Shown here: positions 1 to 64,000 of the stretch, one piece after another
Position numbering within the stretch: the first letter of the stretch is position 1
How the letters are laid out: the number at the start of each line of letters is the position of its first letter
Origin: Clostridia bacterium
GTDB lineage: Bacteria; Bacillota; Clostridia; Oscillospirales; Acutalibacteraceae
Reading direction: 5' to 3'
DNA: 64,000 bases
NCBI GenBank assembly: GCA_017623235.1
Contig: JAGAPN010000033.1
Coordinates: 13,725 to 77,724, forward strand
Program-made: the position numbers and the translations under genes
Notes under the pieces: generated by a model
Database searches by the model: none
Told to the model about the DNA's origin: nothing
What the model saw: only the letters and a program-made list of their open reading frames with translations

Positions 1-957
1 CGTTTTCATAGTCAATGGTGCCCAGGCGCTTGGCCATTTCAAGGTATCCGTCCTCGTGAGGAGCAATACCCTCGCGGTCGTGAATGTTAAGCATAGTACG
101 AAGACCGTGCTCGTGAAGCCAGGTGAGGAATTCCTTATGGTCGGGGAAGCATTCCTTATCCCAGGTGTAGCCCGACCAGCCCGTGCCGTATTTTTTGTCA
201 ATTTTGGTGATGTGCCAGTCCATATCCAGGCAGGCTACCGAGAAGGGGATACCCTTTTCCTCAAACTTTTCCATTAAAGCCTTGAATTCGGTATCGGTGT
301 AGCGGTAGTAGCGGCTCCACCAGTTGCCCAGAGCATAACGGGGCAGGAAGGGCAGCTTGCCCGACAGGGTAAGGAAATCCCTCAGACATTCAACGTGGTG
401 GGCGCGGTAGGCAAAGAGGTAGGTATCGACAACGCCCTCGGGGCGTTCTTCAACCCAGCCGTCCTCGCAGATAATCATAGATTTACTGTCGTCCCAATCG
501 GTGTAGTGGGCCGACATCAGTCCCTTTTCCAGAGGCACGGGACCACGGAAGTCGTCCAGCTGGTTTATGGTTCCCCAATAATTCTGAACAACGCCGCCAT
601 AGGGAATGGTGGTGTTCTCAAAACGCCAGGTGGTGGTATTGTCACCCCACTCGCCGTAAAAGCGGGCGGTAAGGCTGGAAGGGGAGAAGGGGTGCTGGGT
701 GTGATAGGTCAGCTCAAGATGGTCGGTGTAGATTTTCATCATATCACCCGTCATCTTAACGGTGAACTTAGGCACCTCAAAGTTACGGTTTATCGCAACC
801 TTAGTGGCCCTGTCCTCAAAAATTCCCTCCTCGCTGTACTCCATACGGATAAGTGAAGGGGTAAGGATTGTGAAACGATACTTTTCACCCTTAACAATGG
901 CTTCGGGCTTTGCCAGGGGAGAAATCTCGTAGCGGTATCTTTCGTTTATTCTGCCCA
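1..957 (-). CDS. Glycoside hydrolase family 31-like (alpha-xylosidase/alpha-glucosidase type). N-terminal ~319 aa only; the C-terminus lies beyond the window start.
   Basis: Absent from the supplied ORF track because it runs off the window edge. Manual reverse translation from the ATG at 955-957 (GGAGG RBS at ~967-971) gives MGRINERYRYEISPLAKPEAIVKGEKYRFTILTPSLIRMEY...LPFLPRYALGNWWSRYYRYTDTEFKALMEKFEEKGIPFSVACLDMDWH... This matches the N-terminal sandwich and barrel-start pattern of GH31. The + strand ORFs 56..277 and 395..856 are antisense artefacts. Confidence 0.75.
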
Positions 958-1154
958 TAAAATTGACCTCCTCATAATAAGTCAATTTTATTGTAACGGA
1001 AGCGGCGCAGGATAACAAGTTACAAAATAATCATTTTATATAAGTATTTAATTCTTAAAGGGCTTATAGAGAGCAATATTCTTATATTTTTGGACAGTAT
1101 TGTTACTCGACAGGGGGTGTGAAAAGAAATATAATAATTATATAATATTTATTA

Positions 1155-2012
1155 GTGAAAGGTGCAGGCATTTTGGAACTTTTGAACAAGAAATACAAAA
1201 CGATAGTTGCTGAAGGACCGCTGTGGGATGATCGCGAGCAGAAATTGCTTTACGTTGACATTCTCGGTTGCTGTATTTTTAAATATGACCTTACTACCGA
1301 TGAAATAGAGAAAATTGACGTGGGTCAGCAGATAGGCTGTATGGCCCTATGCGAAAACGGTGACCTGCTGCTTGCTATGCAGGACGGTATCTACCGTATG
1401 GATAAGCAGGGCAACAAAACCCTTGCCCACCAGCCTATACCCATTAAGGGCCGTCGCTTTAACGACGGAAAAATCGGCCCCGACGGCTGCTTCTACCTTG
1501 GCACCACCGATGCCGACGGCGAGGGCGCCTTCTACCGCCTGCGTGACGGCGAGCTTGTTGAGCTGTTTGATAAATGCAACTGCTCCAACGGCCTTGACTG
1601 GACGGTAGACGAAACCAAGATGTATTACTGCGATACACCTCTTCGTAAAATTGAGTTGTTCGATTTCAACAGTGAGAAAAACGAACTGACAAACCGCCGC
1701 ACCTTTATTGATATCCCGGCCGAGCTTGGAAATCCCGACGGCTTCTCAATGGATGCCGATGATAATATCTGGTTGGGCCTGTGGGACGGTTCGGCGGTGG
1801 TCAAGATTGACACTGCTGAAAAGAAAATAGTTGAAACCATTCCCGTACCTGCCAGAAAGGCCTCCTGCACCGCCTTCGCAGGTAAGGGGCTGGATATCCT
1901 GGTGGTTACCACCGCGTCTAAGGGTGATGAGGAAACCCACCCCGAGGCCGGCTACGTCTTCTCCCATAAAACAAATGTAACGGGCAAAGCACCCTACAGA
2001 TACAAATACTGA
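1155..2012 (+). CDS. SMP-30/gluconolactonase/LRE-family beta-propeller protein (sugar lactonase-like)
   Basis: EGPLWDDREQKLLYVDI, NDGKIGPDGCFYLGT, SNGLDWTVDETKMYYCDT and PDGFSMDADDNIWLGLWDG are typical SMP-30/regucalcin blade motifs. The start is ambiguous: GTG at 1155, or in-frame TTG at 1173 after AAAGGTG. Confidence 0.8.
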   Translation: MKGAGILELLNKKYKTIVAEGPLWDDREQKLLYVDILGCCIFKYDLTTDEIEKIDVGQQIGCMALCENGDLLLAMQDGIYRMDKQGNKTLAHQPIPIKGRRFNDGKIGPDGCFYLGTTDADGEGAFYRLRDGELVELFDKCNCSNGLDWTVDETKMYYCDTPLRKIELFDFNSEKNELTNRRTFIDIPAELGNPDGFSMDADDNIWLGLWDGSAVVKIDTAEKKIVETIPVPARKASCTAFAGKGLDILVVTTASKGDEETHPEAGYVFSHKTNVTGKAPYRYKY

Positions 2013-2023
2013 TAAAGGAGCAA

Positions 2024-3052
2024 ATGATTATGAAAACAGTTGTAGGTTTTGGTGATTTTATTCTTCGGCTTAACCCCGAAGGTTATCTTAAATTTATCCA
2101 GGCAGACAGATTTGTTGTGAACTACACAGGCGCCGAGGCAAACGTGTGTACCGCCCTGGCATATATGGGTATGGATACCCGTTTCGTTACCAAATTGCCC
2201 GAAAACGCTATTGCCGATTGTGCGGTGGCAAATCTCCGTAAATTCGGCGTAGGCACACAGAACATCGTAAGGGGCGGCGAGCGCATCGGCCTTTTCTATG
2301 CTGAAAAGGGTGCTTCACAGCGTCCCTCCAAAATTGTTTATGACCGTAAAAATTCTGCATTTGCTACCTGCTCTGCAGAGGACTTTGATTGGGATACCGT
2401 TTTTGACGGGGTATCCCACTTCCATTTCACAGGCATTACCCCCGCCCTGGGCGAAAACGTTGCCGCCGCTACCGAAGCGGCCTGTAAGGCGGCCAAGGCC
2501 CGTGGTATTACGGTAAGCTGTGATCTTAACTACCGTAAAAATCTCTGGACCAGGGACCAGGCAAAGGAAACTATGTCCAAGCTGCTTTATTACGTAGACG
2601 TTCTTATTGCTAACGAAGAGGATGCATCCGACGTGCTGGGCATCAACGCCAAGGATACCGATATTATCTCGGGCAAGCTCAGCCGTGAGGGATATATAGA
2701 CGTTGCCAAGCAGATTAGCGAAACCTTTAGTATTCCCTCGGTTGCAATTACCCTGAGAAAGAGCATCTCGGCCTCCGATAACGATTGGTCGGCCCTGCTT
2801 TATAAGGACGGCGTTCCCCACTTCTCAAAGGAATATCACATTCACCTGGTTGACCGTGTAGGCGGTGGCGATTCCTTCGGCGCAGGACTTATCTATGCAA
2901 TGTTGAACGGCCTGGACGACCAGCAGATTATTGAGTTTGCGGCGGCAGCCTCCTGCCTTAAGCAGACTATTGAGCTTGACGTTAACCTTTCTACCCCCGC
3001 CGACGTTTACGCCCTTATGGGTGGCGACGGCTCGGGCCGAGTTCAGAGATAA
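2024..3052 (+). CDS. kdgK: PfkB-family sugar kinase, 2-keto-3-deoxygluconate kinase-like
   Basis: N-terminal GDFILRLNP...YTGAEANVCTALAYMG and C-terminal DRVGGGDSFGAGLIYAML (PfkB ATP/anion-hole motif). AAAGGAG RBS upstream. Operon context with a UxuA-like gene. Confidence 0.7.
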   Translation: MIMKTVVGFGDFILRLNPEGYLKFIQADRFVVNYTGAEANVCTALAYMGMDTRFVTKLPENAIADCAVANLRKFGVGTQNIVRGGERIGLFYAEKGASQRPSKIVYDRKNSAFATCSAEDFDWDTVFDGVSHFHFTGITPALGENVAAATEAACKAAKARGITVSCDLNYRKNLWTRDQAKETMSKLLYYVDVLIANEEDASDVLGINAKDTDIISGKLSREGYIDVAKQISETFSIPSVAITLRKSISASDNDWSALLYKDGVPHFSKEYHIHLVDRVGGGDSFGAGLIYAMLNGLDDQQIIEFAAAASCLKQTIELDVNLSTPADVYALMGGDGSGRVQR

Positions 3053-3064
3053 AGGAGAAAAATT

Positions 3065-3847
3065 ATGGCAAACATTAAATGTGCATTAGTTACAGGCGCC
3101 GTTAGAAATTCGGGCCTGGGTATAGCAAGAAAGTTCCTGGCAGAGGGTGTTCCCACCTTTATCACCAGCCGTGTTGAAGAGGATGCCGTAAAGGTTGCCG
3201 AGGAGCTTACAAAGGAATTCGGCGTTCCCTGCTTCGGCCTCGGCTTTTCACCCAGAAACGCAAAGGCTGAAACCGACCCTATGTTTGAAAGAATTGAAAA
3301 GCTGGGCTACTACGTAGACTCCCTGGTTTGTAACGCCGCCGACCTGGGCCGCTGGATGGACCCCCTTACCGTTGAGGCCGATGCCTGGGAGGACGTTATT
3401 ATCACTAATATAATGGGCTATTTCCTTCCTGCCCGTGCCGCCGCCCGTCAGATGATTGCAAACGGCGACCCCAAAAGCGGCACCATCGTTTTCATCGGCT
3501 CTATAAATTATAAGGACGCCCTGCCCGAGCGCAGCGCATACATAGCCACCAAGGGCGCTATCCGTTCTATGACCAAGGGCCTCGCCCTTGACTTTGCCCC
3601 CTATGGTATTCGCATCAACTGCATAGCTCCCGGCCCCATCTGGACCACACGCTATGAGGAGTGGACACCCGAGCAGACGGTGGCCCGTACCGCCAAGGTG
3701 CCCCTTAACAGTATCACCACCAAGGAGCAGATGGGTAACGTGGCCTGGTTCCTTTCTACCGAGCCCTCCCAGAATATGACCGGTTCTGTACTGACCATAG
3801 ACGGCGGTATGGACTGTGTATCTCCCGATATGTTTAAGAATACCTAA
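3065..3847 (+). CDS. Short-chain dehydrogenase/reductase (SDR) family oxidoreductase
   Basis: TGAVRNSGLG cofactor motif, catalytic YIATK (YxxxK), PGPI segment. AAAGGAG RBS. Confidence 0.8.
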   Translation: MANIKCALVTGAVRNSGLGIARKFLAEGVPTFITSRVEEDAVKVAEELTKEFGVPCFGLGFSPRNAKAETDPMFERIEKLGYYVDSLVCNAADLGRWMDPLTVEADAWEDVIITNIMGYFLPARAAARQMIANGDPKSGTIVFIGSINYKDALPERSAYIATKGAIRSMTKGLALDFAPYGIRINCIAPGPIWTTRYEEWTPEQTVARTAKVPLNSITTKEQMGNVAWFLSTEPSQNMTGSVLTIDGGMDCVSPDMFKNT

Positions 3848-3858
3848 GGAGAATAGAA

Positions 3859-4860
3859 ATGAAGGTTATTTTAGGCGCAATTAAAGAATTTAACGACGAT
3901 GCCCTTATTATGGCCCGTCAGCTTGGCTCCGAGGGTTTCCATTTCAACACCCCTCCTATTGCCACAAGCGATGAAAATTATTGGACGGTTACCGCCCTTA
4001 AGTGGTTGCGTGAGTATACCGAAAAGTTTGAGCTTAAGCTTGAAATGATAGAAAACGTGCCCATCCGCTTTTACGATAAGATTTTGCTGGGTCTTCCCGG
4101 CAGGGATGAGCAGATTGAAAATTATATTAAAACCATCCACAATATGGGTGAGGTGGGTATCCCCATTTTAGGTCACCATTTCTGCCCCACCTGGGCCTGG
4201 CGTACCTCTATAACCCACCCTTATAGATTGGGTGCCACCGTTTCGGCCTATAATCACGCCCTTCACGATGATATTCCTAATGCCTATACCCAGAGTAAGG
4301 ACCATATGGTTCGCCAGAATCCCGACCTGGTACCTCCCACACAGGAGGATTTGTGGAACAATTTCACCTATTTTATAAAGGCCGTTCTACCCGAGGCCGA
4401 AAGGGCAGGGGTTAAGCTTATCACCCACCCCTCCGACCCGCCGATAGCCAAGGTAGCAGGGGTTTCCCGCATTTTTATCTGTCCCGACGATTACCGCAAG
4501 GCAGATAAAATTACAAACAGCGACGCCTGGGGCATCAATTTCTGTATGGGTACCTTCTCCCAGCTCGGCGGCGAGGAAACCGTTATGGAAATGATAGAGG
4601 AATTTGCACCCAAGGGTAAAATTCATATGGTACATTTCCGTGACGTACAGGGCACTGTTGAAAACTTCAGCGAATGCTTCGTAGGCGAAGGCCGTTACGA
4701 CCCCGCCCGAATTATGAAGGCCCTTATGGATAACGGTTATGACGGCATTATGCTGGACGACCACGTTCCCTTTATAACAGGTGATACCCGTTGGGGTCAC
4801 ACCGCCAGGGCGTATACATTTGGCTACCTCAGGGGTCTGGTTCGTGCCCTGGAAAAGTAA
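3859..4860 (+). CDS. uxuA: Mannonate dehydratase (UxuA)-family TIM-barrel dehydratase, short form
   Basis: The segment FIKAVLPEAERAGVKLITHPSDPPIAKVAGVSRIF...HMVHFRDV...DDHVP parallels the UxuA core (AVHPDDPP...LPRIV...HLR). AAGGAG RBS. Confidence 0.65.
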   Translation: MKVILGAIKEFNDDALIMARQLGSEGFHFNTPPIATSDENYWTVTALKWLREYTEKFELKLEMIENVPIRFYDKILLGLPGRDEQIENYIKTIHNMGEVGIPILGHHFCPTWAWRTSITHPYRLGATVSAYNHALHDDIPNAYTQSKDHMVRQNPDLVPPTQEDLWNNFTYFIKAVLPEAERAGVKLITHPSDPPIAKVAGVSRIFICPDDYRKADKITNSDAWGINFCMGTFSQLGGEETVMEMIEEFAPKGKIHMVHFRDVQGTVENFSECFVGEGRYDPARIMKALMDNGYDGIMLDDHVPFITGDTRWGHTARAYTFGYLRGLVRALEK

Positions 4861-4904
4861 AAACGCTAAATATTTAAAGAAAATACTAAAATATTCCAAT
4901 ATTT

Positions 4905-4933
4905 TTGACGAAACAGAACATTATTATTATATA
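4905..4933 (+). promoter_or_regulatory. Candidate sigma-A type promoter for the downstream ABC/glycan operon
   Basis: TTGACG (4905-4910), 17-nt spacer, TATATA (4928-4933), in the AT-rich 176-bp gap before the 5037 CDS. Sequence inspection only. Confidence 0.3.
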
Positions 4934-5036
4934 AATGGATGTTATTGTCAATTGATGAGTTTAGTAATTTTGTGTAAAATATAATGGTGACTTTTAAAAC
5001 ATTTGTCAAAATGCCATAAACACGGAGGATGAGATA

Positions 5037-7853
5037 ATGATACGAAAGCTAACGGCAGTAATAACCGCCTCGGTAATAATGCTGGCAAGCCTTGCCGTAT
5101 TACCGGTGGCCGCCGCACCCGATGAGGTGCAGCAGCCTTCGGCTACCACAGCAAAGGATAAGGGCGGAAATTATGAAGAATATTTAGCTGCTTTCGAAAA
5201 TATCGCCGAAAGGGCTTCTGGTTCGGCTACCGCAGAGGTTAATGCCGAAATAAAGGATACACCTGTTTCGGTTAATATAAGCGCTCCCTCCGCAGGCCTT
5301 TACAGGTTAGGCTTTACGTATATGGCAGTAGGTGAGGGCACGTCTGACCTGGTTTTCGGCCTTAAAGTAGACGGTGACTACCCCTATTCCGAGGCTACCG
5401 AGCTGGAGCTTCCCCGTATGTGGACCTTAAGCGATGAAAAGCGTGTGGACGGTATCGGTAATGAGTTTTCTCCCGAGGTGCTGGCCTACGACGACTACGC
5501 CACCAACTATCTCATTGATACTACGGGCTGGTCGGTAGATCCCTACCTTGTATACCTTACCGCAGGGGACCATTCCTTTGAAATAATTCCCGGTGACGGC
5601 AGCTTCTCTCTTAAAAGCCTTGCTATAGCTCCTGCTCCCGAGGTAGAGGAATACAAGGCTCCTGCCGACAGCGGCAAAAACTATAAGGGTAAACCCATCG
5701 TTATCGAGGGCGAGGACGCAAACCTTCTCAGTACATATTGGCTTATCTCCCGTTCGGATAATTCCAGCGCATCGGTACATCCCGCCAGCAACACCTCTAA
5801 CCGCATCAATTATATAGGCGGCTCTACCTGGAAATCGGCAGGAGAGGAAATTATCTGGAAGGTAGAGGTCCCCGAGGACGGCTACTACCAGGTAGGCTTT
5901 TACTATCAGCAGTCGGTGGTTATAAACGGTAATACCTACCGTATGCTCACCGTTGACGGTAAGACACCCTTTAAGGAGGCAGGAGAAATCTCCTTCGGCT
6001 ACACCACAGGCTGGGAGGATACGACCCTCTCCGACAGTGAGGGCAAGCCTTACCTTATCTGGCTGGAAAAGGGTACCCATCAGCTGGGTCTTACCGCCAC
6101 CCCCGGTCCCATAAGCGGGGTCAGCCTTCTCCTGAAGGACGTTGTTGCCAATCTGGGCGACCTTTATATGCAGATAACCAAAATTACAGGCGATACTCCC
6201 GATAACTACCGTGACTATGTGCTTTTTGAGTCCCTCCCCGAGATGGAGCAGGCCGTTACCAAGGGAATTGCCGACCTGCAGGAGGCCTCCCGTCAGCTTA
6301 AAGCCCTGGGCGGCGAGGAAAGCAGCTCCTACGACTCCACCATTAAGGCTATGGAGCAGGTGCTTACCAAAATGCTGGAAAATAAGTATACTGCCCACCG
6401 TTACGTCACCGACTATTATTCAAAGTATTGCTCTTTGGCATCGGTGCTTAACGAAATGAGGGAAATGCCCCTTAATATCGACCGTATAGTTCTGGCATCT
6501 CCCGATGAGATTATTGATTTTGAAGAGGCAGGCTTTTTCCGTCAGTTCCTTTTCTCCACAGTAAAATTCTTCACCTCCTTTGTAGGTGATTACAACAATA
6601 TTTCGGGCATCGAGGCAGGGGAAGAGCATCTTACCATCTGGGTAAACTGGGGTCGTGACCAGGCTCAGATTCTTAACTTCCTCATTCAGTCCTCCTTTAC
6701 CGAGGAAACGGGTGTTCCCGTTGACGTTAAGGTGGTTAACGCCACTATCGTTCAGGCGGTGCTTTCGGGCAATGAGCCCGACGTTATCCTTCAGCAGCCC
6801 CGAAGCGAGCCGGTTAACCTGGCCATACGCGGCGTCCTTCACGACCTTACAAAGTTTGATGACTGCGATAAGGTGCTTTCTCGATTCCAGGAAGGCGCAG
6901 AAAGCCCCTACAGATATAAGGACGGTCTTTACGCCTTACCCGATACACAGACCTTCTTCCTTATGTTCTACCGCACCGATATATTCGACAGCCTTGGTAT
7001 GACACCGCCCAAAACCTGGGATGAGTTCATATCCGCCGCAAAGCTGCTGGCAAGAAACAATATGGACGTGTGGCTTCCCTATACCCAGATTACCGCTGTA
7101 AACCAGGTAAATACAGGTATCGGCAGCCTTAACCTATTCTCCAGCCTGCTGCTGCAGAACAACCTGTCACTTTATACCGAGGACGGCAGGGCTACCACCC
7201 TTACCGATACCGAGGTTATAAAGACCTTTGAGCGCTGGACCGATTTTTATACCAAGCTCAAGGTACCCGTTACCATGAGCTTCTATAACCGTTTCCGTGT
7301 GGGCACCTGCCCCCTGGGAATCGAGCAGTATACCAACTATACCACCCTTAAGGCCGCCGCACCTGAAATTGACGGTCTTTGGGCGGTATCCGAGATGCCG
7401 GGCACCGCAGATGCCAACGGTAATATTAACCACAGCACCTCCGGCGGCGGTACGGGCTGCTGCATACTGAAGGCCAGCGAAAACAAGGATGCCGCTTGGG
7501 ATTTCCTTAAGTGGTGGACCCGTGACGACATCCAGCTTTCCTACACCAATAACCTTGAGTCGGTTTTAGGCTCTACAGGCCGTGTGGCCGTATCCAACGT
7601 TGAGGCCTTTGAGAAAATGTCCTGGGACAACGATATGAAGCAGGATATCGTTAAGGCCTGGATGAACGTTGAAGAAATACCCGAAGTACCGGGCAGCTAC
7701 TACGTTACCCGCTCGGTAGATTTAAGCTTCTGGAACGTTGTTAACCAGAACGAAAACCCCAAGGACGTTCTCCTTAAGTGGGGTGCCGAGGTTGATGACG
7801 AAATTGAAAGAAAATGGACACAGTATGAGAACAGGGGGGATATAAATGACTAA
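5037..7853 (+). CDS. Oversized (938 aa) extracellular ABC substrate-binding protein with an N-terminal carbohydrate-binding-module-like extension
   Basis: Signal peptide MIRKLTAVITASVIMLASLAVLPVAAAP. Two sandwich-like segments (e.g. KPIVIEGEDANLL...GYYQVGFYYQQS). The C-terminal ~420 aa look like a family-1 solute-binding protein (LTIWVNWGRDQAQILN...DVILQQP...YALPDTQTFFLMFYRTDIF). Two permease genes follow. Confidence 0.7.
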   Translation: MIRKLTAVITASVIMLASLAVLPVAAAPDEVQQPSATTAKDKGGNYEEYLAAFENIAERASGSATAEVNAEIKDTPVSVNISAPSAGLYRLGFTYMAVGEGTSDLVFGLKVDGDYPYSEATELELPRMWTLSDEKRVDGIGNEFSPEVLAYDDYATNYLIDTTGWSVDPYLVYLTAGDHSFEIIPGDGSFSLKSLAIAPAPEVEEYKAPADSGKNYKGKPIVIEGEDANLLSTYWLISRSDNSSASVHPASNTSNRINYIGGSTWKSAGEEIIWKVEVPEDGYYQVGFYYQQSVVINGNTYRMLTVDGKTPFKEAGEISFGYTTGWEDTTLSDSEGKPYLIWLEKGTHQLGLTATPGPISGVSLLLKDVVANLGDLYMQITKITGDTPDNYRDYVLFESLPEMEQAVTKGIADLQEASRQLKALGGEESSSYDSTIKAMEQVLTKMLENKYTAHRYVTDYYSKYCSLASVLNEMREMPLNIDRIVLASPDEIIDFEEAGFFRQFLFSTVKFFTSFVGDYNNISGIEAGEEHLTIWVNWGRDQAQILNFLIQSSFTEETGVPVDVKVVNATIVQAVLSGNEPDVILQQPRSEPVNLAIRGVLHDLTKFDDCDKVLSRFQEGAESPYRYKDGLYALPDTQTFFLMFYRTDIFDSLGMTPPKTWDEFISAAKLLARNNMDVWLPYTQITAVNQVNTGIGSLNLFSSLLLQNNLSLYTEDGRATTLTDTEVIKTFERWTDFYTKLKVPVTMSFYNRFRVGTCPLGIEQYTNYTTLKAAAPEIDGLWAVSEMPGTADANGNINHSTSGGGTGCCILKASENKDAAWDFLKWWTRDDIQLSYTNNLESVLGSTGRVAVSNVEAFEKMSWDNDMKQDIVKAWMNVEEIPEVPGSYYVTRSVDLSFWNVVNQNENPKDVLLKWGAEVDDEIERKWTQYENRGDIND

Positions 7854-8775
7854 GGCTGTAAAACCCGCAAGACCTAAAATCAGACGGGAGATGAGCGAAA
7901 ACACAGCCTACGGCATCATCCTTATCCCTTTCCTGGCGCTGTTTTTTCTCTTTACGGTGCTTCCCGTACTGTCCTCTGTGGTATTAAGCTTTTTTGACTA
8001 TGATATGGTATCTTCTCCCATATTTATAGGACTTGACAACTATTCCCGTCTTTTCACAGGTGATACCACCTTTATGACGGTATTTGCCAATACCCTGAAG
8101 TTTGCCGTTATCACAGGCCCCCTGGGCTTTTTGCTCTCCTTCGTGCTGGCCTGGATGATAAACGAGTTCCACCCCGTAGTGCGTACCATTCTTTCCTTCC
8201 TTTTCTACGCACCTGCTCTGGTGGGTAACGCCTACTTTATCTGGCAGATACTCTTTTCCGGCGACAGCTTCGGCTACGCCAACAATTTCCTTATCAGCTT
8301 CGGCCTTGCTACAGAGCCTATTCAGTGGTTTAAAAACCCCGAATACAATATGACTATCATTATGATAATCCAGCTTTGGATGGGTATGGGTGTTTCCTTC
8401 CTCTCCAACATAGCAGGTCTGCAGAATGTTAACGGCGAGCTTTACGAGGCAGGCGCCATCGACGGTATTAAATCCCGTTGGCACGAGCTGTGGTATATCA
8501 CCCTTCCCTCTATGAAGGATATACTTTTCTTCAGCGCCATTATGCAGATTCAGGCCGTTTTCTCCATCGGTACCGTTATAACCCAGCTGGCAGGCTACCC
8601 CAGTGTTAACAACTCGGTAGATACTATAGTATCATACATCAGCGACGTCGGTACCACCCGATATGAAATGGGCTACGCCTCCACCATATCGGTAATTCTT
8701 TTCTCAGTAATACTGCTTTTCCGTTACGTAGTAATTGCCTTGCTGAAGCTTATAGGCAAGTCGGATTCTAAATAG
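7846..8775 (+). CDS. Carbohydrate ABC transporter permease (MalF/CUT1 type)
   Basis: Six predicted TM segments. EAA-loop-like ELYEAGAIDGIKSRWHELWYITLPSMK. 8-nt overlap with the upstream SBP gene. Confidence 0.85.
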   Translation: MTKAVKPARPKIRREMSENTAYGIILIPFLALFFLFTVLPVLSSVVLSFFDYDMVSSPIFIGLDNYSRLFTGDTTFMTVFANTLKFAVITGPLGFLLSFVLAWMINEFHPVVRTILSFLFYAPALVGNAYFIWQILFSGDSFGYANNFLISFGLATEPIQWFKNPEYNMTIIMIIQLWMGMGVSFLSNIAGLQNVNGELYEAGAIDGIKSRWHELWYITLPSMKDILFFSAIMQIQAVFSIGTVITQLAGYPSVNNSVDTIVSYISDVGTTRYEMGYASTISVILFSVILLFRYVVIALLKLIGKSDSK

Positions 8776-8792
8776 ATTAAGGGGTGATATGT

Positions 8793-9659
8793 ATGTCTAA
8801 ATCGCGTTCTCAGTACCGTCGGTTTACCCGTTCCAAGGCAGGTAACGTTATGTACTTTACCATCCTTATTTTAGCGGGTGCTTTTTCGGTGCTGCCTCTT
8901 ATCTACTGCGTGGTGACCTCATTTAAGCCTCTTGATGAGCTGCTTATTTTCCCACCCCAGTTCTTTGTCCGCCGTCCTACCCTCAGCAACTACCTGATAC
9001 TGCCCTCTTTGCTGGGTAAGCTTCAGGTACCTATGTCCAGATACATATTCAACAGCCTTTTCGTGGCCCTGGTTTCCACCTTCTGCCACATCATAGCTGC
9101 CTCACTTGCCGCTTTTGCTTTCTCAAAGTCAAAGCTCAAGTTCAAAAAGCTGCTGTTCCTTCTGGTACAGGTAATGCTGCTTTACAATTCCTACACCCTG
9201 GCAGTTCCCCAGTATCTTATATTCGGTAAACTTAATATAATAGATACCTATTTAGTATATATACTGCCTGCCATTCCCTCGGCTATGGGTTGCTTCCTTA
9301 TGAAGCAGTTTATAGACGTGGGCGTTCCCGATGCCCTGCTTGAAGCCGCCCGCATTGACGGCGCCTCGATTTTCAGGGTATATTGGCAGATAATTATGCC
9401 TATGGTAAAGCCCGCCTGGATGACCCTTTTGCTCTTCTCTTTCAGAGATATGTGGTCTATAGTTCCCGCAGGTACCATCTTCAGCGAAGAGCTTAAAACC
9501 CTGCCCCAGGTAATGTCAACCGTTACGGCAGGCGGCCTGGCCAGAACGGGAAGCTCCATGGCCCTTACGGTTTTACTTATGATACCGCCTATAGTTGTTT
9601 ATATGTTTACACAGGGTAACGTTATTGAAACAATGAGCAGCTCGGGCATTAAAGAATAA
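8793..9659 (+). CDS. Carbohydrate ABC transporter permease (MalG/CUT1 type)
   Basis: EAA loop LLEAARIDGASIFRVYWQIIMPMVKP. I prefer the ATG at 8793 (AAGGGG RBS ~9 nt upstream) over the track's GTG at 8784. Confidence 0.85.
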   Translation: MSKSRSQYRRFTRSKAGNVMYFTILILAGAFSVLPLIYCVVTSFKPLDELLIFPPQFFVRRPTLSNYLILPSLLGKLQVPMSRYIFNSLFVALVSTFCHIIAASLAAFAFSKSKLKFKKLLFLLVQVMLLYNSYTLAVPQYLIFGKLNIIDTYLVYILPAIPSAMGCFLMKQFIDVGVPDALLEAARIDGASIFRVYWQIIMPMVKPAWMTLLLFSFRDMWSIVPAGTIFSEELKTLPQVMSTVTAGGLARTGSSMALTVLLMIPPIVVYMFTQGNVIETMSSSGIKE

Positions 9660-9675
9660 TTACGGGAGGATAGCT

Positions 9676-11796
9676 GTGAAAATACTAAAAAGAACAGTTG
9701 TAATATTGCTTGCGGCGCTGTTGATAGCAAGCTCGGCGCTCACAGCAGGTGCCCGTAGTTTTACCCACATCAGCGAAGCCGACGGCACCACCTCAAACAC
9801 CTATTCCAGAGAAGCCTATAAGGTAGTAACCAAGCTGCAGGCCTCCGATTTCGGGCTGGATTACAGCTTTGAAGGACTCAGCGACGTATACCGTGCGCAA
9901 AACGGCGAGATATATCTGCTCAGCACCGAGGATTCTATGATAACCGTCCTCAACTCCGATTACACCCTTAACCGCTCGGTCACCGTTACCGATGAAAATG
10001 GTGAGAAAATAGAGTTTAAGGACGCCAGGGGAGTATCGGTTATATATGATAACATCTATCTTTGTGATACCGTAAACGCCCGCATCCTCGTTCTGGATAT
10101 GCAGGGAAAGCTTTTAAGAGTATGGGGCGCACCTCAATCCAGCCTCATACCCGAGGGCTTTGTTTATCAGCCCACAAGGGTTGAAAAGGATGCCGACGGT
10201 TATTTCTACGTGCTTTCCTTCGGTTGCTATTACGGTGCGCTTACCTTCTCACCGGAGGGTGAGTTTATCGGCTTTTATGGCTCTAACCGAGTAAAGGCCA
10301 CCGCCCTCGACACCTTATCATATATATGGGACGTCATTACCTCCAACGATGAGAAGAAATCAATGCAGGTAAAGGTACTGCCTTACTCCTTTGTAGATTT
10401 CTGTTTTGATAAAGAGGGATATATGGTTACCTGCACCGGCGCCACCACCTCAGGCTCCAACAACGGCACCGGCCAGCTGGCTAAAATCAGCCCCGGCGGC
10501 GCCGTAATCCTCTTCCAGCGTACCAAGGACGGAAAGTTCGTTACCTCAAACTCGGTAAACTTCCTTGAACGCAGGGCAGTAATCCGCTTTAACAAATGGC
10601 GTGTTCAAAACCTCTCGGCGGTAGACGTTGACGATAATGGCTATATGTATATCCTTGATAATACCTACGGCCTTGTCTACGTTTACGATGAAGAGTGTAA
10701 TATCATTACCGCCTTCGGCGGCGGTATAGGCGGCGGCGAACAGCACGGCCTTTTCACCTCGGCCACCTCCCTGGCCCTGAACGGTGACCACATTATGGTG
10801 TCCGATGGTAAAAGCGGCTCCCTCACCGTATTCGCTCCCACAGATTTCGGTAATCTTATAAAGCAGGCCCAGTCCCTTTATATCGCAGGCGACTACGACG
10901 TTGCCAAGCCCCTCTTCCAGCAGGTTTTATCATCCGACCGTGGTAACCAGCTGGCCTATAAGGGCCTTGCAATGGCCGCCTATAACGAGGGAGATATAAA
11001 GCTTGCCTTAGAGTATGCAAAAACAGGTCTTGACTATAACGTATACGACCTGGCCTATCAGCAGCTCTTTAAAAACTTTATTTCCGATAACTTTGTGTGG
11101 TTCTTTATTGCCGCAATTCTTATTATTGCAGGGGGCATATTCCTGGCAATTAAGCTTAGCCGTCGTAAGACTCCCCTTATAAAGAACGTGAAGCTTAAAA
11201 CCGCCCTTAATACGGTGGCCCATCCCTTCAGAGCCTTCGATGATATAAAGCAGAAGGGCCAGGGCTCCTGGATAATAGCCATAGTTATCACCCTGCTGTT
11301 TTATATAGGAAAGGTGCTTGAATCTACGGCGGCAGGCTTCCTTTATACAAACGTTTCCCAGCGCAACTACAACACCCTTATCACCCTGGCACAAACTATA
11401 GGCCTTGTAGTTCTCTGGTCGGTAACCAACTGGCTGGTTTGCACCCTCTTTGAGGGCAAGGGCCGTTTCGGTGAGGTTTATATCTCCACCTCCTACGCCC
11501 TTATTCCTATGGTGCTGTTCAGCTTTATAAAGGTAATTGCCTCCCATTTCCTGCCCCTTTCGGGTATTGGTTTCTTGGAGGCGGTAGGGGTATTCATTCT
11601 TATATATACCTTCTACCTGCTCAGCGTGGCTATGATGACCGTCCACGAATTTACCTTTACAAAATTCCTTCTTACATCTGCAGTCACCGTGTTCGGTATG
11701 CTGCTGGTGGTCTTCATAGGATTTATGATAATCGTACTGCTTCAGCAGTTCTGGAACTTTATTTACGCAATTTATATGGAAGTAGCATTCAGATAA
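9676..11796 (+). CDS. Secreted NHL-repeat beta-propeller plus TPR-like region, fused to a C-terminal Yip1-type multi-pass membrane domain
   Basis: Signal peptide. NHL-like blades (YLCDTVNARILVLDMQGKLL, YMYILDNTYGLVYVYDEE, HIMVSDGKSGSLTVF). TPR-like AQSLYIAGDYDVAKPLFQQVL...AYNEGDIKLALEYAKTGL. About 5 TM helices in the last ~230 aa. The domain names are inferred. Confidence 0.55.
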   Translation: MKILKRTVVILLAALLIASSALTAGARSFTHISEADGTTSNTYSREAYKVVTKLQASDFGLDYSFEGLSDVYRAQNGEIYLLSTEDSMITVLNSDYTLNRSVTVTDENGEKIEFKDARGVSVIYDNIYLCDTVNARILVLDMQGKLLRVWGAPQSSLIPEGFVYQPTRVEKDADGYFYVLSFGCYYGALTFSPEGEFIGFYGSNRVKATALDTLSYIWDVITSNDEKKSMQVKVLPYSFVDFCFDKEGYMVTCTGATTSGSNNGTGQLAKISPGGAVILFQRTKDGKFVTSNSVNFLERRAVIRFNKWRVQNLSAVDVDDNGYMYILDNTYGLVYVYDEECNIITAFGGGIGGGEQHGLFTSATSLALNGDHIMVSDGKSGSLTVFAPTDFGNLIKQAQSLYIAGDYDVAKPLFQQVLSSDRGNQLAYKGLAMAAYNEGDIKLALEYAKTGLDYNVYDLAYQQLFKNFISDNFVWFFIAAILIIAGGIFLAIKLSRRKTPLIKNVKLKTALNTVAHPFRAFDDIKQKGQGSWIIAIVITLLFYIGKVLESTAAGFLYTNVSQRNYNTLITLAQTIGLVVLWSVTNWLVCTLFEGKGRFGEVYISTSYALIPMVLFSFIKVIASHFLPLSGIGFLEAVGVFILIYTFYLLSVAMMTVHEFTFTKFLLTSAVTVFGMLLVVFIGFMIIVLLQQFWNFIYAIYMEVAFR

Positions 11797-11811
11797 AGGA
11801 GGTGACCGATT

Positions 11812-14010
11812 ATGCTGCGAAAAACAGCAGCCCTGTTGCTATCCATCCTGCTCCTGCTCAGCTTTGCAGGTTGCGGTGAGGATAAGGTAACGGTTCAGTA
11901 TGACAAAGAGGCGACGGTTGAGAAGCTGTCAGCATCCACTATATGCTCAAATGAAAATTATGAGCTTATCTGGGATGATTCGGTCGCCAACGTTATGCTG
12001 AAAAGCCTTAAAAACGGCAAAATATGGTCCACCGTGCCCTACGGGTATGACGGTACCAGCTCGGCCGTTCGCTCAACCATAAATATTTCTATTATGGATA
12101 CCGCAAGTATGAAATGGGACTCGGTAAGAGGCTATAACGAGGCCCTGGGAAGCGGTAGAGTGGCCAGCGAGAAAATAGAAAACGGCTTAAAGGTTACCTA
12201 TTATTTCGATAACTATCAGATAGCCGTTCCCGTTGAGTACACGCTTAGAAAGGATTCTCTGGCGGTAAGCGTTAAGACCTCGGAGATTATCGAGGGCGGA
12301 AACTACGTGGCCGCCGCCGTATCCCTTTCTCCCTATCTCTGCTCCTCTGAAAATAAGGATGCAGGTGCATATCTTTTCGTTCCCACAGGCTCGGGCGCAG
12401 TTATGAGCGTTGCCTCAAACGCAGACCCCACCCGTAAATATTCGGGTACCGTCTACGGACTTGACGCTTCAAAAATTCAGCCCGAAATTACCATTGACCC
12501 CGAGCAGATTTATCTTCCCGTTTTCGGCGTTGCAAAATCTGACGGTAACGCCCTGCTGGGAATTATCGAGTCGGGCAGCGAGCTTGCAGGCATAGATGCC
12601 GAGGCAGGCAACACCCGAACCGACCACTCCTGTGTTTACCCCACCTTCACCCTCCGTGGCTCGGATTCCTTCCCCACAACCCAGTGGATCTGGAGTTACC
12701 AGGATTTAAGCTACGTGTCTGAGGAAAGGGTAGACGAAACCATCACCGTAGGCTATTACCCCCTCTATGATGAGGAGGCCGACTATAACGGTATGGCAAA
12801 AAGATACCGCAAGTATCTTACCGATGAAGGTAAGCTTTATACTAATGACAAGGACAGCGCCCTATACGCCTTAAGTGTTTTGGGCGGCGCACAGAAAAAG
12901 GTTGCCACAGGCGGCATACCTCATAAGATTACCTCGGTGCTTACCACCTTCGGTGAAGCCCAAAGCCTGGTAGAAAGGGTTTCGGCTCTTACAGGCTCCG
13001 CCCCCATGGTTCAGCTTATCGGCTACGGCAACAACGGCCTCGACGTAGGCAAGATTGCAGGAGGCTATAAGTTTATTTCCAAGTTTGGCGGCGAAAAACA
13101 GCGCAAGGCGCTGGAGGCCTACTGTAAGGATAAGGGCATTTCCCTTTATACCGACTTTGACCTTATAAGGTTTAAAGGCTCGGGCGGCGGATTCTCATAT
13201 CTTAGTGATGCCGCTAAAAGCGCCACCCTCCACGTGGCAGAGGGACACCTGATAAATACCCCCTTAAGGGATTACGATACCGAATCTACCTATCGTTTCC
13301 TTAAAAAGGCCCAAATAGAAAAGGCGGTAACCAAGCTTATCACCTTCGCCGATAAAAAGGGAATATCGGGCGTCAGCCTTAACTCTATGGGCAATATAGC
13401 CTATTCCGACTTTACCGATATTAAATACGGTGTTAAGGGCTCCACCGCCGCAGATACTTTGGCCTATATAAATGCCCTTCGTGATGCAGGACATCCCGTG
13501 GCGGTAACCTCGGCAAACGATTATGCCGCCCTTGGGGCCGACGCTATCTACGGCGCACCCCTTACCAACGGCAATTATGACGTGTTTGACGGCTTCGTGC
13601 CCTTCTATCAAATGGTATTCTCCGGTACAAAGCCCCTCTATTCTACCTATATAAATCTTGCCGAAGACGAGCAGGGCGCCCTGCTTAAGGCAGTAGCCAC
13701 AGGTACACGCCCCGCCTTTGCGGTGGCCGCAAACTACGATATTGACCTGTCGGTAAGCAGTACCTTCCCTCTCTACGGCACCCTTTATGAGGACAACGAA
13801 AAGCTTATAGAAGCCGCCGTTAAGGACTACGCCGATTTCTATAAAGCAATAGAAGGCGCCGCAATAGAGAGCTTTGAAACCCTGCCCTCCGGCGTTACCG
13901 TTACCGAGTTTGAGGGCGGAATTACAGTATACGTAAACCACGGCGATACCGCTGCCGACTCTCCTGTAGGTGAGCTGGCCGCCCGTACCGCCGCCTGGCA
14001 GAAAAATTAG
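11812..14010 (+). CDS. Lipoprotein of unassigned family, probably a glycan-active TIM-barrel-like protein. Extracellular paralog of the CDS at 33570..35276.
   Basis: Lipobox LLSFAGCGEDK. Shares blocks with the 568-aa protein: FGVAKSDGNALLGIIESG vs YGMKKAEGGIFGIITGC; YNGMAKRYRKYL vs YNEMAAVYRKNQL; VQLIGYGNNGLD...FGGEKQRKAL vs CLVGWNRMGHDG...LGGEEKLRRL. It may match a DUF-type family often seen next to Yip1/ABC genes. Unverified. Confidence 0.5.
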   Translation: MLRKTAALLLSILLLLSFAGCGEDKVTVQYDKEATVEKLSASTICSNENYELIWDDSVANVMLKSLKNGKIWSTVPYGYDGTSSAVRSTINISIMDTASMKWDSVRGYNEALGSGRVASEKIENGLKVTYYFDNYQIAVPVEYTLRKDSLAVSVKTSEIIEGGNYVAAAVSLSPYLCSSENKDAGAYLFVPTGSGAVMSVASNADPTRKYSGTVYGLDASKIQPEITIDPEQIYLPVFGVAKSDGNALLGIIESGSELAGIDAEAGNTRTDHSCVYPTFTLRGSDSFPTTQWIWSYQDLSYVSEERVDETITVGYYPLYDEEADYNGMAKRYRKYLTDEGKLYTNDKDSALYALSVLGGAQKKVATGGIPHKITSVLTTFGEAQSLVERVSALTGSAPMVQLIGYGNNGLDVGKIAGGYKFISKFGGEKQRKALEAYCKDKGISLYTDFDLIRFKGSGGGFSYLSDAAKSATLHVAEGHLINTPLRDYDTESTYRFLKKAQIEKAVTKLITFADKKGISGVSLNSMGNIAYSDFTDIKYGVKGSTAADTLAYINALRDAGHPVAVTSANDYAALGADAIYGAPLTNGNYDVFDGFVPFYQMVFSGTKPLYSTYINLAEDEQGALLKAVATGTRPAFAVAANYDIDLSVSSTFPLYGTLYEDNEKLIEAAVKDYADFYKAIEGAAIESFETLPSGVTVTEFEGGITVYVNHGDTAADSPVGELAARTAAWQKN

Positions 14011-14026
14011 GGGAGGGGAGAGCTAA

Positions 14027-14938
14027 ATGAAACTTGCAAAACGCAAAAAGCGCGGGCTTGAGGCAATGCAGCAGCGCTACGGCTATATGTTTGTAGGCCA
14101 TTGGGTTTTCGGCCTTATCGTATTCTTCCTGGTACCCCTTATCAGCTCGATATGGTATTCCTTCAGTGATATTACCATCAGCTCCTCCGGCGTACTTACC
14201 GACTTTGTCTGGATAAAAAACTTTGACCAGATAATATCGGAAGACCCTAACTATTTAAACAATCTTCGTGATGCCCTGGGCTCTATCTTCTATTCCCTTC
14301 CTATTATAGTATCCCTGAGTCTTATACTTGCGGTAATACTTAATCAGGAATTTCTGGGCAGAACGGTAGCCCGTGCCATCTTCTTCCTGCCGGTTATCAT
14401 TGCCTCCAGCGTGGTAATGGTACATATGGCAGGCCCCCACGTTAACGCTCCGCTGTTTACCGTATCCAGCGGTGATACCGACACCTACGGAAGCCTTATA
14501 GATTTTAACGCAATCCTGGCCGATTTAGAGCTTCCAAATCAGATAAACGATATGCTGTCGGACCTTTTGGGCAACGTTTTCGGCCTTATCTGGAGCTGCG
14601 GTGTCCAGACAATTCTCTTCCTGGCAGGCCTTCAGAGTATACAGAAATCTCTTTATGAGGTATCTAAAATTGAGGGCGCCAACAAGTGGGAGGAATTTTG
14701 GTTTATTACGGTACCAATGCTCCGCCACGTAATGACTCTGGTAATCATTTACACAATGATTGAGCTGTTTACCGCTGTAGACAGTCCCGTAATGAGTCAG
14801 GCCTACACCCTTATGCAGGAAAAGCAGATTTACGATAAATCTTCTGCGATGCTCTGGCTGTACTTCCTTATAGTATGCGCAGTTATGGGCCTTGTGCTTT
14901 TCCTTTACAACCGTTTCTGCCTAAAGAAATGGGAATAA
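14027..14938 (+). CDS. Carbohydrate ABC transporter permease (MalF-like)
   Basis: Multi-TM protein. EAA-like SLYEVSKIEGANKWEEFWFITVPMLR. GGGGAGGGGAG RBS. Confidence 0.8.
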   Translation: MKLAKRKKRGLEAMQQRYGYMFVGHWVFGLIVFFLVPLISSIWYSFSDITISSSGVLTDFVWIKNFDQIISEDPNYLNNLRDALGSIFYSLPIIVSLSLILAVILNQEFLGRTVARAIFFLPVIIASSVVMVHMAGPHVNAPLFTVSSGDTDTYGSLIDFNAILADLELPNQINDMLSDLLGNVFGLIWSCGVQTILFLAGLQSIQKSLYEVSKIEGANKWEEFWFITVPMLRHVMTLVIIYTMIELFTAVDSPVMSQAYTLMQEKQIYDKSSAMLWLYFLIVCAVMGLVLFLYNRFCLKKWE

Positions 14939-15008
14939 AATCGGCGTTGCCGCACGCTAATAACGCGGTAAAACAGATGTGGTAATCACACAAGAAAGGA
15001 ATGGTTTT

Positions 15009-18000
15009 ATGCAAAAAATAATTTCCCGCTTGCACCTTTCCGCCCGCAAGGGTCTGTCCCTGTTACTTGCAGTACTGGTCTGCTTCTCCACCCTGGCAGG
15101 AGCCCTCGTTTTCGAGAACTCCATTAACGTCAAGGCAGAGGACAGCGAAACTGCAGTAAACGCTGCGCCTAATACCAAGGTGTTCAGCACCACCAATTTC
15201 ACCCAGGCTGATTTTAATGCCAATTTCACTAAGTGGAAGAATGATGGTGCAGTAGTAAATTCCAACGGAACTATTACGCTGACGGCAAATTGTTCAAACA
15301 CCCGTGATTATGCCTATATGCATAACACAAAGTCGTTAAACCAGTCGGCTCGTCTTACCGTTGGGATGAATGCCACCCAAGCAGGTTCGCTTGTTCTTTG
15401 GCTTCGTGCTAACCCCTTTACCCGTAGTAATAATGAGGTTGCACCTATCGGTTATTACGTTCAGGTGAACTTTAACGGTCTGGGCGGAATTTCAAAAACA
15501 GTTGTAAATAAGGCTTATACCAGTGCCACTACCAACTACGGCATATCGGCCATCGGTGAGCAGGCAACCTATATTGACAGTAAGTCAGGCAGCGAATATA
15601 AGGATATAACTGTTGAAGCCACCATTACCTATGATACTACAGCCGAAACCAATGTTATCAATGTTAAGATGTATAAAGGCACAACCCTTATGCATTCATA
15701 TTCTGTAGAAGATAATGATCCGGCTCTTATGGCTGCAGGTACACCGGGCTTTGCCCTTAACAGTAACGGCAGCCAAAGGTCGGTTACCATTAAAGGTTTT
15801 GCTTATCATACCACCGATGCAAACGTTAATAAAACCGTTATTTCCAAAAATAGCTTTGTAACGTCCGACCTTACAAACGATTTTACCTACATAACAAACA
15901 ACACCAATATTTCTGTTGCTGACGGTGTATTAGTTGCCAATGGTGTAGGTAAAAGTAATGTACGAGATGCCTCTATCTTCACTAAGAGTGAGTATTTAAA
16001 CGGTACCGTTAAATCTGCCGCAATTACGCCTCACATTTTATCAGGCGGCACCGTTACTACCCGTTATAAGCAGGCCAGCGTTATCTGGCTCAGAGCATCT
16101 TCCTTTACCCGCCCCAATAATGAAATAGTTCCTATTGGATATTTTGTTCAGGTGTATTTTAATGAAAACACCAACTTTGCAGAGGTTAAGCTTATGAAGC
16201 AGGGCCTCAATGCGGAAGGAACAAACATTGTAGGCGCCACAGCAATAGGAGATGTTAGCGTTAATAAGGATATGCTTGCCAGCAACGGTTCTAAATTCTG
16301 GGATGTTGGTATTGAGGCCGATATAGCTACAGAAAATGGTGAAACTTCTATTACGGTTAGGGTTTATAAGTCTACTAACCTGCTGGGCACCATTACCGCT
16401 ACCGACGATGAAGCCGTTCTTCAGAAACAAGGTAAGGCAGGCTTTGCAGGTCAGAACGCTACCGCCGCCAGCAAGTTCAGCTATCTTACCGTAACCTCGG
16501 CTGAAAAGGTAGCAGGCGCCTATGTTCTTGAAGACTCGGCTAAGGTTGGCGCAATGTTCGGTCAAGCTCTCCTTCTTGAAAAGGATGCTACATATCAGTT
16601 CTCTGTAATGGCTGACGGCAACTTTGATACCGAGCCTCTGGCAGTTATTTACCAGACTGCAAGCGGTAACAATAGGGTTGAGTTTGGCCCCTCTAAAACA
16701 GGAGTTGTAGCCGATACCACCTATAAAAAGTATACCTATACCTTTACAATGCCCAGCGATGCTAAGGAACTTAACAGCTACCGTGTATATGCCTTTGTGG
16801 GCTCCTATATGAACGATGCCACCAAGAACGGCATTAAGTTTACTAATTTCGAGCTTCGCAAGGTTGAGGGCACCAGTGTCGGCGGTAACCTTATTGTCAA
16901 CGGTGACTTTAAGTACGGCGGATATGCTTGGAGCGACAATATATTTGACCAGGCTAATATTTGGAATCTTGCCACTTCTGATTATGACGCCCATACCTTT
17001 GTAAAAGGTAGATATAAGTATTATAAGGACACAAATTCTGATAATTTCTGGAATATGTTTATGTATGATACCGCACCTCCTGTAATCCTTCCCGACCTTG
17101 ATAACACCTATTATAAATTAAACGTTGAGAAGAAGCTTAACGTTACCTTTACAGGCGGTTCTGAAACCACAGGTCACGGCGCCTCCGACCCCGAGACCAC
17201 ATCCTGGCGCGGACTTATTACCCAGTGGCTTAAGGATACCTATCCCCAGGCTACCATCAGCGCAGAAAACGCTGCTATCGGCTCCACCGGTACCCAGCTT
17301 ACCCTTTATAACTACGATAAGATAGGACACGCTACCGACCTTCTGCTCTTAGGTGTTTCCTCTAATGACTGGTCACTTTACGGTCAGGCTCAGAACGGTA
17401 GTGAGAACCCCGATAAGGACAGCATCTACGATTTTGCTCTCCGCCACGGTGAGTCCCTTATCCGTTACGCTATTACCAAGAACCCCAACGTAGATATCGC
17501 TCTGGTATACTTCTTCGATTTCTGGAGAATTGAAGACCAGACCTACTTAAAGGCATATTCCGAGCTGGCAGAGAAGTATAATCTCCCCGTTATTGATATG
17601 CGTGTTCCCCTTAAGGCCCACGTTCTGGCCGACGGTGGCACCTGGTCGGCTGATGGCCTTAAGCTGTACAGCGAGGCTTACAACAGCACCAAGGCTGTCT
17701 ATATGGATACCGTTCATCCTAACGATGCAGGCTATGCTCTCTTTGCAAACTATGCAAAGACCCAGCTTCAGGGCTGGCTTAACCCCGCAACCGCACCCAC
17801 AGCCCTTAAGAACCATACTTTACCCAATGATACCCTTGCAACCAAGCTGGTAACCACCCCCAAGCTGGCTACTGCCAATAACATAGCCACCGCCGAGGGC
17901 TGGTCACTTGAAAACGTTGGCTTCTCCACCATCGGCTCCACCAAGTTCAGCGGCAGCTACGGCCCCTCTACAGGCCGTCTGGTAAGCACCACCGTTGGCG

Positions 18001-21000
18001 CAACCCTGTCCTACACCTTTACAGGTACCGACTTTGGTATGTTCCTCCAGACAGGACCCAGCTACGGTAAGCTTTACGTTGAAATAGACGGCGTTCCCTA
18101 TAAGCAGGGCGCAAACGCCGCAGGTGACGGTATAATCGACCTTAAGCGTGGCGGCGACAGCCACCTTACCAAGGTTGTTATGTACAAGGCTGAAAATAAG
18201 GAGCATAAGATTACCATTAAGCTACAGGAAGGCAAGGCCATTATCGGCGCATTCTTCCTGAATGCAGAAGACCTTCCCGCTGCAGGCGGCGGTACCCTTA
18301 ATTTCACCCGTCCTACCGTAAACGAGGTTTCCTCTAACCTTAACTATCAGTTAAAGCCCAACTATTCTGACCTTGCTTCTAACAATAAGTGGCAGGCCTC
18401 CAATAAGATTACCGTGGGCGCCGATAAGCTCACCCTTAAGGCCTACGGCAACACCTATGAGAATATCTCCCTCTACGGCGAGGCTCATACCGACCAGGTA
18501 GTTTCCCTTGATTTCAAGCATGAGTCCACAGCCATTACGCCTATCGTCTGGGCAAGAGCCCTCCAGGGTACTGCAGGCGCAGGCGCTACCACATCGGGCT
18601 ACTATGCAGCCTTCTGTGGCTACGGTACAGGCGGCATCGCTCTCTATAAGAGGGTAGACGGCGTTGATACTCTCATCGGCGCAATGGGCGCTCATACCGA
18701 TTCCCGTACCTTCCGTGTGGAAATTGCTGTAGAGGGCACCAACCCCACCAAGATTACCGTTTCTACCTATAAGTTAGCCTCCGGTCTTACCGAGGGTGAC
18801 TGGAATATGATGACCACCCGCACGGTATATGATAATACTACCGAGCTGCAGAATGCAGGTTATGCAGGCTTCAGCGTAAAGGATAGCGCTACCACCGATA
18901 ACAAGGATACCGCTACCGTTTACCGCTTTAACTATGCATCTACCGACGGCACAGCCGACAGCCTCACCTATATTGAGAAGCCCGCTACCGTTAACAAGAA
19001 CGTTCTTGCAGGTCAGAAGGTTATCCTTGACCCCGCCAAGACCTACACCCTCTCTGCCAGAGTGAGCGAGGACAATGCCCGCTTTGCTATGAGATACCAG
19101 GCTTCCAGCGGTCTTATCAACGTTTCCGACTGTGTTGGTGAGATTTCCGTAGTAGACGGTTACCGCACCGTATCCTACACCTTCTGTCTTAACGATTGGG
19201 CAGAGGAAAACAACCAGGCTCTGCCTGCCAAGCCCTGGGATTACGGCAACTTTGCCGAGGTACTTATCGGCTTTATTCCCTCCAGCGGTAACACCTTTAG
19301 ATACAGCAACCTTACCCTTACCGAGGCTGGCTCTACCAATAACCTTATTGCTAATGACCAGTATAAGATGGGTACCCTTATCTGGGCAGACTCCATCACA
19401 GGAAAATGGGCATTCAAGACCACCGAGTTCGGCGCTACAGATACCTTCTATAAGTATCTTACTGTTAAGACAGGTGTTTCCCAGACCGATTATGACGCTA
19501 TATTCAAGTCTGCAGGCGAGCAGGCCGATATTGATTACTCCAAGATTGATAAGCTTATGCTTCACCTCACAGGCAAATCCAGCGAGAAGTTCGGTAAGTT
19601 CGGTCAGATGTTTGACCTCAAGCCCGGTGATACCTTCGTTTACTCTGTAGACTTCGGTTATGTTGCAAGAAATTCTGCAGAGCCTATAGCCTTCTACCAC
19701 CTTGAGAAGGACATCACCGCCAGCGATAAGACCAGAAAGACCATTACCTGGCTTACCAAGCGTGAAGGCTCCAAGATGACCTATACCTTCACCATTCCCG
19801 AAGGCGCCTACGTTGATGAAACTACAGGTCTTGCAAAAATCTTCGTCGGACTTACCACAGGTGACTTAGGCGCAGATTGCTACTTTGCAAACTTCAATCT
19901 CTACAACACCGCCGATAAGGCAAAGACCAACCTCTTTGAGAACGCCGACTTTAAGGACGGCGGCTTTAAGAGCTGGATAATCAACTACAACTACTATCTT
20001 ACCTCTAACAACAAGGCCCTTGAGCAGGACCGTGTTGCCGCAGAGCAGTGGATTCGTCCCGGTAAGGACTTCGAGCTGCTGGCCTACGATGCTTCCAAGC
20101 TCTCTCAGGACGACGGCACCTTAAAGCTGCCCGACGTTCCCGATGGCGTTGATTACAGCACCTATAAGGGCAAGTTTATGCTTCACATCCCCGAGACAGT
20201 AACCTCTACCTACGGTAAGATAGGTCAGGTAGTAAATCTTAAGAAGAATACTACCTACAACTTCACAATGCTGTACAAGTATCTCCGTCAGAACACCGTA
20301 CAGCCCACCGTTCTTTACTTCCTTGACGACCCCTATGCATCCGACCAGTACATTAAGGATAAGGGCTTCGTTACCGCCACAGGTAATGCCGACCGAACCA
20401 AGTACATTACCGAGATTCGTAAGGTTGCCTCCTTCGACCTGGTATATGATACCGACAACTGTATGGCTAACGTAACCTTCAAGGTTCCCTCTAACGCTCA
20501 CTTCTATGCCGACGGCACCTCTCCCGTATTCGTGGCTATCTCCTCCGGTGAGTACGAGCCTATCGTATACTATGCGGACATCTGCCTGGCAGAAGAGGGA
20601 AGCGATAAGAACCTGCTTACCAATGCAGACTTCAAGGACGGCTTCTACAAGTGGATTGTAACCTTCGGTTACGGACTCGACCCCGTTGCTGAAAAGGGCA
20701 TATTCTGGACCAACGGCTTCACTATTGCCCAGCTCCTGCCCTTCGATGAAAGCATCTTCGTAAACGATACTAACGACCGTCTCTGGAATGACGGCGACTG
20801 GGCAGCTGCCTTCGGTGCTGACGATAAGGCTAATTCCGATAAGGATGACGACAATGCCGTTTCTGCCGATAAGGAAAAGGTTATCATCCCCGGTAAGCTC
20901 AACGTTGGTGCTACAGTAGCTCTCTTCGGTGGTATTGCCCTGGCAGTTGCCGCCGGCGCAGTGGTACTTGTTATCCTGCTTAAAAAGAAAAAGAACGCGC

Positions 21001-21005
21001 AGTAA
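15009..21005 (+). CDS. Giant (~1998 aa) cell-surface modular protein: signal peptide, three LamG/concanavalin-like modules, an SGNH esterase domain, several jelly-roll (CBM4_9-like) modules and a C-terminal TM anchor
   Basis: I prefer the ATG at 15009 (MQKIISRLHL...LLLAVLVCFSTLAGA, RBS AAAGGAA) over the GTG at 14979. Repeated WLRA..F.R....P.GYYVQ modules. SGNH blocks at ~17120-17790 (FTGGSETTG, GVSSNDW, DTVHPNDAG). Repeated NL(I/L)xN(G/A)DFKxG..W module starts. TM anchor VGATVALFGGIALAVAAGAVVLVILLKKKKN at ~20917-20995. Confidence 0.75.
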   Translation: MQKIISRLHLSARKGLSLLLAVLVCFSTLAGALVFENSINVKAEDSETAVNAAPNTKVFSTTNFTQADFNANFTKWKNDGAVVNSNGTITLTANCSNTRDYAYMHNTKSLNQSARLTVGMNATQAGSLVLWLRANPFTRSNNEVAPIGYYVQVNFNGLGGISKTVVNKAYTSATTNYGISAIGEQATYIDSKSGSEYKDITVEATITYDTTAETNVINVKMYKGTTLMHSYSVEDNDPALMAAGTPGFALNSNGSQRSVTIKGFAYHTTDANVNKTVISKNSFVTSDLTNDFTYITNNTNISVADGVLVANGVGKSNVRDASIFTKSEYLNGTVKSAAITPHILSGGTVTTRYKQASVIWLRASSFTRPNNEIVPIGYFVQVYFNENTNFAEVKLMKQGLNAEGTNIVGATAIGDVSVNKDMLASNGSKFWDVGIEADIATENGETSITVRVYKSTNLLGTITATDDEAVLQKQGKAGFAGQNATAASKFSYLTVTSAEKVAGAYVLEDSAKVGAMFGQALLLEKDATYQFSVMADGNFDTEPLAVIYQTASGNNRVEFGPSKTGVVADTTYKKYTYTFTMPSDAKELNSYRVYAFVGSYMNDATKNGIKFTNFELRKVEGTSVGGNLIVNGDFKYGGYAWSDNIFDQANIWNLATSDYDAHTFVKGRYKYYKDTNSDNFWNMFMYDTAPPVILPDLDNTYYKLNVEKKLNVTFTGGSETTGHGASDPETTSWRGLITQWLKDTYPQATISAENAAIGSTGTQLTLYNYDKIGHATDLLLLGVSSNDWSLYGQAQNGSENPDKDSIYDFALRHGESLIRYAITKNPNVDIALVYFFDFWRIEDQTYLKAYSELAEKYNLPVIDMRVPLKAHVLADGGTWSADGLKLYSEAYNSTKAVYMDTVHPNDAGYALFANYAKTQLQGWLNPATAPTALKNHTLPNDTLATKLVTTPKLATANNIATAEGWSLENVGFSTIGSTKFSGSYGPSTGRLVSTTVGATLSYTFTGTDFGMFLQTGPSYGKLYVEIDGVPYKQGANAAGDGIIDLKRGGDSHLTKVVMYKAENKEHKITIKLQEGKAIIGAFFLNAEDLPAAGGGTLNFTRPTVNEVSSNLNYQLKPNYSDLASNNKWQASNKITVGADKLTLKAYGNTYENISLYGEAHTDQVVSLDFKHESTAITPIVWARALQGTAGAGATTSGYYAAFCGYGTGGIALYKRVDGVDTLIGAMGAHTDSRTFRVEIAVEGTNPTKITVSTYKLASGLTEGDWNMMTTRTVYDNTTELQNAGYAGFSVKDSATTDNKDTATVYRFNYASTDGTADSLTYIEKPATVNKNVLAGQKVILDPAKTYTLSARVSEDNARFAMRYQASSGLINVSDCVGEISVVDGYRTVSYTFCLNDWAEENNQALPAKPWDYGNFAEVLIGFIPSSGNTFRYSNLTLTEAGSTNNLIANDQYKMGTLIWADSITGKWAFKTTEFGATDTFYKYLTVKTGVSQTDYDAIFKSAGEQADIDYSKIDKLMLHLTGKSSEKFGKFGQMFDLKPGDTFVYSVDFGYVARNSAEPIAFYHLEKDITASDKTRKTITWLTKREGSKMTYTFTIPEGAYVDETTGLAKIFVGLTTGDLGADCYFANFNLYNTADKAKTNLFENADFKDGGFKSWIINYNYYLTSNNKALEQDRVAAEQWIRPGKDFELLAYDASKLSQDDGTLKLPDVPDGVDYSTYKGKFMLHIPETVTSTYGKIGQVVNLKKNTTYNFTMLYKYLRQNTVQPTVLYFLDDPYASDQYIKDKGFVTATGNADRTKYITEIRKVASFDLVYDTDNCMANVTFKVPSNAHFYADGTSPVFVAISSGEYEPIVYYADICLAEEGSDKNLLTNADFKDGFYKWIVTFGYGLDPVAEKGIFWTNGFTIAQLLPFDESIFVNDTNDRLWNDGDWAAAFGADDKANSDKDDDNAVSADKEKVIIPGKLNVGATVALFGGIALAVAAGAVVLVILLKKKKNAQ

Positions 21006-21019
21006 AGCAAGCTGAATGA

Positions 21020-21044
21020 CCTGCGGCAGGTCTCCTGCCGCAGG
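21020..21044 (+). promoter_or_regulatory. Intercistronic stem-loop: perfect 11-bp stem with a 3-nt loop
   Basis: CCTGCGGCAGG tct CCTGCCGCAGG, 15 nt after the stop of the giant gene and 24 nt before the next permease start. No U-tract follows, so it is more likely an mRNA processing or stability element than a full terminator. Confidence 0.4.
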
Positions 21045-21067
21045 ATAAAAAGAAAGGAGGACTCGGT

Positions 21068-22009
21068 TTGAAAAATGCAAAAAGCCGCGCAGCAAGTATT
21101 TTAGGTAATATCGCGCGGTATGTGTTCCTTTTGGCGTTCAGCTATATACTGCTGTATCCGCTTATCTTTATGATTTCCAACTCTCTTAAGAGCCCTGCGG
21201 ATTTCTACGACCCCACCGTCGAGTGGGTGCCTAAAAATGCAGTAACAACAAATCTGCAGCTTGCCATTCAGGCTATGGATTTCGGCGGTGCTATAAAAAA
21301 TACCTTCCTTTATGAAATGGTAGCCGCCCTTTTGGAAATCGTTTCCTGTGCCGTTGCGGCATACGGCCTTGCCCGTTTTAAATTCAAGGGCAAAAACCTG
21401 CTTAATGCGGTTATGCTGCTGACCATTCTGGTCCCCACAACCATGATAATTATCCCCAGCTATATTAACTTCCGTTATCTTGATATTTTCGGTATTCTGG
21501 GTCTTATAGGTAAGCTTACAGGCTCCGAACTGCGACTTAACGTGCTTAATACAGGCTGGGTAATGTGGTTACCCTCACTCTTCGCAGTAGGTCTTAAGGG
21601 CGGTCTGTTTATATACATATATAAGCAGTTCTTCCAGGGACTGCCCAAGGAGTTTGAGGAAGCCGCCTGGATAGACGGCGCAGGCCCCATAAAAACCTTC
21701 TTAAAGGTTATAGTGCCTGCCTCCACCGTTCCCATTATCACCGTTACTATGTTTGCGGTGGTGTGGCATTGGAACGACTATTATCTGGCACAGATGTATC
21801 TGTCCAGCAACTTCCCCGTAAGCGTACAGCTTGCAAATATCGAGTCACTACTGGGCAGCGCGCTTCACGGTACAGAAATGACCCAGACTGTTACGGCTCC
21901 CGTAATAATGGCGGGATGCTTGCTTACAGTAACACCCCTTATAATTTTCTATATAGTTTTACAACGCCGTTTTATCGCATCTATTGCCAACAGCGGTATT
22001 GTAGGCTAG
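21068..22009 (+). CDS. Carbohydrate ABC transporter permease (MalG-like)
   Basis: TTG start 7 nt after AAAGGAGG. EAA loop EFEEAAWIDGAGPIKTFLKVIVPAS. Six TM segments. Confidence 0.85.
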   Translation: MKNAKSRAASILGNIARYVFLLAFSYILLYPLIFMISNSLKSPADFYDPTVEWVPKNAVTTNLQLAIQAMDFGGAIKNTFLYEMVAALLEIVSCAVAAYGLARFKFKGKNLLNAVMLLTILVPTTMIIIPSYINFRYLDIFGILGLIGKLTGSELRLNVLNTGWVMWLPSLFAVGLKGGLFIYIYKQFFQGLPKEFEEAAWIDGAGPIKTFLKVIVPASTVPIITVTMFAVVWHWNDYYLAQMYLSSNFPVSVQLANIESLLGSALHGTEMTQTVTAPVIMAGCLLTVTPLIIFYIVLQRRFIASIANSGIVG

Positions 22010-22285
22010 AGCCAAAGCAATTAAACCCGAACCCGCCCCAAAGGGTGGAATTTAGGCGCTTTTTGGCTTTTCGTCTTTGTAAGGCGACAGCCTTACTGCA
22101 TCCTCAGCACCAAAAAATCTCACAAAATTCCGCTCCTTTGGGGTCAAAGAATTTTGTAGCTGACGAATTTTTAGGCGCTTGAGGCAAAAACGCAGCAAAT
22201 ACTTTGTGTATTTGCGAGTATTTTAAACTTACAAAGCAGAAAAATTCGTGCTCCAAAATCGGGCACGGGTCTGAATGCTTTGGCT
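22010..22285 (+). repeat. Highly structured ~276-nt intergenic element made of nested inverted repeats (REP/MITE-like, or a structured mRNA segment)
   Basis: Outer perfect 10-bp pairing AGCCAAAGCA (22010-22019) with TGCTTTGGCT (22276-22285). Inner pairings are 22036-22044/22135-22143 (9 bp), 22079-22085/22090-22096 (7 bp), 22164-22172/22240-22248 (9 bp) and 22195-22202/22208-22215 (8 bp). An 11-nt direct repeat TTTAGGCGCTT occurs at 22051 and 22170. Confidence 0.55.
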
Positions 22286-22300
22286 AAAGGAGGATAATTT

Positions 22301-23665
22301 ATGAAAACCAAAGCTATTAAGCTTCTCGCACTCCTTGCAGCAGCCGTAATGGTATTCACCCTGGCAGGCTGTGGCGGTGGCGGCAGCAGCTCTACCCCCG
22401 ATTCTTCCGATACCGGAAATGCGGGTGGAGAAAAGGGCGGCTACAAGACCTGGGAAGAAATTAAAGCCACCATTCCTGCCGATGCCAAGGGCAAAACTAT
22501 TGAGTTTTTCACCTGGAACTACGTTACCGACGTAACCGGCGCTCCCGAGGTTGTTGAAAACTTCGAAAAAGAAACAGGAATAAAAATCAACTTTAACGCC
22601 ACGGGCGGTACAGTTGATGATTATATGACCAAAATTGTAGCCCGTGTGGCTTCACAGGATTCTCCTGACATCGTTCGTCTTCGTGGCGCAGAGCTTAGCG
22701 TTCTCCAGGTACTACAGGACCTTAACTCTATGGATTACGATTTCTCCGATGAGGCCTGGGATACCCGCATCAGTGGTGTTTACACCTACGGCGGCAAAAC
22801 CTATGCTACTACAATGCGTAATACCCTTCTCCACCAGCCCCGTGTAATGATCTATAACAAGAACCTCATCAGTAAGTATGACCTTGAAGATCCCTACACC
22901 CTCTGGAAGCAGGGTAAATGGACCTGGGATAAGTTTAAGGAAATCTGCCAGATTTATAACGACGAAACCGAGGATTCCTGCTATGCCTGGACCTCCTACC
23001 GTTGGGCAGAATGTCCCGATGCCTTAGGCTCTGCTATGATTAAGCGTGAGGGAGATACCTTCGTATCCAACGTTAACGATGCTAATCTCTTAAGAGGCTG
23101 GCAGTATATGACCGAGCTTCGTGTTGAGGGAATCACCAATAACATTCGTTTCGACCGCACAAACTTCGAAAACAATAAGGTGCTCTTCTTCACAGAATCT
23201 CCCATCGGAGTACGCCGTACCCATTACTACTTCAAGAACCTCAAGGCTGCAGGCGCCGTTGCAATGGTTCCCGTTCCCACCTTTGAGGGCGGACTCGACG
23301 ACGATACCGTAATCCTCAGTGAGGTTGAAGCCTACGGTATTCCCCAGGGCGCACCCTCCGGCTCTTTAGCGCCCTACTTTATGCGTTATTATCTTGACGC
23401 AGAAAATTACGATGAAAAGACCTTCTTTGCTGACCCCACAATGCTTGACGTATACAAGACCATAATGGCCTGTGAAAAGGTATTCGTAAACTATGATACA
23501 GCCCTCATTACCGAGGACGTCGGAAAGGGCGGTATCCACGTAAATGCAGCTATTGTTAATGCAATGCCTGCAAACGTTAAGACTAAGCTGGACGAAAATG
23601 CAAACCTCGTTGAGGCCGCTGTTAAAAATGCAAACGGTATCATCGAAGGCAAGCTGGGCAAATAA
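22301..23665 (+). CDS. ABC transporter substrate-binding lipoprotein (family 1, sugar type)
   Basis: Lipobox FTLAGCGGGGSSS. AAAGGAGG RBS. A close paralog lies at 57627..58967, sharing blocks such as IPADAKGKTIE, KIVARVASQDSPDIVRL and EAYGIPQGAPSGSLAP. Confidence 0.8.
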   Translation: MKTKAIKLLALLAAAVMVFTLAGCGGGGSSSTPDSSDTGNAGGEKGGYKTWEEIKATIPADAKGKTIEFFTWNYVTDVTGAPEVVENFEKETGIKINFNATGGTVDDYMTKIVARVASQDSPDIVRLRGAELSVLQVLQDLNSMDYDFSDEAWDTRISGVYTYGGKTYATTMRNTLLHQPRVMIYNKNLISKYDLEDPYTLWKQGKWTWDKFKEICQIYNDETEDSCYAWTSYRWAECPDALGSAMIKREGDTFVSNVNDANLLRGWQYMTELRVEGITNNIRFDRTNFENNKVLFFTESPIGVRRTHYYFKNLKAAGAVAMVPVPTFEGGLDDDTVILSEVEAYGIPQGAPSGSLAPYFMRYYLDAENYDEKTFFADPTMLDVYKTIMACEKVFVNYDTALITEDVGKGGIHVNAAIVNAMPANVKTKLDENANLVEAAVKNANGIIEGKLGK

Positions 23666-23679
23666 AAGGAGGAAATAAT

Positions 23680-25215
23680 ATGCGTAAATTAGCTTTTACC
23701 CTTATAGCAGCCCTTCTTTGTATGAATATGCTCTGCTCCTGTTACTACCCCGATACCGAAAGCTGGGTAGATAAAACCGATGACGGTGACGGCAAAAAGC
23801 CTGCTGTAGATATTATGGCAGGGGAGATAATTCCCGAGGGCAACACCGCCATTATTATGGATGACGTTAAAGGTAAATCCGATCCCGAGGCCGAGGCTAT
23901 GCGTAAGGATATTCTTGAGGCCAAGGATGAGTTGGAAATAAAGGGCAAGACCTACTACGTTTCGGCTAAAAACGGTAACGATGAAAACAACGGTACCTCA
24001 CCCGAAACTGCGTGGCAGACCTTAGATGCCCTTGCCACCAACGCCTGGCAGTTTACCCCCGGCGATGCCGTGCTTTTAGAGCGTGGCAGTATCTTCCGCC
24101 CCACCTCACAGGTATTCTGTAAGGAGGGCGTAACCTACGGTGCTTACGGCGAAGGCAACAAGCCTGTTATCTACGGCTCGGTTGAAAACTATGCAAAGCC
24201 CGGTTATTGGGAGCCCTCCTCCAAGAAGAACGTATGGAAGCTGGACCTTCCCCTTGAGGACGCAGGTATAATCGTCTTCAACCACGGCGAGGCCGTTGGT
24301 GTTAAGCAGGGCGGACTTATGTCTGTTACAAAGAACTTTGATTTTTATCACAATACCGCTGATAATATCCTGTACCTCTATCTTGATACGGGTCGTCCTA
24401 ATCAGGTTTATGATGATATCGAAATCGGCGTTAAGCGTGCTATCTTCACCCTTAATACCGGTATCGACGACATTACCATCGATAACATTTGTATGAAGTA
24501 CACAGGTACCTTCGGCGTGCAGGCTATTGGTTTCCACGACAATATAAAGGTTACCAACTGTGAAATCGGCTGGATCGGCGGCTCCTATCAGACCGAGGGT
24601 CTGACCGGCCGTTACGGCAACGGCATCCAGTTCTGGGATGATGCCTCCAACACCATAGTTGATAAGTGCTGGATCTACCAGGTTTACGATACAGGCATTA
24701 CCTGGCAGGGAAGCTACTATGCTAACTACGATAACGTTCAGTTTACCAATAACCTTATTGAGTACTGCACAATGAGCATCGAGTTCTGGGATCAGGCCGT
24801 TCCCCTTAATGCAAGCAAGCCCCAGGGTGAGATAAAGAACATTCTTATCTCGGGCAACATTTGCCGCTTCGCAGGCTACGGCTGGGGCAAACAGCGTTAC
24901 AACCCCTCTCAGACCGCCCACATTCAGGGTAGCTCTGAATACAGATATGACGTAGACAGCCTCGAAATTTCAAATAATATCTTTGATAAAACCACCCATT
25001 CTATAATTTACTGGGGTCCCTTAAACGGCGACGCCAAGTATAAGGATAACGACATTGTTGTTAAGAATAATACCTACTACCAGGGTAAATCCTTGGCTGA
25101 CGGTATTATGTCCCTGCCCGGCTATGGCTGGCAGAAGGCGGCCAATGCATCCGAGCTTAACGCCGCAATCAAGGTTATTGATAAGTCACCCAAGGCTATC
25201 GAGTGGGTAGATTAA
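23680..25215 (+). CDS. Right-handed parallel beta-helix lipoprotein (pectate-lyase-fold; candidate polysaccharide lyase or hydrolase)
   Basis: Lipobox-like LCMNMLCSCYY. YYVSAKNGNDENNGTSPETAWQTLDAL entry motif. Repeated beta-helix rungs (NCEIGWIGG, KCWIYQVYDTGITWQ, NNLIEYCTMSIEF). Paralogous to 27667..29112 and 29235..30725. Confidence 0.7.
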   Translation: MRKLAFTLIAALLCMNMLCSCYYPDTESWVDKTDDGDGKKPAVDIMAGEIIPEGNTAIIMDDVKGKSDPEAEAMRKDILEAKDELEIKGKTYYVSAKNGNDENNGTSPETAWQTLDALATNAWQFTPGDAVLLERGSIFRPTSQVFCKEGVTYGAYGEGNKPVIYGSVENYAKPGYWEPSSKKNVWKLDLPLEDAGIIVFNHGEAVGVKQGGLMSVTKNFDFYHNTADNILYLYLDTGRPNQVYDDIEIGVKRAIFTLNTGIDDITIDNICMKYTGTFGVQAIGFHDNIKVTNCEIGWIGGSYQTEGLTGRYGNGIQFWDDASNTIVDKCWIYQVYDTGITWQGSYYANYDNVQFTNNLIEYCTMSIEFWDQAVPLNASKPQGEIKNILISGNICRFAGYGWGKQRYNPSQTAHIQGSSEYRYDVDSLEISNNIFDKTTHSIIYWGPLNGDAKYKDNDIVVKNNTYYQGKSLADGIMSLPGYGWQKAANASELNAAIKVIDKSPKAIEWVD

Positions 25216-25226
25216 AAATTAAATAA

Positions 25227-25248
25227 GGCTGACCCCTCGGGGTCAGCC
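25227..25248 (+). terminator. Stem-loop terminator candidate after the beta-helix lipoprotein gene
   Basis: GGCTGACCCC tc GGGGTCAGCC, a 10-bp GC-rich inverted repeat 12 nt after the stop. Followed by an A/T-rich stretch but no clean U-run. Confidence 0.5.
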
Positions 25249-25279
25249 TGCAAATAAAATAATAATGGAGGCAAATAAA

Positions 25280-27583
25280 ATGAAACTATCATTTTCAAAA
25301 GGCAAAAAGCTCATAGCACTTGCGCTTGTCTCAGCACTTCTCCTGTCAGCCCTCCCGCTGACCCTCTTCGCCTCGGCAGCCGGCTCTGATACAGCTGTTA
25401 CTACGGCACCTAATACCCAGGTGTTTGGAACGGATTCCTTTAATGATGTGCATTTTAAAGAGAATTTTACCGCTTGGTCTAATAACACCAAATCAAGCAT
25501 AGCAGACGGCGTGTTAACAATAACTGCGGCTTCTGGAGATAATGCCAGAAATTCTGCTCAATTCTCCAATGTAAAATCATTAAATCAAGGTATTAGAGCA
25601 TCCTTTAAAAGCACCAAGAGCGACGGTGTTACTGCTGAAACAGATAACGCCATTATTTGGTTGAGATCAAATACCTTTGATCGTGGTGAATCTTTCTCGG
25701 AAAGATATGTTCCTTCGGGATATTATGTACAGGCAAATATGTCGGCCAGTGGATGTGCTGTTACAATAAAAAAAGCCTGGACAAACGAATCAGGCCAATA
25801 CAGTATTACCACCATAGCACAGGTTGGAAATGTGACCTTTGTTGCCGGCCAGGATTACACAATTGATGCATCGGCTATTGAGGATGCAAAAACAGGAAAA
25901 ACCGTTATAAATGTAATGGTTTATCGTAACGCATTACTGCTCAACAGCATTTCAATAGAAGATGATGTTGAAGGACTTCAGGTGGCAGGTTCTGTTGGTG
26001 TTTCTGCAGGATATGATGGTACTACTGCAGGCAGTGGTGTCTGCTTTACAGAACTTAAATATCACACCACAGACAATGATATAGCAAAGGTTGCTTTTGA
26101 AACCAACAATTTTGCAGATAGCGACTTTTCACAGTATTGGACCACAATAAACGGTAATACAGGAAAGGTATCTGTTGCTGATGGTGAAGCAACAATTGTG
26201 GGTGCCAACAATACTCGTGCAAACGCTCAGTTTTTGCAGAAAACCAGCCTTAATCAAGAAATAAGTACACTTATTAAAAATCCTCACATTTATACTCCCG
26301 CTGACGGTGAAACGGCTGCAACTAAAACCCTGAAGAATGCGGATGCTGTAATCTGGCTCAGAGCAAGCAGTTATACACGTACTGTTGGTTCTACCGAAAA
26401 AGTTCCTTTGGGATATTATGTGCTTGTGGATTTTAGTGATGGAAGTTCTAGCGTGCAGATAAAAGTTTACAAGCTTACCAGATTATACGACAGTACAACT
26501 GCTTGTATACAAACAGTAACGCTTACTTCAGAAGTTGCAGGCCAGGCAGATAAGTCTATAAGTTTTGATTCCTGGAGCAATACAGCCAATTACTGCGATG
26601 TGAAGATTGATGCAAGTATTAAGGAAACATCTGAGGGTACCGTTATTGAGGTTAAGCCTTGGAAGGTGCCTTCTACTGGCTCTCCATACAATCCCGGTAC
26701 CATAGTTTGTGTTGATAATGATGCAGACCTTAAGAAAACTGGTGCAGCTGGCTTATCTGCTCAATCGGGAGATATAACATTTAAGTCTTTCAAGGTTGCC
26801 ACCGAGAACGAAGCTAGTCTTGGTTATGTTACCGAGAAGACCGCTAAGAGTGACGGTACATTCTTCGGTCAGGCACTGGCCGTAGAAAATGGAGCTACTT
26901 ATCAGCTTTCAGTAATTTCCGATACAGGCTTTGCTAATGAACCTTTGGCCGTAGCATACGGCAGTAAGAGACTTGAGTTTACCGAGAATACCGAGGGTGT
27001 TATTGTAGACAGTAAGTACAAAAAGTATACCTTTACCTTTAGCATTACTGATGGTACTACCGTTAACACAATGTATGATAAGGTTTCGGGAACACAGGTG
27101 AATCTTGTACCCGTAATGGTTGGTTATACTATGATAAATAGTGCTGTAAATAATCATACCTATACTCATTTTGAACTCAGAAAAATTACCGACGGCGTAG
27201 CGGGTGCTAACCTTATCTTTAACGGTGATTTCAAGATGGGTCTTTGGGGCTGGACAGACGGAGCAAAGGATCCCAGTGTAACAGTTGGTAAAGGCTCCTT
27301 CAAGGCTCCCGATAGTGTAGATGTTGCAGCAAACTATAATCGTTTGGCCTTCCATCGTGATGAAAACCAGTACAACTACTGGAGCAACTTTGTTGCTGAT
27401 GATTTCACCGCAGGTGACGTAAACACCGCCGAGGGTGTTGATATTTGTGACCTCGTATATCTCACAAATATGTCAGCCTATGATATTTATGCAGATATGA
27501 ACTGTGACGGTGATATAACCGTAGATGACGAAACTCTGCTCAGAACGACCGTTCTTAATGCTGTTGTAGATCAGGGAAACTGA
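25280..27583 (+). CDS. Secreted modular protein: two LamG-like modules, a jelly-roll module and a C-terminal dockerin
   Basis: I prefer the ATG at 25280 (MKLSFSKGKKLIALALVSALLL..., RBS GGAGG) over 25265. Paralogous to the N-terminal third of the giant protein (IIWLRSNTFDRG...SGYYVQ, VIWLRASSYTRT...LGYYVLV, ANLIFNGDFKMGLWGWTD). Dockerin Ca-loops DVNTAEGVDICD and DMNCDGDITVDD at ~27400-27560. Confidence 0.75.
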   Translation: MKLSFSKGKKLIALALVSALLLSALPLTLFASAAGSDTAVTTAPNTQVFGTDSFNDVHFKENFTAWSNNTKSSIADGVLTITAASGDNARNSAQFSNVKSLNQGIRASFKSTKSDGVTAETDNAIIWLRSNTFDRGESFSERYVPSGYYVQANMSASGCAVTIKKAWTNESGQYSITTIAQVGNVTFVAGQDYTIDASAIEDAKTGKTVINVMVYRNALLLNSISIEDDVEGLQVAGSVGVSAGYDGTTAGSGVCFTELKYHTTDNDIAKVAFETNNFADSDFSQYWTTINGNTGKVSVADGEATIVGANNTRANAQFLQKTSLNQEISTLIKNPHIYTPADGETAATKTLKNADAVIWLRASSYTRTVGSTEKVPLGYYVLVDFSDGSSSVQIKVYKLTRLYDSTTACIQTVTLTSEVAGQADKSISFDSWSNTANYCDVKIDASIKETSEGTVIEVKPWKVPSTGSPYNPGTIVCVDNDADLKKTGAAGLSAQSGDITFKSFKVATENEASLGYVTEKTAKSDGTFFGQALAVENGATYQLSVISDTGFANEPLAVAYGSKRLEFTENTEGVIVDSKYKKYTFTFSITDGTTVNTMYDKVSGTQVNLVPVMVGYTMINSAVNNHTYTHFELRKITDGVAGANLIFNGDFKMGLWGWTDGAKDPSVTVGKGSFKAPDSVDVAANYNRLAFHRDENQYNYWSNFVADDFTAGDVNTAEGVDICDLVYLTNMSAYDIYADMNCDGDITVDDETLLRTTVLNAVVDQGN

Positions 27584-27666
27584 TAAAGCTGGGAACTGAA
27601 AAGGTTGCCGAGATAGATACCCTTGCCCTATCTAAGAGGGATAACATCCTGGCAACCTCTTCTGAG

Positions 27667-29112
27667 GTGAACACCTCGGGAGCGACTGTTTATTACGTTT
27701 CGGGCGACGGAAACGATGATAACGACGGAAGTGAGTCAAGTCCCTGGCAGACTATAGCCAAGGTGAATGAGGTTGTTGCCGCCAAGGCCGAGGACACTAA
27801 AATGGTCTTCTGCTTTAATCGTGGCGACACCTTCCGTGGTCAGCTCTCAGCAAAAAGTAACGTTACATATACCGCCTACGGTACAGGCGCCAAGCCCCTA
27901 ATTACCGTATCTCCGGAAAATGCGGCAAAGTCTTATCGCTGGCAACAGGTAGATGACGGTATATATATGTACGGCTTTAAAATTATGGACGTAGGCTCGG
28001 TATTCTTTAATGACGGACAGTCCTACGCCGCCAAGCGTTGCCCAGATATTACGGTAAACGGTGGAGTTTACTCGGCCGAATACGGTTACGAGGCCCTTGA
28101 GGATATGCAGTTTATCTGGATACCCGAAAGCCTTTCCACCGCTATAGGCCTTACCAATGCCAACGCCGAAAATATAAAAGGCTATCTTTATCTCCGCTGT
28201 GATAAGGGGAATCCGGGCGAAATTTTTGATAATATTGAGCTATCATTAAGACAATACGTTATTGCTCTTTCCTCTAACAGCTCAAATATTACCGTTGATA
28301 ACCTCGCCGTTAAATACGGTGGCGCCCACGGAATAGGCGGCTCTCATCAGTCTGACCTTTTGGTGCAAAACTGTGAGGTTGCTTACATTGGTGGCGGTAT
28401 TCAGCAATATAAGGCTTCCGAATTGACGGAAGACACATATATTCCTTGCCGCTATGGTAACGGCGTAGAGGTCAATGCTTCCTGTGACGGTTATACTGTG
28501 CAGAACTGCTGGGTACACGACGTATTTGATGCAGGCGTAACCCACCAGACAGGCACTAATCACGATGTACAGTATACCTTTAAGGATGTTACCTATAAAA
28601 ACAACCTTATTGAAAACTGTACCTATTCAGTTGAATATTTTGCCTATCGCGGCGCTACTACCAACGCCGATATGCTGCTGGACAATATTCTTATTGACGG
28701 TAATATTATGCGTAATGCCGGTGACGGCTTCGGTGTAACCCGCACCCTGCAGCCCTCTATGTGGAATATGGCTACCCATATTATGGGCTGGTACAGATCG
28801 CCTAACCTTTTGGTAGAGGGTAGCAGCTTTGTTATAAGCAACAACGTTTTCGACAGGGTAATATATACTCAGCCCTATTCAAGCGGCCCCAGAATAAACA
28901 GCTCTCTTATGATAATTGCCGCCGAGGATAAGGCCGACCTGCCCGAGCTAAAAGGTAATACCTACATTAACTATATAGGCAATGCCTTTGCCTATTACGG
29001 CGAAAATCTTGAGCTTATGACCGCCGCTGATATCAAGGCTTACACCGTAAGCAATTCTGCGGCGAAGCTTCTCGGTGATAGTGACGGCGAGATGTATTAT
29101 CTTAATAAATAA
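27667..29112 (+). CDS. Right-handed parallel beta-helix protein with no signal peptide (cytoplasmic paralog)
   Basis: VYYVSGDGNDDNDGSESSPWQTIAKV, NCEVAYIGGG, NCWVHDVFDAGVTHQ, NNLIENCTYSVEYF. GTG start with a poor RBS, so the start is uncertain. Confidence 0.65.
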   Translation: MNTSGATVYYVSGDGNDDNDGSESSPWQTIAKVNEVVAAKAEDTKMVFCFNRGDTFRGQLSAKSNVTYTAYGTGAKPLITVSPENAAKSYRWQQVDDGIYMYGFKIMDVGSVFFNDGQSYAAKRCPDITVNGGVYSAEYGYEALEDMQFIWIPESLSTAIGLTNANAENIKGYLYLRCDKGNPGEIFDNIELSLRQYVIALSSNSSNITVDNLAVKYGGAHGIGGSHQSDLLVQNCEVAYIGGGIQQYKASELTEDTYIPCRYGNGVEVNASCDGYTVQNCWVHDVFDAGVTHQTGTNHDVQYTFKDVTYKNNLIENCTYSVEYFAYRGATTNADMLLDNILIDGNIMRNAGDGFGVTRTLQPSMWNMATHIMGWYRSPNLLVEGSSFVISNNVFDRVIYTQPYSSGPRINSSLMIIAAEDKADLPELKGNTYINYIGNAFAYYGENLELMTAADIKAYTVSNSAAKLLGDSDGEMYYLNK

Positions 29113-29117
29113 AGTTT

Positions 29118-29170
29118 ATGCGCCCTTGCTCTTATTTACAGATAAGGGCGGGGCGCATTCCGCTTTTTTA
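29118..29170 (+). terminator. Rho-independent terminator candidate
   Basis: ATGCGCCC (29118-29125) pairs with GGGCGCAT (29151-29158). An alternative inner stem is GCGCCCTT/AAGGGCG. A TTCCGCTTTTTT run follows. Confidence 0.5.
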
Positions 29171-29234
29171 GAAATGCGGCATAAGTCCATAAAAGATATG
29201 CGCTTATGCTACCTTTTTAGAGGAGGAAATTATT

Positions 29235-30725
29235 ATGGATATCTTAAAAACAGTTGATATAAAGGCAGAGGAGCTGAAAGCCAGGGTGCTTTCCGCCCCT
29301 GACCTTACCCCAAAGAAGGGCGCCAGGGTCTACTACTTTGCCGCAGCAGGTGACGATAGTAATGACGGTCTTACCCCTGCGACACCCTTTAAAACCCTGG
29401 AAAAGGCAAGCTCTCTTGCTGATAAGGACAATACCGAGCTTACCTATTTCCTCTTTAATAGGGGAGATATTTTCCGCGGTCAACTTAATTGTGGCTCAAA
29501 TTGCGTTTATGCGGCCTGGGGAGAGGGAGATAAGCCCGTAATCACCGCTTCTCCCGAAAACGGCGCAGGGGCCGAAAAATGGAGCCTTGTGGAAGGCTCT
29601 GATAACATCTGGGTCTACTATAAGGATATGATGGATGCGGGCGCCCTCTTCTTTGAGAATGGCGGCTATGCCGTAAAGCGTATTCCCAATATTGAAAACG
29701 GCAAATATGAGTTTGGTATGGAAATCCTTGAGGACGGCCAGTTTATGAACGGCTATACCGAGGAGCAGGCCCTGCGTCTTAATAACTCCACCGCAAAGGA
29801 AATTACGGGTCCCTTTTATTTCCGCTGTGACAGGGGCAACCCCGGTGAGATTTATTCCTCTATTGAGTTTGCCGACCGTATATACTGTGTCAATTTGCCT
29901 TACCACGGTGAGCATATTACCATAGATAATCTTTGTGTAAGGAACGTTGGCGCCCACGGTGTGGGTGGCGGCTTTATCACCGACCTTTTGGTGCAGAACT
30001 GTGAAATCGGCAATATTGGCGGCGGTATCCAGTCCTATCATAAGTGTTCAGTAGATGGACTTATGATATACGGCCGCTACGGTAACGGTGTAGAGCTGCA
30101 CTCCTGCTGCAACGGCTACGTGGTAAGAAATTGCTGGGTACATGACGTTTATGATGCGGGTCTTACCTGGCAACAGGGCCACAACCACTCAGAAGAGCTG
30201 GTTATGGGTAACATTGAATTTTCCGATAACCTCATCGAGCGCTGTATTTATTCTATAGAATATTTTGCCCGCCGCTCGGCCAGCACCAACGTGCCCGCTG
30301 TCAATGAAAACATAAGGCTCAGCGGCAATATTGTGCGTTATGCAGGTCATGGTTTTGGAACCCAGCGCACCCTTTCCTATTATGAGTGGAATATGGCCAC
30401 CTCGATTATGGGCTGGCATTGGTCGCATAACGTAAGAAGGGGATATTTCGTTATCGAAAACAATATTTTAAGCCACTCTACCCCCTCATCTCCCGACCGC
30501 CCCTTAAGGCAGAATACCTCAACCCTCCTTATTACCGCAGAGGATAAAAAATATCTCCCCGAAATGAAGGGCAACACCTATATAGGCCTTAAGGATAACC
30601 AGTTTGCCTACTACGGCAAAAACATCAAAAGCGGTCCCATTCCCTTTGTAAAGGCTGAAGACGGTCTCTCTGCCGAGGAGCTTTTCGGGGACAAAACAGG
30701 TAAGATTTTTATGGTTGAGAAATAA
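29235..30725 (+). CDS. Right-handed parallel beta-helix protein with no signal peptide (cytoplasmic paralog)
   Basis: Strong RBS AGAGGAGG. VYYFAAAGDDSNDGLTPATPFKTLEKA, NCEIGNIGGG, NCWVHDVYDAGLTWQ, DNLIERCIYSIEYF. Collinear with the 27667 paralog. Confidence 0.7.
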   Translation: MDILKTVDIKAEELKARVLSAPDLTPKKGARVYYFAAAGDDSNDGLTPATPFKTLEKASSLADKDNTELTYFLFNRGDIFRGQLNCGSNCVYAAWGEGDKPVITASPENGAGAEKWSLVEGSDNIWVYYKDMMDAGALFFENGGYAVKRIPNIENGKYEFGMEILEDGQFMNGYTEEQALRLNNSTAKEITGPFYFRCDRGNPGEIYSSIEFADRIYCVNLPYHGEHITIDNLCVRNVGAHGVGGGFITDLLVQNCEIGNIGGGIQSYHKCSVDGLMIYGRYGNGVELHSCCNGYVVRNCWVHDVYDAGLTWQQGHNHSEELVMGNIEFSDNLIERCIYSIEYFARRSASTNVPAVNENIRLSGNIVRYAGHGFGTQRTLSYYEWNMATSIMGWHWSHNVRRGYFVIENNILSHSTPSSPDRPLRQNTSTLLITAEDKKYLPEMKGNTYIGLKDNQFAYYGKNIKSGPIPFVKAEDGLSAEELFGDKTGKIFMVEK

Positions 30726-30728
30726 TCG

Positions 30729-30757
30729 TTGACAGAAAAAAAGAAAAGTCTTATCAT
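30729..30757 (+). promoter_or_regulatory. Candidate sigma-A promoter in front of the GRE1 operon
   Basis: TTGACA (30729-30734), exactly 17 nt of spacer, TATCAT (30752-30757). This lies ~55 nt upstream of the GRE1 ATG. Confidence 0.5.
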
Positions 30758-30812
30758 AAAAACACTAAAAACCTTGTTGAATGGCATCAAATAGTTATCC
30801 GGAGGTAAGAAA

Positions 30813-32795
30813 ATGACAAAAACCTATAACTTCATTCTTGAAAAAAAGCATCATCAGTTCCGCCACTCGGTAGACTGGAATCTGGCCGAGGAATATGCCG
30901 AAAAGGGACTTTCTCCCATACAGCGTATGGCCGACCGCTTTGAGAGGCTGTGTAAGGAGGAAAAGGCGGTTATTTTAGAGGGCGAGCAGATAGTTTTTCT
31001 TCGTACAGTTTCCAACCTGCCTGCCATTTTCACCGATGCCGAGTGGGAGGAGATAAAGGCAGGCCACCATATTCACGAGCTGGGCTTTCTTTCAAATCTT
31101 TCTCCCAACTATTACGATACCATAGCTACAGGACTTCTTAAAAAGAGGGAAACCGCCGATGAGTATGGAAAACAGGCTATAGATAATATAATCGCCCTTT
31201 CGGATAAATACCTGGCCGAGGCCAGGGCTCAGGGCAGGGAAGACCTTGTGGAGGTGCTCACACAGGTACCCCGCTATCCTGCAAGGAATTTCCGCGAGGC
31301 CCTGCAGTTCTTCCGTATTCTGCACTTTGCTCTGTGGCTTGAGGGCAATTATCATAATACGGTAGGCCGTTTTGACCGCTACATATATCCTTACCTTAAA
31401 GCCGATATGGATAAGGGTATTTACACCTATGACAGCGCCCTTGCCCTTTTAGAGGATTTCTTTCTCTCCTTCAATAAGGACAGCGATATTTACGTAGGCG
31501 TTCAGCAGGGTGATAACGGTCAAAGTATGATGCTGGGCGGCATTGATGAGGAGGGCAACGACGTTTACAACCTGCTTTCCGAGCTTTGCCTTAAGGCCTC
31601 CTGCAATAATAAGATGATAGACCCCAAAATTAATTTGAGGGTTTCTAAAAGCACGCCCGCCGACCGCTATACCGAGGCCACTAAGCTTACCAAGGCAGGT
31701 CTGGGCTTCCCCCAGTACTCCAACGACGATGTGGTTATTCCCGCCCTTGAGGCTATGGGCTACGACCACGTCGATGCCACCAACTATACCGTTGCCGCCT
31801 GCTGGGAGTTTATCGTGCCCAACGTTGGCGCAGACGTGGCAAATATCAGCGCTATGTCCTACCCCAAGGCGGTAGATACCGCATTACATAAATCCCTTTC
31901 CACCGCCGAAACCTATGAGGATTTCTTTGCCGCCGTAGAGGGCGAGATAAAGGCCGAGTGCGACCGCATCTGTAGCGGTATAAAGGACCTTTGGTTTATT
32001 CCTTCTCCCTTTATGAATGTACTTATGGACTGCAACATTTATGAAGGCGGAAAATATAATAACTTTGGTATCCACGGCACAGGTATTGCCACCGCTGCCG
32101 ACAGCCTGGCGGCTATAAAGAAATACGTTTTCGAGGAAAAGAGCCTTACCGCCGCCGAACTTATTGCGGCAGTAGATTCAAACTTTGAAAACACCCCCGA
32201 GCTGCTGCACAAGCTTCGCTTTGAAACACCCAAGCTTGGTAATAACGATGACTTTGTTGACGGTATTGCCACCGCCCTGCTGGATGCATTTGGCGCCGCA
32301 CTTAAGGGCAGGGTAAACTGCCGAGGCGGCATATTCCGCGCAGGTACGGGCTCTGCTATGTACTATCTCTGGCACGCCAATGAAATAGGCGCATCCCCCG
32401 ACGGCAGAAGAGAAAAGGAGCCCTTCGGCACCAACTATTCGGTATCCCTTTTTGCCAAGGTAAAGGGTCCCGTTTCGGTAATTGCTTCTATGACCAAGCA
32501 GCATTTTGAGAACGCTATGAACGGCGGCCCCCTGACCCTGGAATTCCACCAGAGCGTGTTTGCCGATGAGGATGGCATCGAAAAGGTTGGCCTGCTGGTT
32601 AAAAACTTTATTGACCGTGGCGGTCATCAGCTTCAGCTTAATACCGTAAACCTGGAAAAAATGCTGGATGCCCAAAAGAATCCCGATGCATATAAGCAGC
32701 TTGTGGTACGAATCTGGGGCTGGAGCGCCTACTTCGTAGAGCTTGACCGTGAGTATCAGGACCACGTTATTGCCCGTCAGGCATATACCGTATAA
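30813..32795 (+). CDS. Glycyl radical enzyme (PFL-fold), unusually short at 660 aa, function unknown (GRE1)
   Basis: C-terminal glycyl motif QLVVRIWGWSAYFVELD (Gly636, codon 32718-32720). Thiyl loop NYTVAACWEFIVP (Cys330-x-Glu332, Cys codon 31800-31802). Other GRE blocks are NFREALQFFRILHFALWLE, NGQSMMLGG, GFPQYSNDDVVIPAL, GASPDGRR and GGHQLQLNTVNLEKMLDAQKNPDAYKQL. GGAGG RBS. Confidence 0.85.
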   Translation: MTKTYNFILEKKHHQFRHSVDWNLAEEYAEKGLSPIQRMADRFERLCKEEKAVILEGEQIVFLRTVSNLPAIFTDAEWEEIKAGHHIHELGFLSNLSPNYYDTIATGLLKKRETADEYGKQAIDNIIALSDKYLAEARAQGREDLVEVLTQVPRYPARNFREALQFFRILHFALWLEGNYHNTVGRFDRYIYPYLKADMDKGIYTYDSALALLEDFFLSFNKDSDIYVGVQQGDNGQSMMLGGIDEEGNDVYNLLSELCLKASCNNKMIDPKINLRVSKSTPADRYTEATKLTKAGLGFPQYSNDDVVIPALEAMGYDHVDATNYTVAACWEFIVPNVGADVANISAMSYPKAVDTALHKSLSTAETYEDFFAAVEGEIKAECDRICSGIKDLWFIPSPFMNVLMDCNIYEGGKYNNFGIHGTGIATAADSLAAIKKYVFEEKSLTAAELIAAVDSNFENTPELLHKLRFETPKLGNNDDFVDGIATALLDAFGAALKGRVNCRGGIFRAGTGSAMYYLWHANEIGASPDGRREKEPFGTNYSVSLFAKVKGPVSVIASMTKQHFENAMNGGPLTLEFHQSVFADEDGIEKVGLLVKNFIDRGGHQLQLNTVNLEKMLDAQKNPDAYKQLVVRIWGWSAYFVELDREYQDHVIARQAYTV

Positions 32796-32801
32796 TTTGT
32801 T

Positions 32802-33566
32802 ATGATAGGTACTATTTTTGACATTAAAGAAATGGCGGTACACGACGGACCGGGCATCCGCACCACGGTGTTTTTTAAGGGATGCCCCCTTCGGTGTATC
32901 TGGTGCCACAATCCCGAGGGGCTGGTTGCTCAGCCCCAGCTTATGTTTAAGGAAGCCCGCTGTACAGGCTGTAGGCGTTGTTTTGTCCAATGCAACCACC
33001 CCGACTGCAGGAAATTTGGCAGATGCATTCACGTCTGCCCCCAAAACTGCCTTGAGGTTGCAGGTCGCACCGTTGAGGCAGGGAAGCTGGCCTCGGAGCT
33101 TAAAGCCTCTGCCGATATTTTAGGTGATACCTTCGGCGGCTTTACCTTTTCGGGTGGAGAGCCCCTGGCCCAGCCCGAATTTCTTTTAAGTCTTATAGAG
33201 GAACTAAAACCCCATCACCTGTGTATCGAAACCTCGGGCTATACCGACCCCGATACCTTCGGTAGGGTAATAGAAAAGCTCGATTATATTATTATGGATA
33301 TAAAGCTGGCCGATTCCGAGAAGCATCAGAAATATACAGGGGTAGGAAACGAGCTTATCCTTAAGAATTTCAGCATACTGAAAAACAGCTCAAAGCCCTA
33401 CCTTATCCGCACCCCCTTAATACCCGATATTACCGATACCGAGGAAAATCTGGCGGCTATAAAGGAAATTATAGGGGGCAGCCCCTGGGAAAAGCTGCCC
33501 TATAACGTCGCCGCAGGGGCAAAGTACAAAATGCTGGGTATGAAATTTAAAATGGAAGGAAAATAA
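32802..33566 (+). CDS. Glycyl-radical-enzyme activating enzyme (radical SAM), AE1
   Basis: HDGPGIRTTVFFKGCPLRCIWCHNPE (CxxxCxxC). An 8-Cys insert CTGCRRCFVQC...C.....C...C...C is consistent with two auxiliary Fe-S clusters. GGEPL SAM motif. Starts 6 nt after GRE1. Confidence 0.85.
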   Translation: MIGTIFDIKEMAVHDGPGIRTTVFFKGCPLRCIWCHNPEGLVAQPQLMFKEARCTGCRRCFVQCNHPDCRKFGRCIHVCPQNCLEVAGRTVEAGKLASELKASADILGDTFGGFTFSGGEPLAQPEFLLSLIEELKPHHLCIETSGYTDPDTFGRVIEKLDYIIMDIKLADSEKHQKYTGVGNELILKNFSILKNSSKPYLIRTPLIPDITDTEENLAAIKEIIGGSPWEKLPYNVAAGAKYKMLGMKFKMEGK

Positions 33567-33569
33567 AAG

Positions 33570-35276
33570 ATGAAGGTCCGTGCAATAAGAGCCGACGGCA
33601 GTATAGATATTTTAGAACCCGCCGTAGAAACCAAGGGAAATATCACTACCGTTTCCATAAAAAAGGAAGAGGTGGGCGCCGCCGAGTACGTAGATTTTCT
33701 CTACGATTATCTCACCGCAAGGGAAGGGGACGAGGGATATTTCGTCCTGCCCTTTGACTGTCAGAACGGCGTTACCGCTTGCTATTTTAACCACAAAGAG
33801 GATACCGAGTTTGTTTCCGACTTTTCCCATATTTATTGCTACGGAATGAAGAAGGCCGAGGGTGGTATTTTCGGCATTATTACAGGCTGTAAATACGACT
33901 ACGCCCTGGTAGCAGGGGTAAAGGACGGAAGCTATTACGCTTATCCCCGTTTTAAAACCGAGGGTGAGATTCCCGAGGACGATATAGAGGTACAGTATTA
34001 TTACCTTGAAAATGGCGACTATAACGAAATGGCCGCTGTTTACCGTAAAAACCAGTTGGAAAAAGAAGGCTGTGAGCCTCTGGAGGTCAGGGTAAAGAGG
34101 GATCCACGCCTTGCCCGTGCCGCTGACAGTATTGCGGTGCGTGTGCGCCAGGGCTGGAAGCCTGTTCCAAGCCCTGTAGAAAATCAGACTGCCGATACCG
34201 AGCCCGATATGGTGGTGGCCTGTGACTACGACCGTGTGGGTCAGCTTGTGGATGAGTTTGAGCGCCAGGGTATAGACAAGGCAGAATTTTGCCTTGTGGG
34301 CTGGAACCGTATGGGTCACGACGGCCGTTATCCCCAGATATTCCCGCCCGAGCCCAAGCTGGGTGGCGAAGAAAAGCTTCGCCGTCTTATTAAGAATACC
34401 AAGGCCATGGGCTATAACATTGTAGGCCACACCAATGCCTCCGATGCCTATACCGTATCGGAGCTGTGGGATGAAGAATACCTTCTCAAAACCCGTGACG
34501 GCAGTTTTTTTAAAATGGATTCCTGGTCCAGCGGCCGCGCACATAAGATTTGCCCTAAAAGAATGTACGAGCGTTTTGGTGAGGACCATAACGAAAGACT
34601 GGCCGAGCTGGGCTTTGAGGGCATCCACTACAGCGACGTTATAACCATTCTGGCCATAAAGCGCTGCTTTAACCCCGACCACCCCCTTACCCGTAAGGAG
34701 GGTGCTATGTGGTACAGAAAGCTTATGGAAAGGGCCAGGGTCAATTTCGGCGGCTTTTCTTCCGAATCGGGTTACGATTACGCCGCCTCATCCCTTGACT
34801 ATGCTATGTATATCAGCTTCCACCTTGATAACAAGGATATGCCTGATATCTGTGATGAGCAGATACCCTTTTGGGAAATTGTCTATCACGGCATAATTCT
34901 TTATAACCCAGGTACATATACCCTTAATTACACCGCCAAGAAAAAGGAAAACCGCCTTAAATTCTTCGAGTTTGGCGGCCGTCCTCTGGTGTGTGTTTAT
35001 GCCAACTTTGCGGCAGACCGCAACTGGATGGGTCTTGAGGATATCCGTATGGATACCGATGAGGAAATGCGGGAAAGCGTTTCTAAAATAAAGGTTATGG
35101 CCGATGATTACAAGTGGCTGGAGGAAGTGCGTTTTGCCTTTATGGACAGCCATAAAAGGGTTGCCGACGGAGTTTATGAAATCGCATATTCAAACGGCAT
35201 AACCTTGACTGTAGATTATAATCTTGCCAAGGTTACGATGCAGGGAGATGGAATATGGAAGGAATTGACTATATAA
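33570..35276 (+). CDS. Cytoplasmic paralog of the 11812..14010 lipoprotein (unassigned family, TIM-barrel glycosidase-like)
   Basis: No signal peptide. Shares blocks with the lipoprotein (listed at that feature). The core CLVGWNRMGHDGRYPQIFP...MGYNIVGHTNASD...FEGIHYSDV resembles a (b/a)8 glycan-active fold. Inference only. Confidence 0.45.
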   Translation: MKVRAIRADGSIDILEPAVETKGNITTVSIKKEEVGAAEYVDFLYDYLTAREGDEGYFVLPFDCQNGVTACYFNHKEDTEFVSDFSHIYCYGMKKAEGGIFGIITGCKYDYALVAGVKDGSYYAYPRFKTEGEIPEDDIEVQYYYLENGDYNEMAAVYRKNQLEKEGCEPLEVRVKRDPRLARAADSIAVRVRQGWKPVPSPVENQTADTEPDMVVACDYDRVGQLVDEFERQGIDKAEFCLVGWNRMGHDGRYPQIFPPEPKLGGEEKLRRLIKNTKAMGYNIVGHTNASDAYTVSELWDEEYLLKTRDGSFFKMDSWSSGRAHKICPKRMYERFGEDHNERLAELGFEGIHYSDVITILAIKRCFNPDHPLTRKEGAMWYRKLMERARVNFGGFSSESGYDYAASSLDYAMYISFHLDNKDMPDICDEQIPFWEIVYHGIILYNPGTYTLNYTAKKKENRLKFFEFGGRPLVCVYANFAADRNWMGLEDIRMDTDEEMRESVSKIKVMADDYKWLEEVRFAFMDSHKRVADGVYEIAYSNGITLTVDYNLAKVTMQGDGIWKELTI

Positions 35277-35788
35277 AGGTTATTGCCGAGATTATTGGCT
35301 ATGTTGCGGTGTTTTTTGCCTTTGTAATGTTCCAGCAGACCCATAGAAAAAGGCTTATACTGTGTAAGCTGATTATTGACCTGCTCTGGATAACCCATTT
35401 TGTTATGCTTGGGGGTTACACCATAGTTTGCACCACCTCAATCTCGGTTTTCAGGGAATTGGTGTTTATAAACCGTGATAAGCGGTTCTTTAGCAGCAAA
35501 TTCTGGCTTTTTGCCTTTATTCTGTTTTATGCAGCTTCTCCAATTTTTACCTGGGAAGGAATACATAGTATTTTTCCTGCCCTAAGCTCGGTTGCCGCCA
35601 CTATCAGTCTGTGGGTACGGTCGGTAAAGCGTACCAAGCAGATTTCTCTTGCGGTGAGCGTAAGCCAGCTTATTTATGAGGCTGTTGTGTGCTCCTATGC
35701 GGCCATGACAGGAGAGATTGTGACCATTGTATCAATAATAATTTATTTCATAAGGACGAGGATGAAAAATGGAAAAAGTCTTCTTTAA
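35255..35788 (+). CDS. Small polytopic membrane protein, YgjV-family-like
   Basis: 177 aa, about 5-6 TM segments. The N-terminal pattern IIGYVAVFFAFVMFQQTHRKRLILCKLIIDLLWITHFVMLGGY resembles E. coli YgjV. Overlaps the upstream gene by 22 nt and the downstream gene by 20 nt. Confidence 0.45.
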   Translation: MEGIDYIKVIAEIIGYVAVFFAFVMFQQTHRKRLILCKLIIDLLWITHFVMLGGYTIVCTTSISVFRELVFINRDKRFFSSKFWLFAFILFYAASPIFTWEGIHSIFPALSSVAATISLWVRSVKRTKQISLAVSVSQLIYEAVVCSYAAMTGEIVTIVSIIIYFIRTRMKNGKSLL

Positions 35789-37853
35789 AGCAAGACCCGT
35801 TTGGGCAAAAGACAAGGAACAGGAAAGCAACTGCCGCCTGCAGTTTAAGGCTACGGTGCCCGATGGAAAGCAGGCAGAGCTTCGCCTTGCCACCAGCGGC
35901 GTTTACCAGGCCTGGATAAATGGAAAATTTGTGGCCTACGGCCCGGCCCGTGCAGGTAAAAATCATTTCCGTGTGGAGCGTCTGGACGTTTCCTCATACC
36001 TGGATTCACCCCTTAATACCGTAATAATTGAGGTTGCAGGCTATTACTGCGCCAATTTCTATATTATGAAGCAGGATTCCTTCCTGCAGGCCGAGCTTAT
36101 CCTTGACGGAGAGGTAGCGGCGGCCACGGGCTATGATTTTTCTGCCAGGGTAAACCCCTATTATTATCAGAAAATTCAGCGCTTCAGCTACCAGCGTACC
36201 TTTGCTGAAAGCTATAAGCCTATGGACCCTGCCGATACCTTTTATACCGACGATAGGGCAGGGGAAGAGGAGCTGGCCGTTACCGCCGATAAAACGATTA
36301 TCGAAAGAACGGTGCCATATCCTCAGTTTGAACACCTGGCCCCCACCGCCCTGTTTTCGGGCAGAGTAGAGCATATAATACCCGATGAATATAATTTTGA
36401 CCGCTATTTCTGGCAGGTAGGTTTCCGTGAGGGTGAGCCTACAGGCTGGAAGGCTAACGAAATAGAAACCTCCCCCGAAAAGGAGTGGCAGGAAATTTCC
36501 TTCACCCCCACCGAGGATGCTCCGTCGGGCCTGCTGAAGGCAGATACCTATACAATGTATTCCTTCCCCTTTAACGCTACGGGTATGCTGTCCCTTACCC
36601 TTACCTGTAAGGAGCCTGCCACGGTTTATCTTGCAGGTGACGAGATAATCGACGGTAAAAAGATAGACCCCAAGCGTGTGCGCTGCTGTAATATCGTTCC
36701 CTTCAGGCTTAAGGCAGGCCGCCACCATATTCAGACCTTTGAGGTCTATACAATGAAATACCTGCAGATAACTGCGGTAGGCGCCGACCTTGAAATTGAG
36801 GATATTTCTATGATAGAGTACAAGGCGCCCTATATTCCCGTGCCGCAGTTTTCTGATGAAAGACTGCAGGCAATATCGGCCGCCGCTGTAGAATCCTACC
36901 GTCAGAACGCCGTTGACCTCTTTACCGACTGCCCCTCCCGAGAGAGGGCTGGCTGGCTTTGCGACAGCTTCTTTTTGGCCCGTGCCGAGTATATTCTCAC
37001 AGGTAAAAATATCGTTGAAGAGGCCTTTTTAGAAAACTTCCTTCACGAGGAGGTTTACGGCAAGGTGCCTGTGGGTATGTTCCCAATGTGCTATCCTGCC
37101 GACCACAATTACGGCCGCCATATTCCCAACTGGGCAATGTGGCTGGTTGTAGAGCTGCTGGATTATAAAAAGCGTACAGGCAAAACCCAGCTTATTGACC
37201 GCTTTAAGGATAAGGTTTACGGCCTTATAAAGCATTTTGAGGACTTTGAGAATGAGGACGGCCTCCTTGAGGACCTTCGCAGTTGGGTGTTTGTTGAATG
37301 GTCCCGCGCCAACGATACCGATATGGTGCAAGGTGTAAATTATCCCAGCAATATGATGTATTACGCCACCTTAAAGGCGGCGGCAGAGCTTTACGGCGAT
37401 GCCAATCTGGAGGTCAAGGCCGAGAATATAAAGGAAAAAATCCTTCAGCAGTCCTTTGACGGTGAATTTTTCGTAGACCGAGGCGCACGCACCTCTATCG
37501 GCGTATTCCCCGTGCCCGAATCCACCGAGGTCTGCCAGTATTACGCCTTTTTCAGCGGCGTGGCTACTCCCGAAAGCCACCCCGACCTCTTTAAAACCCT
37601 TATAAATGATTTCGGTCCCCACCGTGACCTTACCACAACCTATCCCCAGGTGCATAAGGCGGCCCCCTTTATAGGCAACTATATGCGCCTTGATATACTT
37701 AAAAACAACGGCTACGATGACGTCGTTGAGGAAAATATAAAGGGCTATTTCTACGGTATGGCCCAGCGCACAGGCACCCTTTGGGAAAAGGCCGAGCCTA
37801 CTAACAGCTGCAACCACGGCTTTGCAAGCTGTGTGCTTTACTGGCTTGCCTGA
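35769..37853 (+). CDS. GH78-like (alpha-L-rhamnosidase-type) six-hairpin glycoside hydrolase, cytoplasmic
   Basis: N-terminal ARPVWAKD...LATSGVYQAWINGKFV..GPARA pattern. FTDCPSRERAGWLCDSFF matches the DCP.RER.GW.GD signature of rhamnosidase-type (a/a)6 enzymes. Confidence 0.65.
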   Translation: MEKVFFKARPVWAKDKEQESNCRLQFKATVPDGKQAELRLATSGVYQAWINGKFVAYGPARAGKNHFRVERLDVSSYLDSPLNTVIIEVAGYYCANFYIMKQDSFLQAELILDGEVAAATGYDFSARVNPYYYQKIQRFSYQRTFAESYKPMDPADTFYTDDRAGEEELAVTADKTIIERTVPYPQFEHLAPTALFSGRVEHIIPDEYNFDRYFWQVGFREGEPTGWKANEIETSPEKEWQEISFTPTEDAPSGLLKADTYTMYSFPFNATGMLSLTLTCKEPATVYLAGDEIIDGKKIDPKRVRCCNIVPFRLKAGRHHIQTFEVYTMKYLQITAVGADLEIEDISMIEYKAPYIPVPQFSDERLQAISAAAVESYRQNAVDLFTDCPSRERAGWLCDSFFLARAEYILTGKNIVEEAFLENFLHEEVYGKVPVGMFPMCYPADHNYGRHIPNWAMWLVVELLDYKKRTGKTQLIDRFKDKVYGLIKHFEDFENEDGLLEDLRSWVFVEWSRANDTDMVQGVNYPSNMMYYATLKAAAELYGDANLEVKAENIKEKILQQSFDGEFFVDRGARTSIGVFPVPESTEVCQYYAFFSGVATPESHPDLFKTLINDFGPHRDLTTTYPQVHKAAPFIGNYMRLDILKNNGYDDVVEENIKGYFYGMAQRTGTLWEKAEPTNSCNHGFASCVLYWLA

Positions 37854-37865
37854 TAAGGAGCATTT

Positions 37866-39947
37866 ATGAAGATAATAAATAGCTTTGATTTCTCTGATAT
37901 TACCCTTTATTATATCTTAAACGATTCGGACAGGGCGGTTATGACCCTGCTGCCAAAGGGTACAGAGTGTGATTTTTTCAGTAAAAAGAACACTGCCGTT
38001 TTCAGCAACAGGGCATCCCTTGCCCACCTGCATTTGAGCCACCACAACGTGGGTATGCTCTCCAATAGCTTTAAATGCGGCGAAAGCCTTTACGGCCTTA
38101 AGTTTAAGGAGCAGACCGTAAGGGAAGAGGAAAACAGCGTCACCGTTATCACCACCGAGGAAGCGGACGAGGGCTACGGCATTCGTCACTACCTTAAATG
38201 GTATAGGGGTGAGGCAGGCTTTGAGGTGTCCACCGAATTTTACAACAGCAGTAAAACCGATATGACCCTTGAGCTGCTTACCAGCGTTTCCCTTGACGCC
38301 CTCTCCCCCTGCCTTGATAACGAGGGCAGTAAGGATTTACTTTTCCACCGCTTTAAGGCGGGCTGGTGTATGGAGGGCCTGCATCAGGTTAGCAATCTCA
38401 CTTCTCTTGGGTTAGAGCGGGCCTGGGCCACCTCTGCCGAAAGCATTAAGCTGGGGGCTACAGGTAGCCGAGCCGTAAGGGAATACCACCCCTACGCCGC
38501 CCTTGAGGATACTAAAAACGGCATAATCTGGGGCGTCTACCTTGCCCACAATGCCTCCTGGCAGCTGGAGCTTACCCGTATGGTAGACGGTGTTTCGCTG
38601 TCCATCGGTCTTGCCGACAGCACCTTCGGCCTTTGGAGTAAAAATATTAAAAGCGGCGAAAGCTTTTTATCTCCCACCGCTTTTGTTTCGGTGGCCAAGG
38701 GCTCTATTGCAGAGCTTTCCAACCGACTGCTTTCAATGCGCCACAGGGCTATTGATGCCTACGGCGAAGAGGGCCTTCCCATAATCTATAACGATTTCGT
38801 CACCACCTGGGGCAAGCCTACAGAAAAGGCCCTGCTTAATATGGCCGATATTCTTTCCCACGGCAAAACCAAATATTTGGTAATGGATGCAGGCTGGTAC
38901 GATGATAAAAAGGCTATAGGTGACTGGGTAGTTAAAACCGAGGCTTTTCCCTCGGGTATGAGGGCCTATGCCGATAAAATCCGAGAGAAGGGTATGGTGC
39001 CCGGTATCTGGATGGAGTTTGAATGTGCCGACTCCAAAGCCGAGGCCTTTGGCCCCCACCTTGACCACTTAAAACTTACAAAAAACGGTAGGGTAATAGT
39101 GGGCGAGGTTATTAACGGCCGCCGTGAAAATTTCTTTGATTTCAGGAAACCCGAGGTTATAGAGTACCTGGATGAAAAGGTTATTAAATTCCTTAAGGAA
39201 AACGGAATCGGCTACATAAAGGTGGATTATAACACCATTCCCGGTGTGGGAGTGGACGGTGAGGATTCCCCCGGCGAGAATCTTCGTCAGCACAACGCCG
39301 CCGTCAGAGATTTCTTTATAAAAATGAAGCGGGAAATACCCGACCTCATTATTGAAAACTGCGCCTCGGGCGGTTGCCGCCTGGAGCCCTCTATGATGGA
39401 TATTACGGCTATGAGCTCGGCCAGCGATACCCACGAGGGCTATGAGTGCGCCGTGGTTGCGGCTAATCTCCACTATCTTACTCCGCCAAGACAAAATCAG
39501 ATATGGTGTACCTTAAAGCCTGAATATTCGGCGGAAAGATTTTCTTACATTATTTCCCAGGGCTTTTTGGGCCGACTTTGCTGGTCGGGCCTTATTGCCG
39601 AGCTTGATGAAGCCAGACTAAGGGAGATGTTCCTGGCTGAGGAGCTTTATGAAAGGGTTTCCCACATCATAAAGCGGGGCAACAGCTATATTTACCGCAC
39701 CGCCCCTGTCAGCTTTTACACCCCCGAGGGCACCCAGGCCGTTGTTCGCTACAGCGAGGACGGAAGCGAGGCCCTGGTGGTGGCCCATAGCTTTAACGCC
39801 GCCACTTCTCTGGAAATTGAGCTTGAGGGTAGCTTTAAGCTTAAGGAGAGCCTATATAGCGGCGGTATGACCCTTGATGGCACTCGCCTGACCATTACCC
39901 CAACTGCAGATTTTTCGGGTAACGTTTTCTACCTTTTAAAGGAGTGA
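37866..39947 (+). CDS. GH36 alpha-galactosidase-like
   Basis: YLVMDAGWYDD, PGIWMEFE, GIGYIKVDYN and ENCASGGCRLEPSMM (GH36 nucleophile and CxxGGxR blocks). AAGGAG RBS. Confidence 0.8.
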   Translation: MKIINSFDFSDITLYYILNDSDRAVMTLLPKGTECDFFSKKNTAVFSNRASLAHLHLSHHNVGMLSNSFKCGESLYGLKFKEQTVREEENSVTVITTEEADEGYGIRHYLKWYRGEAGFEVSTEFYNSSKTDMTLELLTSVSLDALSPCLDNEGSKDLLFHRFKAGWCMEGLHQVSNLTSLGLERAWATSAESIKLGATGSRAVREYHPYAALEDTKNGIIWGVYLAHNASWQLELTRMVDGVSLSIGLADSTFGLWSKNIKSGESFLSPTAFVSVAKGSIAELSNRLLSMRHRAIDAYGEEGLPIIYNDFVTTWGKPTEKALLNMADILSHGKTKYLVMDAGWYDDKKAIGDWVVKTEAFPSGMRAYADKIREKGMVPGIWMEFECADSKAEAFGPHLDHLKLTKNGRVIVGEVINGRRENFFDFRKPEVIEYLDEKVIKFLKENGIGYIKVDYNTIPGVGVDGEDSPGENLRQHNAAVRDFFIKMKREIPDLIIENCASGGCRLEPSMMDITAMSSASDTHEGYECAVVAANLHYLTPPRQNQIWCTLKPEYSAERFSYIISQGFLGRLCWSGLIAELDEARLREMFLAEELYERVSHIIKRGNSYIYRTAPVSFYTPEGTQAVVRYSEDGSEALVVAHSFNAATSLEIELEGSFKLKESLYSGGMTLDGTRLTITPTADFSGNVFYLLKE

Positions 39948-39951
39948 TAAT

Positions 39952-40944
39952 ATGAAGCTTAATCCTATTTTTACAAATCATATTATTTTTCAGGCTGAAA
40001 AGCCCATCCGATTTTACGGTGAGGGAAGCGGCACAGTTACCGTCACCTTAAACGGCGCCACAAAAACCGAAGCCTTTTCGGGAGATAGCTGGCTTATCGA
40101 GCTACCTCCTATGGCCTACGGCGGACCCTATACCGCCGAAATCGAGCTGAACGGTGAGAAAACTCTGCTCTCTGACGTCTTTGTGGGCGAGGTGTTATTG
40201 CTGGCAGGTCAGTCTAATATCGAGCTGACCCTGGGTGGCACCAATTACCCTGTAGATAAGTATGAGAGCAATTCTATGCTTCGCTGTTTTGCCCTTGAAA
40301 GATTTAATAAAAACGGCAGTATAACCCCTGCCGACGGCTGGTTTGCCTGCGATAAGGACGACCGCCTGGGCTCCTGGTCGGCAATAGGCTATCATTTAGG
40401 TCAGCTTTTAACCAAAAAACGGGGGATTGCCGTTGGCCTTATCTTCTGTTATCAGGGGGCCTCGGTAATTGAGAGCTGGATGCCCGCCGAGCTGGCGGCC
40501 CAGGAAAAATTCTATCTTCCTAAAGAGGAAAAGTACGATTCTCCCTTCGTTCACACCGAGCATAACGAAAACGGAGCGCTGTATAACGCCGTTTTCCGCC
40601 AGACAATACCTTATAGCGTAGGCAACGTTATCTGGTACCAGGGCTGCTCAAATACAGGCCCCTCGGAGTATAAGATTTATACCGACCTGCTTTGCACCCT
40701 TATTGACCGCTGGCGTCAGGACCTTATGGACGAGGTACTGCCCTTTACCGTTGTTCAGATAGCCGATTGGGACCAGAGAGATGATGCCGCCTGGAAGGGT
40801 ATTCAGCAGGCACAGCTTAAGATTACAGAGGTTCGCGGTAACGTCAAAACCGTAATTTCCGCCGACCTTTGCGAGGTGGATGATATTCATCCCCCCACAA
40901 AGCATCTTCTTGCCCGCCGAATTTATAAAACTATATTTGAGTAA
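39952..40944 (+). CDS. Sialate/carbohydrate O-acetylesterase-like SGNH protein (GQSN type)
   Basis: VGEVLLLAGQSNIE (GQSN nucleophile block), YQGASVIESW, VIWYQGCSN, DDIHPPTK. Confidence 0.7.
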   Translation: MKLNPIFTNHIIFQAEKPIRFYGEGSGTVTVTLNGATKTEAFSGDSWLIELPPMAYGGPYTAEIELNGEKTLLSDVFVGEVLLLAGQSNIELTLGGTNYPVDKYESNSMLRCFALERFNKNGSITPADGWFACDKDDRLGSWSAIGYHLGQLLTKKRGIAVGLIFCYQGASVIESWMPAELAAQEKFYLPKEEKYDSPFVHTEHNENGALYNAVFRQTIPYSVGNVIWYQGCSNTGPSEYKIYTDLLCTLIDRWRQDLMDEVLPFTVVQIADWDQRDDAAWKGIQQAQLKITEVRGNVKTVISADLCEVDDIHPPTKHLLARRIYKTIFE

Positions 40945-40980
40945 AAAAGACCTATGAAGCGTTTGCTTCATAGGTCTTTT
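40945..40980. terminator. Bidirectional rho-independent terminator between convergent genes
   Basis: AAAAGACCTATGAAGC gttt GCTTCATAGGTCTTTT, a perfect 16-bp inverted repeat with A-run and T-run arms. It lies between the stop at 40944 (+) and the stop at 40982 (-). Confidence 0.85.
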
Positions 40981-40981
40981 A

Positions 40982-41713
40982 CTATTTCAGCTCCTTTGTG
41001 TGGAGGCCCGAGGTAGAAATAGGCTCGCCCCCTGCAAAAAGGTGGGAGGTATCACCTATACCTGCGAAAATTCCGTGGGCAATGGGGCGGTCGGCAATAT
41101 GCTTTTCCATATACAGGGTGGTCACCGAGGAGGGGGAGAGGTATATAGAATTCCACACCGCAATAAGGGGCATATTCATAACGTGGGCTATAAGTGAGGT
41201 GCCAAGACCAAAGTGACAGAAAAATGCAATTGTGTGGTCTTCCTCTTTACCGGGGGTTATCTCGTAAATATTACCTTTACGGTTATAGCCTCTGTCAGCA
41301 AGCAGTTTGTCAAACTCCCTGCAGTTGGACTGATAGGTTTCTACAATTCTGCTACCCTCTAAAAGCTTACTCCGATTCCAGCGTTCAATACTGAAAACGT
41401 CGGGGTCATCGGTCCAAAGCTCGGGGGGCATATTCCAGGGACTTTTCATATTTTTAAAATAGTCGGTGTCGTATTCCCAGTCCAGCATTGCGGGGAATTC
41501 CCTCAGCCAGTCCAGCACGGTGGGGGTGATGCCCAGAGCATCAGCGGTGGGCTTTGCAGTAAGTCGGGCCCTGCCATGGGGAGATACGAATATTTCGTCT
41601 ATCTTTTCGTTTCTTAGCTTTTCACCCAGCAAAAAGGCCTCGCGCTGACCCTTTTCGGTCAGGGAATCGGTAGGATAGTAGGGGTCGCCGTGGCGGATTA
41701 TAAGTATTCTCAT
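40982..41713 (-). CDS. Histidine phosphatase superfamily protein (phosphoglycerate-mutase-like branch)
   Basis: MRILIIRHGDPYY (RHG catalytic motif), GRARLTA, and a second His in FFCHFGLG. The start overlaps the upstream stop by 1 nt (TGATG). Confidence 0.8.
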   Translation of the reverse strand: MRILIIRHGDPYYPTDSLTEKGQREAFLLGEKLRNEKIDEIFVSPHGRARLTAKPTADALGITPTVLDWLREFPAMLDWEYDTDYFKNMKSPWNMPPELWTDDPDVFSIERWNRSKLLEGSRIVETYQSNCREFDKLLADRGYNRKGNIYEITPGKEEDHTIAFFCHFGLGTSLIAHVMNMPLIAVWNSIYLSPSSVTTLYMEKHIADRPIAHGIFAGIGDTSHLFAGGEPISTSGLHTKELK

Positions 41714-42666
41714 CAGTAGTCCTCTCCTTTATAAAAGGCTCTTGTCATAGCGTGGTTGCCTTCGCCGTCTACCACGTGCAGCAGTATGAATTTGCCTGTG
41801 CCGTCAATATCACAGCAGAGTTCACCTATCTCCTCCCCATCCGGAGCGTTTGCGGCGGCGGTGGCTCCGCTTTCGCTCAGCATAGCAATCTGCGCCGCAG
41901 GGGAGGTTTTGGCATAAAGTTTTCCGTCTTTTGTATAAGCCTCAAAAATCTGCGGTCCCGTAGAGCAGTATACGTCGCCCTTATCCATAGCGGCGATTAT
42001 CTCATCGTATTCCAGCCTGTCGGCCAAAATGTAGGTAAAGCCGCCGAAGGAATCGTTCTGCGGGTGGTCAAAGGGCAGGCAAAAGCTGTGGTTATCGTCT
42101 GCGCCAAAGGGGTAAAGTCTTTTTCCTCTGCGAAGCAGGTCAAGATAAATATCGGGTGTGAAGGAAAGGGCGCCGCCGAAATTGGCGGTAATGCAGTTAT
42201 AAAGCTCAAAACCGCTGACACCCTCTACCTGCATAAATTCGTCCTCGGTAAAAAGGGCCCAGTTGGGGTGGTTTATGGTAACGAAATAATTTTTTGCCCT
42301 GGCGTCGGCAATCATCTCGTTTATGTATTCCATACTGTAGTTTCTGGGGTTGCAGGGAACCTGCTGAAAATCGTCCGGATGACGGGAGATTATGTTAAAA
42401 TGAAAGGCCTTGCGTAGGTTAAAGGAGTTATCGCCCTGCTGGGCAACGTCCAGCTCGCAGGAGGTAAGGGGCAGAAAATCCTCATCGGCAAGGTCGCTGT
42501 GGCTTTGCACCTTAAGGTGGTCGGAAAAAGCAAATACCGAATAGCCTCTTGCCTTGTAGGCTTCTTTTAGCTCCTCCGGGGTCAGCCTGCCGTCAGAGCA
42601 GGTGCTGTGGGAGTGCATATTAGCCTTAAACTGCTTTTTTTTCGGAGAAATAAGGTAGTTTTTCAT
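41713..42666 (-). CDS. PHP-domain metal-dependent phosphoesterase
   Basis: KANMHSHSTCSDG (HxH), FAFSDH, TINHPNW, GADDNHSF. Confidence 0.75.
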   Translation of the reverse strand: MKNYLISPKKKQFKANMHSHSTCSDGRLTPEELKEAYKARGYSVFAFSDHLKVQSHSDLADEDFLPLTSCELDVAQQGDNSFNLRKAFHFNIISRHPDDFQQVPCNPRNYSMEYINEMIADARAKNYFVTINHPNWALFTEDEFMQVEGVSGFELYNCITANFGGALSFTPDIYLDLLRRGKRLYPFGADDNHSFCLPFDHPQNDSFGGFTYILADRLEYDEIIAAMDKGDVYCSTGPQIFEAYTKDGKLYAKTSPAAQIAMLSESGATAAANAPDGEEIGELCCDIDGTGKFILLHVVDGEGNHAMTRAFYKGEDY

Positions 42667-43553
42667 TACTTTGCACCCCCTGTTATATTTTCGGTAGAAA
42701 AGGCCACCGTATCGGCAAAACGGCCCTTTTCATCCCTTATATCCACCCTGATAAAGCTGCCGCAAAAGGCAGGGTCCAGGTCGAATACCGCCCGGGTTAT
42801 GGTTTCTCCCTTGGGGGCAATTGCTACGGGGGCATCACGGCCCTCGTTCAGCAGACGGATAGAGCGCACAGGGCTGCACTTTATGTGTATCTTGCCCTCG
42901 TCATAGTAAACCTCGTCAATAAGCGGACCTGTTGAGGCGTAAAATTCGCCGCCTTTAAGGGCAGAAAAAAGGTCCGATTTGGGGTTTATCATAGTAAAGG
43001 CCCCGAAGGAGTCGTTGTCGGGGTGAGAAAAATCCACGGCATTACGGTTACCGTCCACCGCTATGGGATAAAGAGGGGAGATGCCTTGGCGCAGCATACG
43101 GTCGTAAAGGTGATTGTTGTCTTCAATACATCCCGATTTTTGGGAGGAGTAATTTGTTATCTCAATAGCAAAAAGTCCGCGAAGGGCAGAATATTCACCG
43201 TAGGTCAGCATAGATTTTGCGGGGTGACACAGGCTTACCAGCCAGCCCGAAGCATTCGCACGGGCTATAAAAGCGTTGGGGTCCATTTCGTCCGAGGGGC
43301 TGACCTTCGGGGGTTCTGCCGCCTGCGCCTTATAAAGCATAAAGGTGAATTTGCCAATCTGCTGACGGTAGGCAAAAAGGGTAGAAAAGCCCTGGGGCGC
43401 CGCAATCTCGGCCTCTAACGCCAAAGCTCCGTAGCCCCTTTTATAATATTCCGCTATAGCCTCTTCGGGAGAAAGTCTGCCACCCGAGGATGCGGTAAGG
43501 CAGTTAAGATTAGCCTTTAAAAAACTGCGGCCGTTCTTTAACAGATATTTCAT
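42666..43553 (-). CDS. PHP-fold paralog with degenerate metal-binding motifs (probably non-catalytic, or with altered chemistry)
   Basis: Collinear with the neighbouring PHP protein, but HSH is replaced by NCL (KANLNCLTASSGG), SDH by EAE, and DDNH by DGNR. 1-nt stop/start overlap (TAATG) with the next gene. Confidence 0.6.
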   Translation of the reverse strand: MKYLLKNGRSFLKANLNCLTASSGGRLSPEEAIAEYYKRGYGALALEAEIAAPQGFSTLFAYRQQIGKFTFMLYKAQAAEPPKVSPSDEMDPNAFIARANASGWLVSLCHPAKSMLTYGEYSALRGLFAIEITNYSSQKSGCIEDNNHLYDRMLRQGISPLYPIAVDGNRNAVDFSHPDNDSFGAFTMINPKSDLFSALKGGEFYASTGPLIDEVYYDEGKIHIKCSPVRSIRLLNEGRDAPVAIAPKGETITRAVFDLDPAFCGSFIRVDIRDEKGRFADTVAFSTENITGGAK

Positions 43554-43724
43554 ATCCGCTCACTCCTTTTTTATAGAGCAATTATAACACCGAAACAATT
43601 ATATCACAAGTAATTATACCGCTTTATGTTTTAATAATATATCTCAATTTATAGGCAATATTGTGTATTCACTTTTTTGGAGAAATTTAGTATAATAAAG
43701 AAAAAATGACTTACGAGGTGCGTT

Positions 43725-46673
43725 ATGACCGAGAAGGAAATTATAAGAAATAAGGTTTTAGCCGAAAACGTTATCTATTATCAGAAGACCATAGCCGTCC
43801 TTTGTGATGAGCGCCCCGGCTTCGAAATTAAAGAGGCTCGCAGGGTTATAGCCCATTTAAGAGAGCAGGGCTACTACGTTCACGAAATAACGGTGGATGA
43901 TTTTTTAAAGGCCTTCAAGCATCATCTTGGCTTTTTGCTCATCATTCCCCACGCCTCGTCTTTGCCTGCCGTATGCTCGGGTAGACTGAATGATTTTGTG
44001 TCTACAGGCGGCTCTGTGCTGACCTTTGGCGGCGTACTTTTCGGTAAATACGTTGAAAAGGTTGACGGCAAGTGGACCGAAATTCCCCTGCCCGATAATA
44101 TATTTGATGCCGTTCATACAGGTGACGGCAGTAAGCCCAAGGCCGAGCCTATTGTTATCGAGGGAATAGTGCCTACCTATAAAACCTACCGCTGTAACGA
44201 TGCCGTAAAATTCACCTCTAACCCCTTATATACCTCTGCAAAGGTTGCTACCGATGAGGAGCTTCGTGTAGTTTGTCCCGTTGCCCGTCCCTACGGAGGC
44301 GGTTATAATATGGGCTATCGCAATCGTTATATCCCCATTACCACTATTGACGGCAAAAGTGACCGTGGTGACGGTAGCGAGGGCGCAGCCGCCTTTATGA
44401 TGCTCAGTGACACTGTGGGTCACGAGCCTACTACCAATATCGTATATGCAGGTACCGTAGGTCACACCAACCTGGGCTCGGTAGCCGCTAATATCGGCAT
44501 TATGCGCCAGGACCTTATGGATATTGAGGGTGTTCCACAGCTTATCACCGATATTGTTGATAGTTTCTGCCGCGGTCTGCACATCTTCTCGGCAGGTGCC
44601 GATAAGTTTACCTACTCCGATGGTGAGCGTGCCGTATTCGGCGCCTCGGTTCACAACTGTACCGTAGACTATAAGCCTGCCACAGTCACCATAACTGTCG
44701 AAAAGCAGGGCGAAGCGGTTTACTCCTACACCGAGGAACTGCTCTGCGCTCCCCTTGGCTATACCGACTGCACCTTTGCCTGCGAAGGCTTTAAGGCCGA
44801 TGAATATACCGTTCGCACAACCCTTTCCTTTGAGGGTGATATAATAGATACCACCGCCCAGGAAATACATAAAAAAGAGGTGGTAAAGGGTCACTTCCCC
44901 GAGGATTTCGTCAGGGTAGAGGGTGACAACTTTATGCTGGGCGACAAGGTCTGGTACCCCATCGGTATGAACTACTGGCCTCTTTATATGCCCGGCTTTG
45001 AGCGCTCTCATTACTGGCTCTGCTGGCTGGACAAGTCCAACTATATTCCCGAGGAGATAGAGAAGGACCTTGCTCTTATGGAAAAAATGGGCATCAACTG
45101 CCTGTATATGCGTATAGACGGTGACATCTTCCAGCGTCAGCGCTCCACCTTTGAGGATTTCCTTATCAGGTGCCGCCGCCACAATATGAAGCTCTGCTTC
45201 TCCTACTGCAATATTACCACCCCCAACCATTATAACGGTGCCGCCTTCAGAAAGCTGATGAAGGAATTTAACCTGCTGGATGACCCCATTATCTTCAGCC
45301 ACGATATTTCCTGGGAAACCGACGGCGGTTTTATGGCCACCCCTTATATTAAGAGGTATGATGAGGCTTGGCAGCAGTGGCTTATCGACCGTTACGGCTC
45401 GCTGGAGAACGCCGAGGCCGATTTTGGTATGAAGCTTGACCGCAGGGAGGACGGCGTTGTCACCTGCATTAACGAGTTCCTCTTCAAGGAGGAGGGGGAG
45501 TGGCGTGTTCAGGTAACCGCCTACCGCCGTTTTGAAGAAGACTATATGAGCAGGCTGTGGCGTGAGGCTATTGAGGATATCCGCCTGGTTGACCCCAAGC
45601 ACCTGGTTTCCTACCGCAGAGGTCCAATAGGCTCCTGGTGTAAGGACGTTAAGCCTGCCAGCAAGCACGTGGACTATAACAGCCACGAGGCCTATCATAT
45701 AACCCTGGGTGATGATGGCTACCACGAGGCCTGCGCCAATGCGGCCTACTTTGATATGATAAGCAAGAATAAGCCACTTATATGGTCGGAATACGGCCTT
45801 ACTCTTACGGGTATGAACCGCACTAACGACTTTGTGTGGGACCACGAAACCGAGCGTCCTATGGCCTTCCGTATGAAGATGACCGAGGATTATAATAAAC
45901 AGATGCAAAAGGCCTTTGCCCGTACAGGTGTCAAGGGTACCGCTCCCTGGTACTGGCCCGGCGGCCTTCGTATGGTGGAGATGAGCGACTGCGGCTACTG
46001 CGGTCCCGACGGCATTCTTCGACCATTTGGTAAGGATTACGCCAAGTTTATTTCCGAGTATTTCAGCAATCCCAATAAACCCACACCCGGAAAATATAGG
46101 GTTAAGGTAGATGTCGAGCAGGATGCCAGAGGTTACTTCAGTATGTTCCGTGAGCGTCTGGTTGAAGAGGACCGCAAGGCAGAGGAAATGGGCTGTATAT
46201 TGGAGCTTTATACCGACGGCACAGGCACCACCTCGGCAAACACCCCCCTTACCGCTGTGGGTAATATGCCCTATAACGGCAACAATCCTCCCAAGTTCTT
46301 AAACGGTGAGTTTAACCGCCTGACCCTCTTTGTAAACGGCACAGCTCAAAGGGTAGCCTACGGCTCCACAGTAAGGGTACCTGCAGGGGCCACCGTGGAG
46401 ATAGAGGCAAGCCTGGGCAACCTTAAGGATGCCACCTGGCTGAGCCCCTTAGGCTTTGAGGGTGACGGCGGCGTGTATATGGTATCTAACCCCGATTCCG
46501 ATATAGTGCTAAAGACCCCCATTTTAACCGACACCCCGTTCCTGGAGGATACCGTGACCCAAAAGACGGCAGTTTCCCTGCCCGCAGGGGAGAGCAAGGT
46601 AGCCCTTCGCCTCTCGGCTGAAAACCGTGCCGACTTCGGTGAGGTCTTCCGCTTTAATATCATAGCAGAATAA
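43725..46673 (+). CDS. Large (982 aa) cytoplasmic protein with a clan-GH-A-like (b/a)8 core, of unassigned family
   Basis: No signal peptide. FMLGDKVWYPIGMNYWP, EKDLALMEKMGINCLYMRI, FSHDISWETDG (candidate acid/base), KPLIWSEYGL (candidate nucleophile Glu). N- and C-terminal accessory domains. The family call is inference. Confidence 0.45.
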   Translation: MTEKEIIRNKVLAENVIYYQKTIAVLCDERPGFEIKEARRVIAHLREQGYYVHEITVDDFLKAFKHHLGFLLIIPHASSLPAVCSGRLNDFVSTGGSVLTFGGVLFGKYVEKVDGKWTEIPLPDNIFDAVHTGDGSKPKAEPIVIEGIVPTYKTYRCNDAVKFTSNPLYTSAKVATDEELRVVCPVARPYGGGYNMGYRNRYIPITTIDGKSDRGDGSEGAAAFMMLSDTVGHEPTTNIVYAGTVGHTNLGSVAANIGIMRQDLMDIEGVPQLITDIVDSFCRGLHIFSAGADKFTYSDGERAVFGASVHNCTVDYKPATVTITVEKQGEAVYSYTEELLCAPLGYTDCTFACEGFKADEYTVRTTLSFEGDIIDTTAQEIHKKEVVKGHFPEDFVRVEGDNFMLGDKVWYPIGMNYWPLYMPGFERSHYWLCWLDKSNYIPEEIEKDLALMEKMGINCLYMRIDGDIFQRQRSTFEDFLIRCRRHNMKLCFSYCNITTPNHYNGAAFRKLMKEFNLLDDPIIFSHDISWETDGGFMATPYIKRYDEAWQQWLIDRYGSLENAEADFGMKLDRREDGVVTCINEFLFKEEGEWRVQVTAYRRFEEDYMSRLWREAIEDIRLVDPKHLVSYRRGPIGSWCKDVKPASKHVDYNSHEAYHITLGDDGYHEACANAAYFDMISKNKPLIWSEYGLTLTGMNRTNDFVWDHETERPMAFRMKMTEDYNKQMQKAFARTGVKGTAPWYWPGGLRMVEMSDCGYCGPDGILRPFGKDYAKFISEYFSNPNKPTPGKYRVKVDVEQDARGYFSMFRERLVEEDRKAEEMGCILELYTDGTGTTSANTPLTAVGNMPYNGNNPPKFLNGEFNRLTLFVNGTAQRVAYGSTVRVPAGATVEIEASLGNLKDATWLSPLGFEGDGGVYMVSNPDSDIVLKTPILTDTPFLEDTVTQKTAVSLPAGESKVALRLSAENRADFGEVFRFNIIAE

Positions 46674-46674
46674 G

Positions 46675-46709
46675 AAAAGAGCAACAGATTTTAAATCTGT
46701 TGCTCTTTT
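46675..46709. terminator. Bidirectional rho-independent terminator between convergent genes
   Basis: AAAAGAGCAACAGATTT t AAATCTGTTGCTCTTTT followed by extra T residues. It exactly fills the gap between the stop at 46673 (+) and the stop at 46711 (-). Confidence 0.85.
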
Positions 46710-46710
46710 T

Positions 46711-48936
46711 TTATACGCCCTGTAAAAATCTTTCAACCACAAGCTGGCGGAAGCGCGGAGAAAGGGATGCAAAATATGCCGTAAAGCCGGTTACCCGTAC
46801 CACCAAATCGGGGTGCAGGGTGGGGTCCTTGTGGGCCTCCATCAGTTTTTCGGTATCCAGCACGTTTATGTTTATAAGGGTGCCGCCATTTTCAAAATGG
46901 CTCTTTATAAGGGTGGAAACTATCTCTACACCATTTTCATCCTCGGCAATTTGGGGGTCAAACTCCAGCTGCAGGGGAGCGGTGTTGCCCCAGCCGCACT
47001 GTACGGCGGCAATACCGTTGGATTGGGCGGTAACGGCGCCGTCATTTCTGAAATGGGGGTTGGGATTTGCGCCGTGGGATATGGGCTCTCCCGTTCTTCT
47101 GCCGTTAGGAGTAGCCCCTACGGCGGAGCCGTATTCGATGGTTCTCGCCCAGGAAAACCAACCGGGAATAAGCTGTCTGCCCTCGGGCATAGGTGTAGAT
47201 TTTATCTTTTCTACCCAGCAATCGGTAAGGCGCTTTGCCCAGCGGTCGGCAGGGGTGTTTCCGCCGCAGTATTTGGGGGCAGAATTCAGCATCAGCCTTA
47301 TTCTTTCTCCCATAACACCATCAAAATTATTATCAAGACAGGTGAAAACCTCATCCCAGGTCAGCGCCTTTTCGTCTTCAACCCTCTGCTCCAATGCGCC
47401 GAAGGAGTCGGCTACAACCGCCAGACCCGCCCCGTCAACGCCTACGGTATAGAGCTTGGCGCACCTTGAAATATCAAGGCCCTTTTCCAAGGTGTCCTCC
47501 ATCATCAGGTTCATAATAAGCTCGGGGGTAACCTCTGCCTGGTGGTCAATATGCAGGTTGATTCCTGCCGCAGTAACCTCTGCCGCCTTTTCAAGATGAC
47601 GGCCGAAAATATCAAATAGCCTCTCGGTAGAGGGCCGGCCGCCCTCTTGGCGCATTGTTTTGATAGATTGCTCCAGCACCTTGGCCACGTTTATCTTTAC
47701 GGTGTCGTTCATAGGAAACTCTATACCCGGCACGCACATCCAGTTACAGCCCACCGCTATTCGCCGCCTTGCAATTTCCTTGGTAACGCCAAGGTTTCGC
47801 ATATATCCCTCGGATAAATTTTTGTCCGAGCAAAATCTGGGCCAGGCATTTTTATTTTTAAGCAGATAATATACCGCTTTTCTGAAAAATTCCTTATCGC
47901 AGTTCTCGTGATACCGTACCGTGATATTGGCCGAAATGTTTATCTGGTCGCAGGCGTCAAGTATAAGGTAGGAAAGGTGATTGGTAAGGTCACGGTCCTC
48001 CGCATCAACACCCGATACCTGGTAGTAGTGGGGGTCAATAAGCAGTAGATTGGCTATAAGGAATTTGGCCTTCTCATCATCTAAAATACCTGCCTCAAGG
48101 TCCCTTTTATAGTAGGGATAAAGCAGGGTATCCAGCTGAAAGCCTGCGCCGTCACGGGTATATATTCGGGATGCAATATTAAAGTAGGCTACCCATTGGC
48201 AGGCCTCGTAAAAGGTTTTCGGCGCCGCAAGACGGATGCTGCGGTTTACCTCCAGCATTTCCTCAAGGCTTGCTTTAATTTCCGGTCTGGCTTCTGCCTT
48301 AATAAGCCGTTCTATTTCTTCAATATTTCGCTCTATAAAGCGGATTATTGCCTTAACGCACTTTTCTTCCGCATCATAGAAATCGGCCTTGTCGGGGTTA
48401 ATTTTGCGGTATTTTTCTATTTTTTCAAGAAAACCGCCAAAGCCCAACCCCAGGCCTATAGAATAGTCGCAGGCCAGGTGGGCGTCGCCGTCAATACCCG
48501 TCTGAATATTATAAAACTTCTGCAGGGGCTTTAGATGGTCGTAGGGGAAATTCTTCTCATCCCACCGCTTGCTCCATTGGTTGGTAACCCCCGTCAGGTC
48601 CTCGTCCTTTAGCTGGGCCTTGCGCCATTTTGGCATATAATGCAGGTCACCGCGGTAGTTTACCAGCATATCACGCCAGCGGCCGCACAGCAGCTCCATA
48701 GGGTCAACGTAAGGGGGGTGGGCATCCATAACTCGGCAGAAATTTTCACTCATACCGTCAAGACAGTAAAAGCTGCCGTTTTCCGAGTTAAACCAAGGCT
48801 CCACCCTGTAGCCCTCGGGCAGGGGAACGGTGCCGAAATCATCCAGGTCGGTATAACCGTTCTGCTCTAATTTATCCAGGGTGTGCTGTATTTTAGTTTT
48901 TCTTATGGCTGATATTCTGTCCTTATAGGTCAGCAT
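46711..48936 (-). CDS. Glycyl radical enzyme (PFL-fold), 741 aa, function unknown (GRE2)
   Basis: C-terminal DLVVRVTGFTAYFASL (Gly717, codon 46786-46788). Thiyl loop RRIAVGCNWMCVPG (Cys397 codon 47746-47748, Cys401, no Glu at +2). Other blocks are TFYEACQWVAYFNIASR, GATPNGRR and GGTLININVLDTEKLMEAHKDP. Confidence 0.85.
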   Translation of the reverse strand: MLTYKDRISAIRKTKIQHTLDKLEQNGYTDLDDFGTVPLPEGYRVEPWFNSENGSFYCLDGMSENFCRVMDAHPPYVDPMELLCGRWRDMLVNYRGDLHYMPKWRKAQLKDEDLTGVTNQWSKRWDEKNFPYDHLKPLQKFYNIQTGIDGDAHLACDYSIGLGLGFGGFLEKIEKYRKINPDKADFYDAEEKCVKAIIRFIERNIEEIERLIKAEARPEIKASLEEMLEVNRSIRLAAPKTFYEACQWVAYFNIASRIYTRDGAGFQLDTLLYPYYKRDLEAGILDDEKAKFLIANLLLIDPHYYQVSGVDAEDRDLTNHLSYLILDACDQINISANITVRYHENCDKEFFRKAVYYLLKNKNAWPRFCSDKNLSEGYMRNLGVTKEIARRRIAVGCNWMCVPGIEFPMNDTVKINVAKVLEQSIKTMRQEGGRPSTERLFDIFGRHLEKAAEVTAAGINLHIDHQAEVTPELIMNLMMEDTLEKGLDISRCAKLYTVGVDGAGLAVVADSFGALEQRVEDEKALTWDEVFTCLDNNFDGVMGERIRLMLNSAPKYCGGNTPADRWAKRLTDCWVEKIKSTPMPEGRQLIPGWFSWARTIEYGSAVGATPNGRRTGEPISHGANPNPHFRNDGAVTAQSNGIAAVQCGWGNTAPLQLEFDPQIAEDENGVEIVSTLIKSHFENGGTLININVLDTEKLMEAHKDPTLHPDLVVRVTGFTAYFASLSPRFRQLVVERFLQGV

Positions 48937-49702
48937 ATTTTTTCAGCTCCTCCATTTTTGCCCTGTTGGGTATCTTAAATTCGTTTAGGCTTAATCCAAG
49001 AGCCTCCCGCTTGCTCTCACCCAGGGGATGATAGGGTAGAAGCTCATAACCCAAAATATTCTTAAAATCCTTGATAAAATCCCTTATTTTGCTTATTTCT
49101 TCGGGGTTGTCGTTAATACCCGGGATAATGGGGGTCCTCACAATAAAGGGCACGCTGAGAAGGTCCAGCATAATAAAATGGGGCTTTATCTTGTCGTTAT
49201 AAACCCCGATATATTTGTGGTGCTTTTCTCTGTCCCAAAGCTTAAAATCGGCCATTACCAGGTCAACGCTGCCAAGGATTTCGGGATTATAGATAAATAA
49301 TGAGGTTTCTATTGCGGTATGAATACCTTCCTTTTTGCAAAGGGCGATAAGCTCTTTCAGTATTTCGGGGTATAGCAGAGGCTCCCCACCCGAAAAGGTG
49401 ACACCGCCGCCACCTGCGTAGCTGGCCTTATCGAGCAATATTTCATCAAAGATTTCCTCTGCGGTCATTTCCTTACCGCAGATAACCCTTGCCCCGGCGT
49501 AGCAGCCCTTTTCACAAAGACCGCAGCCGATGCATTTTTCGGGATAAAAAAGGGTCTGTGGCGCCTTTTCAATGCATTCGGGATTGTGACACCAGGCGCA
49601 GGAAAGGGGACAGCCCTTAAAAAATACGGTGGTACGTATTCCGGGACCGTCGTGTAGGGAGGCCCGCTGAATATCGGCTACGATAGCGGTGTTTTTATCC
49701 AT
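48923..49702 (-). CDS. Glycyl-radical-enzyme activating enzyme (radical SAM), AE2
   Basis: HDGPGIRTTVFFKGCPLSCAWCHNPE. A single CIGCGLCEKGC...C insert (5 Cys). GGEPLL. Overlaps GRE2 by 14 nt. Confidence 0.85.
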   Translation of the reverse strand: MDKNTAIVADIQRASLHDGPGIRTTVFFKGCPLSCAWCHNPECIEKAPQTLFYPEKCIGCGLCEKGCYAGARVICGKEMTAEEIFDEILLDKASYAGGGGVTFSGGEPLLYPEILKELIALCKKEGIHTAIETSLFIYNPEILGSVDLVMADFKLWDREKHHKYIGVYNDKIKPHFIMLDLLSVPFIVRTPIIPGINDNPEEISKIRDFIKDFKNILGYELLPYHPLGESKREALGLSLNEFKIPNRAKMEELKKYADL

Positions 49703-50792
49703 TTATCTCTTCCTTTTTACCGCTTTCTGCTGAACGCAGAGCGGCATCTATAAGAGCCATAAGCTGGATGTTGAAATCCAGGGTTACGGTTTTAATAAAG
49801 GGTGTGCCCTCTCTTTTACAGTAGGCGTAATGGTCGGGCAGATTTTTTATAGCAGGGTGAATTTCATAGTCGGGCAGGGGAATAACCTCGCCGTAGCTGT
49901 TCATAGCTACAACCCTTTTGTCGGCATCGCAGAAAAGCACACCGTCGGTGCAAAGGTAAACGGGGCCTGTAGGCAGAGAGGCCTGGGGTACCGTCCAGCT
50001 ACCCTCAACCACACCGTAGGAATCCTTATATTCGATAATTCCTGCCATATTGTCGGGGGCATTCATATAGGGGGTGCCGTAGTTGCCCGAAAAAGCCATA
50101 ACCGAAAGAGGCTTATCGGTGGCATTATCCCTTGCCCATTGGTTGAAGAAACAGCCGTAGCAGCCGATATCAAGGAATGCGCCGCCCCCCGTTTCATTCT
50201 TATACCACCAGGTGGATGACCTCTCTTCATCGGTCATTTCCTGGGCCTTTTCACTAACGCCTCGATGCTTGGCACCCTTGCCCAGGGGGCCTGTATGACC
50301 GTTTATGTAAAAGGCCTTAATCAGCTTTCCGACAACACCGCTCTCCAGAGCCGCCAGCTGCTGATGCAGGTAGGGCCGCCAGATAACGGGCCAGTTAACT
50401 ACGGCCTCAATGCCGTATTTTTCTACCGATGCCTTTATTTTAAGGGTATCGGCAAGGCTTACGGCCATAGGCTTTTCGATGCTGACGTTAACGCCTCTTT
50501 TTGCACACTCCTCAACTATAAGGGGCTTATTTGCGTTATCGCAGAGAATGAATGCCAAATCGGGCTTTATTTCATCCAGCATTACCCTGTAATCCTCGTA
50601 AGGAGTTATGCCGAATTTTTCGCTGTTGTTCTTAATATTCCAGGCTCTGGTATATCTGGCCTGGGTGTTTTCGGGGGTTTCGGGGGGTACGTCGGCCATG
50701 CCTGCCAGGGTAAAATCGGGGCACTCGTCAATATACTGTGCAATCTCGTTTACGTGCATGTGGGCAAAGCCGATTATAACTGCTTTAAACAT
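49695..50792 (-). CDS. Gfo/Idh/MocA-family oxidoreductase
   Basis: N-terminal Rossmann segment FKAVIIGFAHMHVNE, EKP motif (VSIEKPMA), 365 aa. 8-nt overlaps on both sides. Confidence 0.75.
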   Translation of the reverse strand: MFKAVIIGFAHMHVNEIAQYIDECPDFTLAGMADVPPETPENTQARYTRAWNIKNNSEKFGITPYEDYRVMLDEIKPDLAFILCDNANKPLIVEECAKRGVNVSIEKPMAVSLADTLKIKASVEKYGIEAVVNWPVIWRPYLHQQLAALESGVVGKLIKAFYINGHTGPLGKGAKHRGVSEKAQEMTDEERSSTWWYKNETGGGAFLDIGCYGCFFNQWARDNATDKPLSVMAFSGNYGTPYMNAPDNMAGIIEYKDSYGVVEGSWTVPQASLPTGPVYLCTDGVLFCDADKRVVAMNSYGEVIPLPDYEIHPAIKNLPDHYAYCKREGTPFIKTVTLDFNIQLMALIDAALRSAESGKKEEING

Positions 50793-51858
50793 TTATCTTC
50801 ACCTCTCGGCCTTCCTTTGCGGAAAGGTAGGCCGCCTCAAGTATTGCGGTAACGTTCAGGGTTTCCTCGGGCAGAACGGCAGGGGACGCCTTGCCGTTTA
50901 TTACCTCTGCCATATTCTTAACCAGGCAGAAATGTCCGTAGAAGGGGTCATCCTTAAAGCCATTGGGAGTAACCTCTAAATCTTTTATATCCTCGGCGCC
51001 GCTATAGACCTTTTTGGCCTCAATATCGACGCCGCAGTTTTTACCTGCAAGAATAATATTGTTTTCCTCTCTGAGGTTTGCCGCCCAGGCCACCTTAAAG
51101 GAGAGGGTTGCGCCGTTTTCAAAACGGACGCTGCCACCCGAGAAGGATTCAACGTTCATATCGTCGGGATTAAAGCCTGAGGTATCGACGTTGCCCTTAA
51201 GTGCCCCCGAGCTTTTGTCGGAGCCCAGCTCATCGGAATGTATTTTACTCATTGTGGCGGTAACCGAAACAGGCTTGGGGTTGCCCATAAGCCATATTGC
51301 GCTGTCGATACCGTGAACGCCAATGTCCACCAGGGCGCCGCCACCCGAAAATTCCTTAAGGTGGAACTTGCCCCAGGTGGGAATACCTCTTCTGCGAATA
51401 CGGGACAGCTCGGCATAATAAACCTCGCCTACAGCGCCGCTTTTAACCTGCTCAAAGGCAGCCTGGCGCTCGGGCAGAAAACGCAAGCTCTGGCAGGCCA
51501 TAAGGGTAAGACCTGCGTCTTTTGCGCAATTAAACATCTCCCTTGCATCGGCCAGGGTAAAGGCCAGGGGCTTTTCGCACAGCACGTTTGCGCCGTGGTT
51601 TAGGGCCAGCATAGTGTATTCTTTGTGAAGCATATTAGGGGCGCAGACCGATACCAGGTCGGGCTTTTCGGTTTTCAGCATCTCCTCGGCATCTGTGTAA
51701 ACCCTGGGTATACCGTGGGTAGCGGCAGCCTTTTCTGCCGCAGGGGAGTATATATCGAATATACCCGCTATCTCAAAATCCTCGGGATATGCTTTATATG
51801 CAGGGATGTGGGCGGAATTTGCTATCATTCCTGCGCCGATAATACAAACCTTAAGCAT
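50785..51858 (-). CDS. Gfo/Idh/MocA-family oxidoreductase
   Basis: MLKVCIIGAGMIANSAHIPAY, VLCEKPLAFT, GALVDIGVHGID. Confidence 0.8.
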   Translation of the reverse strand: MLKVCIIGAGMIANSAHIPAYKAYPEDFEIAGIFDIYSPAAEKAAATHGIPRVYTDAEEMLKTEKPDLVSVCAPNMLHKEYTMLALNHGANVLCEKPLAFTLADAREMFNCAKDAGLTLMACQSLRFLPERQAAFEQVKSGAVGEVYYAELSRIRRRGIPTWGKFHLKEFSGGGALVDIGVHGIDSAIWLMGNPKPVSVTATMSKIHSDELGSDKSSGALKGNVDTSGFNPDDMNVESFSGGSVRFENGATLSFKVAWAANLREENNIILAGKNCGVDIEAKKVYSGAEDIKDLEVTPNGFKDDPFYGHFCLVKNMAEVINGKASPAVLPEETLNVTAILEAAYLSAKEGREVKINV

Positions 51859-52621
51859 TTTCTATCTCCTTTAAAAAACCAAGGGTCTCGCTGTCGGGCA
51901 GGGTGGCCCTGTATTCAAGACCGATATGACCCTTATAGTCGGTTTTATTTATTGCCTTTATTATGGAAACGTAGTCAACCCCTCCCGTTCCGGGCTGATG
52001 TCTTCCCGGGCAATCTGCCACGTGGAAATGACCGATAAGGTGAATGTTATCCAGCACCTGCTTTAGGTCGAAATCACCCATCATATTCTGATGATAGATG
52101 TCGTAAAGCATCTTTACGTGGGGGCTGTTTATTTCATCCAGCAACTCGAAAACGGGGGTGGCCCAGGGCATAGAATATCCTATCCTGTCTTTATCGTTAA
52201 GGGGCTCTACCACCAGGTTGACGTCGTGCTCCTCCAGCAGGGGCAGGGCGGCGGTAAGGCAGGCCTTAACCTTGTCCTTGTTGTAGGGGGCGTTTTCACC
52301 AATCAGCACTATCATGGCAGAGGCGCCCAGCCTTTTGTATACGGGGATGCTCTCCTTCAGGGCGGCTATAAAATCCTCACACCTGCCGTCGTTAAGTATT
52401 CCACGGGAAAGGTCGTAGGAAAGCTGCTCATCGGTGCTGTCTATATTGAAGATAGAAAGCTTCATATCCTCACTTTTCAGAATGTTCTCCACTCGGTCTA
52501 CGTCCTTGTTGGTCCATTTCCAGAACTCGGCGGTGTCATACCCACAGCCCTTCACAAGGCCGAATTTATCGTAAAATTCGGCCGTTGAGAACATCATATC
52601 AATACAAAGGCTTACCTTCAT
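51851..52621 (-). CDS. Hydroxypyruvate-isomerase-like (Hyi/OtnI-type) xylose-isomerase-fold TIM-barrel protein
   Basis: NLVVEPLN...VKMLYDIYHQNMMGDF...IGHFHVADCPGRHQPGTGGVDY...YKGHIGLEY parallels E. coli Hyi (IEPIN...IQYDIYHMQRMEGEL...IGHLQIADNPHRGEPGTGEINY...GWVGCEY). I prefer the ATG at 52621 (MKVSLCIDMMF, GGAG RBS), because the track's longer start would overlap the upstream gene's stop at 52633. Confidence 0.7.
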   Translation of the reverse strand: MKVSLCIDMMFSTAEFYDKFGLVKGCGYDTAEFWKWTNKDVDRVENILKSEDMKLSIFNIDSTDEQLSYDLSRGILNDGRCEDFIAALKESIPVYKRLGASAMIVLIGENAPYNKDKVKACLTAALPLLEEHDVNLVVEPLNDKDRIGYSMPWATPVFELLDEINSPHVKMLYDIYHQNMMGDFDLKQVLDNIHLIGHFHVADCPGRHQPGTGGVDYVSIIKAINKTDYKGHIGLEYRATLPDSETLGFLKEIENA

Positions 52622-52632
52622 CGTTATCTCCT

Positions 52633-54969
52633 TTAATAATCCAGGTCGTATCTTGTGGCGGCATACTTGCAGTATTTCCACAGTCCCATAAGACGGAATG
52701 ATTTCAGCTCATCCTCGCTTCTTATTTCGGTATAGGCAATATCAATGCCCTTTTCCTTACATTTAAGATAATTTTCCTCGGTGATGTAGGACTCTCCGCC
52801 GTTGGAAACGTAGATGAATTTGGGGTTATTCTCTCCGTAGGTGGCTATCTGACTAATGAGGGTGTCTGTTATTTTCTGCACCCAGGTACCCATAGCCGCC
52901 TTGGGGAGCTTATCTGCCAGATATACAAGGTCCGCTGCCGTCTGTCCGTTTATCATAAGGTTATCCTTATGACCGTAGAGGTCAATGAGAGCCACCAGCT
53001 CATCCAGCTTATCCTCGGTAAGGTCAACCTTTAATTCCAGATGGGGTACGACCTCTAATTCTTTACAAAGGGCCAAGAATTCCTCAACACGCATAATTTT
53101 TGTGCCCTTATACTGCTGACCCTTATATACACCGAAATCGTAGGTGTCGGCCTGGGCCAGGGTGATGTCGGCAATATTTATGGCTTCGTCGTTGGTTATA
53201 CGTTTGCCCTCGCTGTTGGTGGCGTAGCTGTTAATGGTCTTGTCGTGCAGGGCAACAAAATGTCCGTCTGAGGTCAGCCTTACGTCGCACAGCAGAATTT
53301 TATATCCCTTTTCATAGGCCATTCTGTAGGAGGCCAGGGATTGCTGGGGCGGGGTGTTGCTGTCGTAGGGACGGTAGCCGATACGGGCTATCTTCTGTAC
53401 GGCACGCAGACCCTCGCCGATAGTATCGTTAAGCAAAGCGGTACGGAAGTTAGCGGCATCCTCAGCATCTACAGAGCCGTTTTTGTTGGTATCGGAAATA
53501 TAGTAATAATCCTTGCTGACGTTCATATATACCAGGTCCCTTATATCAAACAAAGTGTCACCGTTGGCATCATAGTCCAGGGCGATATATGCGGGATTTT
53601 TAAAATGCTCGTAATAGTCAAAATTGTTCTTATCGCTTAAAACTGTGCCGTATCCCCCTGCTGAAACGGTGGCAGAATCCTCCTTGCCCACCGTACCGCC
53701 AAAGAATTTGGGACCGTCGGCCCAGCCGTAAAGACCCATATCAAAATTGGGATTAACCAGCAGATTGGTTCGGGTGGTATCGCCCTTTTTATACAGGAAG
53801 AAATTAGAGTAATTGCCCACCAGGGCGGTAGAGCTGTTTATTCTGACACCTACAATATGTCTTACCCTGTAGCCGTTCTCTTCGATAGAGCAGGCGTCGT
53901 CACCGCCTGCAGTAAAGGTAACGTAGGAAAGGTTGTAGGGACCGTACTCAAGGTTAGCCTCCTTGCATTGGGCCTCGGTAAGGTCGCAGGTCTTTTGAAT
54001 ACTACCTCGCACAGAGGAAAGGCGGGTAGTGGTGTTTGAGGTCTTGGAAGAGCCGGTCTGGTACTCGACCCATAAGGGCTCGTTCTTGTATCCGGAGTTG
54101 TCCTTGGTATCCACCGTGCCGTAGGCGCCGAAAACATACTCTACACCCTTTTCCAGGGCAATAGTCTGTCCAAAGGTAACGTTGCTTACGGCATTGTTGT
54201 TGGCAAGGTATTTGGGATTGCCCGTTACCTTGTCGGTGGAGGTGTAGGTGAAGCTTTCTATATAAGCGTAATCCTCGGGACTGGTGGAGGAGCCGCTGAC
54301 ACCAATACCTGCCGTACCCTTTAAATAGGGAGCTTCGGTGTCAAGGTAGGTGCCGGTTACCACCAGCTTTTCGGTATCGCCGTCAAGGGTGTAAAGGTTT
54401 ACGGTAATGGCCGCGGCCTTATCTCCGCTTATCACCATCTCCAGACGATAGCTCATACCCTCCTGCTGTGCGCTGACGCCGCATTGAAGCAGAGGGTTAT
54501 TGTTATCGGCGGTGCCGTTTATCTTGTGAAGCATTACTTTGCCGTTTGAGGGGCGGTAAAGGGCATAATATCCTGCCATTGTGGTCCAGTCACCGGGCCT
54601 GCTTAATCGGCCGTAAACGTAGGCTGTGTTACCCTTGGCCAAATCCTCATCGCTGAACTCTACCGCTATACGCTGGTTTTCACGCTCCATTTCGGGCAGA
54701 TAAATACAACCTGCGTAGGCCGAGCGGGTTTGCTTTTGGGTGATGACCTTCAGCTTTCCGTTTTCTACTGTGGAGGTGTATGCCCTGCCGTCGGTGGTTA
54801 CATTTTCCTCGGCCATAAAGGCCCAACTGTTTGCCAGGGAATTGCCTGTAAATTCGTCGGAATACACCCCGTTAATAGAGGTGGCAGTACCCTGCACCGT
54901 CATACCTGTGGGGGTGCAAATGGTAAGGCAAATTATAAGGGATAAGACTAAAGCGGCTATTCTTTTCAT
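52633..54969 (-). CDS. Secreted modular protein: LamG-like module, jelly-roll module, internal dockerin and a C-terminal divergent GDPD-like (PLC-like phosphodiesterase TIM-barrel) domain
   Basis: Signal peptide MKRIAALVLSLIICLTICTP. Shared modules with 61990..63666. Dockerin loops DANGDTLFDIRD and DTNKNGSVDAEDAANF at ~53425-53585. GDPD-like IARIGYRPYD...LLCDVRLTSDGHFVALHDKTIN at ~52633-53400. Confidence 0.65.
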   Translation of the reverse strand: MKRIAALVLSLIICLTICTPTGMTVQGTATSINGVYSDEFTGNSLANSWAFMAEENVTTDGRAYTSTVENGKLKVITQKQTRSAYAGCIYLPEMERENQRIAVEFSDEDLAKGNTAYVYGRLSRPGDWTTMAGYYALYRPSNGKVMLHKINGTADNNNPLLQCGVSAQQEGMSYRLEMVISGDKAAAITVNLYTLDGDTEKLVVTGTYLDTEAPYLKGTAGIGVSGSSTSPEDYAYIESFTYTSTDKVTGNPKYLANNNAVSNVTFGQTIALEKGVEYVFGAYGTVDTKDNSGYKNEPLWVEYQTGSSKTSNTTTRLSSVRGSIQKTCDLTEAQCKEANLEYGPYNLSYVTFTAGGDDACSIEENGYRVRHIVGVRINSSTALVGNYSNFFLYKKGDTTRTNLLVNPNFDMGLYGWADGPKFFGGTVGKEDSATVSAGGYGTVLSDKNNFDYYEHFKNPAYIALDYDANGDTLFDIRDLVYMNVSKDYYYISDTNKNGSVDAEDAANFRTALLNDTIGEGLRAVQKIARIGYRPYDSNTPPQQSLASYRMAYEKGYKILLCDVRLTSDGHFVALHDKTINSYATNSEGKRITNDEAINIADITLAQADTYDFGVYKGQQYKGTKIMRVEEFLALCKELEVVPHLELKVDLTEDKLDELVALIDLYGHKDNLMINGQTAADLVYLADKLPKAAMGTWVQKITDTLISQIATYGENNPKFIYVSNGGESYITEENYLKCKEKGIDIAYTEIRSEDELKSFRLMGLWKYCKYAATRYDLDY

Positions 54970-54986
54970 AAACCCTGTCTCCGTTT

Positions 54987-56267
54987 TTATTTTTCTTCGT
55001 AGTAATCCTTCTTTTCAAAGGTAAGTCTTTCAAGATTTTTTGGGGCATCGCCGAAATCGGGAACCTCAATGGGCAGTCCGTCCTTCATAGCCGACTCGTG
55101 GGCTATAATTCCGGGGATGATGTATCTTGCCGAATCCCAGGCGTTATTGGGGGGCAGCTTGTTTGCTACCACCGCTCTCATAAAGTCGTCCACCAGGAAG
55201 GGGTGAGAGTTGTAGTGAACGGTATCGGGGCAGCTTCTGAATGCCAGGGGCAGACGGTCAACGTCGTGAATAGGGGCGAAGCCTCTGTGAGCAGGCTCCG
55301 AAATGGGGTAGGTGTTTATCGCAAAATCGGGAGCCTTGGAGGTCTTTGTATAGGTGTTGGTGTTCAGCAGGTCGCTGACGTAATCAATTCTTGTATCGTC
55401 CACACCTGCTGCGGTACCCTTTATAAGCACGTGCTGGGTAACCGAGCCCTCGTAGCCACCCTTGTCGCCGTAAAGGCAGGTTATGTAGGAGGAGGGCTTG
55501 TGGGGGATACCTGCGCGGCGGAACTCATTAATTCTGGCCACACCGCCGCCCGACATCTGCATAAGGGCGGTTTCATTACTGAAGGGGTTATCCCAATTAT
55601 TTTTACCCTTGCCGAAAACACCGTCCTCGTGGTTATCTCGGTAGCCCATACAGCTTACCTTGGTAACGTGCTCGTCTATAACCGAGGTAATCATAGAAAT
55701 AGAATGGGTGGAGTAGTACATAGGAGGAATACCTGCAACCCTCTTCCAATCCTTGCCGCCTGAGTGGGCAAAGGCGTAGTAGAAGGTGGCCATATCGTGG
55801 TAATACTGGCTTTCTCCGTAAACAAATTTACCGAGCAGTCCTTTGCGGTAAACATCACGGCAGAAGATAGCGCAGGGGAAGTAGTAGCAGGTTTCACCTG
55901 TCATATAAACCATACCCGTGCGCTTTACTGCTTCAATAATTTTCCCCATATCCTCAATATCCGAAGCCATAGGCACGGCGCTGAAAACGTGCTTGCCTGC
56001 ATTAAGGCAATCCACCGCCATACTGCCGTGGAGGTGACGCTGTGTAAATATTGCCACACAGTCAACGTCCTTGCCCTCACGCAGCACCTCTTCAAGGGAG
56101 TGGAATATTCGGCTTATACCGTGTTTCTTGGCGGCGGCATCGCACCTTTCGGGTACAATGTCGGCTACCGATACCTCAGCCACGTCGGGATGGCTTTTAA
56201 AAAGGGGAATAAAAAAGTCGGAAAACTCTCCTAAACCCACTATACAAACCTTATGCTGCTTTGACAT
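54987..56267 (-). CDS. Gfo/Idh/MocA-family oxidoreductase (426 aa form)
   Basis: MSKQHKVCIVGLGEFSDFF Rossmann start. I prefer the ATG at 56267 (RBS GAAAGAAGG) over the TTG at 56285. It is the first gene of the - strand operon that ends with GRE2. Confidence 0.65.
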   Translation of the reverse strand: MSKQHKVCIVGLGEFSDFFIPLFKSHPDVAEVSVADIVPERCDAAAKKHGISRIFHSLEEVLREGKDVDCVAIFTQRHLHGSMAVDCLNAGKHVFSAVPMASDIEDMGKIIEAVKRTGMVYMTGETCYYFPCAIFCRDVYRKGLLGKFVYGESQYYHDMATFYYAFAHSGGKDWKRVAGIPPMYYSTHSISMITSVIDEHVTKVSCMGYRDNHEDGVFGKGKNNWDNPFSNETALMQMSGGGVARINEFRRAGIPHKPSSYITCLYGDKGGYEGSVTQHVLIKGTAAGVDDTRIDYVSDLLNTNTYTKTSKAPDFAINTYPISEPAHRGFAPIHDVDRLPLAFRSCPDTVHYNSHPFLVDDFMRAVVANKLPPNNAWDSARYIIPGIIAHESAMKDGLPIEVPDFGDAPKNLERLTFEKKDYYEEK

Positions 56268-56333
56268 ATAAAAACCTTCTTTCAAAGAATAAATCTTTCC
56301 AAATATAATATATCATATAAGGAGCGATTGTTA

Positions 56334-56370
56334 AATGGACAAAACGGTATTTTTTGCATATAAAACGGTA
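56334..56370 (-). promoter_or_regulatory. Two phased direct repeats (AAAACGGTA, 21-bp spacing) in the divergent promoter region between the oxidoreductase operon and the AraC gene. Candidate operator.
   Basis: AATGGACAAAACGGTA (56334-56349) and GCATATAAAACGGTA (56356-56370). Both longer strings recur identically at 63736-63751 and 63780-63794. On the - strand the proximal repeat abuts a TTGTCC -35-like hexamer. Confidence 0.6.
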
Positions 56371-56405
56371 GTAGCGGCGGCTCTGCTTGACAAAGGCAAA
56401 ATTAT

Positions 56406-57260
56406 ATGATAAAAATAAAATATAAAAAACGTCGGGAGGTGCCTGAAATAAATATCTATGACAGCATTTTCAGCCTGCCTGAAAATGAGTTTTTCGTGGG
56501 AGATTTTGCCGCCGTCCGCAAGGAGATTATTCCTCCCGCACATTTCAAATGCCATAAAAATCTGGTGCTTTATCAGCGGTTTGTATATGTAGTAAAAGGT
56601 ACTTTTATCTTTAACGATGAGGTGCATAAAAACGTAAGATTTGAGCCCGGGGATATCATTTATCTTCCCTCCGACGTGGTTTATGAATCCTATTGGGAGA
56701 AGGACGAGATAGGGGAGTTTATTTCACTTAATTTCTGCCTTTACGACCCCTTGCATAATAATATAAATCTTTTTGACGACTTGGTGCTGGCCTGTAAAGA
56801 CCCCGACCGAAAGCTTTTCTCGGTGTTTGACGAGGTCCAGGAAATCTGGAATAAATCTGCCAGAGGCCATAAGCTGCAGTGTATATCCCATCTTTATGCT
56901 CTGCTTTACCGTATAGGCAAATATTCCTTACGACTTGAAGAAGGCAGTAAAAACGCCATATCAAAGGCGGTTATATACCTGGAAAATCACTTTTTAAACG
57001 ACGTCACCGTGGAGGACCTGGTAAAGCTTACCAACGTGGGAGAGTGTCAGTTTAGGCGAAGCTTTAAGGCCCTTAAGGGAATGTCACCCATAAAGTACCG
57101 CAATATGCTTAGGATGACCAAGGCCATAGACCTGCTTAAAACGGGGGAGTATTCGGTTGTGGAGGCCTCTATGATAGTAGGCTTTGATGACCCTTCATAT
57201 TTTTCCAAGCTTTTTAAAAAACAGTTTGGCCAGAGTCCTTCGAGTTATATACCGCAATAA
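56406..57260 (+). CDS. AraC/XylS-family transcriptional regulator
   Basis: N-terminal cupin-like sensor region. C-terminal double HTH VEDLVKLTNVGECQFRRSFKALKGMSPIKYRNMLRMTKAIDLL...VVEASMIVGFDDPSYFSKLFKKQFGQSPSSY. Confidence 0.85.
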   Translation: MIKIKYKKRREVPEINIYDSIFSLPENEFFVGDFAAVRKEIIPPAHFKCHKNLVLYQRFVYVVKGTFIFNDEVHKNVRFEPGDIIYLPSDVVYESYWEKDEIGEFISLNFCLYDPLHNNINLFDDLVLACKDPDRKLFSVFDEVQEIWNKSARGHKLQCISHLYALLYRIGKYSLRLEEGSKNAISKAVIYLENHFLNDVTVEDLVKLTNVGECQFRRSFKALKGMSPIKYRNMLRMTKAIDLLKTGEYSVVEASMIVGFDDPSYFSKLFKKQFGQSPSSYIPQ

Positions 57261-57295
57261 AAAAGGGAGAAGATTCACCGAATCTTCTCCCTTTT
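57261..57295. terminator. Bidirectional rho-independent terminator
   Basis: AAAA GGGAGAAGATT caccg AATCTTCTCCC TTTT, between the AraC stop (57260) and the rhaM stop (57300). Confidence 0.85.
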
Positions 57296-57299
57296 AGTT

Positions 57300-57617
57300 T
57301 TATCTGAAACTGAATACCTGCCGCATTAAAGGCTGGGCACCCGTTTCGGGGTCAAGCTCCATTACCATAATGTCGGCCATATATTCATTCCAGCGGTCAA
57401 CCACAGCGCTTTCACGTTGAACCCGTGCGGCGTGGTCGACCCCTTTTTCACATTCGTAGTATCCGAAAAGGTCGTTACCTGAGTTCCAAATACTATAGTT
57501 TACTATACCGGCCTCGGTAAGCACCGCCTTCATTTCATCCCACAGGGCATCGTGACGGCGTATGTATTCATCCAGACAGCCTTCCTTTACGGTTGCCTTC
57601 CAAGCATATTTTTCCAT
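57300..57617 (-). CDS. rhaM: L-rhamnose mutarotase
   Basis: 105 aa. YAWKATVKEGCLDEYIRRHDALWDEMKAVLTEAGIVNYSIW...LFGYYE...RWNEYM matches the RhaM/YiiL family pattern. Confidence 0.8.
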   Translation of the reverse strand: MEKYAWKATVKEGCLDEYIRRHDALWDEMKAVLTEAGIVNYSIWNSGNDLFGYYECEKGVDHAARVQRESAVVDRWNEYMADIMVMELDPETGAQPLMRQVFSFR

Positions 57618-57626
57618 AAATATACC

Positions 57627-58967
57627 TTATTTCAGCTTATCAAGCACGTCGTTGGTGCTCTTAACGGCGGCATCTACCAGGTTAGAATACTCGTTAAGCT
57701 TGGTGGATGCATTGGCGGGCTTTGCATTGATGATGCTGGCGTTGATGTGAATACCACCCTTACCGATATCGTCGGTGATAAGGCCGCAATCATAATTTAC
57801 GTACATATTTTCGGCCTTCATAAGAGCCTCGTGAACGTCCAGCATAGTGGGGTCACAGAAGAAGGTGTTCTTATCATAGTTTTCAGAGTCGAGGTAGTAG
57901 CGGAGGAAGAAGGGTGCAAGGCTTCCACAGGGAGCGCCCTGGGGAATAGCGTAAGCCTCTACCTCGGACCAAACTGTTGCATTGGTACCGCCGTCAATGG
58001 TGGGGAAGGGAACAGCAGCAAGAGCGCCCTGTGCCTTTAAGGACTTCCAATAGAAATGAGTACGGCGAACGCTGATAAGCGACTCTGTGAAGAAGAGAAT
58101 TTTGCCGTTTTCAAAGTTGTTGATATCGAAACGGATGTTGTTGGTGATGCCGTCCTCTCTGAGCTGGCACATCTTCTGCCAACCCTTTAAGAGGTTGGGG
58201 TCGCTCATATTGGAAACGAAGCGGTCACCCTCACGCTTAATCATAGCAGAACCGTAAGCATCGCCTGCGTCGGCCCACTGGTAAGAGGTCCAGGGCAGGT
58301 AGGTGTCGTCATCAACCTCTTCCTTGAAGGTCTTGCAGATTTCCTCAAACTTTTCCCAGTTCCAGTTGCCTTGCTTCCAGAGAGAGTAGGGGTCTTCAAG
58401 GTCAAAACGGTTTATAAGATTTTTGTTGTAAAGAAGTGCGCGGGGCTGCTGAAGCAGGGTGTTGCGCATATTGGTGCCGTAGGTTTTACCGTCAAAGGTG
58501 TAGAAATCCATAATACGGGTATCCCAGGCCTCGTCGGTGAAATCAAAATCAATGTTCTGCAGGGGCTCAAGCACACGGATAAGACCTGTGTCGATGCGCA
58601 TAAGTCTTACGATGTCAGGGGAGTCCTGAGAAGCAACACGGGCGGCAATTTTGGTAGAATATTCGTTGTAGCTGCCCTTTACCCATTCGATTTTAATGCC
58701 TGTTTCGTTCTCAAACTGCTCAACAACGTCTACTGCGCCTGTAACGTCGGTAAGGTCGTTCCAAGAGAATACCTCAATGGTCTTGCCCTTGGCATCTGCA
58801 GGAATTTTGGCCTTGATTTCCTGCCAGCCTGCATTATTGGCAGAGTTGCCGGTATTGTTGCCCGAGCTTCCGGTGTCGGAGCTGTCGCCGTTTCCGCCAC
58901 AGCCAGCAACGGTGAATACCATAGCTAAAGCCAGAAGAAGACAGATAAGTTTAGATGCGATTTTCAT
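57627..58967 (-). CDS. ABC transporter substrate-binding lipoprotein, orphan paralog of 22301..23665
   Basis: Lipobox FTVAGCGGNGDSS. Extensive shared blocks with the 454-aa SBP. No permease genes adjacent. Confidence 0.8.
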   Translation of the reverse strand: MKIASKLICLLLALAMVFTVAGCGGNGDSSDTGSSGNNTGNSANNAGWQEIKAKIPADAKGKTIEVFSWNDLTDVTGAVDVVEQFENETGIKIEWVKGSYNEYSTKIAARVASQDSPDIVRLMRIDTGLIRVLEPLQNIDFDFTDEAWDTRIMDFYTFDGKTYGTNMRNTLLQQPRALLYNKNLINRFDLEDPYSLWKQGNWNWEKFEEICKTFKEEVDDDTYLPWTSYQWADAGDAYGSAMIKREGDRFVSNMSDPNLLKGWQKMCQLREDGITNNIRFDINNFENGKILFFTESLISVRRTHFYWKSLKAQGALAAVPFPTIDGGTNATVWSEVEAYAIPQGAPCGSLAPFFLRYYLDSENYDKNTFFCDPTMLDVHEALMKAENMYVNYDCGLITDDIGKGGIHINASIINAKPANASTKLNEYSNLVDAAVKSTNDVLDKLK

Positions 58968-59068
58968 TTGTGTTCCTCCTTGAAATTTATATTATAATGA
59001 TAAAACATTTAAGGACCCTGTTCAAGTTATAATAATGCTGAATTATATAACAAAATCATTCTAAAATA

Positions 59069-61975
59069 TTAATATACGCTTATTTTCAGCACGCTGGCGC
59101 CTGCTACACCGCCCATATAAGAGCCGCCTACTATGTATTGGGGAATGGTAAGAGGGGTAACCCCGTCTTCGGCGTACTTTGTAACGTATTTCTTGGCGGA
59201 GGCATCATAGGTGGTGGCCAGAATCTCGGAATAGAAGTTGTTGTGAACGTGACCGCAGAAGATGCCCTTTATAACCTCGGGGTTAGAGGCGATAAGGTCA
59301 AATACCTTGGCGGTATAGTTTTCCGAGGGACCCTTTGCATCGGAGCCACGCTTAATATAATAGTTATTTTCACCCATAGCGCCTGCCTCACTATCGGGCA
59401 TTGCAGCGCCGTAGCCGGTGTTGAAGGGCACAAATTTGGGGTAGGCCTCGTTATAGGTGTTCATAGGAACGTGCTGGAAAATAAGTATGGGCACGCCGCT
59501 TTGCTTGCAGTCTGCAATATCGGCGCTGAGCCTGTTATAAATGTTGCTGTTATCCTGGTATTTTACCGCCTGGTTATCCATAACAACAATCTTTACCTGC
59601 TTGTCACCCTTGGTGATAACCTCGCTGTGGTAGTAGATGTCGTTGGGCCAGAAATCGCTGTTCAGCTTCTGATATTTATAGTTCTGGGTAAACATTTCTC
59701 TGAAGCCGTTTGCCTTGGATACCTTGGCAAAAAGCTCGGCGGTTTCGTGGTTGCCCAGGGCAATCAGCAGATTATTATTAATGGAGCGGTCTATCAGCAA
59801 CTTTTTAGAAAGCTCAGCAGTACCGTAGGAGAAGTAGTCCATAATATCGCCGATAACAACGGTTTTGTCATAAAAACTACCGAATTCCATCAGCTTTGCG
59901 GAGTTGGCAACACTGCCGAAGCCCTTGTCAACACGGCCCATATCACGGGACACAACAGAGGTTTTACCATCCTTGTCGGTAACCTCCACGCCGAACCATT
60001 GAGCGTTTACGGATGGGTTGTTAAGAAGGGTATCCATCTTATTATAATAGTTAAAGTGAATGTCCGAGAAGGCAGCGATTTCAATAGGTGTGCCGCCCTG
60101 TGAGCTGTCACCGATAACGATATCCCTTACCAGCATATTATTCTTAAGCAGATAAGCGGCGTGGTTGGGGTCACGGTCGGTTTGGCTGTCGGGGGCGTTG
60201 GGGCCGGTAAGCCAGGCAGAAAAGGCGAACCCGCCGTTACCTGTGGTCTTGTCGATAATGCGCTGGCCCTCAACGTAGGTGATAATGGTGTTGCAAAGCG
60301 CACCGGCCTCGTCACCCAGAGCCTCTTTTTCGGCAAGAGCCGTCTTGTAAAGGCTGGTGGTGAGGTAATCGGTGTAAAGAACTCTGGCCACACCGTTTAT
60401 GTCGGTGTACTCGGCATAGCCCTTTACGGTATAGAATTTATAATACTTATCCTTTGTAAGCTGTTCGATAGAATCGGTGATACAAAGGGTGTACTGCTCG
60501 GCTGTAGAGGAGCGGGCGTAGATGTTGGCGGCCGCTACCTTTTTGGGGGAATAGGAGGGGGTGATACTACGGTCTACCACGTGGGCAGAGGATATTTCCA
60601 TATCGGTGCCGCCCGAATAATTGGTAGGCATATAAATTGCGCCGAAGCTCACGCTTCCTACCGCTGATTTTAAAGCGGCTTCAAATTTGCGGTTCTTTTC
60701 GAAGATGATGCGCAGGCCCTGCTTATCGACGCTGTCGGAAACAGCTCGAAGCTCGGTGCCCTTTATGCAGAAATCACTCTCGGCAAAATCCACGTACTTG
60801 GCGTAAAGGATATCTCCTGTCTTGAATTCGCCCGAGCTTACGGCCTTGCCGTTTTTATCGGTCCAGCCTACAAAAAGCTTGCCCTCGGGGTCAAAATAGG
60901 TAAGCTCTGCAAAATTAAGGTTGGTATCCTTCTTTACCTTAATTTCCTTGCCGCCGTTTAAATATTCAATATCGGAATCGGGGAAGGTAACGCTGTATTT
61001 ACCATAGCTGTTAAGGGCAAGCTCCTTGGAAACCGATTCCAGCATTTCGCCTACCGAGGATACGGCCACAGCCTCGTTGTCACCGACCACCTTAAATACA
61101 CCTCTGGTGTCGGTAATCTCCAGATAAGATGCGCCTTTTTCACAGCTCATTACATAAACTCCTTCCTTTGCAGTAAGGGTTTCGGAAATTTCATACAATC
61201 TGTACATTCCGTTGTTGTACAGCAGGGTAACAGCTCCCTCAAACACAGGGGTCTTACCCTTGGTGGTGTAATACATATTGCCAACCTCGGCGCCGATGGT
61301 AAGGTTAAGGTCACCTGTAAAGGTAACGCCGCCGCTGGCGTTGGCGCCTAAAATAAGGTTGGAAAGAGCCGCATTACCCGAAATATTTATGTTGGCGTTG
61401 CGGACCGTAATATCGCTCGCAGAGGTGGAGCCTACGTATATCGAGCCGTAGCTGCCGCCCAGTAGGGTAAGGTTAATATCCTTGCCGCTGACGTCGGCGC
61501 CTGCGTCTATGTTAAGGGAATAGGAGGCAGAACTCTTGGTAACCCCCTCGCCGCAGGTAAGGGGATAGCCTGCAGTGCCAAGAAATACCCAGGTATTGCC
61601 TGCAACACCTGCGCAAAGGCTGATGTCCTCAAATACGGTGGGTCCGCCCAGCAGTATGTTTTTTGTGTAGTGGAAGGTAGCACCCTCACCGGTAAAGGTT
61701 ATTTCCTTGGTGTGGGAGGGAATATTTTCCGATACCGTCAGGGTACCTGCAACCACTATACAGCCCTTATCGTCGGTAGAGCCATCTATGGCGGTTACGG
61801 CCGAGGCAAGGCTGTTAAAAGGTGAGGCAGAGCTGCCGTCACCATCGGTAGCGGCCGAGGTATCAAGATAGACGGTTAGGCAGGTTTTTGTTGTATCATT
61901 GGCAAAGGCAGAGGTGGAAAATACCGATACGATAAGGCAAAGGGTCAGTATTACTGCTATAATTATTTGTTTCAT
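59069..61975 (-). CDS. Secreted 968-aa protein: N-terminal beta-helix/adhesin-like repeats and a C-terminal calcineurin-like metallophosphoesterase domain
   Basis: Signal peptide MKQIIIAVILTLCLIVSVFSTSAFA. Metallophosphatase motifs occur in order at ~59200-60090: AAFSDIHF (DxH), VIGDIMDY (GD), ALGNHE, IFQHVP, CGHVHNN (GHxH). Confidence 0.75.
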   Translation of the reverse strand: MKQIIIAVILTLCLIVSVFSTSAFANDTTKTCLTVYLDTSAATDGDGSSASPFNSLASAVTAIDGSTDDKGCIVVAGTLTVSENIPSHTKEITFTGEGATFHYTKNILLGGPTVFEDISLCAGVAGNTWVFLGTAGYPLTCGEGVTKSSASYSLNIDAGADVSGKDINLTLLGGSYGSIYVGSTSASDITVRNANINISGNAALSNLILGANASGGVTFTGDLNLTIGAEVGNMYYTTKGKTPVFEGAVTLLYNNGMYRLYEISETLTAKEGVYVMSCEKGASYLEITDTRGVFKVVGDNEAVAVSSVGEMLESVSKELALNSYGKYSVTFPDSDIEYLNGGKEIKVKKDTNLNFAELTYFDPEGKLFVGWTDKNGKAVSSGEFKTGDILYAKYVDFAESDFCIKGTELRAVSDSVDKQGLRIIFEKNRKFEAALKSAVGSVSFGAIYMPTNYSGGTDMEISSAHVVDRSITPSYSPKKVAAANIYARSSTAEQYTLCITDSIEQLTKDKYYKFYTVKGYAEYTDINGVARVLYTDYLTTSLYKTALAEKEALGDEAGALCNTIITYVEGQRIIDKTTGNGGFAFSAWLTGPNAPDSQTDRDPNHAAYLLKNNMLVRDIVIGDSSQGGTPIEIAAFSDIHFNYYNKMDTLLNNPSVNAQWFGVEVTDKDGKTSVVSRDMGRVDKGFGSVANSAKLMEFGSFYDKTVVIGDIMDYFSYGTAELSKKLLIDRSINNNLLIALGNHETAELFAKVSKANGFREMFTQNYKYQKLNSDFWPNDIYYHSEVITKGDKQVKIVVMDNQAVKYQDNSNIYNRLSADIADCKQSGVPILIFQHVPMNTYNEAYPKFVPFNTGYGAAMPDSEAGAMGENNYYIKRGSDAKGPSENYTAKVFDLIASNPEVIKGIFCGHVHNNFYSEILATTYDASAKKYVTKYAEDGVTPLTIPQYIVGGSYMGGVAGASVLKISVY

Positions 61976-61989
61976 ATCATCCGCCTCCT

Positions 61990-63666
61990 TTAGTTAAATT
62001 TATCATCGTCGACCGAGTCGTTATCAAGGCCGAGAATATCAAAGGTTTCTTCTATAGTATCCAGCAGAGCAACCCGCAATACTGCGGTGTCCTCGCCGTC
62101 AAAAAGACCGTTTTTATTGCTGTCTACAAGGAAATAATAATCCGTCGATTTTGCGGTATAAACTATATCGCAGATATTGAATTTCTTATCTCTGTTGGCA
62201 TCGTTTGCCAGGCCCTCGTAGGCAGGATTTTTGAAAGTATCATAATATTCATATTTATTTTTATCCTGCAGCAGGGAAACGTAGCCCTGTGACGAGGTCA
62301 GCTTGCTGTCTTCGTCGGTATTGGCAAAACCGTAGTAATTGGGGGCGTCGGTCCAGCCGTAAAGTCCCATTTTAAAATCGGGGTTTACCAGCAGATTGGT
62401 GCGATACGGGTCGTCCTTGCGGTAAAGGGTAAAGTAGGAATAATTACCCAAAAGTACGTCATCGGTGGTAAGTCTTATACCAACGATGTGTCTTACCTTG
62501 CCCTCTATGGTAGAGTCAACGTAGGCCACTCCCGTGCTGCCCGACTGGCTGCTGACGGGATTACTGCCTGCCGTAAAGGTGACATAGGAGAAATTATATT
62601 CGCTGTAGGGCAGATTGGCCTCGACGCATTGTGCCTTTGTAAGGTCGCAGGTTTTTTGTATGTACTTACGATTGTCGTATATTCTGGACCATACATTATC
62701 GGAGTAGGTGGAGCCCGAATGATATTCTACCCATAAAGGCTCGTTGGCGTAGCTGCTGCCGTAAAATGAATCAACGGTACCGACGGCGCCGAATACGTAT
62801 TCAACGTTAGGCTCCAGAGCTACCGTCTGACCGAAGGTTTTCGAGCTCACAGAACGAAGATGGCTTAAATATCTCTCGCCGCCCGAATAGTTATCGGTAG
62901 AGGTATAGCTGAAGTTGTCGACACAGGCATACTGGGAAATGCCCGATTTGCCGCCTACACCAACGCCTGCAGTACCCGAGGTAAAGGGGGTCTTGTCAAC
63001 AAAGGTGTTGTTAACCACCACCAACTGAGCGGAGGAGGTTATTTTAATAAGACGGACATTTATTACGGCATACTGCTGTCCCGTTACCGTCATTTCAAGG
63101 CGGTAGCTGCAGCCGCTCTCATAAGCACGGCTTCCGCAGGTGTTGTATTGCAAATTTGTATCTGTAACTGCCGTCTGCTTGCTTGCGGTATCTGCCCTGT
63201 AAAGCAGAACTCTGCCGTCAGAGGTGCTGTATCTGGCATAGTAGCCTGCAAAGCTTCTCCAGTTGCTGTCATCCTTTTTGGTAAGACGGGCGTAAACGGA
63301 TACGGTGTTACCCTGGGGCAGGTCGGTCATATTAAATTCAACCGCAACCCTCTGGTCGCAGGTTTCCTTGCCCGGCAGATAAAGGGCGCCGGCAAATCTT
63401 GAACGGTCCTGATTCTGGGTGTCTACCTTTAGCTTACCATCTGCCACCGAAGAGGTGTAGGTGTAGCCGTCAATGGTTTCGCCCTTGCCCATAAGTACCC
63501 ATTTGTCTGACAGGCTATTTTCCGAAAAATCATCGGAATACACCAGGTTTATGGGTGTGCTGTCCTCGGCCGAAGCCATAAAGGCCGAAACAAAGCAGGC
63601 GGTAAGGCACAAAACGGTAGCTAAAATAATAGCCAAGCCACGCTTAAAGACTGTTTTAACCGTCAT
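61990..63666 (-). CDS. Secreted modular protein: LamG-like module, jelly-roll module and a C-terminal dockerin. No enzymatic domain is recognisable.
   Basis: I prefer the ATG at 63666 (MTVKTVFKRGLAIILATVLCL..., RBS AAAGGAG) over 63699. Collinear with the N-terminal 470 aa of the 778-aa protein (e.g. NEPLWVEYH/Q.GS, IQKTCDLT.AQC.EANL.Y, RTNLLVNPDFKMGLYGWTD). Dockerin loops DANRDKKFNICD and DSNKNGLFDGED at ~62050-62215. Confidence 0.7.
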   Translation of the reverse strand: MTVKTVFKRGLAIILATVLCLTACFVSAFMASAEDSTPINLVYSDDFSENSLSDKWVLMGKGETIDGYTYTSSVADGKLKVDTQNQDRSRFAGALYLPGKETCDQRVAVEFNMTDLPQGNTVSVYARLTKKDDSNWRSFAGYYARYSTSDGRVLLYRADTASKQTAVTDTNLQYNTCGSRAYESGCSYRLEMTVTGQQYAVINVRLIKITSSAQLVVVNNTFVDKTPFTSGTAGVGVGGKSGISQYACVDNFSYTSTDNYSGGERYLSHLRSVSSKTFGQTVALEPNVEYVFGAVGTVDSFYGSSYANEPLWVEYHSGSTYSDNVWSRIYDNRKYIQKTCDLTKAQCVEANLPYSEYNFSYVTFTAGSNPVSSQSGSTGVAYVDSTIEGKVRHIVGIRLTTDDVLLGNYSYFTLYRKDDPYRTNLLVNPDFKMGLYGWTDAPNYYGFANTDEDSKLTSSQGYVSLLQDKNKYEYYDTFKNPAYEGLANDANRDKKFNICDIVYTAKSTDYYFLVDSNKNGLFDGEDTAVLRVALLDTIEETFDILGLDNDSVDDDKFN

Positions 63667-63735
63667 AATATTTTCTCCTTTTTGAAGAAGTAATAACACA
63701 TCATTATAATTTTATCACATTAAAGCGTTTTCTTG

Positions 63736-63794
63736 AATGGACAAAACGGTACTATCTACCAATAAAACGGTACTAAACTGCATATAAAACGGTA
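63736..63794 (-). promoter_or_regulatory. Three phased direct repeats of AAAACGGTA (21- and 22-bp spacing) upstream of the 61990..63666 operon. Candidate operator of the same regulator as at 56334-56370.
   Basis: AAAACGGTA at 63743-63751, 63764-63772 and 63786-63794. The flanks reproduce the 16-mer AATGGACAAAACGGTA and the 15-mer GCATATAAAACGGTA from the AraC-adjacent region. The proximal repeat again abuts TTGTCC on the - strand. Confidence 0.6.
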
Positions 63795-63808
63795 TTTTTA
63801 ACCAAAAA

Positions 63809-64000
63809 TTATCTTGCCGTGGCGGTGATGGTTCCCTCCATATTATCAAATAGTCTTTGAGAGCGGGGATAAAAGGTTAGGGTCAGCTTATCCTCAAGGA
63901 AAGCGGCGGTAATAAACAGAGTGCCCATATAGGTATCGGTCACCCTGGCGGCTATGGACAGGGTGCGGTCATCCACCCAGGCGGCAGAGGCGTAGCAGTC
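63809..64000 (-). CDS. 3' end of an unidentified CDS; the N-terminus lies beyond the window end
   Basis: Not in the ORF track because it is open to the edge. Manual reverse translation gives ...DCYASAAWVDDRTLSIAARVTDTYMGTLFITAAFLEDKLTLTFYPRSQRLFDNMEGTITATAR* with the stop at 63809-63811. The fragment is too short to assign a family. Confidence 0.4.
   Translation of the reverse strand, partial: DCYASAAWVDDRTLSIAARVTDTYMGTLFITAAFLEDKLTLTFYPRSQRLFDNMEGTITATAR

Follow-up and report, generated by a model that had tools for sequence, protein, structure and literature searches.

Results

The window, a 64,000-nucleotide stretch of contig JAGAPN010000033.1 from a Clostridia (Acutalibacteraceae) assembly, contains four genes encoding P0001 (1998 aa; 15009..21005, + strand), P0002 (767 aa; 25280..27583, + strand), P0003 (778 aa; 52633..54969, - strand), and P0004 (558 aa; 61990..63666, - strand). 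All four open reading frames were confirmed to be open, as the initial annotation had proposed, and a signal-peptide-like segment was present at the N-terminus of each protein. The genes are surrounded by those for ABC importers, binding proteins, glycoside-hydrolase-like proteins, and esterases, the neighboring enzymes being of the beta-helix, DUF5696, GH78-like, and GH36-like types; the P0001 gene itself lies between two ABC permease genes. The operon of P0003 additionally encodes three Gfo/Idh/MocA oxidoreductases and a xylose-isomerase-like TIM barrel, all without signal peptides. Two unusual glycyl radical enzymes were also observed in this conserved locus.

Our all-versus-all comparison corroborated the earlier view of four paralogous secreted proteins with common modules, with BLASTP E values between 1e-10 and 1e-163, and therefore spoke against its refuting alternative, an absence of significant mutual similarity. 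P0001 and P0002 were 34% identical over 714 aa (E 3e-88), P0003 and P0004 were 48% identical over 541 aa (E 2e-163), and the cross pairs between these two groups gave E values from 4e-10 to 5e-17. HMM mapping identified seven copies of a module A (three in P0001, two in P0002, and one each in P0003 and P0004) and seven of a module B (four in P0001 and one in each of the others). The modules were still found by leave-out HMMs, from which the tested protein or its entire subfamily had been excluded, and across subfamilies module B was detected at 1e-11 to 1e-19 and module A at ~1e-6, via the third A copy of P0001 and the single copy of P0004. The weakest copy was the fourth B of P0001 (E 0.095 with P0001 left out of the HMM). 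Searches of Pfam and NCBIfam with whole proteins and isolated modules placed only the SGNH and GDPD domains above cut-off; CBM_4_9, Dockerin_1, and CE2_N appeared only below threshold. P0001-P0004 are thus a true paralogous secreted family with common non-catalytic modules A and B and with differing enzymes and anchors, in which P0001/P0002 and P0003/P0004 constitute deeply diverged subfamilies. The tree of A-B units, with its long branches and several open forks, offers a hint only and is not evidence for the order of duplication.

P0001 is the most elaborate member, consisting of a signal peptide, an A-A-B segment, an SGNH esterase with a following sandwich, an A-B-B-B segment, and a C-terminal transmembrane helix with KKKK. 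Its modules A1 (residues 55-273) and A2 (residues 274-501), both ConA/LamG-like sandwiches, span 15171..16511 on the + strand (HMM, leave-out tests) and are succeeded by B1 (residues 496-650; 16494..16958, +), a jelly roll ending in NLxxNxDFxxGxxW (HMM, motif scan). The payload at 17151..18323 (+) comprises the SGNH hydrolase (residues 715-911) and a beta-sandwich (residues ~940-1105), located by Pfam and by collinearity with RiCE17. HMM mapping placed A3 (residues 1110-1318), B2 (1317-1468), B3 (1503-1665), and B4 (1711-1891) at 18336..20681 (+), and the C-terminal hydrophobic helix (residues 1966-1991; 20904..20981, +), followed by KKKKNAQ, was read from the translation. The payload scored 42.3 bits against Lipase_GDSL_2 (cut-off 32.9), retained SGNH blocks I, III, and V intact (GGSET, GVSSND, and DTVH), and aligned over residues 690-1110 with RiCE17 (6hfz; E 2e-8), the SGNH domain and the sandwich being collinear. 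By these family hallmarks in its sequence, the payload is assigned to the SGNH hydrolases and CE17-like esterases, with a putative substrate.

P0003 carries a different payload. Behind its signal peptide lie A (residues 31-249; 54223-54879, - strand) and B (residues 250-425; 53695-54222, -), both mapped by HMM, then an internal dockerin, and finally a GDPD-like domain (residues ~527-778; 52636-53391, -) detected by Pfam and bearing non-canonical active-site residues. This domain scored 51.8 bits against PF03009 (cut-off 23.6) and matched 2pz0 at E 6e-12. Where canonical members have HRG (catalytic His) and E-x-D (metal-binding Glu), P0003 reads YRP and C-x-D, and its seven orthologs share both replacements without exception; because both canonical residues are missing, the role of the domain is in doubt. 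P0002 and P0004 lack a catalytic domain. The former consists of a signal peptide, A1 (residues 45-268), A2 (269-516), B (509-667), and a C-terminal dockerin; the latter consists of a signal peptide, A (residues 38-261; 62884-63555, -), B (residues 262-447; 62326-62883, -), both mapped by HMM, and likewise a C-terminal dockerin. The initial description of payloads as an SGNH esterase, a GDPD-like domain, or none was accurate.

The anchors also differ, as had been suggested: P0001 has its C-terminal transmembrane helix, and P0002, P0003, and P0004 each carry a divergent dockerin with two loops. Two EF-hand-like loops could be read in each dockerin, and the same segments were recovered by HMM: residues ~712-757 of P0002 (27413-27550, +), 467-513 of P0003 (53431-53571, -), and 489-535 of P0004 (62062-62202, -). 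They display the two ~22-aa repeats of PF00404, with a calcium loop of the form D-x-N/D-x-D/N-..-D/N-x-x-D and then a helix; Ala occupies position 5 of loop 1 in P0002. All were below the Pfam cut-off of 22.9 bits, with scores of 14.3 for P0002 and 15.0 for P0003 and no match for P0004. Since a strict regular expression for double calcium loops was too narrow, an HMM built from the three dockerin segments was used instead, which also found the Pfam-positive dockerins of the genome on contigs C73, C67, C25, and C1. No cohesin match was obtained within the window, in agreement with the earlier statement that no cohesin-bearing partner is encoded there. The genome-wide cohesin search that had been recommended returned a sole candidate in the 71%-complete assembly, sub-threshold (19.6-21 bits) on contig C1 and without a match among PDB sequences. 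Cohesin-dockerin complexes have been described in Acutalibacteraceae (PMC12997984), and P0002, P0003, and P0004 would attach to a cohesin partner that is itself putative.

Structural analysis supported the proposed combination of a LamG-like sandwich and a jelly roll. Module A, of ~220 aa, is a concanavalin-A/LamG-like sandwich that was modeled by AF2 with a pLDDT of 75-92 across the module. Foldseek retrieved legume lectins, ERGIC-53, and GH43 C-terminal sandwiches (E ~1e-6), and structural neighbors in the Atlas (TM 0.68-0.76) belonged to clusters with Laminin_G_3 or 3keto-disac_hyd; both searches agree with the two-sheet curved beta-sandwich of the ConA-like/LamG superfamily. No Pfam family was matched by module A even at permissive E, P0003:31-249 and P0001:55-273 gave no match to PF06439 (3keto-disac_hyd/DUF1080) at E up to 10, and the module A profile found nothing meaningful among PDB sequences. 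In module A, conservation falls on residues that seem to have a structural role, not a ligand-binding one.

Module B comprises ~160 aa plus a tail and forms a jelly roll related to CBM4_9/CBM16/CBM22. Its profile matched CBM16 structures at E 0.004, with further matches to CBM16, CBM4, and one GH10 CBM, and these sequence similarities are marginal (E 0.004-0.03). P0003:250-450 scored 16.5 bits (E 0.011) against Pfam CBM_4_9, short of the gathering cut-off of 25.9 bits, and one of 34 relatives matched the same family at E 2.7e-6. The AF2 model (pLDDT 81) displayed the jelly-roll fold of CBM4_9/CBM16/CBM22, and in Foldseek it was closest to the PbXyn10C CBM (4mgq; E 7.8e-5, TM by target 0.53), followed by CBM16 (2zey; E 5.7e-3) and then by 1gui and 4xup (CBM4 and CBM22). 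The initial annotation had taken the sandwich to be the probable recognition module, a role for which it is a candidate; of the two modules, it is jelly roll B that sequence and predicted fold relate to proven carbohydrate-binding modules. The invariant residues of the modules are mostly core positions.

The motif that had been regarded as a module boundary was, as claimed, present in all four proteins, and together with the other two quoted motifs it was exclusive to them among the six-frame ORFs of the assembly (1.26 million residues). Its interpretation must change: judged by sequence, it is no linker, and its equivalent in canonical CBM16/CBM4_9 domains is their first strand. The CBM16 counterpart of the motif occupies residues 2-19, an order not found here, where an NLxxNG-type motif follows every module B core and B arrays begin with the core immediately behind the signal peptide. 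The position of this first-strand motif after the core suggests circular permutation; the domain order is consistent with a module B that is circularly permuted or that donates a strand to the next unit. In the AF2 model of B3, pLDDT was high for both flanking motifs.

Two parts of the initial annotation did not survive the wider searches. The modules are not specific to this locus, given that a dockerin/beta-helix gene on contig C28 contains three weaker copies of module A and that the modules occur in ~80 protein clusters of many architectures. Nor is diversification within one locus supported: the subfamilies are deeply diverged, and for all four paralogs synteny extends to at least one further assembly, two in the case of the P0001/P0002 operon and one in that of the P0003/P0004 genes. 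A search of 200 further genomes from this GTDB family gave no match, which attests to rarity and supplies no comparative data; relatives were therefore obtained through protein databases, in which 83 of 1.84 billion representatives carry the family. The domains most often carried by relatives were SGNH domains (8/34) and dockerins (5/34), some relatives were extended arrays of a single module, either B (up to nine copies) or A, and CarboxypepD_reg and other Ig-like spacer domains co-occurred.

Discussion

Gram-positive gut bacteria seize complex glycans by means of multi-modular surface proteins that combine binding modules with dockerins. Our best reading of P0001-P0004 is that they are glycan-targeting arms, tethered to the cell surface, that belong to a conserved Gram-positive locus for glycan utilization. 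We consider it fairly probable that in this one extracellular modular family A and B serve as glycan-binding and spacing arms and the payload proteins are held at the surface, jointly capturing a decorated polysaccharide. The C-terminal helix would hold P0001 in the membrane and display its CE17-like acetylesterase at the cell surface, beside the ABC importer to which the permease genes on either side of its own gene belong. Through their dockerins, P0002, P0003, and P0004 would hang on a cohesin protein whose gene lies elsewhere, P0002 and P0004 acting as enzyme-free binders and P0003 contributing its GDPD-like domain. The four proteins may capture a polysaccharide that is probably acetylated and possibly phosphodiester-substituted, and could hold it for the neighboring beta-helix, DUF5696, GH78-like, and GH36-like enzymes. 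Our analysis establishes that the modules are homologous, which folds they have, to which families the payloads belong, that synteny is conserved, and that the family is rare; carbohydrate binding by the modules, the identity of the substrate, and attachment to a cohesin are what we infer.

Other explanations were weighed against this one. Chance or compositional resemblance without a genuine family has a probability close to nil: BLASTP E values down to 1e-163, the leave-out HMMs, and matches to 54 database clusters at E up to 1e-10 rule it out, and the restriction of the motifs to the four proteins within the assembly argues in the same direction. A catalytic module A, acting as a DUF1080-like 3-keto-glycoside lyase/hydratase or as a GH16-like enzyme, would find its partners for alternative oxidative glycoside cleavage in the oxidoreductases and TIM barrel of the P0003 operon. 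These are the enzyme classes of the AL/BT clusters described for that pathway (bioRxiv 10.1101/2024.03.25.586180), and the fold neighbors of A include PF06439 clusters at TM ~0.7; the fold is nevertheless equally close to lectins and Laminin_G_3. Module A did not match PF06439, is extracellular whereas its supposed partners lack signal peptides, and is also part of P0001 and P0002, the operons of which lack those enzymes. We judged a DUF1080-type enzyme of the 3-keto pathway unlikely, and a catalytic A of any of these kinds is very improbable.

The modules might instead be inert spacers, a tandem beta-sandwich stalk that projects payloads past the cell wall or S-layer while recognition is left to the payloads, such as a CE17-like clamp. 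The B-only and A-only arrays in relatives resemble surface stalk proteins, and both the predominance of core positions among invariant residues and the co-occurring Ig-like domains fit such a stalk. However, P0002 and P0004 are conserved with their dockerins despite being free of payload, and a spacer that projects nothing makes little sense; moreover, both sequence and fold place B nearest to CBMs that bind ligands. Inert spacers are accordingly a rather unlikely explanation, and we retain the reading of glycan-targeting arms.

A further proposal is tentative and, taken as one joint claim, rather doubtful: module B may found a new CBM family as a permuted relative of CBM4_9/CBM16/CBM22, the A-B unit with its uncatalogued ConA-like module may be a recognition unit specific to a complex decorated glycan that a narrow Acutalibacteraceae gut clade uses, and the His-less GDPD-like domain of P0003 may be a new phosphodiester-recognizing or non-canonical catalytic module. 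A and B are two modules that no curated library recognizes, restricted to a handful of uncultured Acutalibacteraceae-like genomes. Identifying the ligand of the modules would reveal which substrate the entire locus serves and could also define a new CBM family with permuted topology. The practical gain would be modest: gut metagenomes could be annotated better, and a candidate system for targeting an acetylesterase would be at hand.

The closest known systems resemble the family in some respects and differ in others. Module A has the fold of the ConA-like superfamily (LamG/Laminin_G_3, DUF1080, and legume lectins) and differs in having no Pfam sequence match at permissive E. Module B is a beta jelly roll like the ~150-aa CBM16 of ManA (PDB 2zew-2zez) and the PbXyn10C CBM (4mgq), and it has in common with CBM4_9/CBM16/CBM22 an NL(L/I)xNGxFExGxxGW-type strand and a G-Q...L...g..Y segment; the motif opens the canonical domains, whereas in module B it follows the core. 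The GDPD-like domain is homologous to the TIM barrel of GDPD (PF03009; PDB 2pz0) over residues 527-700 of P0003, but the canonical HRG, E-x-D, and PENT have become YRP, C-x-D, and P(E/Q)QS, changes that hold throughout the seven orthologs. RiCE17, the CE17 acetyl-mannan esterase of Roseburia intestinalis (PDB 6hfz; PMC10154613), has the same order of SGNH domain and sandwich as P0001, yet it is a stand-alone enzyme of 378 aa, while the unit in P0001 is embedded among seven A/B modules in a membrane-anchored protein. Sas6 of the Ruminococcus bromii amylosome (bioRxiv 10.1101/2022.11.20.514607) is, like P0002 and P0004, a secreted, enzyme-free protein with two binding modules and a dockerin; its CBM26 and CBM74 bind starch, whereas the modules of P0002 and P0004 are uncatalogued. 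The design itself is ordinary, and the family represents an uncatalogued and rare variant of it.

Shared modules of the four secreted proteins

The reading frames of P0001 (15009-21005, + strand, 1998 aa), P0002 (25280-27583, +, 767 aa), P0003 (52633-54969, -, 778 aa), and P0004 (61990-63666, -, 558 aa) were all open over exactly these spans, as the initial annotation had placed them, and a signal-peptide-like segment opens each protein. All-against-all BLASTP revealed two subfamilies, P0001/P0002 (34% identity, 714 aa, E 3e-88) and P0003/P0004 (48% identity, 541 aa, E 2e-163), with pairs across subfamilies matching at E 4e-10 to 5e-17. HMM mapping located seven copies of module A, a LamG/concanavalin-A-like sandwich of ~220 aa (three in P0001, two in P0002, one each in P0003 and P0004), and seven of module B, a jelly roll of ~160 aa (four in P0001, one in each of the others). 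Because models trivially find their own training sequences, the searches were repeated with each protein, and then each whole subfamily, withheld from the model; module B was still found across subfamilies at 1e-11 to 1e-19 and module A at about 1e-6, the third A copy of P0001 and the A copy of P0004 forming the bridge. The most divergent B copy, P0001-B4, gave E 0.095 with P0001 withheld and aligns well with the final repeats of orthologous arrays. In the six-frame ORFs of the assembly, 1.26 million residues in all, the three motifs quoted for the family occurred in P0001-P0004 only. The BLASTP, leave-out HMM, and motif results thus establish significant mutual similarity, and the claim of shared modules stands. 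Chance similarity among the four was excluded.

No Pfam model matched module A even at E up to 10, and its profile returned nothing meaningful from the PDB. The AF2 model of P0004 (mean pLDDT 67; 75-92 across module A) resembled legume lectins, ERGIC-53, and GH43 C-terminal sandwiches at E about 1e-6 (Foldseek), and in the ESM Atlas module A reached TM 0.68-0.76 to clusters bearing Laminin_G_3 or 3keto-disac_hyd (DUF1080). On these fold matches, the earlier term "LamG-like" is right as a superfamily-level (concanavalin-A-like) description.

Module B weakly resembled the ManA CBM16 modules (2zew-2zez) in a profile search (E 0.004), and a deeper profile additionally matched CBM4 (1gui) and a GH10 CBM (4mgq). 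Its match to Pfam CBM_4_9 was sub-threshold (E 0.011); one relative matched that model at E 2.7e-6. Modelled by AF2 from 30 repeat units (pLDDT 81), P0001:1444-1700 found its best PDB matches in the PbXyn10C CBM (E 7.8e-5), CBM16, CBM4, and CBM22. Together, the profile matches and the fold matches of this model place the predicted jelly roll of module B in the CBM4_9/16/22 group. The sequence NL(L/I)xNxDFxxGxxW, previously named as a module boundary, forms the first strand in CBM16 (residues 2-19), and in the A/B family it always follows the B core; in B-only relatives, the first core comes directly after the signal peptide, and the motif plus a conserved ~50-aa tail follow every core, the last included. 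The simplest reading is that the jelly roll is circularly permuted; alternatively, each motif might complete the next B core. The AF2 model gives high confidence for both motifs flanking the core.

Payloads and anchors

The initial annotation had assigned different payloads and anchors to the shared modules, and Pfam scores bore out the payloads, with an SGNH domain in P0001, a GDPD-like domain in P0003, and no catalytic domain in P0002 and P0004. Lipase_GDSL_2 scored 42.3 bits in P0001 against a cut-off of 32.9; its SGNH blocks are intact (Ser in GGSET, Gly-x-Asn-Asp in GVSSND, Asp-x-x-His in DTVH), and residues 690-1110 are collinear with RiCE17 (6hfz, E 2e-8), a CE17 acetyl-mannan esterase with an SGNH domain and a CBM35 clamp (PMC10154613). 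At its C-terminus, P0001 has a hydrophobic helix of 26 residues with KKKKNAQ after it. Its 6-kb gene lies between two ABC permease genes (14027-22009, +), as it does in GCA_045579465.1; on a distant Logan contig, the giant gene is immediately followed by a permease gene, but the contig ends within the giant gene, leaving its upstream side unseen.

The GDPD homolog in P0003 (52636-53391, -) scored 51.8 bits in Pfam and matched 2pz0 at E 6e-12, with YRP in place of HRG, C-x-D in place of E-x-D, and P(E/Q)QS in place of PENT. Because these substitutions are invariant in 7 orthologs, among which the domain is 73-91% identical and the A-B parts are less conserved (about 50%), the domain is under selection, yet is no canonical phosphodiesterase. 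In a tree of A-B units, which has long branches and open forks, another lineage (among P0007-P0019, from other genomes) has 547-aa payload-free proteins and 779-aa GDPD proteins that are intermixed rather than split into two clades, a hint of gene conversion or of a GDPD domain gained and lost more than once.

Where P0001 has its transmembrane helix and KKKK, the other three proteins have a segment with a pair of EF-hand-like loops, placed at the C-terminus of P0002 and P0004 but internally in P0003. All three fall below the Pfam dockerin cut-off; an HMM built from them also retrieves Pfam-positive dockerins of the same genome and several more, and a DICDLV-type first repeat is common to at least 12 ORFs of the genome. 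No cohesin is encoded in the window, as had been noted. The assembly, which is 71% complete, offers a single candidate, a sub-threshold protein (19.6-21 bits) with no match among solved structures. This candidate has a signal-peptide/cohesin-like/cadherin-like/TM architecture, and its gene lies directly downstream of a dockerin-bearing glucosaminidase-like gene, the pair spanning about 7441-11151 of contig C1 (L002).

Genomic setting

The window is a set of Gram-positive glycan-utilization operons, holding three CUT1-type binding proteins with permeases, two DUF5696 and three beta-helix proteins, GH78-like, GH36-like, GH31, and GH42-like proteins, a SASA esterase, hexuronate catabolism genes, two glycyl radical enzyme/activase pairs, and three Gfo/Idh/MocA oxidoreductases with a xylose-isomerase-like TIM barrel; these oxidoreductases and the TIM barrel lack signal peptides and therefore act after uptake. 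A secreted 968-aa metallophosphoesterase (59069-61975, -) adjoins P0004, an adjacency kept in GCA_052832945.1; its metallophosphoesterase domain is C-terminal, after ~630 aa of unannotated sequence. Taken with the GDPD-like domain, this protein is a hint that the substrate may bear phosphodiesters. A 938-aa solute-binding protein (5037-6700, +) carries an N-terminal extension of ~540 aa with a weak CBM_35 hint (E 5e-4, below cut-off).

Distribution and origin

Within the assembly, module B is confined to P0001-P0004, and module A has three weaker copies in a dockerin/beta-helix gene on contig C28, outside the window. That gene (17647-21453, -) is broken in its third repeat by a single in-frame TAA (19441-19443), which could reflect a pseudogene, a sequencing error, or read-through. 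From 1.84 billion representative proteins, the A-B profile retrieved only 83 clusters with E of 1e-3 or below, and 32 with E of 1e-30 or below. These clusters combine the modules in varied ways: A-B, A-A-B-dockerin (common, about 750 aa), A(n)-B, arrays of 3-9 B copies alone, and arrays of A alone. Pfam detected SGNH in 8, dockerin and CarboxypepD_reg in 5 each, CE2_N in 2, and GDPD and CBM_4_9 in 1 each of the best 34 relatives. Named relatives come from Acutalibacteraceae MAGs and a Hadza "Eubacteriales" MAG; genomes with the family carry several copies apiece, and a sample of 200 further genomes from the GTDB family of the source assembly gave no match (0/200), a 97%-complete same-genus genome included. 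That genome measures 1.3 Mb, and the source assembly 1.61 Mb at 71% completeness. The 90-kb contig C53 may be accessory DNA or else a matter of binning; in other assemblies, near-identical contigs adjoin housekeeping genes.

In GCA_052832945.1 the order is AraC, P0004-like, Metallophos, SBP, RhaM, AraC, Gfo, P0003-like GDPD protein, TIM barrel, and this run adjoins nusA-infB. The P0001/P0002 operon recurs in GCA_045579465.1, with a 93% identical P0001 counterpart, and the distant Logan contig encodes a 2045-aa SGNH protein, permease, SBP, a 511-aa protein, a 760-aa A-A-B protein (37% identity to P0002), beta-helix, glycyl radical enzyme, and further genes. The N-terminal A-A-B part of P0001 is 43% identical to A-A-B-dockerin proteins of other genomes versus 34% to P0002, and other giant proteins match its C-terminal half at 48-52% identity. 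Because synteny is conserved and the identities of P0001 are mosaic, the paralogs are old, stable parts of a conserved locus, assembled by module shuffling; the diversification within one locus proposed initially was not borne out as a recent event. The original observation is thus confirmed, and its interpretation partly right.

Proposed roles

P0001 would act as a membrane-tethered CE17-like acetylesterase on A/B arms, its gene being flanked on both sides by importer permease genes. P0002 and P0004 may be enzyme-free binders hung on a cohesin protein, and P0003 a binder with a GDPD-like module, likewise hung; cohesin-dockerin complexes occur in Acutalibacteraceae (PMC12997984), in agreement with this proposal. 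The A/B modules might instead be an inert spacer or stalk, plausible for long arrays, but this fits poorly with P0002 and P0004, which bear dockerin-like segments and no payload. Another reading makes module A a 3-keto-glycoside lyase of the DUF1080 type that cooperates with the oxidoreductases of the operon (cf. bioRxiv 10.1101/2024.03.25.586180); this is unlikely, as PF06439 is unmatched, module A is extracellular whereas the oxidoreductases are cytoplasmic, and module A is present also in operons without them.

Binding roles for modules A and B are the preferred reading. Three features are of moderate interest: a CBM topology that is probably permuted, an A-B unit that lacks annotation, and a GDPD-like domain that is non-canonical yet conserved. 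The family is rare and uncatalogued, a variant of a well-known design in which binding modules are joined to an esterase and a dockerin or TM anchor in a glycan-utilization locus, and the arrangement that we infer for P0002-P0004 parallels Sas6 of the R. bromii amylosome (bioRxiv 10.1101/2022.11.20.514607).

Follow-up and report, generated by a model that had tools for sequence, protein, structure and literature searches.

A compact glycyl radical enzyme and its activase at the head of a glycan operon: sequence signature, gene context and candidate chemistry

In the oxygen-sensitive glycyl radical enzymes (GREs), a C-x-E motif on the Cys loop defines the 1,2-eliminase and isomerase classes, its Glu hydrogen-bonding to and deprotonating a substrate hydroxyl, and the C-x-E enzymes YbiW and PflD break the ring C-O bond of anhydro-sugar phosphates (PMC13450708). 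These "anhydroglycolysis" isomerases (8id7, 8id0, 8yjo) act on 6-phosphorylated 1,5-anhydro-alditols and are the sole characterised GREs that act on carbohydrates. The glycerol and propanediol dehydratases (1r8w from Clostridium butyricum; 5i2g and 9rco) combine a ten-stranded barrel, a C-x-E motif and a C-terminal glycyl radical domain with an activase that matches TIGR02494. CutC and HypD are further C-x-E-type eliminases. The C-terminal fingerprint of GREs is RVXG[FWY] (PMC11528403).

Here we describe a GRE (GRE1) and a radical-SAM activase (AE1) from a Clostridia bacterium, encoded in a 64,000-nucleotide window, by which we mean the whole stretch of DNA that was analysed. The two genes head an operon of seven closely spaced genes for cytoplasmic glycan enzymes, with gaps of -22 to +12 bp between genes. 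Its features are as follows.

30729-30757, + strand: sigma-70-like promoter TTGACA-17-TATCAT in the 87-bp gap 5' of GRE1 (consensus match only)
30801-30805, + strand: ribosome-binding site GGAGG, 7 nt ahead of the GRE1 ATG (sequence read directly)
30813-32795, + strand: GRE1, compact GRE of 660 aa, "ACWE / RVWGW" clade (ORF, translation, Pfam, AlphaFold2, Foldseek)
31095-31097, + strand: Asn95 codon, clade-invariant, at the beta-1-loop His site of canonical GREs (His164 in glycerol dehydratase; profile alignment)
31800-31808, + strand: Cys330-Trp331-Glu332 codons, putative thiyl-radical Cys and C-x-E motif (clade-invariant; alignment)
32709-32726, + strand: Arg633-Ile-Trp-Gly636-Trp-Ser codons, glycyl radical loop (translation, alignment)
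32802-33566, + strand: AE1, radical-SAM GRE activase of 254 aa, CX3CX2C plus 8-Cys ferredoxin-like insert (translation, TIGR02494)
33570-35276, + strand: cytoplasmic DUF5696 protein, distant relative of GH129/GH101 glycosidases (Pfam DUF5696, E 2.3e-43)
35255-35788, + strand: YgjV-like small polytopic membrane protein, hydrophobic throughout (Imp-YgjV, E 2.6e-26)
35769-37853, + strand: GH78-like six-hairpin glycosidase (Bac_rhamnosid6H, E 1.8e-20)
37866-39947, + strand: GH36-family glycosidase, alpha-galactosidase or beta-L-arabinopyranosidase type (Melibiase, E 6.6e-34)
39952-40944, + strand: SASA-family carbohydrate O-acetylesterase (SASA, E 4e-20)
40945-40981, no strand: hairpin with a 15-bp stem and GTTT loop, between the operon and a convergent gene at 40982-41713 (sequence read directly)

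The GRE1 frame opens at the first start codon downstream of an in-frame stop, with GGAGG 7 nt before it, which bears out the 660 aa, strong ribosome-binding site and upstream stop reported in an earlier note on this DNA. The promoter named there was also recovered. It has 11 of 12 consensus matches and is the top promoter-like site across 29000-41800, a region in which the total of such sites is not enriched (13 observed, 14.6 in shuffles). GRE1 is a member of the PFL-like branch of the glycyl radical enzyme superfamily: the two Pfam models proposed for a profile search, PFL-like (PF02901, E 1.2e-80) and Gly_radical (PF01228, E 3.8e-19), both match above their gathering cutoffs. The AlphaFold2 model is confident (pLDDT 92.7, pTM 0.92), and Foldseek aligns it with glycerol dehydratase, propanediol dehydratase, CutC, HypD and PflD at TM 0.85-0.90. 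The model also predicts the arrangement by which GREs are recognised: a ten-stranded barrel in whose interior a hairpin from the middle of the protein, bearing Cys330, meets the Gly loop.

The Cys loop reads A-A-C330-W-E332 in translation, as had been noted, and Cys330 and Glu332 align with Cys433 and Glu435 of glycerol dehydratase. By this motif, GRE1 would fall into the 1,2-eliminase and isomerase classes. The Gly loop, R633-I-W-G636-W-S-A-Y-F, was likewise read correctly; it carries Ile in this copy where the clade consensus is R-V-W-G-W. The Trp after Gly, thought unusual before, falls within RVXG[FWY] (PMC11528403), and we count the loop as fitting this pattern, with Ile substituting Val. 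What is unusual in the two motifs is only the Trp before Gly and the Trp inside C-x-E. In 23 relatives (33-63% identity), Cys330, Trp331, Glu332, Trp635, Gly636 and Trp637 are all invariant. The aromatic W/W/W cage that would surround the Gly/Cys radical pair might have arisen as a structural adaptation in a GRE scaffold reduced to its minimum.

AE1 has the radical-SAM cysteines C28-x3-C32-x2-C35 and eight further Cys at positions 54, 57, 60, 64, 69, 75, 79 and 83. This insert had been pointed out as a distinctive feature. It is present, and it is standard for the activase family to which AE1 belongs (TIGR02494, 243.8 bits against a cutoff of 174). In a first set of related loci, 72 of 81 have an activase adjoining the GRE, and in a second set 63 of 76 do; AE1 is, as far as sequence can tell, the dedicated activase of GRE1.

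GRE1 is shorter than the characterised GREs, as claimed: the solved PFL-like enzymes have 739-1150 aa, except for 38la (687 aa, named formate acetyltransferase). The shortness had been placed in the N-terminus, and a structure prediction had been suggested to find missing N-terminal elements. The prediction returned the GRE fold, but in the alignment the deletions are internal: about 50 columns after residue 75, with lesser ones after residues 143, 362 and 394. Full-length relatives at 40-99% identity have 650-709 aa, bar a few apparent start-codon miscalls, and the compact length is kept across hundreds of species. Proteins with the W-G-W loop have a median length of 656 aa, those with A-G-Y 796 aa. 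The short length is thus a trait of the clade, and the suspicion of a truncated pseudogene was not borne out.

The W-G-W loop occurs in 42 of 150 representatives and in 120 of 120 close homologs. In a neighbour-joining tree, every W-G-W sequence falls into a single clade, monophyletic and separate from the characterised GREs, with which clustering had been suggested as a check. The signature of this clade comprises A-A-C-W-E in the Cys loop, R-V-W-G-W-S in the Gly loop and Asn95. By these sequence criteria, the clade that includes GRE1 and AE1 is a large one of compact, uncharacterised GREs. A decayed or non-catalytic remnant would account for the unusual shortness, and Gly and/or Cys have truly been lost in some relatives (P0129, P0169, P0173, P0174, P0176, P0191). 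Such a fate is very improbable for GRE1 itself, given that Gly636, Cys330 and Glu332 are intact and clade-invariant, the length is conserved, the predicted fold is confident, and the gene comes with its own activase, ribosome-binding site and promoter-like site. The fold and both catalytic loops are intact, and because of the Pfam domains, the model, the invariant residues and the adjoining activase we read GRE1 as a functional GRE.

GRE1 shares only 18-25% identity with the solved GREs and scores far under the cutoff of every NCBIfam model for a characterised GRE. The top equivalog is HypD (274 bits, cutoff 1100). The models for CutC, HypD, HpfG/HpsG, arylacetate decarboxylase and PFL give 78-274 bits against cutoffs of 994-1150, and the general subfamily TIGR01774 (PFL2/glycerol dehydratase) gives 288.8 against 678. 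CutC and HypD resemble GRE1 in fold (TM 0.86-0.89) but differ in gene context, and CutC (210 bits, cutoff 1050) has Asp at a specificity position where GRE1 has Asn. These scores, the separate clade and Asn95 in place of His agree with the earlier view that this is not a diol, glycerol or choline enzyme; on sequence grounds, GRE1 is none of the characterised GREs.

The role of His164 in the diol pocket of glycerol dehydratase has been described (PMC13450708). At this column the dehydratase reads ...GVGH164VSVDY and the clade profile ...avsNltpdY; His is found in 31 of 31 canonical-length comparison GREs. Two more positions differ between the pockets: Asp447, which we take to be a pocket residue of glycerol dehydratase, corresponds to Asn344, and Tyr640 to Gly513. 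The latter change probably enlarges the pocket of GRE1. On predicted barrel strands, the clade specifically conserves Lys272, Asn274, Gln301, His421, Arg509 and Glu577, as well as a Y-x-G-x-Q-Q-G-D-N-G-Q loop, and its pocket is putatively polar. These assignments come from sequence alignment and predicted secondary structure, and the putative pocket residues are almost invariant from 33 to 99% identity. The invariant Arg509 could indicate that the substrate is anionic, for example a uronate or a phosphate or sulfate ester; its correspondence to the sulfonate-binding Arg678 of IslA is approximate, from residue offsets only.

One alternative is a diol or polyol dehydratase that acts on an aglycone or sugar alcohol. 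Its substrate could be glycerol set free from galactosylglycerol or galactolipids, 1,2-propanediol derived from fucose or rhamnose, an inositol or an alditol, and GH36 alpha-galactosidases, GDSL lipase-like genes and GH29/GH78 neighbours could yield such aglycones. In both the single-sequence and the Foldseek comparison, GRE1 matches glycerol dehydratase 1r8w best (E 2e-70, TM ~0.87), and the C-x-E motif is shared. However, GRE1 is only 22-25% identical to the diol and glycerol dehydratases of solved structure and 127-183 residues shorter, and the loops differ (A-C-W-E and R-V-W-G-W in the clade, G-C-V-E and R-V-A-G-Y in the dehydratases). With the three substitutions described above, GRE1 keeps the Glu alone of the His164/Glu435/Asp447 set. 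Neither aldehyde dehydrogenase nor iron alcohol dehydrogenase is among the 25 commonest neighbour families, and an approximate PduA query found no microcompartment shell gene in the window, as had been stated before. Since this explanation also leaves a linkage to mutarotase genes (see below) unaccounted for, we regard it as improbable.

Downstream of AE1, Pfam recovered the glycan genes listed before: DUF5696, YgjV-like, GH78-like, GH36 and SASA. The DUF5696 protein, rightly placed as the next gene, had been called an unassigned TIM-barrel-like protein. It can be assigned as a distant GH129/GH101 relative, matching the GH129 alpha-N-acetylgalactosaminidase entries 5wzq (E 1.6e-13) and 5wzn (E 4.9e-13), with weak matches to GH101 and a marginal one to the 3,6-anhydro-D-galactosidase 5opq (E 0.0036). 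The GH36 protein matches a beta-L-arabinopyranosidase model (E 9.7e-48, under its cutoff) and the alpha-galactosidase 8k1a (E 4.2e-32). The YgjV-like protein is possibly a transporter. By eye, none of the four enzymes 3' of AE1 has a signal-peptide-like N-terminus. The hairpin right after the last stop codon, already proposed as the terminator at 40945, is probably a bidirectional one; an interruption in its T-run kept the automatic scan from reporting it. Further upstream, the window encodes CUT1-type ABC systems that would import oligosaccharides.

We surveyed the neighbourhoods of related GREs in about 160 loci (two independent sets of 80) using simple ORF calls. The GRE-activase pair is the sole conserved unit. 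The GRE leads a glycoside hydrolase operon here, as the earlier note had it, but this layout is not conserved elsewhere: DUF5696 follows the pair only in this locus and in one 89%-identical relative, while the clusters of the GH36, GH78-like and SASA proteins recur in 11, 7 and 5 related loci, respectively. Among 180 same-strand neighbours in the Clostridia set, GH36-clan proteins are commonest (17), followed by GDSL (8), DUF4867 (6), DUF4886 (5), GH31 (4) and GH51 (3). Regulators of the AraC or LacI type are found beside 46 loci. For DUF4867, a role as sugar mutarotase or ring isomerase has been put forward (PMC11968277).

The second set consists of a metagenome subclade with Bacteroidota-type neighbours, typically in the order activase-GRE-MFS Sugar_tr-aldose 1-epimerase-GH127. 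A monosaccharide-type transporter lies within four genes in 27 of 41 dereplicated GRE groups (22 MFS Sugar_tr, 5 CUT2 ABC), mostly less than 45 bp from the GRE; aldose 1-epimerase occurs in 13 of the 41 and GH127 beta-L-arabinofuranosidase in 7. One locus reads Melibiase-Sugar_tr-GRE-activase, and another has a CUT2 ABC transporter-activase-GRE arrangement with an AraA-like gene seven genes downstream. Such sugar-related partners recur in both sets, and the glycosidases, monosaccharide transporters and aldose 1-epimerase support the earlier proposal that a sugar-like compound set free by the enzymes of this locus undergoes radical chemistry. The partner glycosidases are diverse (GH36, GH127, GH51, GH78, GH29, GH31, GH2, GH3), therefore no single sugar is singled out. 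The neighbourhoods are compatible with a free sugar or a small glycoside alike, as substrate or as product. Downstream pathway enzymes do not travel consistently with the pair in the surveyed loci, which leaves the fate of the product unexplained.

This context also bears on an isomerase of YbiW/PflD type that would open the ether ring of a phosphorylated sugar or anhydro-sugar (a 1,5-anhydro-alditol, 3,6-anhydrogalactose or similar) to a deoxy-ketose. PflD gives the best profile match among solved structures (8yjo, E 8.9e-128) and the highest query-normalised TM-score (8id0, 0.90), and it shares the C-x-E motif with GRE1. Nine loci contain GFO/IDH/MocA oxidoreductases; FGGY kinases and Cof-type HAD phosphatases are found in 3 each. 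The marginal 5opq match of the DUF5696 protein would fit as well, as would GH127, a family that includes a 3,6-anhydro-D-galactosidase member. Yet GRE1 reaches only 228.5 bits against the PflD/YbiW-type model NF007437 (cutoff 1109), and PflD, like all canonical-length comparison GREs, has His where GRE1 has Asn95. No PTS component, aldolase or kinase ranks among the common neighbour families; the linked MFS or CUT2 transporters bring in unphosphorylated sugars, and the clade is accompanied by mutarotases and glycosidases, unlike YbiW/PflD. Aldose 1-epimerase implies a reducing sugar, while 1,5-anhydro-alditols have no anomeric centre. We therefore think this isomerase unlikely, if the most plausible of the alternatives.

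GRE1 might instead cleave an intact disaccharide or small glycoside in a reaction that starts with H abstraction at C2 or C3 and expels the glycosidic oxygen, which would free an aglycone out of reach of the neighbouring hydrolases. The association of the GRE gene with many GH families and esterases, the tandem paralogs within single genomes (L018, L073, L078; a habit of glycosidase families), the probably larger pocket and the oligosaccharide import in the window are all in keeping with this. On the other hand, the partners in the second subclade are a monosaccharide porter and a mutarotase, the putative pocket is near-invariant where diversified glycoside specificities would be expected to vary it, and the active sites known from GREs to date are small and buried (PMC13450708). 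Glycoside cleavage thus seems rather unlikely.

We tentatively favour, at a little under even chances, a functional GRE1-AE1 pair that carries out C-x-E-type radical C-O cleavage of a free reducing sugar, perhaps one of L-arabinose or D-galactose configuration, the theme that recurs most. AE1 would use S-adenosylmethionine to abstract H from Gly636, and the radical would move to Cys330. The Cys330 thiyl radical would remove an H atom from the substrate at a carbinol or hemiacetal carbon and Glu332 would deprotonate the hydroxyl on that carbon, giving a ketyl radical; the neighbouring C-O bond would then split (dehydration or ring opening), and the product radical would regain H from Cys330. 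Simple dehydration fits less well, since GRE1 lacks the conserved His that usually supplies the proton to the leaving hydroxyl. The substrate would be an unphosphorylated monosaccharide made in the cytoplasm by the co-encoded glycosidases. In the window, an acetylated plant glycan may be its source: the ABC systems encoded upstream would import oligosaccharides of this glycan, and the DUF5696, GH78-like, GH36 and SASA enzymes would trim them. If the GRE accepts one anomer, this would account for the linked aldose 1-epimerase or DUF4867 genes.

It is conceivable, though doubtful, that the radical reaction of the clade is one not described before, with a free aldopyranose that carries no phosphate (L-arabinose or D-galactose, for instance) as the substrate. 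Anomer-specific removal of H from C1 or C2 and subsequent C-O scission could yield a deoxy-lactone, deoxy-ulose or anhydro-ketose. If true, this would be an ATP-independent entry into sugar fermentation.

The closest neighbours of the W-G-W clade in the tree are mid-size "R-V-W-G-F" GREs (660-770 aa; e.g. P0151, P0154, P0161; 33-36% identity). Like GRE1, they have Trp before Gly, mostly Trp within C-x-E and the ~50-residue deletion after residue 75. Unlike the W-G-W clade, they have Phe following Gly and retain segments that the clade has dropped (after residue 143). Carriers of the clade are Clostridia and bacteria with Bacteroidota-type gene context, from human gut and other animal gut samples. 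One fringe member (38% identity) is located in a biosynthetic-looking cluster.

The operon that GRE1, a 660-aa glycyl radical enzyme (GRE), was reported to lead is laid out in the following table. The open reading frame with its ribosome-binding site and upstream stop was reproduced as the earlier note had described it, as was the operon end at 40945.

Table. Features of the GRE1 operon
30729-30757: promoter-like TTGACA-17-TATCAT, 11/12 match, the best such site in the region
7 nt 5' of the GRE1 ATG: ribosome-binding site GGAGG
30813-32795, + strand: GRE1 ORF, 660 aa, opening at the first start codon past an in-frame stop
32802-33566, + strand: AE1, the radical-SAM activase of GRE1, six bases 3' of GRE1
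33570-35276: DUF5696 protein
35255-35788: YgjV-like membrane protein
35769-37853: GH78-like six-hairpin protein
37866-39947: GH36/Melibiase protein
39952-40944: SASA acetylesterase
40945: 15-bp hairpin 3' of the last stop codon, read by eye and missed by the terminator scan

The five genes 3' of the activase are separated by gaps of -22 to +12 bp. Four of them encode enzymes lacking signal peptides, and the remaining one encodes the membrane protein. The proposed promoter is the best regional site, but sites of this kind are no more numerous there than in shuffled sequence. The Pfam search proposed earlier found both expected domains, PFL-like (E 1.2e-80) and Gly_radical (E 3.8e-19), and the translation contains the loops A-A-C330-W-E332 and R-I-W-G636-W-S-A-Y-F. 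AE1 carries C28-x3-C32-x2-C35 plus eight more cysteines and passes the GRE-activase model TIGR02494 (243.8 bits, cutoff 174). The eight-cysteine insert is thus present as claimed, but it is not a special feature, being standard in TIGR02494 activases, although the AE1 version is compact.

A long co-directional gene run (5037-30725, + strand) lies 5' of the operon. Among its secreted or lipoprotein-type products, one of 938 aa has a solute-binding domain, one of 2008 aa has a GDSL domain, and another (732 aa, lipoprotein-like) is the second DUF5696 protein of the window. Four ABC permeases, several proteins without Pfam match and two beta-helix proteins that lack signal peptides are encoded here as well. 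The run resembles a polysaccharide-utilisation locus directed at an acetylated plant glycan. The proteins encoded at 5037-27583 have signal or lipoprotein-type N-termini, the ABC permeases excepted; solute-binding proteins are among them. In this picture, processing outside the cell and import precede the cytoplasmic, GRE-headed operon. At the start of the window (1155-4860, + strand), genes for a gluconolactonase-like SGL protein, a PfkB kinase, an SDR and a UxuA-like dehydratase stand side by side. This is a sugar-acid catabolic module, which would matter should the GRE release a lactone or a deoxy-acid.

The short length of GRE1 proved genuine, but its attribution to a short N-terminus did not. 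Nearly all of the 120 closest database clusters (82–99% identity) measure 659–664 aa; a few entries of 709–722 aa among the close homologs (83–84% identity) look like start-codon miscalls. In a wider search of 1.84 billion representatives, full-length relatives at 40–63% identity had 650–709 aa and aligned from residue ~6 to the end. A truncated pseudogene, a reading that the earlier note had set out for checking, is ruled out by this retention of length and N-terminus in close homologs and 40–63% representatives alike, and conservation also speaks against a dead remnant in general. Aligned with canonical-length GREs, the N-terminus of GRE1 is not cut off; rather, the alignment has a gap of ~50 columns after residue 75, which a neighbouring clade also shows, and smaller gaps follow residues 143 (11 columns), 362 (15) and 394 (5), giving ~94 in total. 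The scaffold is ~100–180 residues below most solved PFL-like GREs. Since the AlphaFold2 model is confident (pLDDT 92.7, pTM 0.92) and its superposition on solved GREs gives query-normalised TM-scores of 0.85–0.90 at 18–25% identity, GRE1 is a compact but complete GRE barrel.

A loop at residues 227–237 (Y-x-G-x-Q-Q-G-D-N-G-Q) is conserved in the clade. The surrounding clade-specific segment, residues 225–243 (window ~31485-31541), reads D-I-Y-V-G-V-Q-Q-G-D-N-G-Q-S and is nearly invariant. It is one of the two lowest-confidence parts of the model (pLDDT 70–76) and stands where canonical GREs have the loop around Tyr339 of glycerol dehydratase (GD; 1r8w). It may serve as a mobile lid or in substrate binding.

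The Cys-x-Glu loop reported earlier is a fixed feature of the clade: across 23 relatives with 33–63% identity, no variation was seen at Cys330, Trp331, Glu332, Trp635, Gly636, Trp637 or Ser638. All 120 close homologs examined have the Gly loop W-G-W. Among the 150 best representatives typed by this loop, W-G-W occurs in 42 (median 656 aa), W-G-F in 27 (median 723 aa) and the canonical A-G-Y in 16 (median 796 aa). A rough neighbour-joining tree, computed from distances on a trimmed alignment, gathers the W-G-W proteins, without exception, in a single clade that branches from among the W-G-F proteins and stands apart from the canonical A-G-Y group; this clade also takes in a few offshoots without Gly and/or Cys. 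The published GRE fingerprint is RVXG[FWY] (PMC11528403). It allows a tryptophan after the glycine, which makes that residue ordinary, so the Gly loop of GRE1 is unusual only for the tryptophan before it. The unusual features are this residue and the tryptophan between Cys and Glu, which co-occur. The Trp-flanked glycine as a mark of different radical chemistry found no support, because the fingerprint admits Trp after Gly and the wider R-V-W-G-F radiation has Trp before it.

Six proteins with 29–45% identity (P0129, P0169, P0173, P0174, P0176 and P0191) have lost the radical glycine, the catalytic cysteine or both. They belong to the compact clade as full-length members or branch off from it, and some stop short of the Gly loop. 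Such relatives may be non-radical 'pseudo-GREs' with another role.

For GRE1, the NCBIfam equivalogs for HypD, HpfG, HpsG, PflD-type enzymes, CutC, indoleacetate and hydroxyphenylacetate decarboxylases and PFL gave 78–274 bits against cutoffs of 994–1150, none passing, and the general subfamily TIGR01774 was missed as well (289, cutoff 678). By its sequence, then, GRE1 is no known characterised enzyme. HMMER alignments to GD and PflD mapped the C-x-E motif Cys433/Glu435 of GD to Cys330/Glu332. Asp447 and Tyr640, pocket residues in GD, correspond to Asn344 and Gly513. His164 of GD corresponds to Asn95, which is invariant; this column is His in all 31 canonical-length GREs aligned. His164 has been proposed to protonate the leaving hydroxyl (PMC13450708), and its exchange for Asn suggests that the leaving group is handled otherwise than in known dehydratases. 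Six residues on predicted barrel strands (Lys272, Asn274, Gln301, His421, Arg509 and Glu577) show at least 90% conservation within the clade and are rare in canonical GREs. Together with the 227–237 loop they would make the pocket, as read from the alignment, very polar. Arg509 may be the counterpart of the sulfonate-binding Arg678 of IslA, a lead based on residue offsets.

GRE1-type proteins are already present in databases as 'pyruvate formate-lyase (family protein)', and the clade is not a new class of system. A 2026 review of GREs has no entry matching it (PMC13450708). In the searchable literature, we found no description of the clade, of a GRE beside GH36, GH127 or GH78 genes, or of DUF5696, and neither this literature nor curated families (June 2026) give the clade a function. 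GRE1 is a C-x-E-type GRE with a compact scaffold and a remodelled radical site and pocket, acting on a new substrate that is probably a carbohydrate.

We could also examine related loci (here labelled L001 to L118), using simple longest-ORF gene calls and clustering. A scan with one genome per species yielded at least 594 contigs encoding a GRE1 relative, the best 80 of which come from Clostridia of gut and rumen, the cultured Ructibacterium gallinarum among them. For three other relatives (P0126, P0133 and P0138), the contigs were too short for gene context. The activase adjoins the GRE in 72 of 81 loci. AraC regulators occur in 36 loci, mostly divergent and directly 5', and LacI regulators in 10. 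Among 180 same-strand neighbours within four genes, the GH36 clan is commonest (12 Raffinose_syn, 5 Melibiase), followed by GDSL (8), DUF4867 (6), DUF4886 (5), GH31 (4) and GH51 (3), with two each of GH78, GH3, GH109 and GH28. Over the full flanks, GFO/IDH/MocA oxidoreductases occur in nine loci, GH29 in four, and GH94, GH2 and FGGY kinases in three each. The Raffinose_syn-type partner is homologous (E 2.9e-48) to the plant GH36 protein 7exf, deposited as galactinol-sucrose galactosyltransferase 6. Single loci show the orders Melibiase-Sugar_tr-GRE-activase and CUT2 ABC transporter-activase-GRE, the latter with an AraA-like gene seven genes further 3'. The operon layout of the window is not a conserved unit: DUF5696 with YgjV follows the pair only here and in L001, an 89%-identical relative.

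DUF4867 is a cupin metalloprotein for which a role as sugar mutarotase or ring isomerase has been put forward (PMC11968277). Its gene is inserted between GRE and activase in L003 (11990-12640) and L027. A GDSL/SGNH esterase gene lies beside or between the two in L001 (11996-12727), L015, L017 and L019, and 3' of the activase in L069. Such tight embedding suggests that these proteins act directly on the GRE substrate or product. Two to three compact GREs per genome, each with an activase and in tandem or close together, are found at L018, L073, L078 (R. gallinarum DSM 107454) and L057, suggesting paralog expansion. A fringe member, L090, has a W-G-W GRE (P0147, 702 aa, 38% identical) and activase surrounded by genes for AMP-binding enzymes, carrier proteins, a GT2 glycosyltransferase and a radical-SAM enzyme that binds B12; such a context looks biosynthetic, in contrast to the catabolic ones of other loci.

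A metagenome scan seeded with a subclade ~50% identical to GRE1 gave at least 589 confirmed stretches. Eighty loci, many from human gut and with Bacteroidota-type regulators and TonB-dependent receptors, were dereplicated to 41 GRE groups. A monosaccharide-type transporter lies within four genes in 27 of these groups (22 MFS Sugar_tr, 5 CUT2 ABC), an aldose 1-epimerase occurs in 13 and a GH127 beta-L-arabinofuranosidase in 7. The usual order is activase-GRE-Sugar_tr-epimerase-GH127, with gaps between GRE and transporter mostly below 45 bp. Mutarotase and permease are likewise found together in Bacteroides arabinose operons. In L100-L118 (human gut, ~62% identical to P0125), a convergent gene for a 1302-aa protein without Pfam match follows the GRE; further on come two small proteins (122 and 202 aa) and an aldose 1-epimerase, and a Na+/H+ exchanger gene lies upstream.

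The linkage to mutarotases and monosaccharide porters, together with the changed pocket, argues against three other readings of the activity: isomerisation of anhydro-sugars or sugar phosphates in the manner of YbiW/PflD, radical cleavage of glycosides, and dehydration of a diol or polyol aglycone. The earlier note had moved away from diol dehydratases partly for lack of microcompartment shell genes, and indeed none was matched in the window by a PduA shell-protein query.

The pair of GRE and activase is intact, carries the C-x-E motif and belongs to a distinct clade; that it represents a functional GRE of a new clade we consider very probable. A small, carbohydrate-derived substrate is likely. 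Gene context points to a free reducing monosaccharide, to which we would give an even chance. L-arabinose- and D-galactose-configured sugars are the recurring theme, to judge from GH127, GH51, GH36 (alpha-galactosidase or beta-L-arabinopyranosidase type) and the AraA-like gene; an arabinose- or galactose-type substrate is a tentative suggestion. With the established C-x-E GRE mechanism as template (PMC13450708), the activase would generate the Gly636 radical, and Cys330, converted to a thiyl radical, would take hydrogen from a hydroxyl-bearing carbon while Glu332 deprotonates the same hydroxyl. The ketyl radical would then throw out the neighbouring oxygen substituent, and Cys330 would quench the product radical. 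A mutarotase or DUF4867 would make sense if just one of the anomers had a C-H bond suitably placed for the thiyl radical. The product could be a 2-deoxy-aldonolactone (C1 abstraction, C2 hydroxyl lost), a 1,5-anhydro-ketose or a 3-deoxy-ulose (both via C2 abstraction), or the reaction could open the ring.

GREs carry out chemically difficult steps in anaerobic metabolism, and the newly assigned CutC, HypD, IslA and YbiW/PflD each revealed a host-relevant pathway of gut microbes. The GRE1 clade is large, with at least 594 stretches in species-representative genomes and at least 589 in metagenomes, human-gut samples included. Its steady pairing with monosaccharide transporters, mutarotase and plant-glycan glycosidases leads to a testable hypothesis, namely that a radical, oxygen-sensitive route of catabolism exists for common dietary sugars and is absent from current pathway maps, and makes the clade a well-defined, widespread target. 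The compact scaffold with its remodelled Gly and Cys surroundings is also a natural experiment on the minimal needs of a GRE.

The window harbors a second, unrelated GRE system (46711-49702, - strand, with 49695-56285, - strand, and 56406-57260, + strand). This GRE has 741 aa, is 24% identical to GRE1 and has its own activase of 259 aa. Its Cys loop is G-C-N-W-M, without C-x-E, its Gly loop is R-V-T-G-F, and it passed no NCBIfam equivalog. Three GFO/IDH/MocA oxidoreductases are encoded upstream on this strand; one resembles the IolG and levoglucosan-dehydrogenase models at scores below their cutoffs. A xylose-isomerase-like TIM barrel and a 778-aa protein with a GDPD domain are encoded there too, and a divergent AraC regulator lies alongside. 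This second GRE may take part in the anaerobic metabolism of a cyclitol or keto-sugar.

Follow-up and report, generated by a model that had tools for sequence, protein, structure and literature searches.

In Bacillus subtilis, wall teichoic acid is degraded by GlpQ and PhoD (PMC7086022), a precedent correctly invoked in an initial annotation of the DNA analyzed here. Phosphodiester links and glycerol-phosphate also occur on rhamnose-rich wall polysaccharides (PMC8327497), and human gut Clostridia encode enzymes, exemplified by GlcNAc-PDase, that remove phosphodiester-linked groups from glycans (PMC10704324). A GDPD-type domain of phage Ld17 is reported to be an active glycerophosphodiesterase (Cornelissen 2016). 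A limited literature search yielded no description of a polysaccharide-utilization locus combining glycyl-radical enzymes with a phosphoesterase set such as the one reported below.

We analyzed a 64,000-nucleotide stretch of a Clostridia bacterium genome (hereafter, the window). Our leading interpretation, to which we assign a probability of roughly 40%, is that positions 40982-63699 constitute a conserved AraC-controlled module handling phosphate esters for a glycan-utilization system, with Gram-positive wall glycopolymers as the likeliest source. If true, this uncultured gut bacterium feeds on phosphate-bridged or phosphate-decorated sugar polymers, such as the wall polymers of other bacteria.

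Phosphoesterases of four folds form a conserved group

Domain matches and motif inspection bore out the four phosphoesterase folds named in the initial annotation, each at the position given there. The largest carrier is a secreted metallophosphoesterase of 968 aa (59069-61975, minus strand) with an apparent Sec-type signal peptide (recognized by eye), a beta-helix-like scaffold, a Listeria-Bacteroides-type repeat and a calcineurin-like catalytic domain (approximately aa 620-968). The whole protein matched Pfam Metallophos at 30.2 bits (cut-off 21.5) and the domain alone at 33.7 bits. All five motifs expected of such an enzyme are present (D638-x-H640, GD710-x-x-D713, GN742H743E, H835 and GH909-x-H911) and invariant in 10/10 homologues, the full number found. 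The best fold matches of the domain model were SMPDL3A/B, acid sphingomyelinase, GpdQ and Rv0805, at TM scores of 0.4-0.58 for a low-confidence model (pLDDT 62); 5'-nucleotidase-like folds were also matched. Neither phmmer nor profile searches found relatives in the PDB, and no PhoD-family Pfam match was found. Since all catalytic motifs are present and the nearest folds are phosphodiesterases, this protein would be the principal cutter of the module.

The cytoplasmic phosphoesterases are encoded by a minus-strand PHP'-PHP-HisPhos operon, which closes with a histidine phosphatase of branch 1 (243 aa, 40982-41713). Its His_Phos_1 score of 59 bits (cut-off 21.7) and the presence of the RHG, second Arg, Glu and His positions confirm the earlier assignment. 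The region 41713-43553 had been read as encoding PHP phosphoesterases; only one of its two proteins keeps the metal ligands. The 317-aa member (41713-42666, minus strand) retains intact HSH, SDH and DDNH motifs and is a predicted metal-dependent hydrolase of the PHP superfamily (CehA/McbA-like), with scores slightly below the curated cut-offs (Pfam 26.3 versus 26.4; NCBIfam CehA/McbA 73.7 versus 80); not all PHP-fold enzymes are phosphatases, CehA/McbA being named metallohydrolases in NCBIfam. Its 295-aa paralogue PHP' (42666-43553, minus strand; 31% identity) has lost the HxH, DH and DxH ligands (NCLT for HCHS, DGNR for DDNH) and is likely a non-catalytic partner of the 317-aa protein.

The phosphoesterase parts are separated in the window by genes for a glycyl-radical enzyme, GFO oxidoreductases and a TIM-barrel protein, which the initial annotation had overlooked. 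The grouping of the phosphoesterases is not due to chance, because the linkage recurs in diverged genomes, and we regard them as a conserved functional group. The operon comprising AraC, GDPD-like, LamG/CBM-dockerin, Metallophos and binding-protein genes was found again in loci L004, L032, L001/L003 and L034 of uncultured gut Oscillospirales, the diverged loci showing protein identities of 52-60%. The secreted operon of L004 is directly abutted, with nothing in between, by the HisPhos-PHP-PHP' trio and a 986-aa GH42-like gene. The trio is also kept in L006, L007 and L011, where none of the secreted genes lies within 10 kb. The host bacteria come from the guts of herbivores and Hadza people.

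Organization of the module and its ties to glycan genes

The first visible gene of the secreted operon encodes a 569-aa protein with putative LamG-like, CBM4_9-like and dockerin-like regions (61990-63699, minus strand), for which no Pfam or NCBIfam match was obtained. In the related loci compared, this gene always lies directly upstream of the metallophosphoesterase gene, which is itself exchanged as a cassette between near-identical strains. The operon continues with a 446-aa lipoprotein solute-binding protein of the CUT1 sugar type (57627-58967, minus strand; Pfam SBP_bac_1/8; lipobox VAGC), which has no permease genes of its own and weakly matches oligosaccharide-binding proteins, not UgpB or PstS. 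A 105-aa protein of the L-rhamnose mutarotase family follows (57300-57617, minus strand; Pfam rhaM 86.9 bits, although 54 against a cut-off of 99.6 for TIGR02625). An AraC-type regulator with a cupin sensor domain (56406-57260, plus strand), in a position conserved in related loci, is divergent from the neighboring operon; promoter-like sites lie at 56305-56416 and a bidirectional terminator at 57261-57295.

That divergent operon, on the minus strand, opens with a 432-aa GFO/IDH/MocA oxidoreductase (54987-56285) that reached no equivalog (IolG 54 bits versus 355), followed by the GDPD-like gene. Profile matches and synteny place cytoplasmic catabolic genes of this operon at 46711-52681: a xylose-isomerase-like TIM protein (51851-52681), two further GFO oxidoreductases (50785-51858 and 49695-50792), a glycyl-radical activase (48923-49702) and a glycyl-radical enzyme (46711-48936). 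On the plus strand, 43725-46673 encodes a putative cytoplasmic glycosidase of 982 aa (clan GH-A, GH42-like; invariant E531 and E689). The PHP/PHP' pair, the histidine phosphatase and this GH42-like enzyme are recurrently linked to the secreted proteins, and the three secreted proteins (LamG/CBM-dockerin, GDPD-like and metallophosphoesterase) are co-transcribed or co-located with the orphan binding protein.

The glycan-related neighbors listed previously were likewise present: SASA and GDSL esterases, GH36, a six-hairpin rhamnosidase-like protein, three beta-helix proteins, rhaM and three binding proteins. Genes for UxuA, KdgK, an SDR and a lactonase also lie within the window. A tie between the phosphoesterases and the glycan genes is supported by common CBM-like modules, by a paralogous binding protein and by the 982-aa GH42-like enzyme. 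In an upstream plus-strand glycan operon (linked genes at 14979-27583), a CBM-like region is shared with a 2008-aa GDSL esterase (14979-21005, plus strand; residues 457-653 versus 187-418 of the 778-aa GDPD-like protein, 33% identity) and with a 772-aa dockerin-like protein (25265-27583, plus strand; residues 534-771 versus 266-520, 28.5%). The binding protein of the module is 62.6% identical to that encoded at 22301-23665 (plus strand), and permease genes are found at 14027-14938 and 21068-22009.

A non-canonical GDPD-like domain that may bind rather than cleave

The 778-aa GDPD-like protein (52633-54969, minus strand) has a visible signal peptide, LamG-like and CBM-like regions and two EF-hand-like dockerin repeats (aa 465-505). 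These repeats gave no Pfam dockerin match, although P0073, a 66% identical protein, matches PF00404 (24.0 versus 22.9). Pfam GDPD was matched at 51.8 bits (cut-off 23.6; residues 541-652), and the domain extends over approximately aa 520-778 (nt 52636-53412). A secreted, dockerin-borne GDPD-like domain was thus present as annotated, but the canonical His and Glu are missing: HRG is replaced by YRP and ExD by LCD, so that Tyr occupies the position of the general-acid His and Leu that of one Ca-binding Glu. Both residues are described as needed for GDPD catalysis (PMC10194240; PMC7086022). With both missing, catalysis is doubtful and the domain may bind rather than cleave.

It is a reasonable possibility, if at rather less than even odds, that the domain is a dead, lectin-like module recognizing a phosphate-containing wall polymer, as phage receptor-binding proteins do, with the metallophosphoesterase alone cleaving; this is a variant of our leading interpretation and compatible with it. 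Among the nearest 155 clade members, the HRG His position is aromatic in 146 (Y 89, W 43, F 14), the Arg varies, and half have LxD in place of ExD. Conservation is higher in the domain than elsewhere in the protein, and the 569-aa paralogue, 48% identical to residues 1-519, has the same scaffold without the enzyme domain. Searches with tblastn retrieved tail or virion proteins of Lactobacillus, Lactococcus, Weissella and Staphylococcus phages, PHROG matches fell in phosphodiesterase, virion-structural and tail-fiber families, and the phage members sit on tail-fiber-like proteins without a signal peptide; the Ld17 domain, the one reported as active, retains AHRG, ExD and HD. However, the second His-Asp, the Asp and the Glu-x-Lys are near-invariant across the clade and the 'PENT' Glu mostly so, resembling a preserved active site, and Tyr could assume the duty of acid or nucleophile. 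An enzymatic role is also suggested by the swapping of this domain with Metallophos and ENPP domains: P0075 joins the scaffold of the window metallophosphoesterase (33% identity over ~400 aa, E = 2e-41) to a GDPD-like C-terminus, and in L002 the GDPD-like gene is absent and a dockerin protein with PF01663 (ENPP-type phosphodiesterase) is encoded nearby.

Candidate substrates of the module

A phosphodiester-containing glycoconjugate is a reasonable substrate class, with bacterial wall polymers, by our inference, the most likely. In the pathway that we envisage, the CBM-like and dockerin-like modules would keep the secreted proteins on a polymer with phosphodiester bridges or phosphodiester-linked decorations, most likely a teichoic-acid-type or rhamnose-rich Gram-positive wall polysaccharide. 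The GDPD-like domain would recognize, or perhaps cleave by an altered mechanism, a phosphate-polyol or phosphate-sugar unit while the metallophosphoesterase cuts. The 446-aa binding protein would capture the freed phospho-oligosaccharides, and the permeases of the paralogous upstream system would bring them into the cell. There, the GH42-like enzyme would trim them and the PHP protein and histidine phosphatase dephosphorylate them, after which the GFO, TIM and glycyl-radical enzymes would receive the resulting sugars or polyols. The interchangeable phosphoesterase domains, the sharing of the GDPD-like clade with tail fibers of phages infecting Gram-positive bacteria, the oligosaccharide-type binding protein and the sugar-type AraC/cupin regulators all point in this direction.

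The phosphodiester-linked glycopolymer originally proposed as substrate gains from the conserved phosphoesterase group and its ties to glycan genes, but loses from the aromatic HRG His position, from the PHP' pseudoenzyme and sub-threshold 317-aa PHP, and from the low-confidence metallophosphoesterase model. Moreover, the trio and the glycan system each occur apart from the secreted genes; in L026, the 982-aa-type enzyme shares an operon with uronate genes, SASA and rhamnosidase-like genes are also there, and no phosphoesterase occurs in the 23 kb seen. GH36, the rhamnosidase-like protein, the uronate-pathway genes and the dockerins suit plant arabinogalactan or pectin equally.

A plant or fungal inositol-phosphoceramide glycoconjugate is an improbable alternative. 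GIPC sphingolipids and the GPI or ceramide anchors of arabinogalactan proteins contain an inositol-phosphate-ceramide bridge, which a sphingomyelinase-like metallophosphoesterase and a PI-PLC/GDPD-fold domain would cut; GlcA would then enter the uronate pathway, and inositol(-phosphate) would be handled by the phosphatases together with the GFO and TIM enzymes. The predicted fold similarity to SMPDL3A/B and acid sphingomyelinase fits, as do the operon-mates of the 982-aa enzyme in L026 (UxuA, KdgK, SDR and lactonase), the best match of the GH36 protein (a beta-L-arabinopyranosidase) and the herbivore and Hadza hosts. Three GFO/IDH/MocA proteins with a xylose-isomerase-like TIM also resemble inositol-catabolic sets, IolG being the best NCBIfam match of GFO357. 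However, these matches are far under family thresholds (IolG 107 bits versus 355; fold TM ~0.4), the nearest matches of the TIM protein are hydroxypyruvate and oxo-tetronate isomerases rather than IolE or IolI, and relatives of the GDPD-like domain are phage tail fibers of Gram-positive hosts. We saw no gene for lipid handling or for a ceramidase, and rhaM and the acetylesterases are left unaccounted for.

It is also unlikely that the module serves to scavenge phosphate or small organic phosphodiesters (lipid-derived glycerophosphodiesters, nucleotides or nucleic acids) and merely adjoins glycan genes. All four families include nucleotide and glycerophosphodiester enzymes, the fold matches of the metallophosphoesterase to GpdQ, Rv0805 and 5'-nucleotidase-like proteins being cases in point, and L002 has both an inosine-uridine nucleoside-hydrolase-family gene and the ENPP-type gene in its vicinity. 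Yet no Pst or Pho regulator was seen in the window, its regulators being AraC/cupin sugar types; the binding protein is of the oligosaccharide type and has its close paralogue in a glycan operon; LamG- and CBM-like modules are common to the secreted proteins and a carbohydrate esterase; and the GH42-like enzyme is co-conserved. Remodeling or recycling of the producer's own wall polymers without foraging, as by the autolytic teichoicase WhyD or GlpQ/PhoD, is very unlikely: GDPD-domain hydrolases of this kind are known (PMC9208761; PMC7086022) and in L009, L010 and L012 a UgtP/MGDG-synthase-type glycolipid glycosyltransferase is encoded upstream of PHP'-PHP, but the surroundings are catabolic (binding protein, AraC regulators, GFO, TIM and glycyl-radical enzymes), the dockerin-like tether and CBM-like modules recur in esterases of a degradative operon, and cassette swapping of the metallophosphoesterase fits variable external targets better than housekeeping.

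Comparison with known systems

As in the GlpQ/PhoD pair of B. subtilis, the module combines a secreted GDPD-fold protein with a phosphodiesterase of a second fold, although action on wall polymers is inferred here. GlpQ has a Ca site along with His43, Arg44 and His85, whereas in the window domain Tyr stands in place of His43 and one Ca ligand is replaced by Leu. The second enzyme is a calcineurin-like metallophosphoesterase with no PhoD-family Pfam match. The module also differs from both in its AraC sugar control within a catabolic locus lacking visible Pho elements, and in its CBM-like and dockerin-like modules. GlcNAc-PDase belongs to the endonuclease/exonuclease/phosphatase superfamily and is a single enzyme from functional screening with no known similar operon (PMC10704324).

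The nearest non-orthologous relatives are phage GDPD domains (including PHROG 13515, 16048 and 16641) whose hosts are teichoic-acid-bearing Gram-positives. Like those of the Ld17 Tal protein (L. delbrueckii) and the neck passage structure of Lactococcus phage 340, the window domain is C-terminal on a long targeting scaffold; Ld17 keeps the canonical AHRG and ExD, whereas an aromatic residue is found instead in the phage 340 protein, as it is in the window domain. In contrast to the phage proteins, its carrier is cellular, signal-peptide-bearing and dockerin-like, and is encoded in a catabolic operon. The metallophosphoesterase shares the five-motif binuclear-metal fold of the phosphodiesterases GpdQ (Enterobacter aerogenes), Rv0805 and acid sphingomyelinase/SMPDL3, but without detectable sequence similarity, and its domain has large insertions and is borne on a beta-helix and repeat scaffold of 600 aa. 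Overall, the locus resembles Gram-positive ABC-type polysaccharide-utilization loci, some of them cellulosome-linked, in its binding proteins, permeases, AraC regulators, esterases, glycosidases and dockerin-like tethers, but differs in encoding two divergent glycyl-radical enzymes and phosphoesterase folds that are conserved as a set.

Gene organization of the phosphoesterase region

Based on the ORF listing and Pfam/NCBIfam scans, carbohydrate-utilization genes fill nearly the whole window. A plus-strand block (1155-40944) encodes a lactonase, a KdgK-like kinase, an SDR and UxuA; a 938-aa binding protein (5037-7853) with two permeases; a Yip1/TPR membrane protein with DUF5696; a 2008-aa GDSL esterase (14979-21005) with two further permeases and a 454-aa binding protein; three beta-helix proteins with an unknown 772-aa protein (25265-27583); a glycyl-radical enzyme (GRE) with its own activase (30813-33566) and a second DUF5696; and a rhamnosidase six-hairpin protein, a GH36 (37866-39947) and a SASA esterase. 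Five transcription units make up the phosphoesterase region that follows. Sites resembling divergent promoters lie at 43581-43696 and 56305-56416, strong bidirectional terminators at 46675-46709 and 57261-57295, and together they mark the borders of the units. Unit A (minus strand) holds two PHP paralogues, PHP' (42666-43553) and PHP (41713-42666), and a histidine phosphatase (40982-41713), and unit B (plus) a 982-aa protein (43725-46673). Unit C (minus) comprises a GFO/IDH/MocA oxidoreductase (GFO, 54987-56285), the GDPD-like protein (52633-54969), a xylose-isomerase-like TIM-barrel protein (TIM), two further GFOs, an activase and a GRE (46711-48936). Unit D (plus) is an AraC regulator (56406-57260), and unit E (minus) consists of a LamG/CBM-dockerin protein (61990-63699), the metallophosphoesterase (59069-61975), a binding protein (57627-58967) and rhaM (57300-57617). 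As listed, the TIM gene (51851-52681) begins with a GTG, and its first 49 nt lie within the 3' end of the GDPD-like gene; since orthologues are 253-256 aa long, translation probably starts at Met 21 instead.

Sugar-type binding proteins, permeases, a sugar-responsive regulator and glycosidases/esterases thus occur together, the gene content that defines Gram-positive ABC-type glycan utilization loci. The 446-aa binding protein of unit E, a lipoprotein, has no adjoining permease. It shares 62.6% identity with its 454-aa counterpart in the beta-helix/GDSL operon, whose permeases may serve both. A role as a UgpB-like glycerophosphodiester binder was rejected, as its matches are oligosaccharide binders. 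The 938-aa binding protein has an N-terminal extension of ~500 aa with a faint CBM35 match.

Secreted proteins of phosphoesterase folds and their carriers

The initial annotation had described a secreted calcineurin-like metallophosphoesterase with five motifs at 59069-61975, and profile score, invariant residues and fold matches all bore this out. PF00149 scored 30.2 and 33.7 bits (cut-off 21.5) and was the only Pfam match of the 968-aa protein even at E ≤ 5, with no PhoD-like phosphatase domain found. The motifs DxH, GDxxD, GNH[DE], H and GHxH are all present (D638/H640, D710/D713, N742/H743, H835 and H909/H911) and invariant across 10 homologues. NCBIfam gave zero matches for the protein, and PDB sequence and profile searches gave none for the metallophosphoesterase. 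The full-length AlphaFold model was poor (pLDDT 54), with confidence limited to the N-terminal beta-helix, and searching viral structures with the model of this protein returned none at E ≤ 1e-3. A domain-only model was also weak (pLDDT 62, pTM 0.70); Foldseek with this model returned 32 PDB matches at E ≤ 1e-3, metallophosphoesterases ranking highest. Read with the caution that such a model calls for, the predicted fold resembles, in order, SMPDL3A/B, acid sphingomyelinase, GpdQ, Rv0805, Lmo2642 and then purple acid phytases, most of which are phosphodiesterases.

For the GDPD-like domain at the C terminus of a secreted, dockerin-like 778-aa protein (52633-54969), the proposed fold is real, but the first catalytic His and one metal-ligand Glu are missing. 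PF03009 scored 51.8 bits (cut-off 23.6), covering only profile positions 9-112 of 244, and the domain matched the Thermoanaerobacter tengcongensis GDPD structure 2pz0 (E = 1e-9). In that alignment GYRP stands for AHRG, PQQS for PENT and LCDV for ELDV, with HD shared. The catalytic His pair of the family is therefore incomplete, the first (HRG) being Tyr and the second (HD) kept, as is the metal-binding acidic trio, in which ExD reads L-C-D and the Asp and a later Glu (HLELK) are kept. In GlpQ, phosphate is held by residues equivalent to the lost His and to the retained Arg and His, and both His residues are taken as general acid and base (PMC7086022); GDPD catalysis has been described as requiring two His plus Glu, Asp and Glu (PMC10194240). 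GYRP, LLCDV, HD and HLELK are invariant in six orthologues, and no other part of the 778-aa protein is as well conserved as this domain. Judged from these residues, the domain may cleave its ligand or may only bind it.

An exhaustive search with the domain recovered a clade of 1,680 representatives at E ≤ 1e-10. Of the best 155, 146 have Tyr, Trp or Phe in place of the HRG His and half have LxD for ExD; the Arg varies, and Asp, His-Asp and Glu-x-Lys are nearly invariant. Many clade members have no signal peptide and carry tail-fibre-like N-termini, and all four such members sampled matched tail-fibre or minor-tail PHROGs. PHROG matches among the 70 nearest members were to a 'phosphodiesterase' family (65), a virion structural family (61) and a tail-fibre family (40). 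In phage genomes, tblastn hits fell in genes for tail or neck proteins or in 'GDPD' genes, from phages of Lactobacillus, Lactococcus, Weissella and Staphylococcus. The neck protein of Lactococcus phage 340 has the same aromatic substitution as the GDPD-like domain; the phage Ld17 protein, reportedly an active baseplate glycerophosphodiesterase, differs from the domain in keeping the canonical residues. A literature search combining 'neck passage structure' with GDPD found nothing.

EF-hand-like repeats (DYDANGDTLFDIRD and DTNKNGSVDAED) are visible in the sequence of the 778-aa protein, which has no Pfam dockerin match; a related protein, P0073, passes the dockerin profile PF00404. Dockerin matches of the LamG/CBM region in the PDB were weak (E = 0.24-1.1), and sequence and profile searches of the PDB with this region gave nothing else. 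Neither N-terminal scaffold matched Pfam under permissive settings, nor did PHP' or the 772-aa protein. Both the 2008-aa GDSL esterase and the 772-aa protein contain the CBM-like region seen in the GDPD-like and LamG proteins. The esterase is secreted and has ~700 aa in common with the 772-aa protein, which ends in a dockerin-like repeat. In P0075, a metagenomic relative of 1273 aa, the beta-helix and repeat scaffold of the metallophosphoesterase is duplicated and bears an aromatic-variant GDPD-like domain instead of the metallophosphoesterase domain, and the two "warheads" are therefore interchangeable on one carrier.

Cytoplasmic proteins of phosphoesterase folds

Both cytoplasmic PHP proteins had been called phosphoesterases; the 317-aa PHP keeps the metal ligands of the superfamily, but the 295-aa PHP' has lost them. 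In PHP the HxH, DH, E, H and DxH ligands are intact (H18/H20, D49/H50, H133, D190 and H193), with scores marginally under cut-off (26.3 vs 26.4 and 73.7 vs 80). PHP' has NCLT for HCHS and DGNR for DDNH, and its DH segment is deleted. The HxH, DH and DxH ligands are lost in the window and in three related loci (L004, L006 and L007) and kept in the orthologues of three others (L009-L011). Because of this loss, the window encodes one intact PHP with a probable non-catalytic partner. The C-terminal domain of PHP' (KCSPVRSIRLLNEGRDAP...) is very highly conserved (window 42666-43553; L009 8928-9974; L010 5062-6099; L011 8834-9979), which suggests from sequence comparison that the two proteins form an obligate pair. 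The histidine phosphatase was upheld as a branch 1 member, with R7-H8-G9, R48/R50, the Glu of LDWE and the His of FCHFG aligning to PhoE (1ebb) and a Pfam score of 59.1 (cut-off 21.7).

In L009 (7784-8902) and L010 (3813-4991), PHP'-PHP is immediately preceded by a same-strand gene for an MGDG-synthase/UgtP-type glycolipid glycosyltransferase, and an ORF of similar length takes this position in L012 (26-1150). In L006 the PHP'-PHP-histidine phosphatase trio adjoins a histidine-biosynthesis operon, an arrangement that is convergent and was judged incidental.

Conservation of the module in other genomes

Homologues of the metallophosphoesterase are rare (10 in a word-indexed search), and in every context examined the gene sits between the LamG/CBM-dockerin gene, which immediately precedes it, and the orphan binding protein gene. 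A minimal form (L032) consists of AraC followed by GDPD-like, LamG-dockerin, metallophosphoesterase and binding protein genes, with unrelated genes beyond. In L004, whose proteins are only 49-75% identical to those of the window, the histidine phosphatase-PHP-PHP' trio and a 986-aa protein directly adjoin the secreted operon, without the glycyl-radical block. L002 has no GDPD-like gene; a nearby gene (1-2678, minus strand) encodes a protein of 1160 aa in which unknown N-terminal domains are repeated and a clear dockerin and PF01663 (ENPP-type, alkaline-phosphatase superfamily) are present. The secreted set is thus strongly conserved. Linkage of this set to the trio was found in two independent lineages and was absent within 10 kb in three others (L006, L007 and L011). 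The trio occurs in MAGs of uncultured Oscillospiraceae, Acutalibacteraceae and 'Eubacteriales', which come from the hindguts of ruminants and from Hadza people.

The metallophosphoesterase is replaced as a whole-gene allele between the window (59069-61975) and two related loci, L034 (GCA_045579465.1; 11692-14526) and L003 (3074-5908). The flanks in L034 are 95-100% identical in DNA to the window on both sides (binding protein, AraC and GFO 100% in amino acids, GDPD-like 99%), and DNA identity drops to 53-72% exactly across the metallophosphoesterase ORF, the proteins (944 vs 968 aa) being 56% identical. Each allele is 52-62% identical to the eight other known homologues. Upstream in L034 lie a 259-aa Sulfatase/Phosphodiest fragment and a DUF4838 gene.

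The module is repeatedly accompanied by a gene for a cytoplasmic protein of beta-lactamase fold (~490 aa, with SxxK near residue 61; L004 1570-3048 and 18233-19702; L007 12648-14132; L011 12929-14638; L034 8392-9858). For the second L004 copy and those of L007 and L034, an AraC regulator gene adjoins it. These proteins were considered as FmtA-like teichoic-acid D-alanyl esterases and rejected, as they have no signal peptide. A GFO-EamA gene pair recurs in L004 and L034. The module region of the window has neither the beta-lactamase-fold gene nor this pair.

Links to glycan metabolism

The 982-aa protein (43725-46673) appears from its sequence to be a distant clan GH-A, GH42-like enzyme in which E531 and E689 are invariant, and may represent an unclassified GH-A glycosidase. 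Its cytoplasmic family includes 43 homologues (29-95% identity) with only marginal similarity to GH42 and GH5, some of which (P0040, P0048 and P0050) are fused to a GDSL esterase domain. A 47%-identical copy in L026 shares one operon with lactonase, Eda, KdgK, SDR, UxuA, SASA, rhamnosidase-like, binding-protein, permease and Yip1 genes; the part of L026 in view encodes no phosphoesterase. The junction of the window's trio with SASA, GH36, rhamnosidase-like and DUF5696 genes is reproduced in L007. The GH36 protein (37866-39947), initially called an alpha-galactosidase, has as its sole NCBIfam match a beta-L-arabinopyranosidase (163 bits vs a cut-off of 1100). A literature search on DUF5696 found nothing.

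Two divergent GREs (30813-33566 and 46711-49702; 24% mutual identity), each with its own activase, lie inside glycan operons, neither with microcompartment genes. GRE1, only 660 aa long, has AAC330WE as its Cys loop and RIWGW as its glycine motif; the corresponding GRE2 sequences are VGC397NWMC, which lacks a Glu two residues past the Cys, and RVTGF. Neither scores anywhere near an NCBIfam equivalog cut-off. As NCBIfam gives no assignment for the GREs, the three GFO enzymes, TIM or the binding proteins, polyol, inositol and 3-keto-glycoside readings may all apply.

Substrate and significance

Genomic context and homology would fit depolymerization of a glycopolymer, and we consider the region a module for the use of a phosphodiester-containing glycan, with a probability of roughly 0.4. 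Gene content, its conservation, localization signals and catalytic motifs are established by the analysis, from which the substrate, the direction of flow, the sharing of permeases and the parts played by the cytoplasmic enzymes are inferred. Secreted enzymes would cut the polymer, oligosaccharides would enter through shared permeases, and the cytoplasmic enzymes would trim and dephosphorylate them. Gram-positive wall polymers are the favored substrate, because the GDPD-like clade has phage relatives infecting Gram-positive hosts and because rhamnose, galactose, phosphodiester links and polyol phosphates occur together in rhamnose-rich wall polysaccharides (PMC8327497). With a plant or fungal inositol-phosphoceramide glycoconjugate as substrate, the uronate genes, the inositol-like dehydrogenases and the sphingomyelinase-like fold would all be explained; this alternative draws on sub-threshold matches and seems to us quite improbable. 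Simple phosphate scavenging is disfavored by the sugar-type regulators and sugar-type binding protein.

Returning to the wall-polymer reading, a broader and rather unlikely extension would have fibre-associated gut Oscillospirales feeding on the phosphodiester-linked wall polymers of Gram-positive neighbors with a surface-tethered "phosphoglycan depolymerase" operon. On this view the His-to-aromatic GDPD-like clade, also present in phage tail fibres, would constitute a novel functional class for such polymers, either a dedicated recognition module or an enzyme of altered mechanism, and metallophosphoesterase replacement between near-identical strains would track variable wall-polymer types.

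If the phosphodiester-glycan reading is true, strictly anaerobic gut Firmicutes would have a defined genetic module for harvesting phosphate-bridged glycans, candidates being teichoic acids, rhamnose-rich wall polysaccharides, phosphomannans and inositol-phosphoceramide glycolipids; a limited literature search found no degradation locus for such glycans described in gut Firmicutes. It would also assign a function to a large unrecognized GDPD-like clade, whose >1,600 representative sequences occur in secreted bacterial proteins as well as phage tail fibres, and would supply both new reagent enzymes with which to analyze phosphodiester-linked glycans and a genomic marker of bacterial cell-wall turnover in gut metagenomes. 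Should the substrate prove ordinary, the locus would still hold well-delimited unassigned families (the GH42-like 982-aa enzyme, two divergent GREs and DUF5696).

Teichoicases of GDPD and metallophosphoesterase folds, phage GDPD tail proteins and Gram-positive glycan loci are already known. New here are the conserved combination of such elements in a catabolic operon with dockerin-like modules from uncultured gut Oscillospirales, the phosphoesterase set of four folds, and the recognition of a His-to-aromatic GDPD-like clade.
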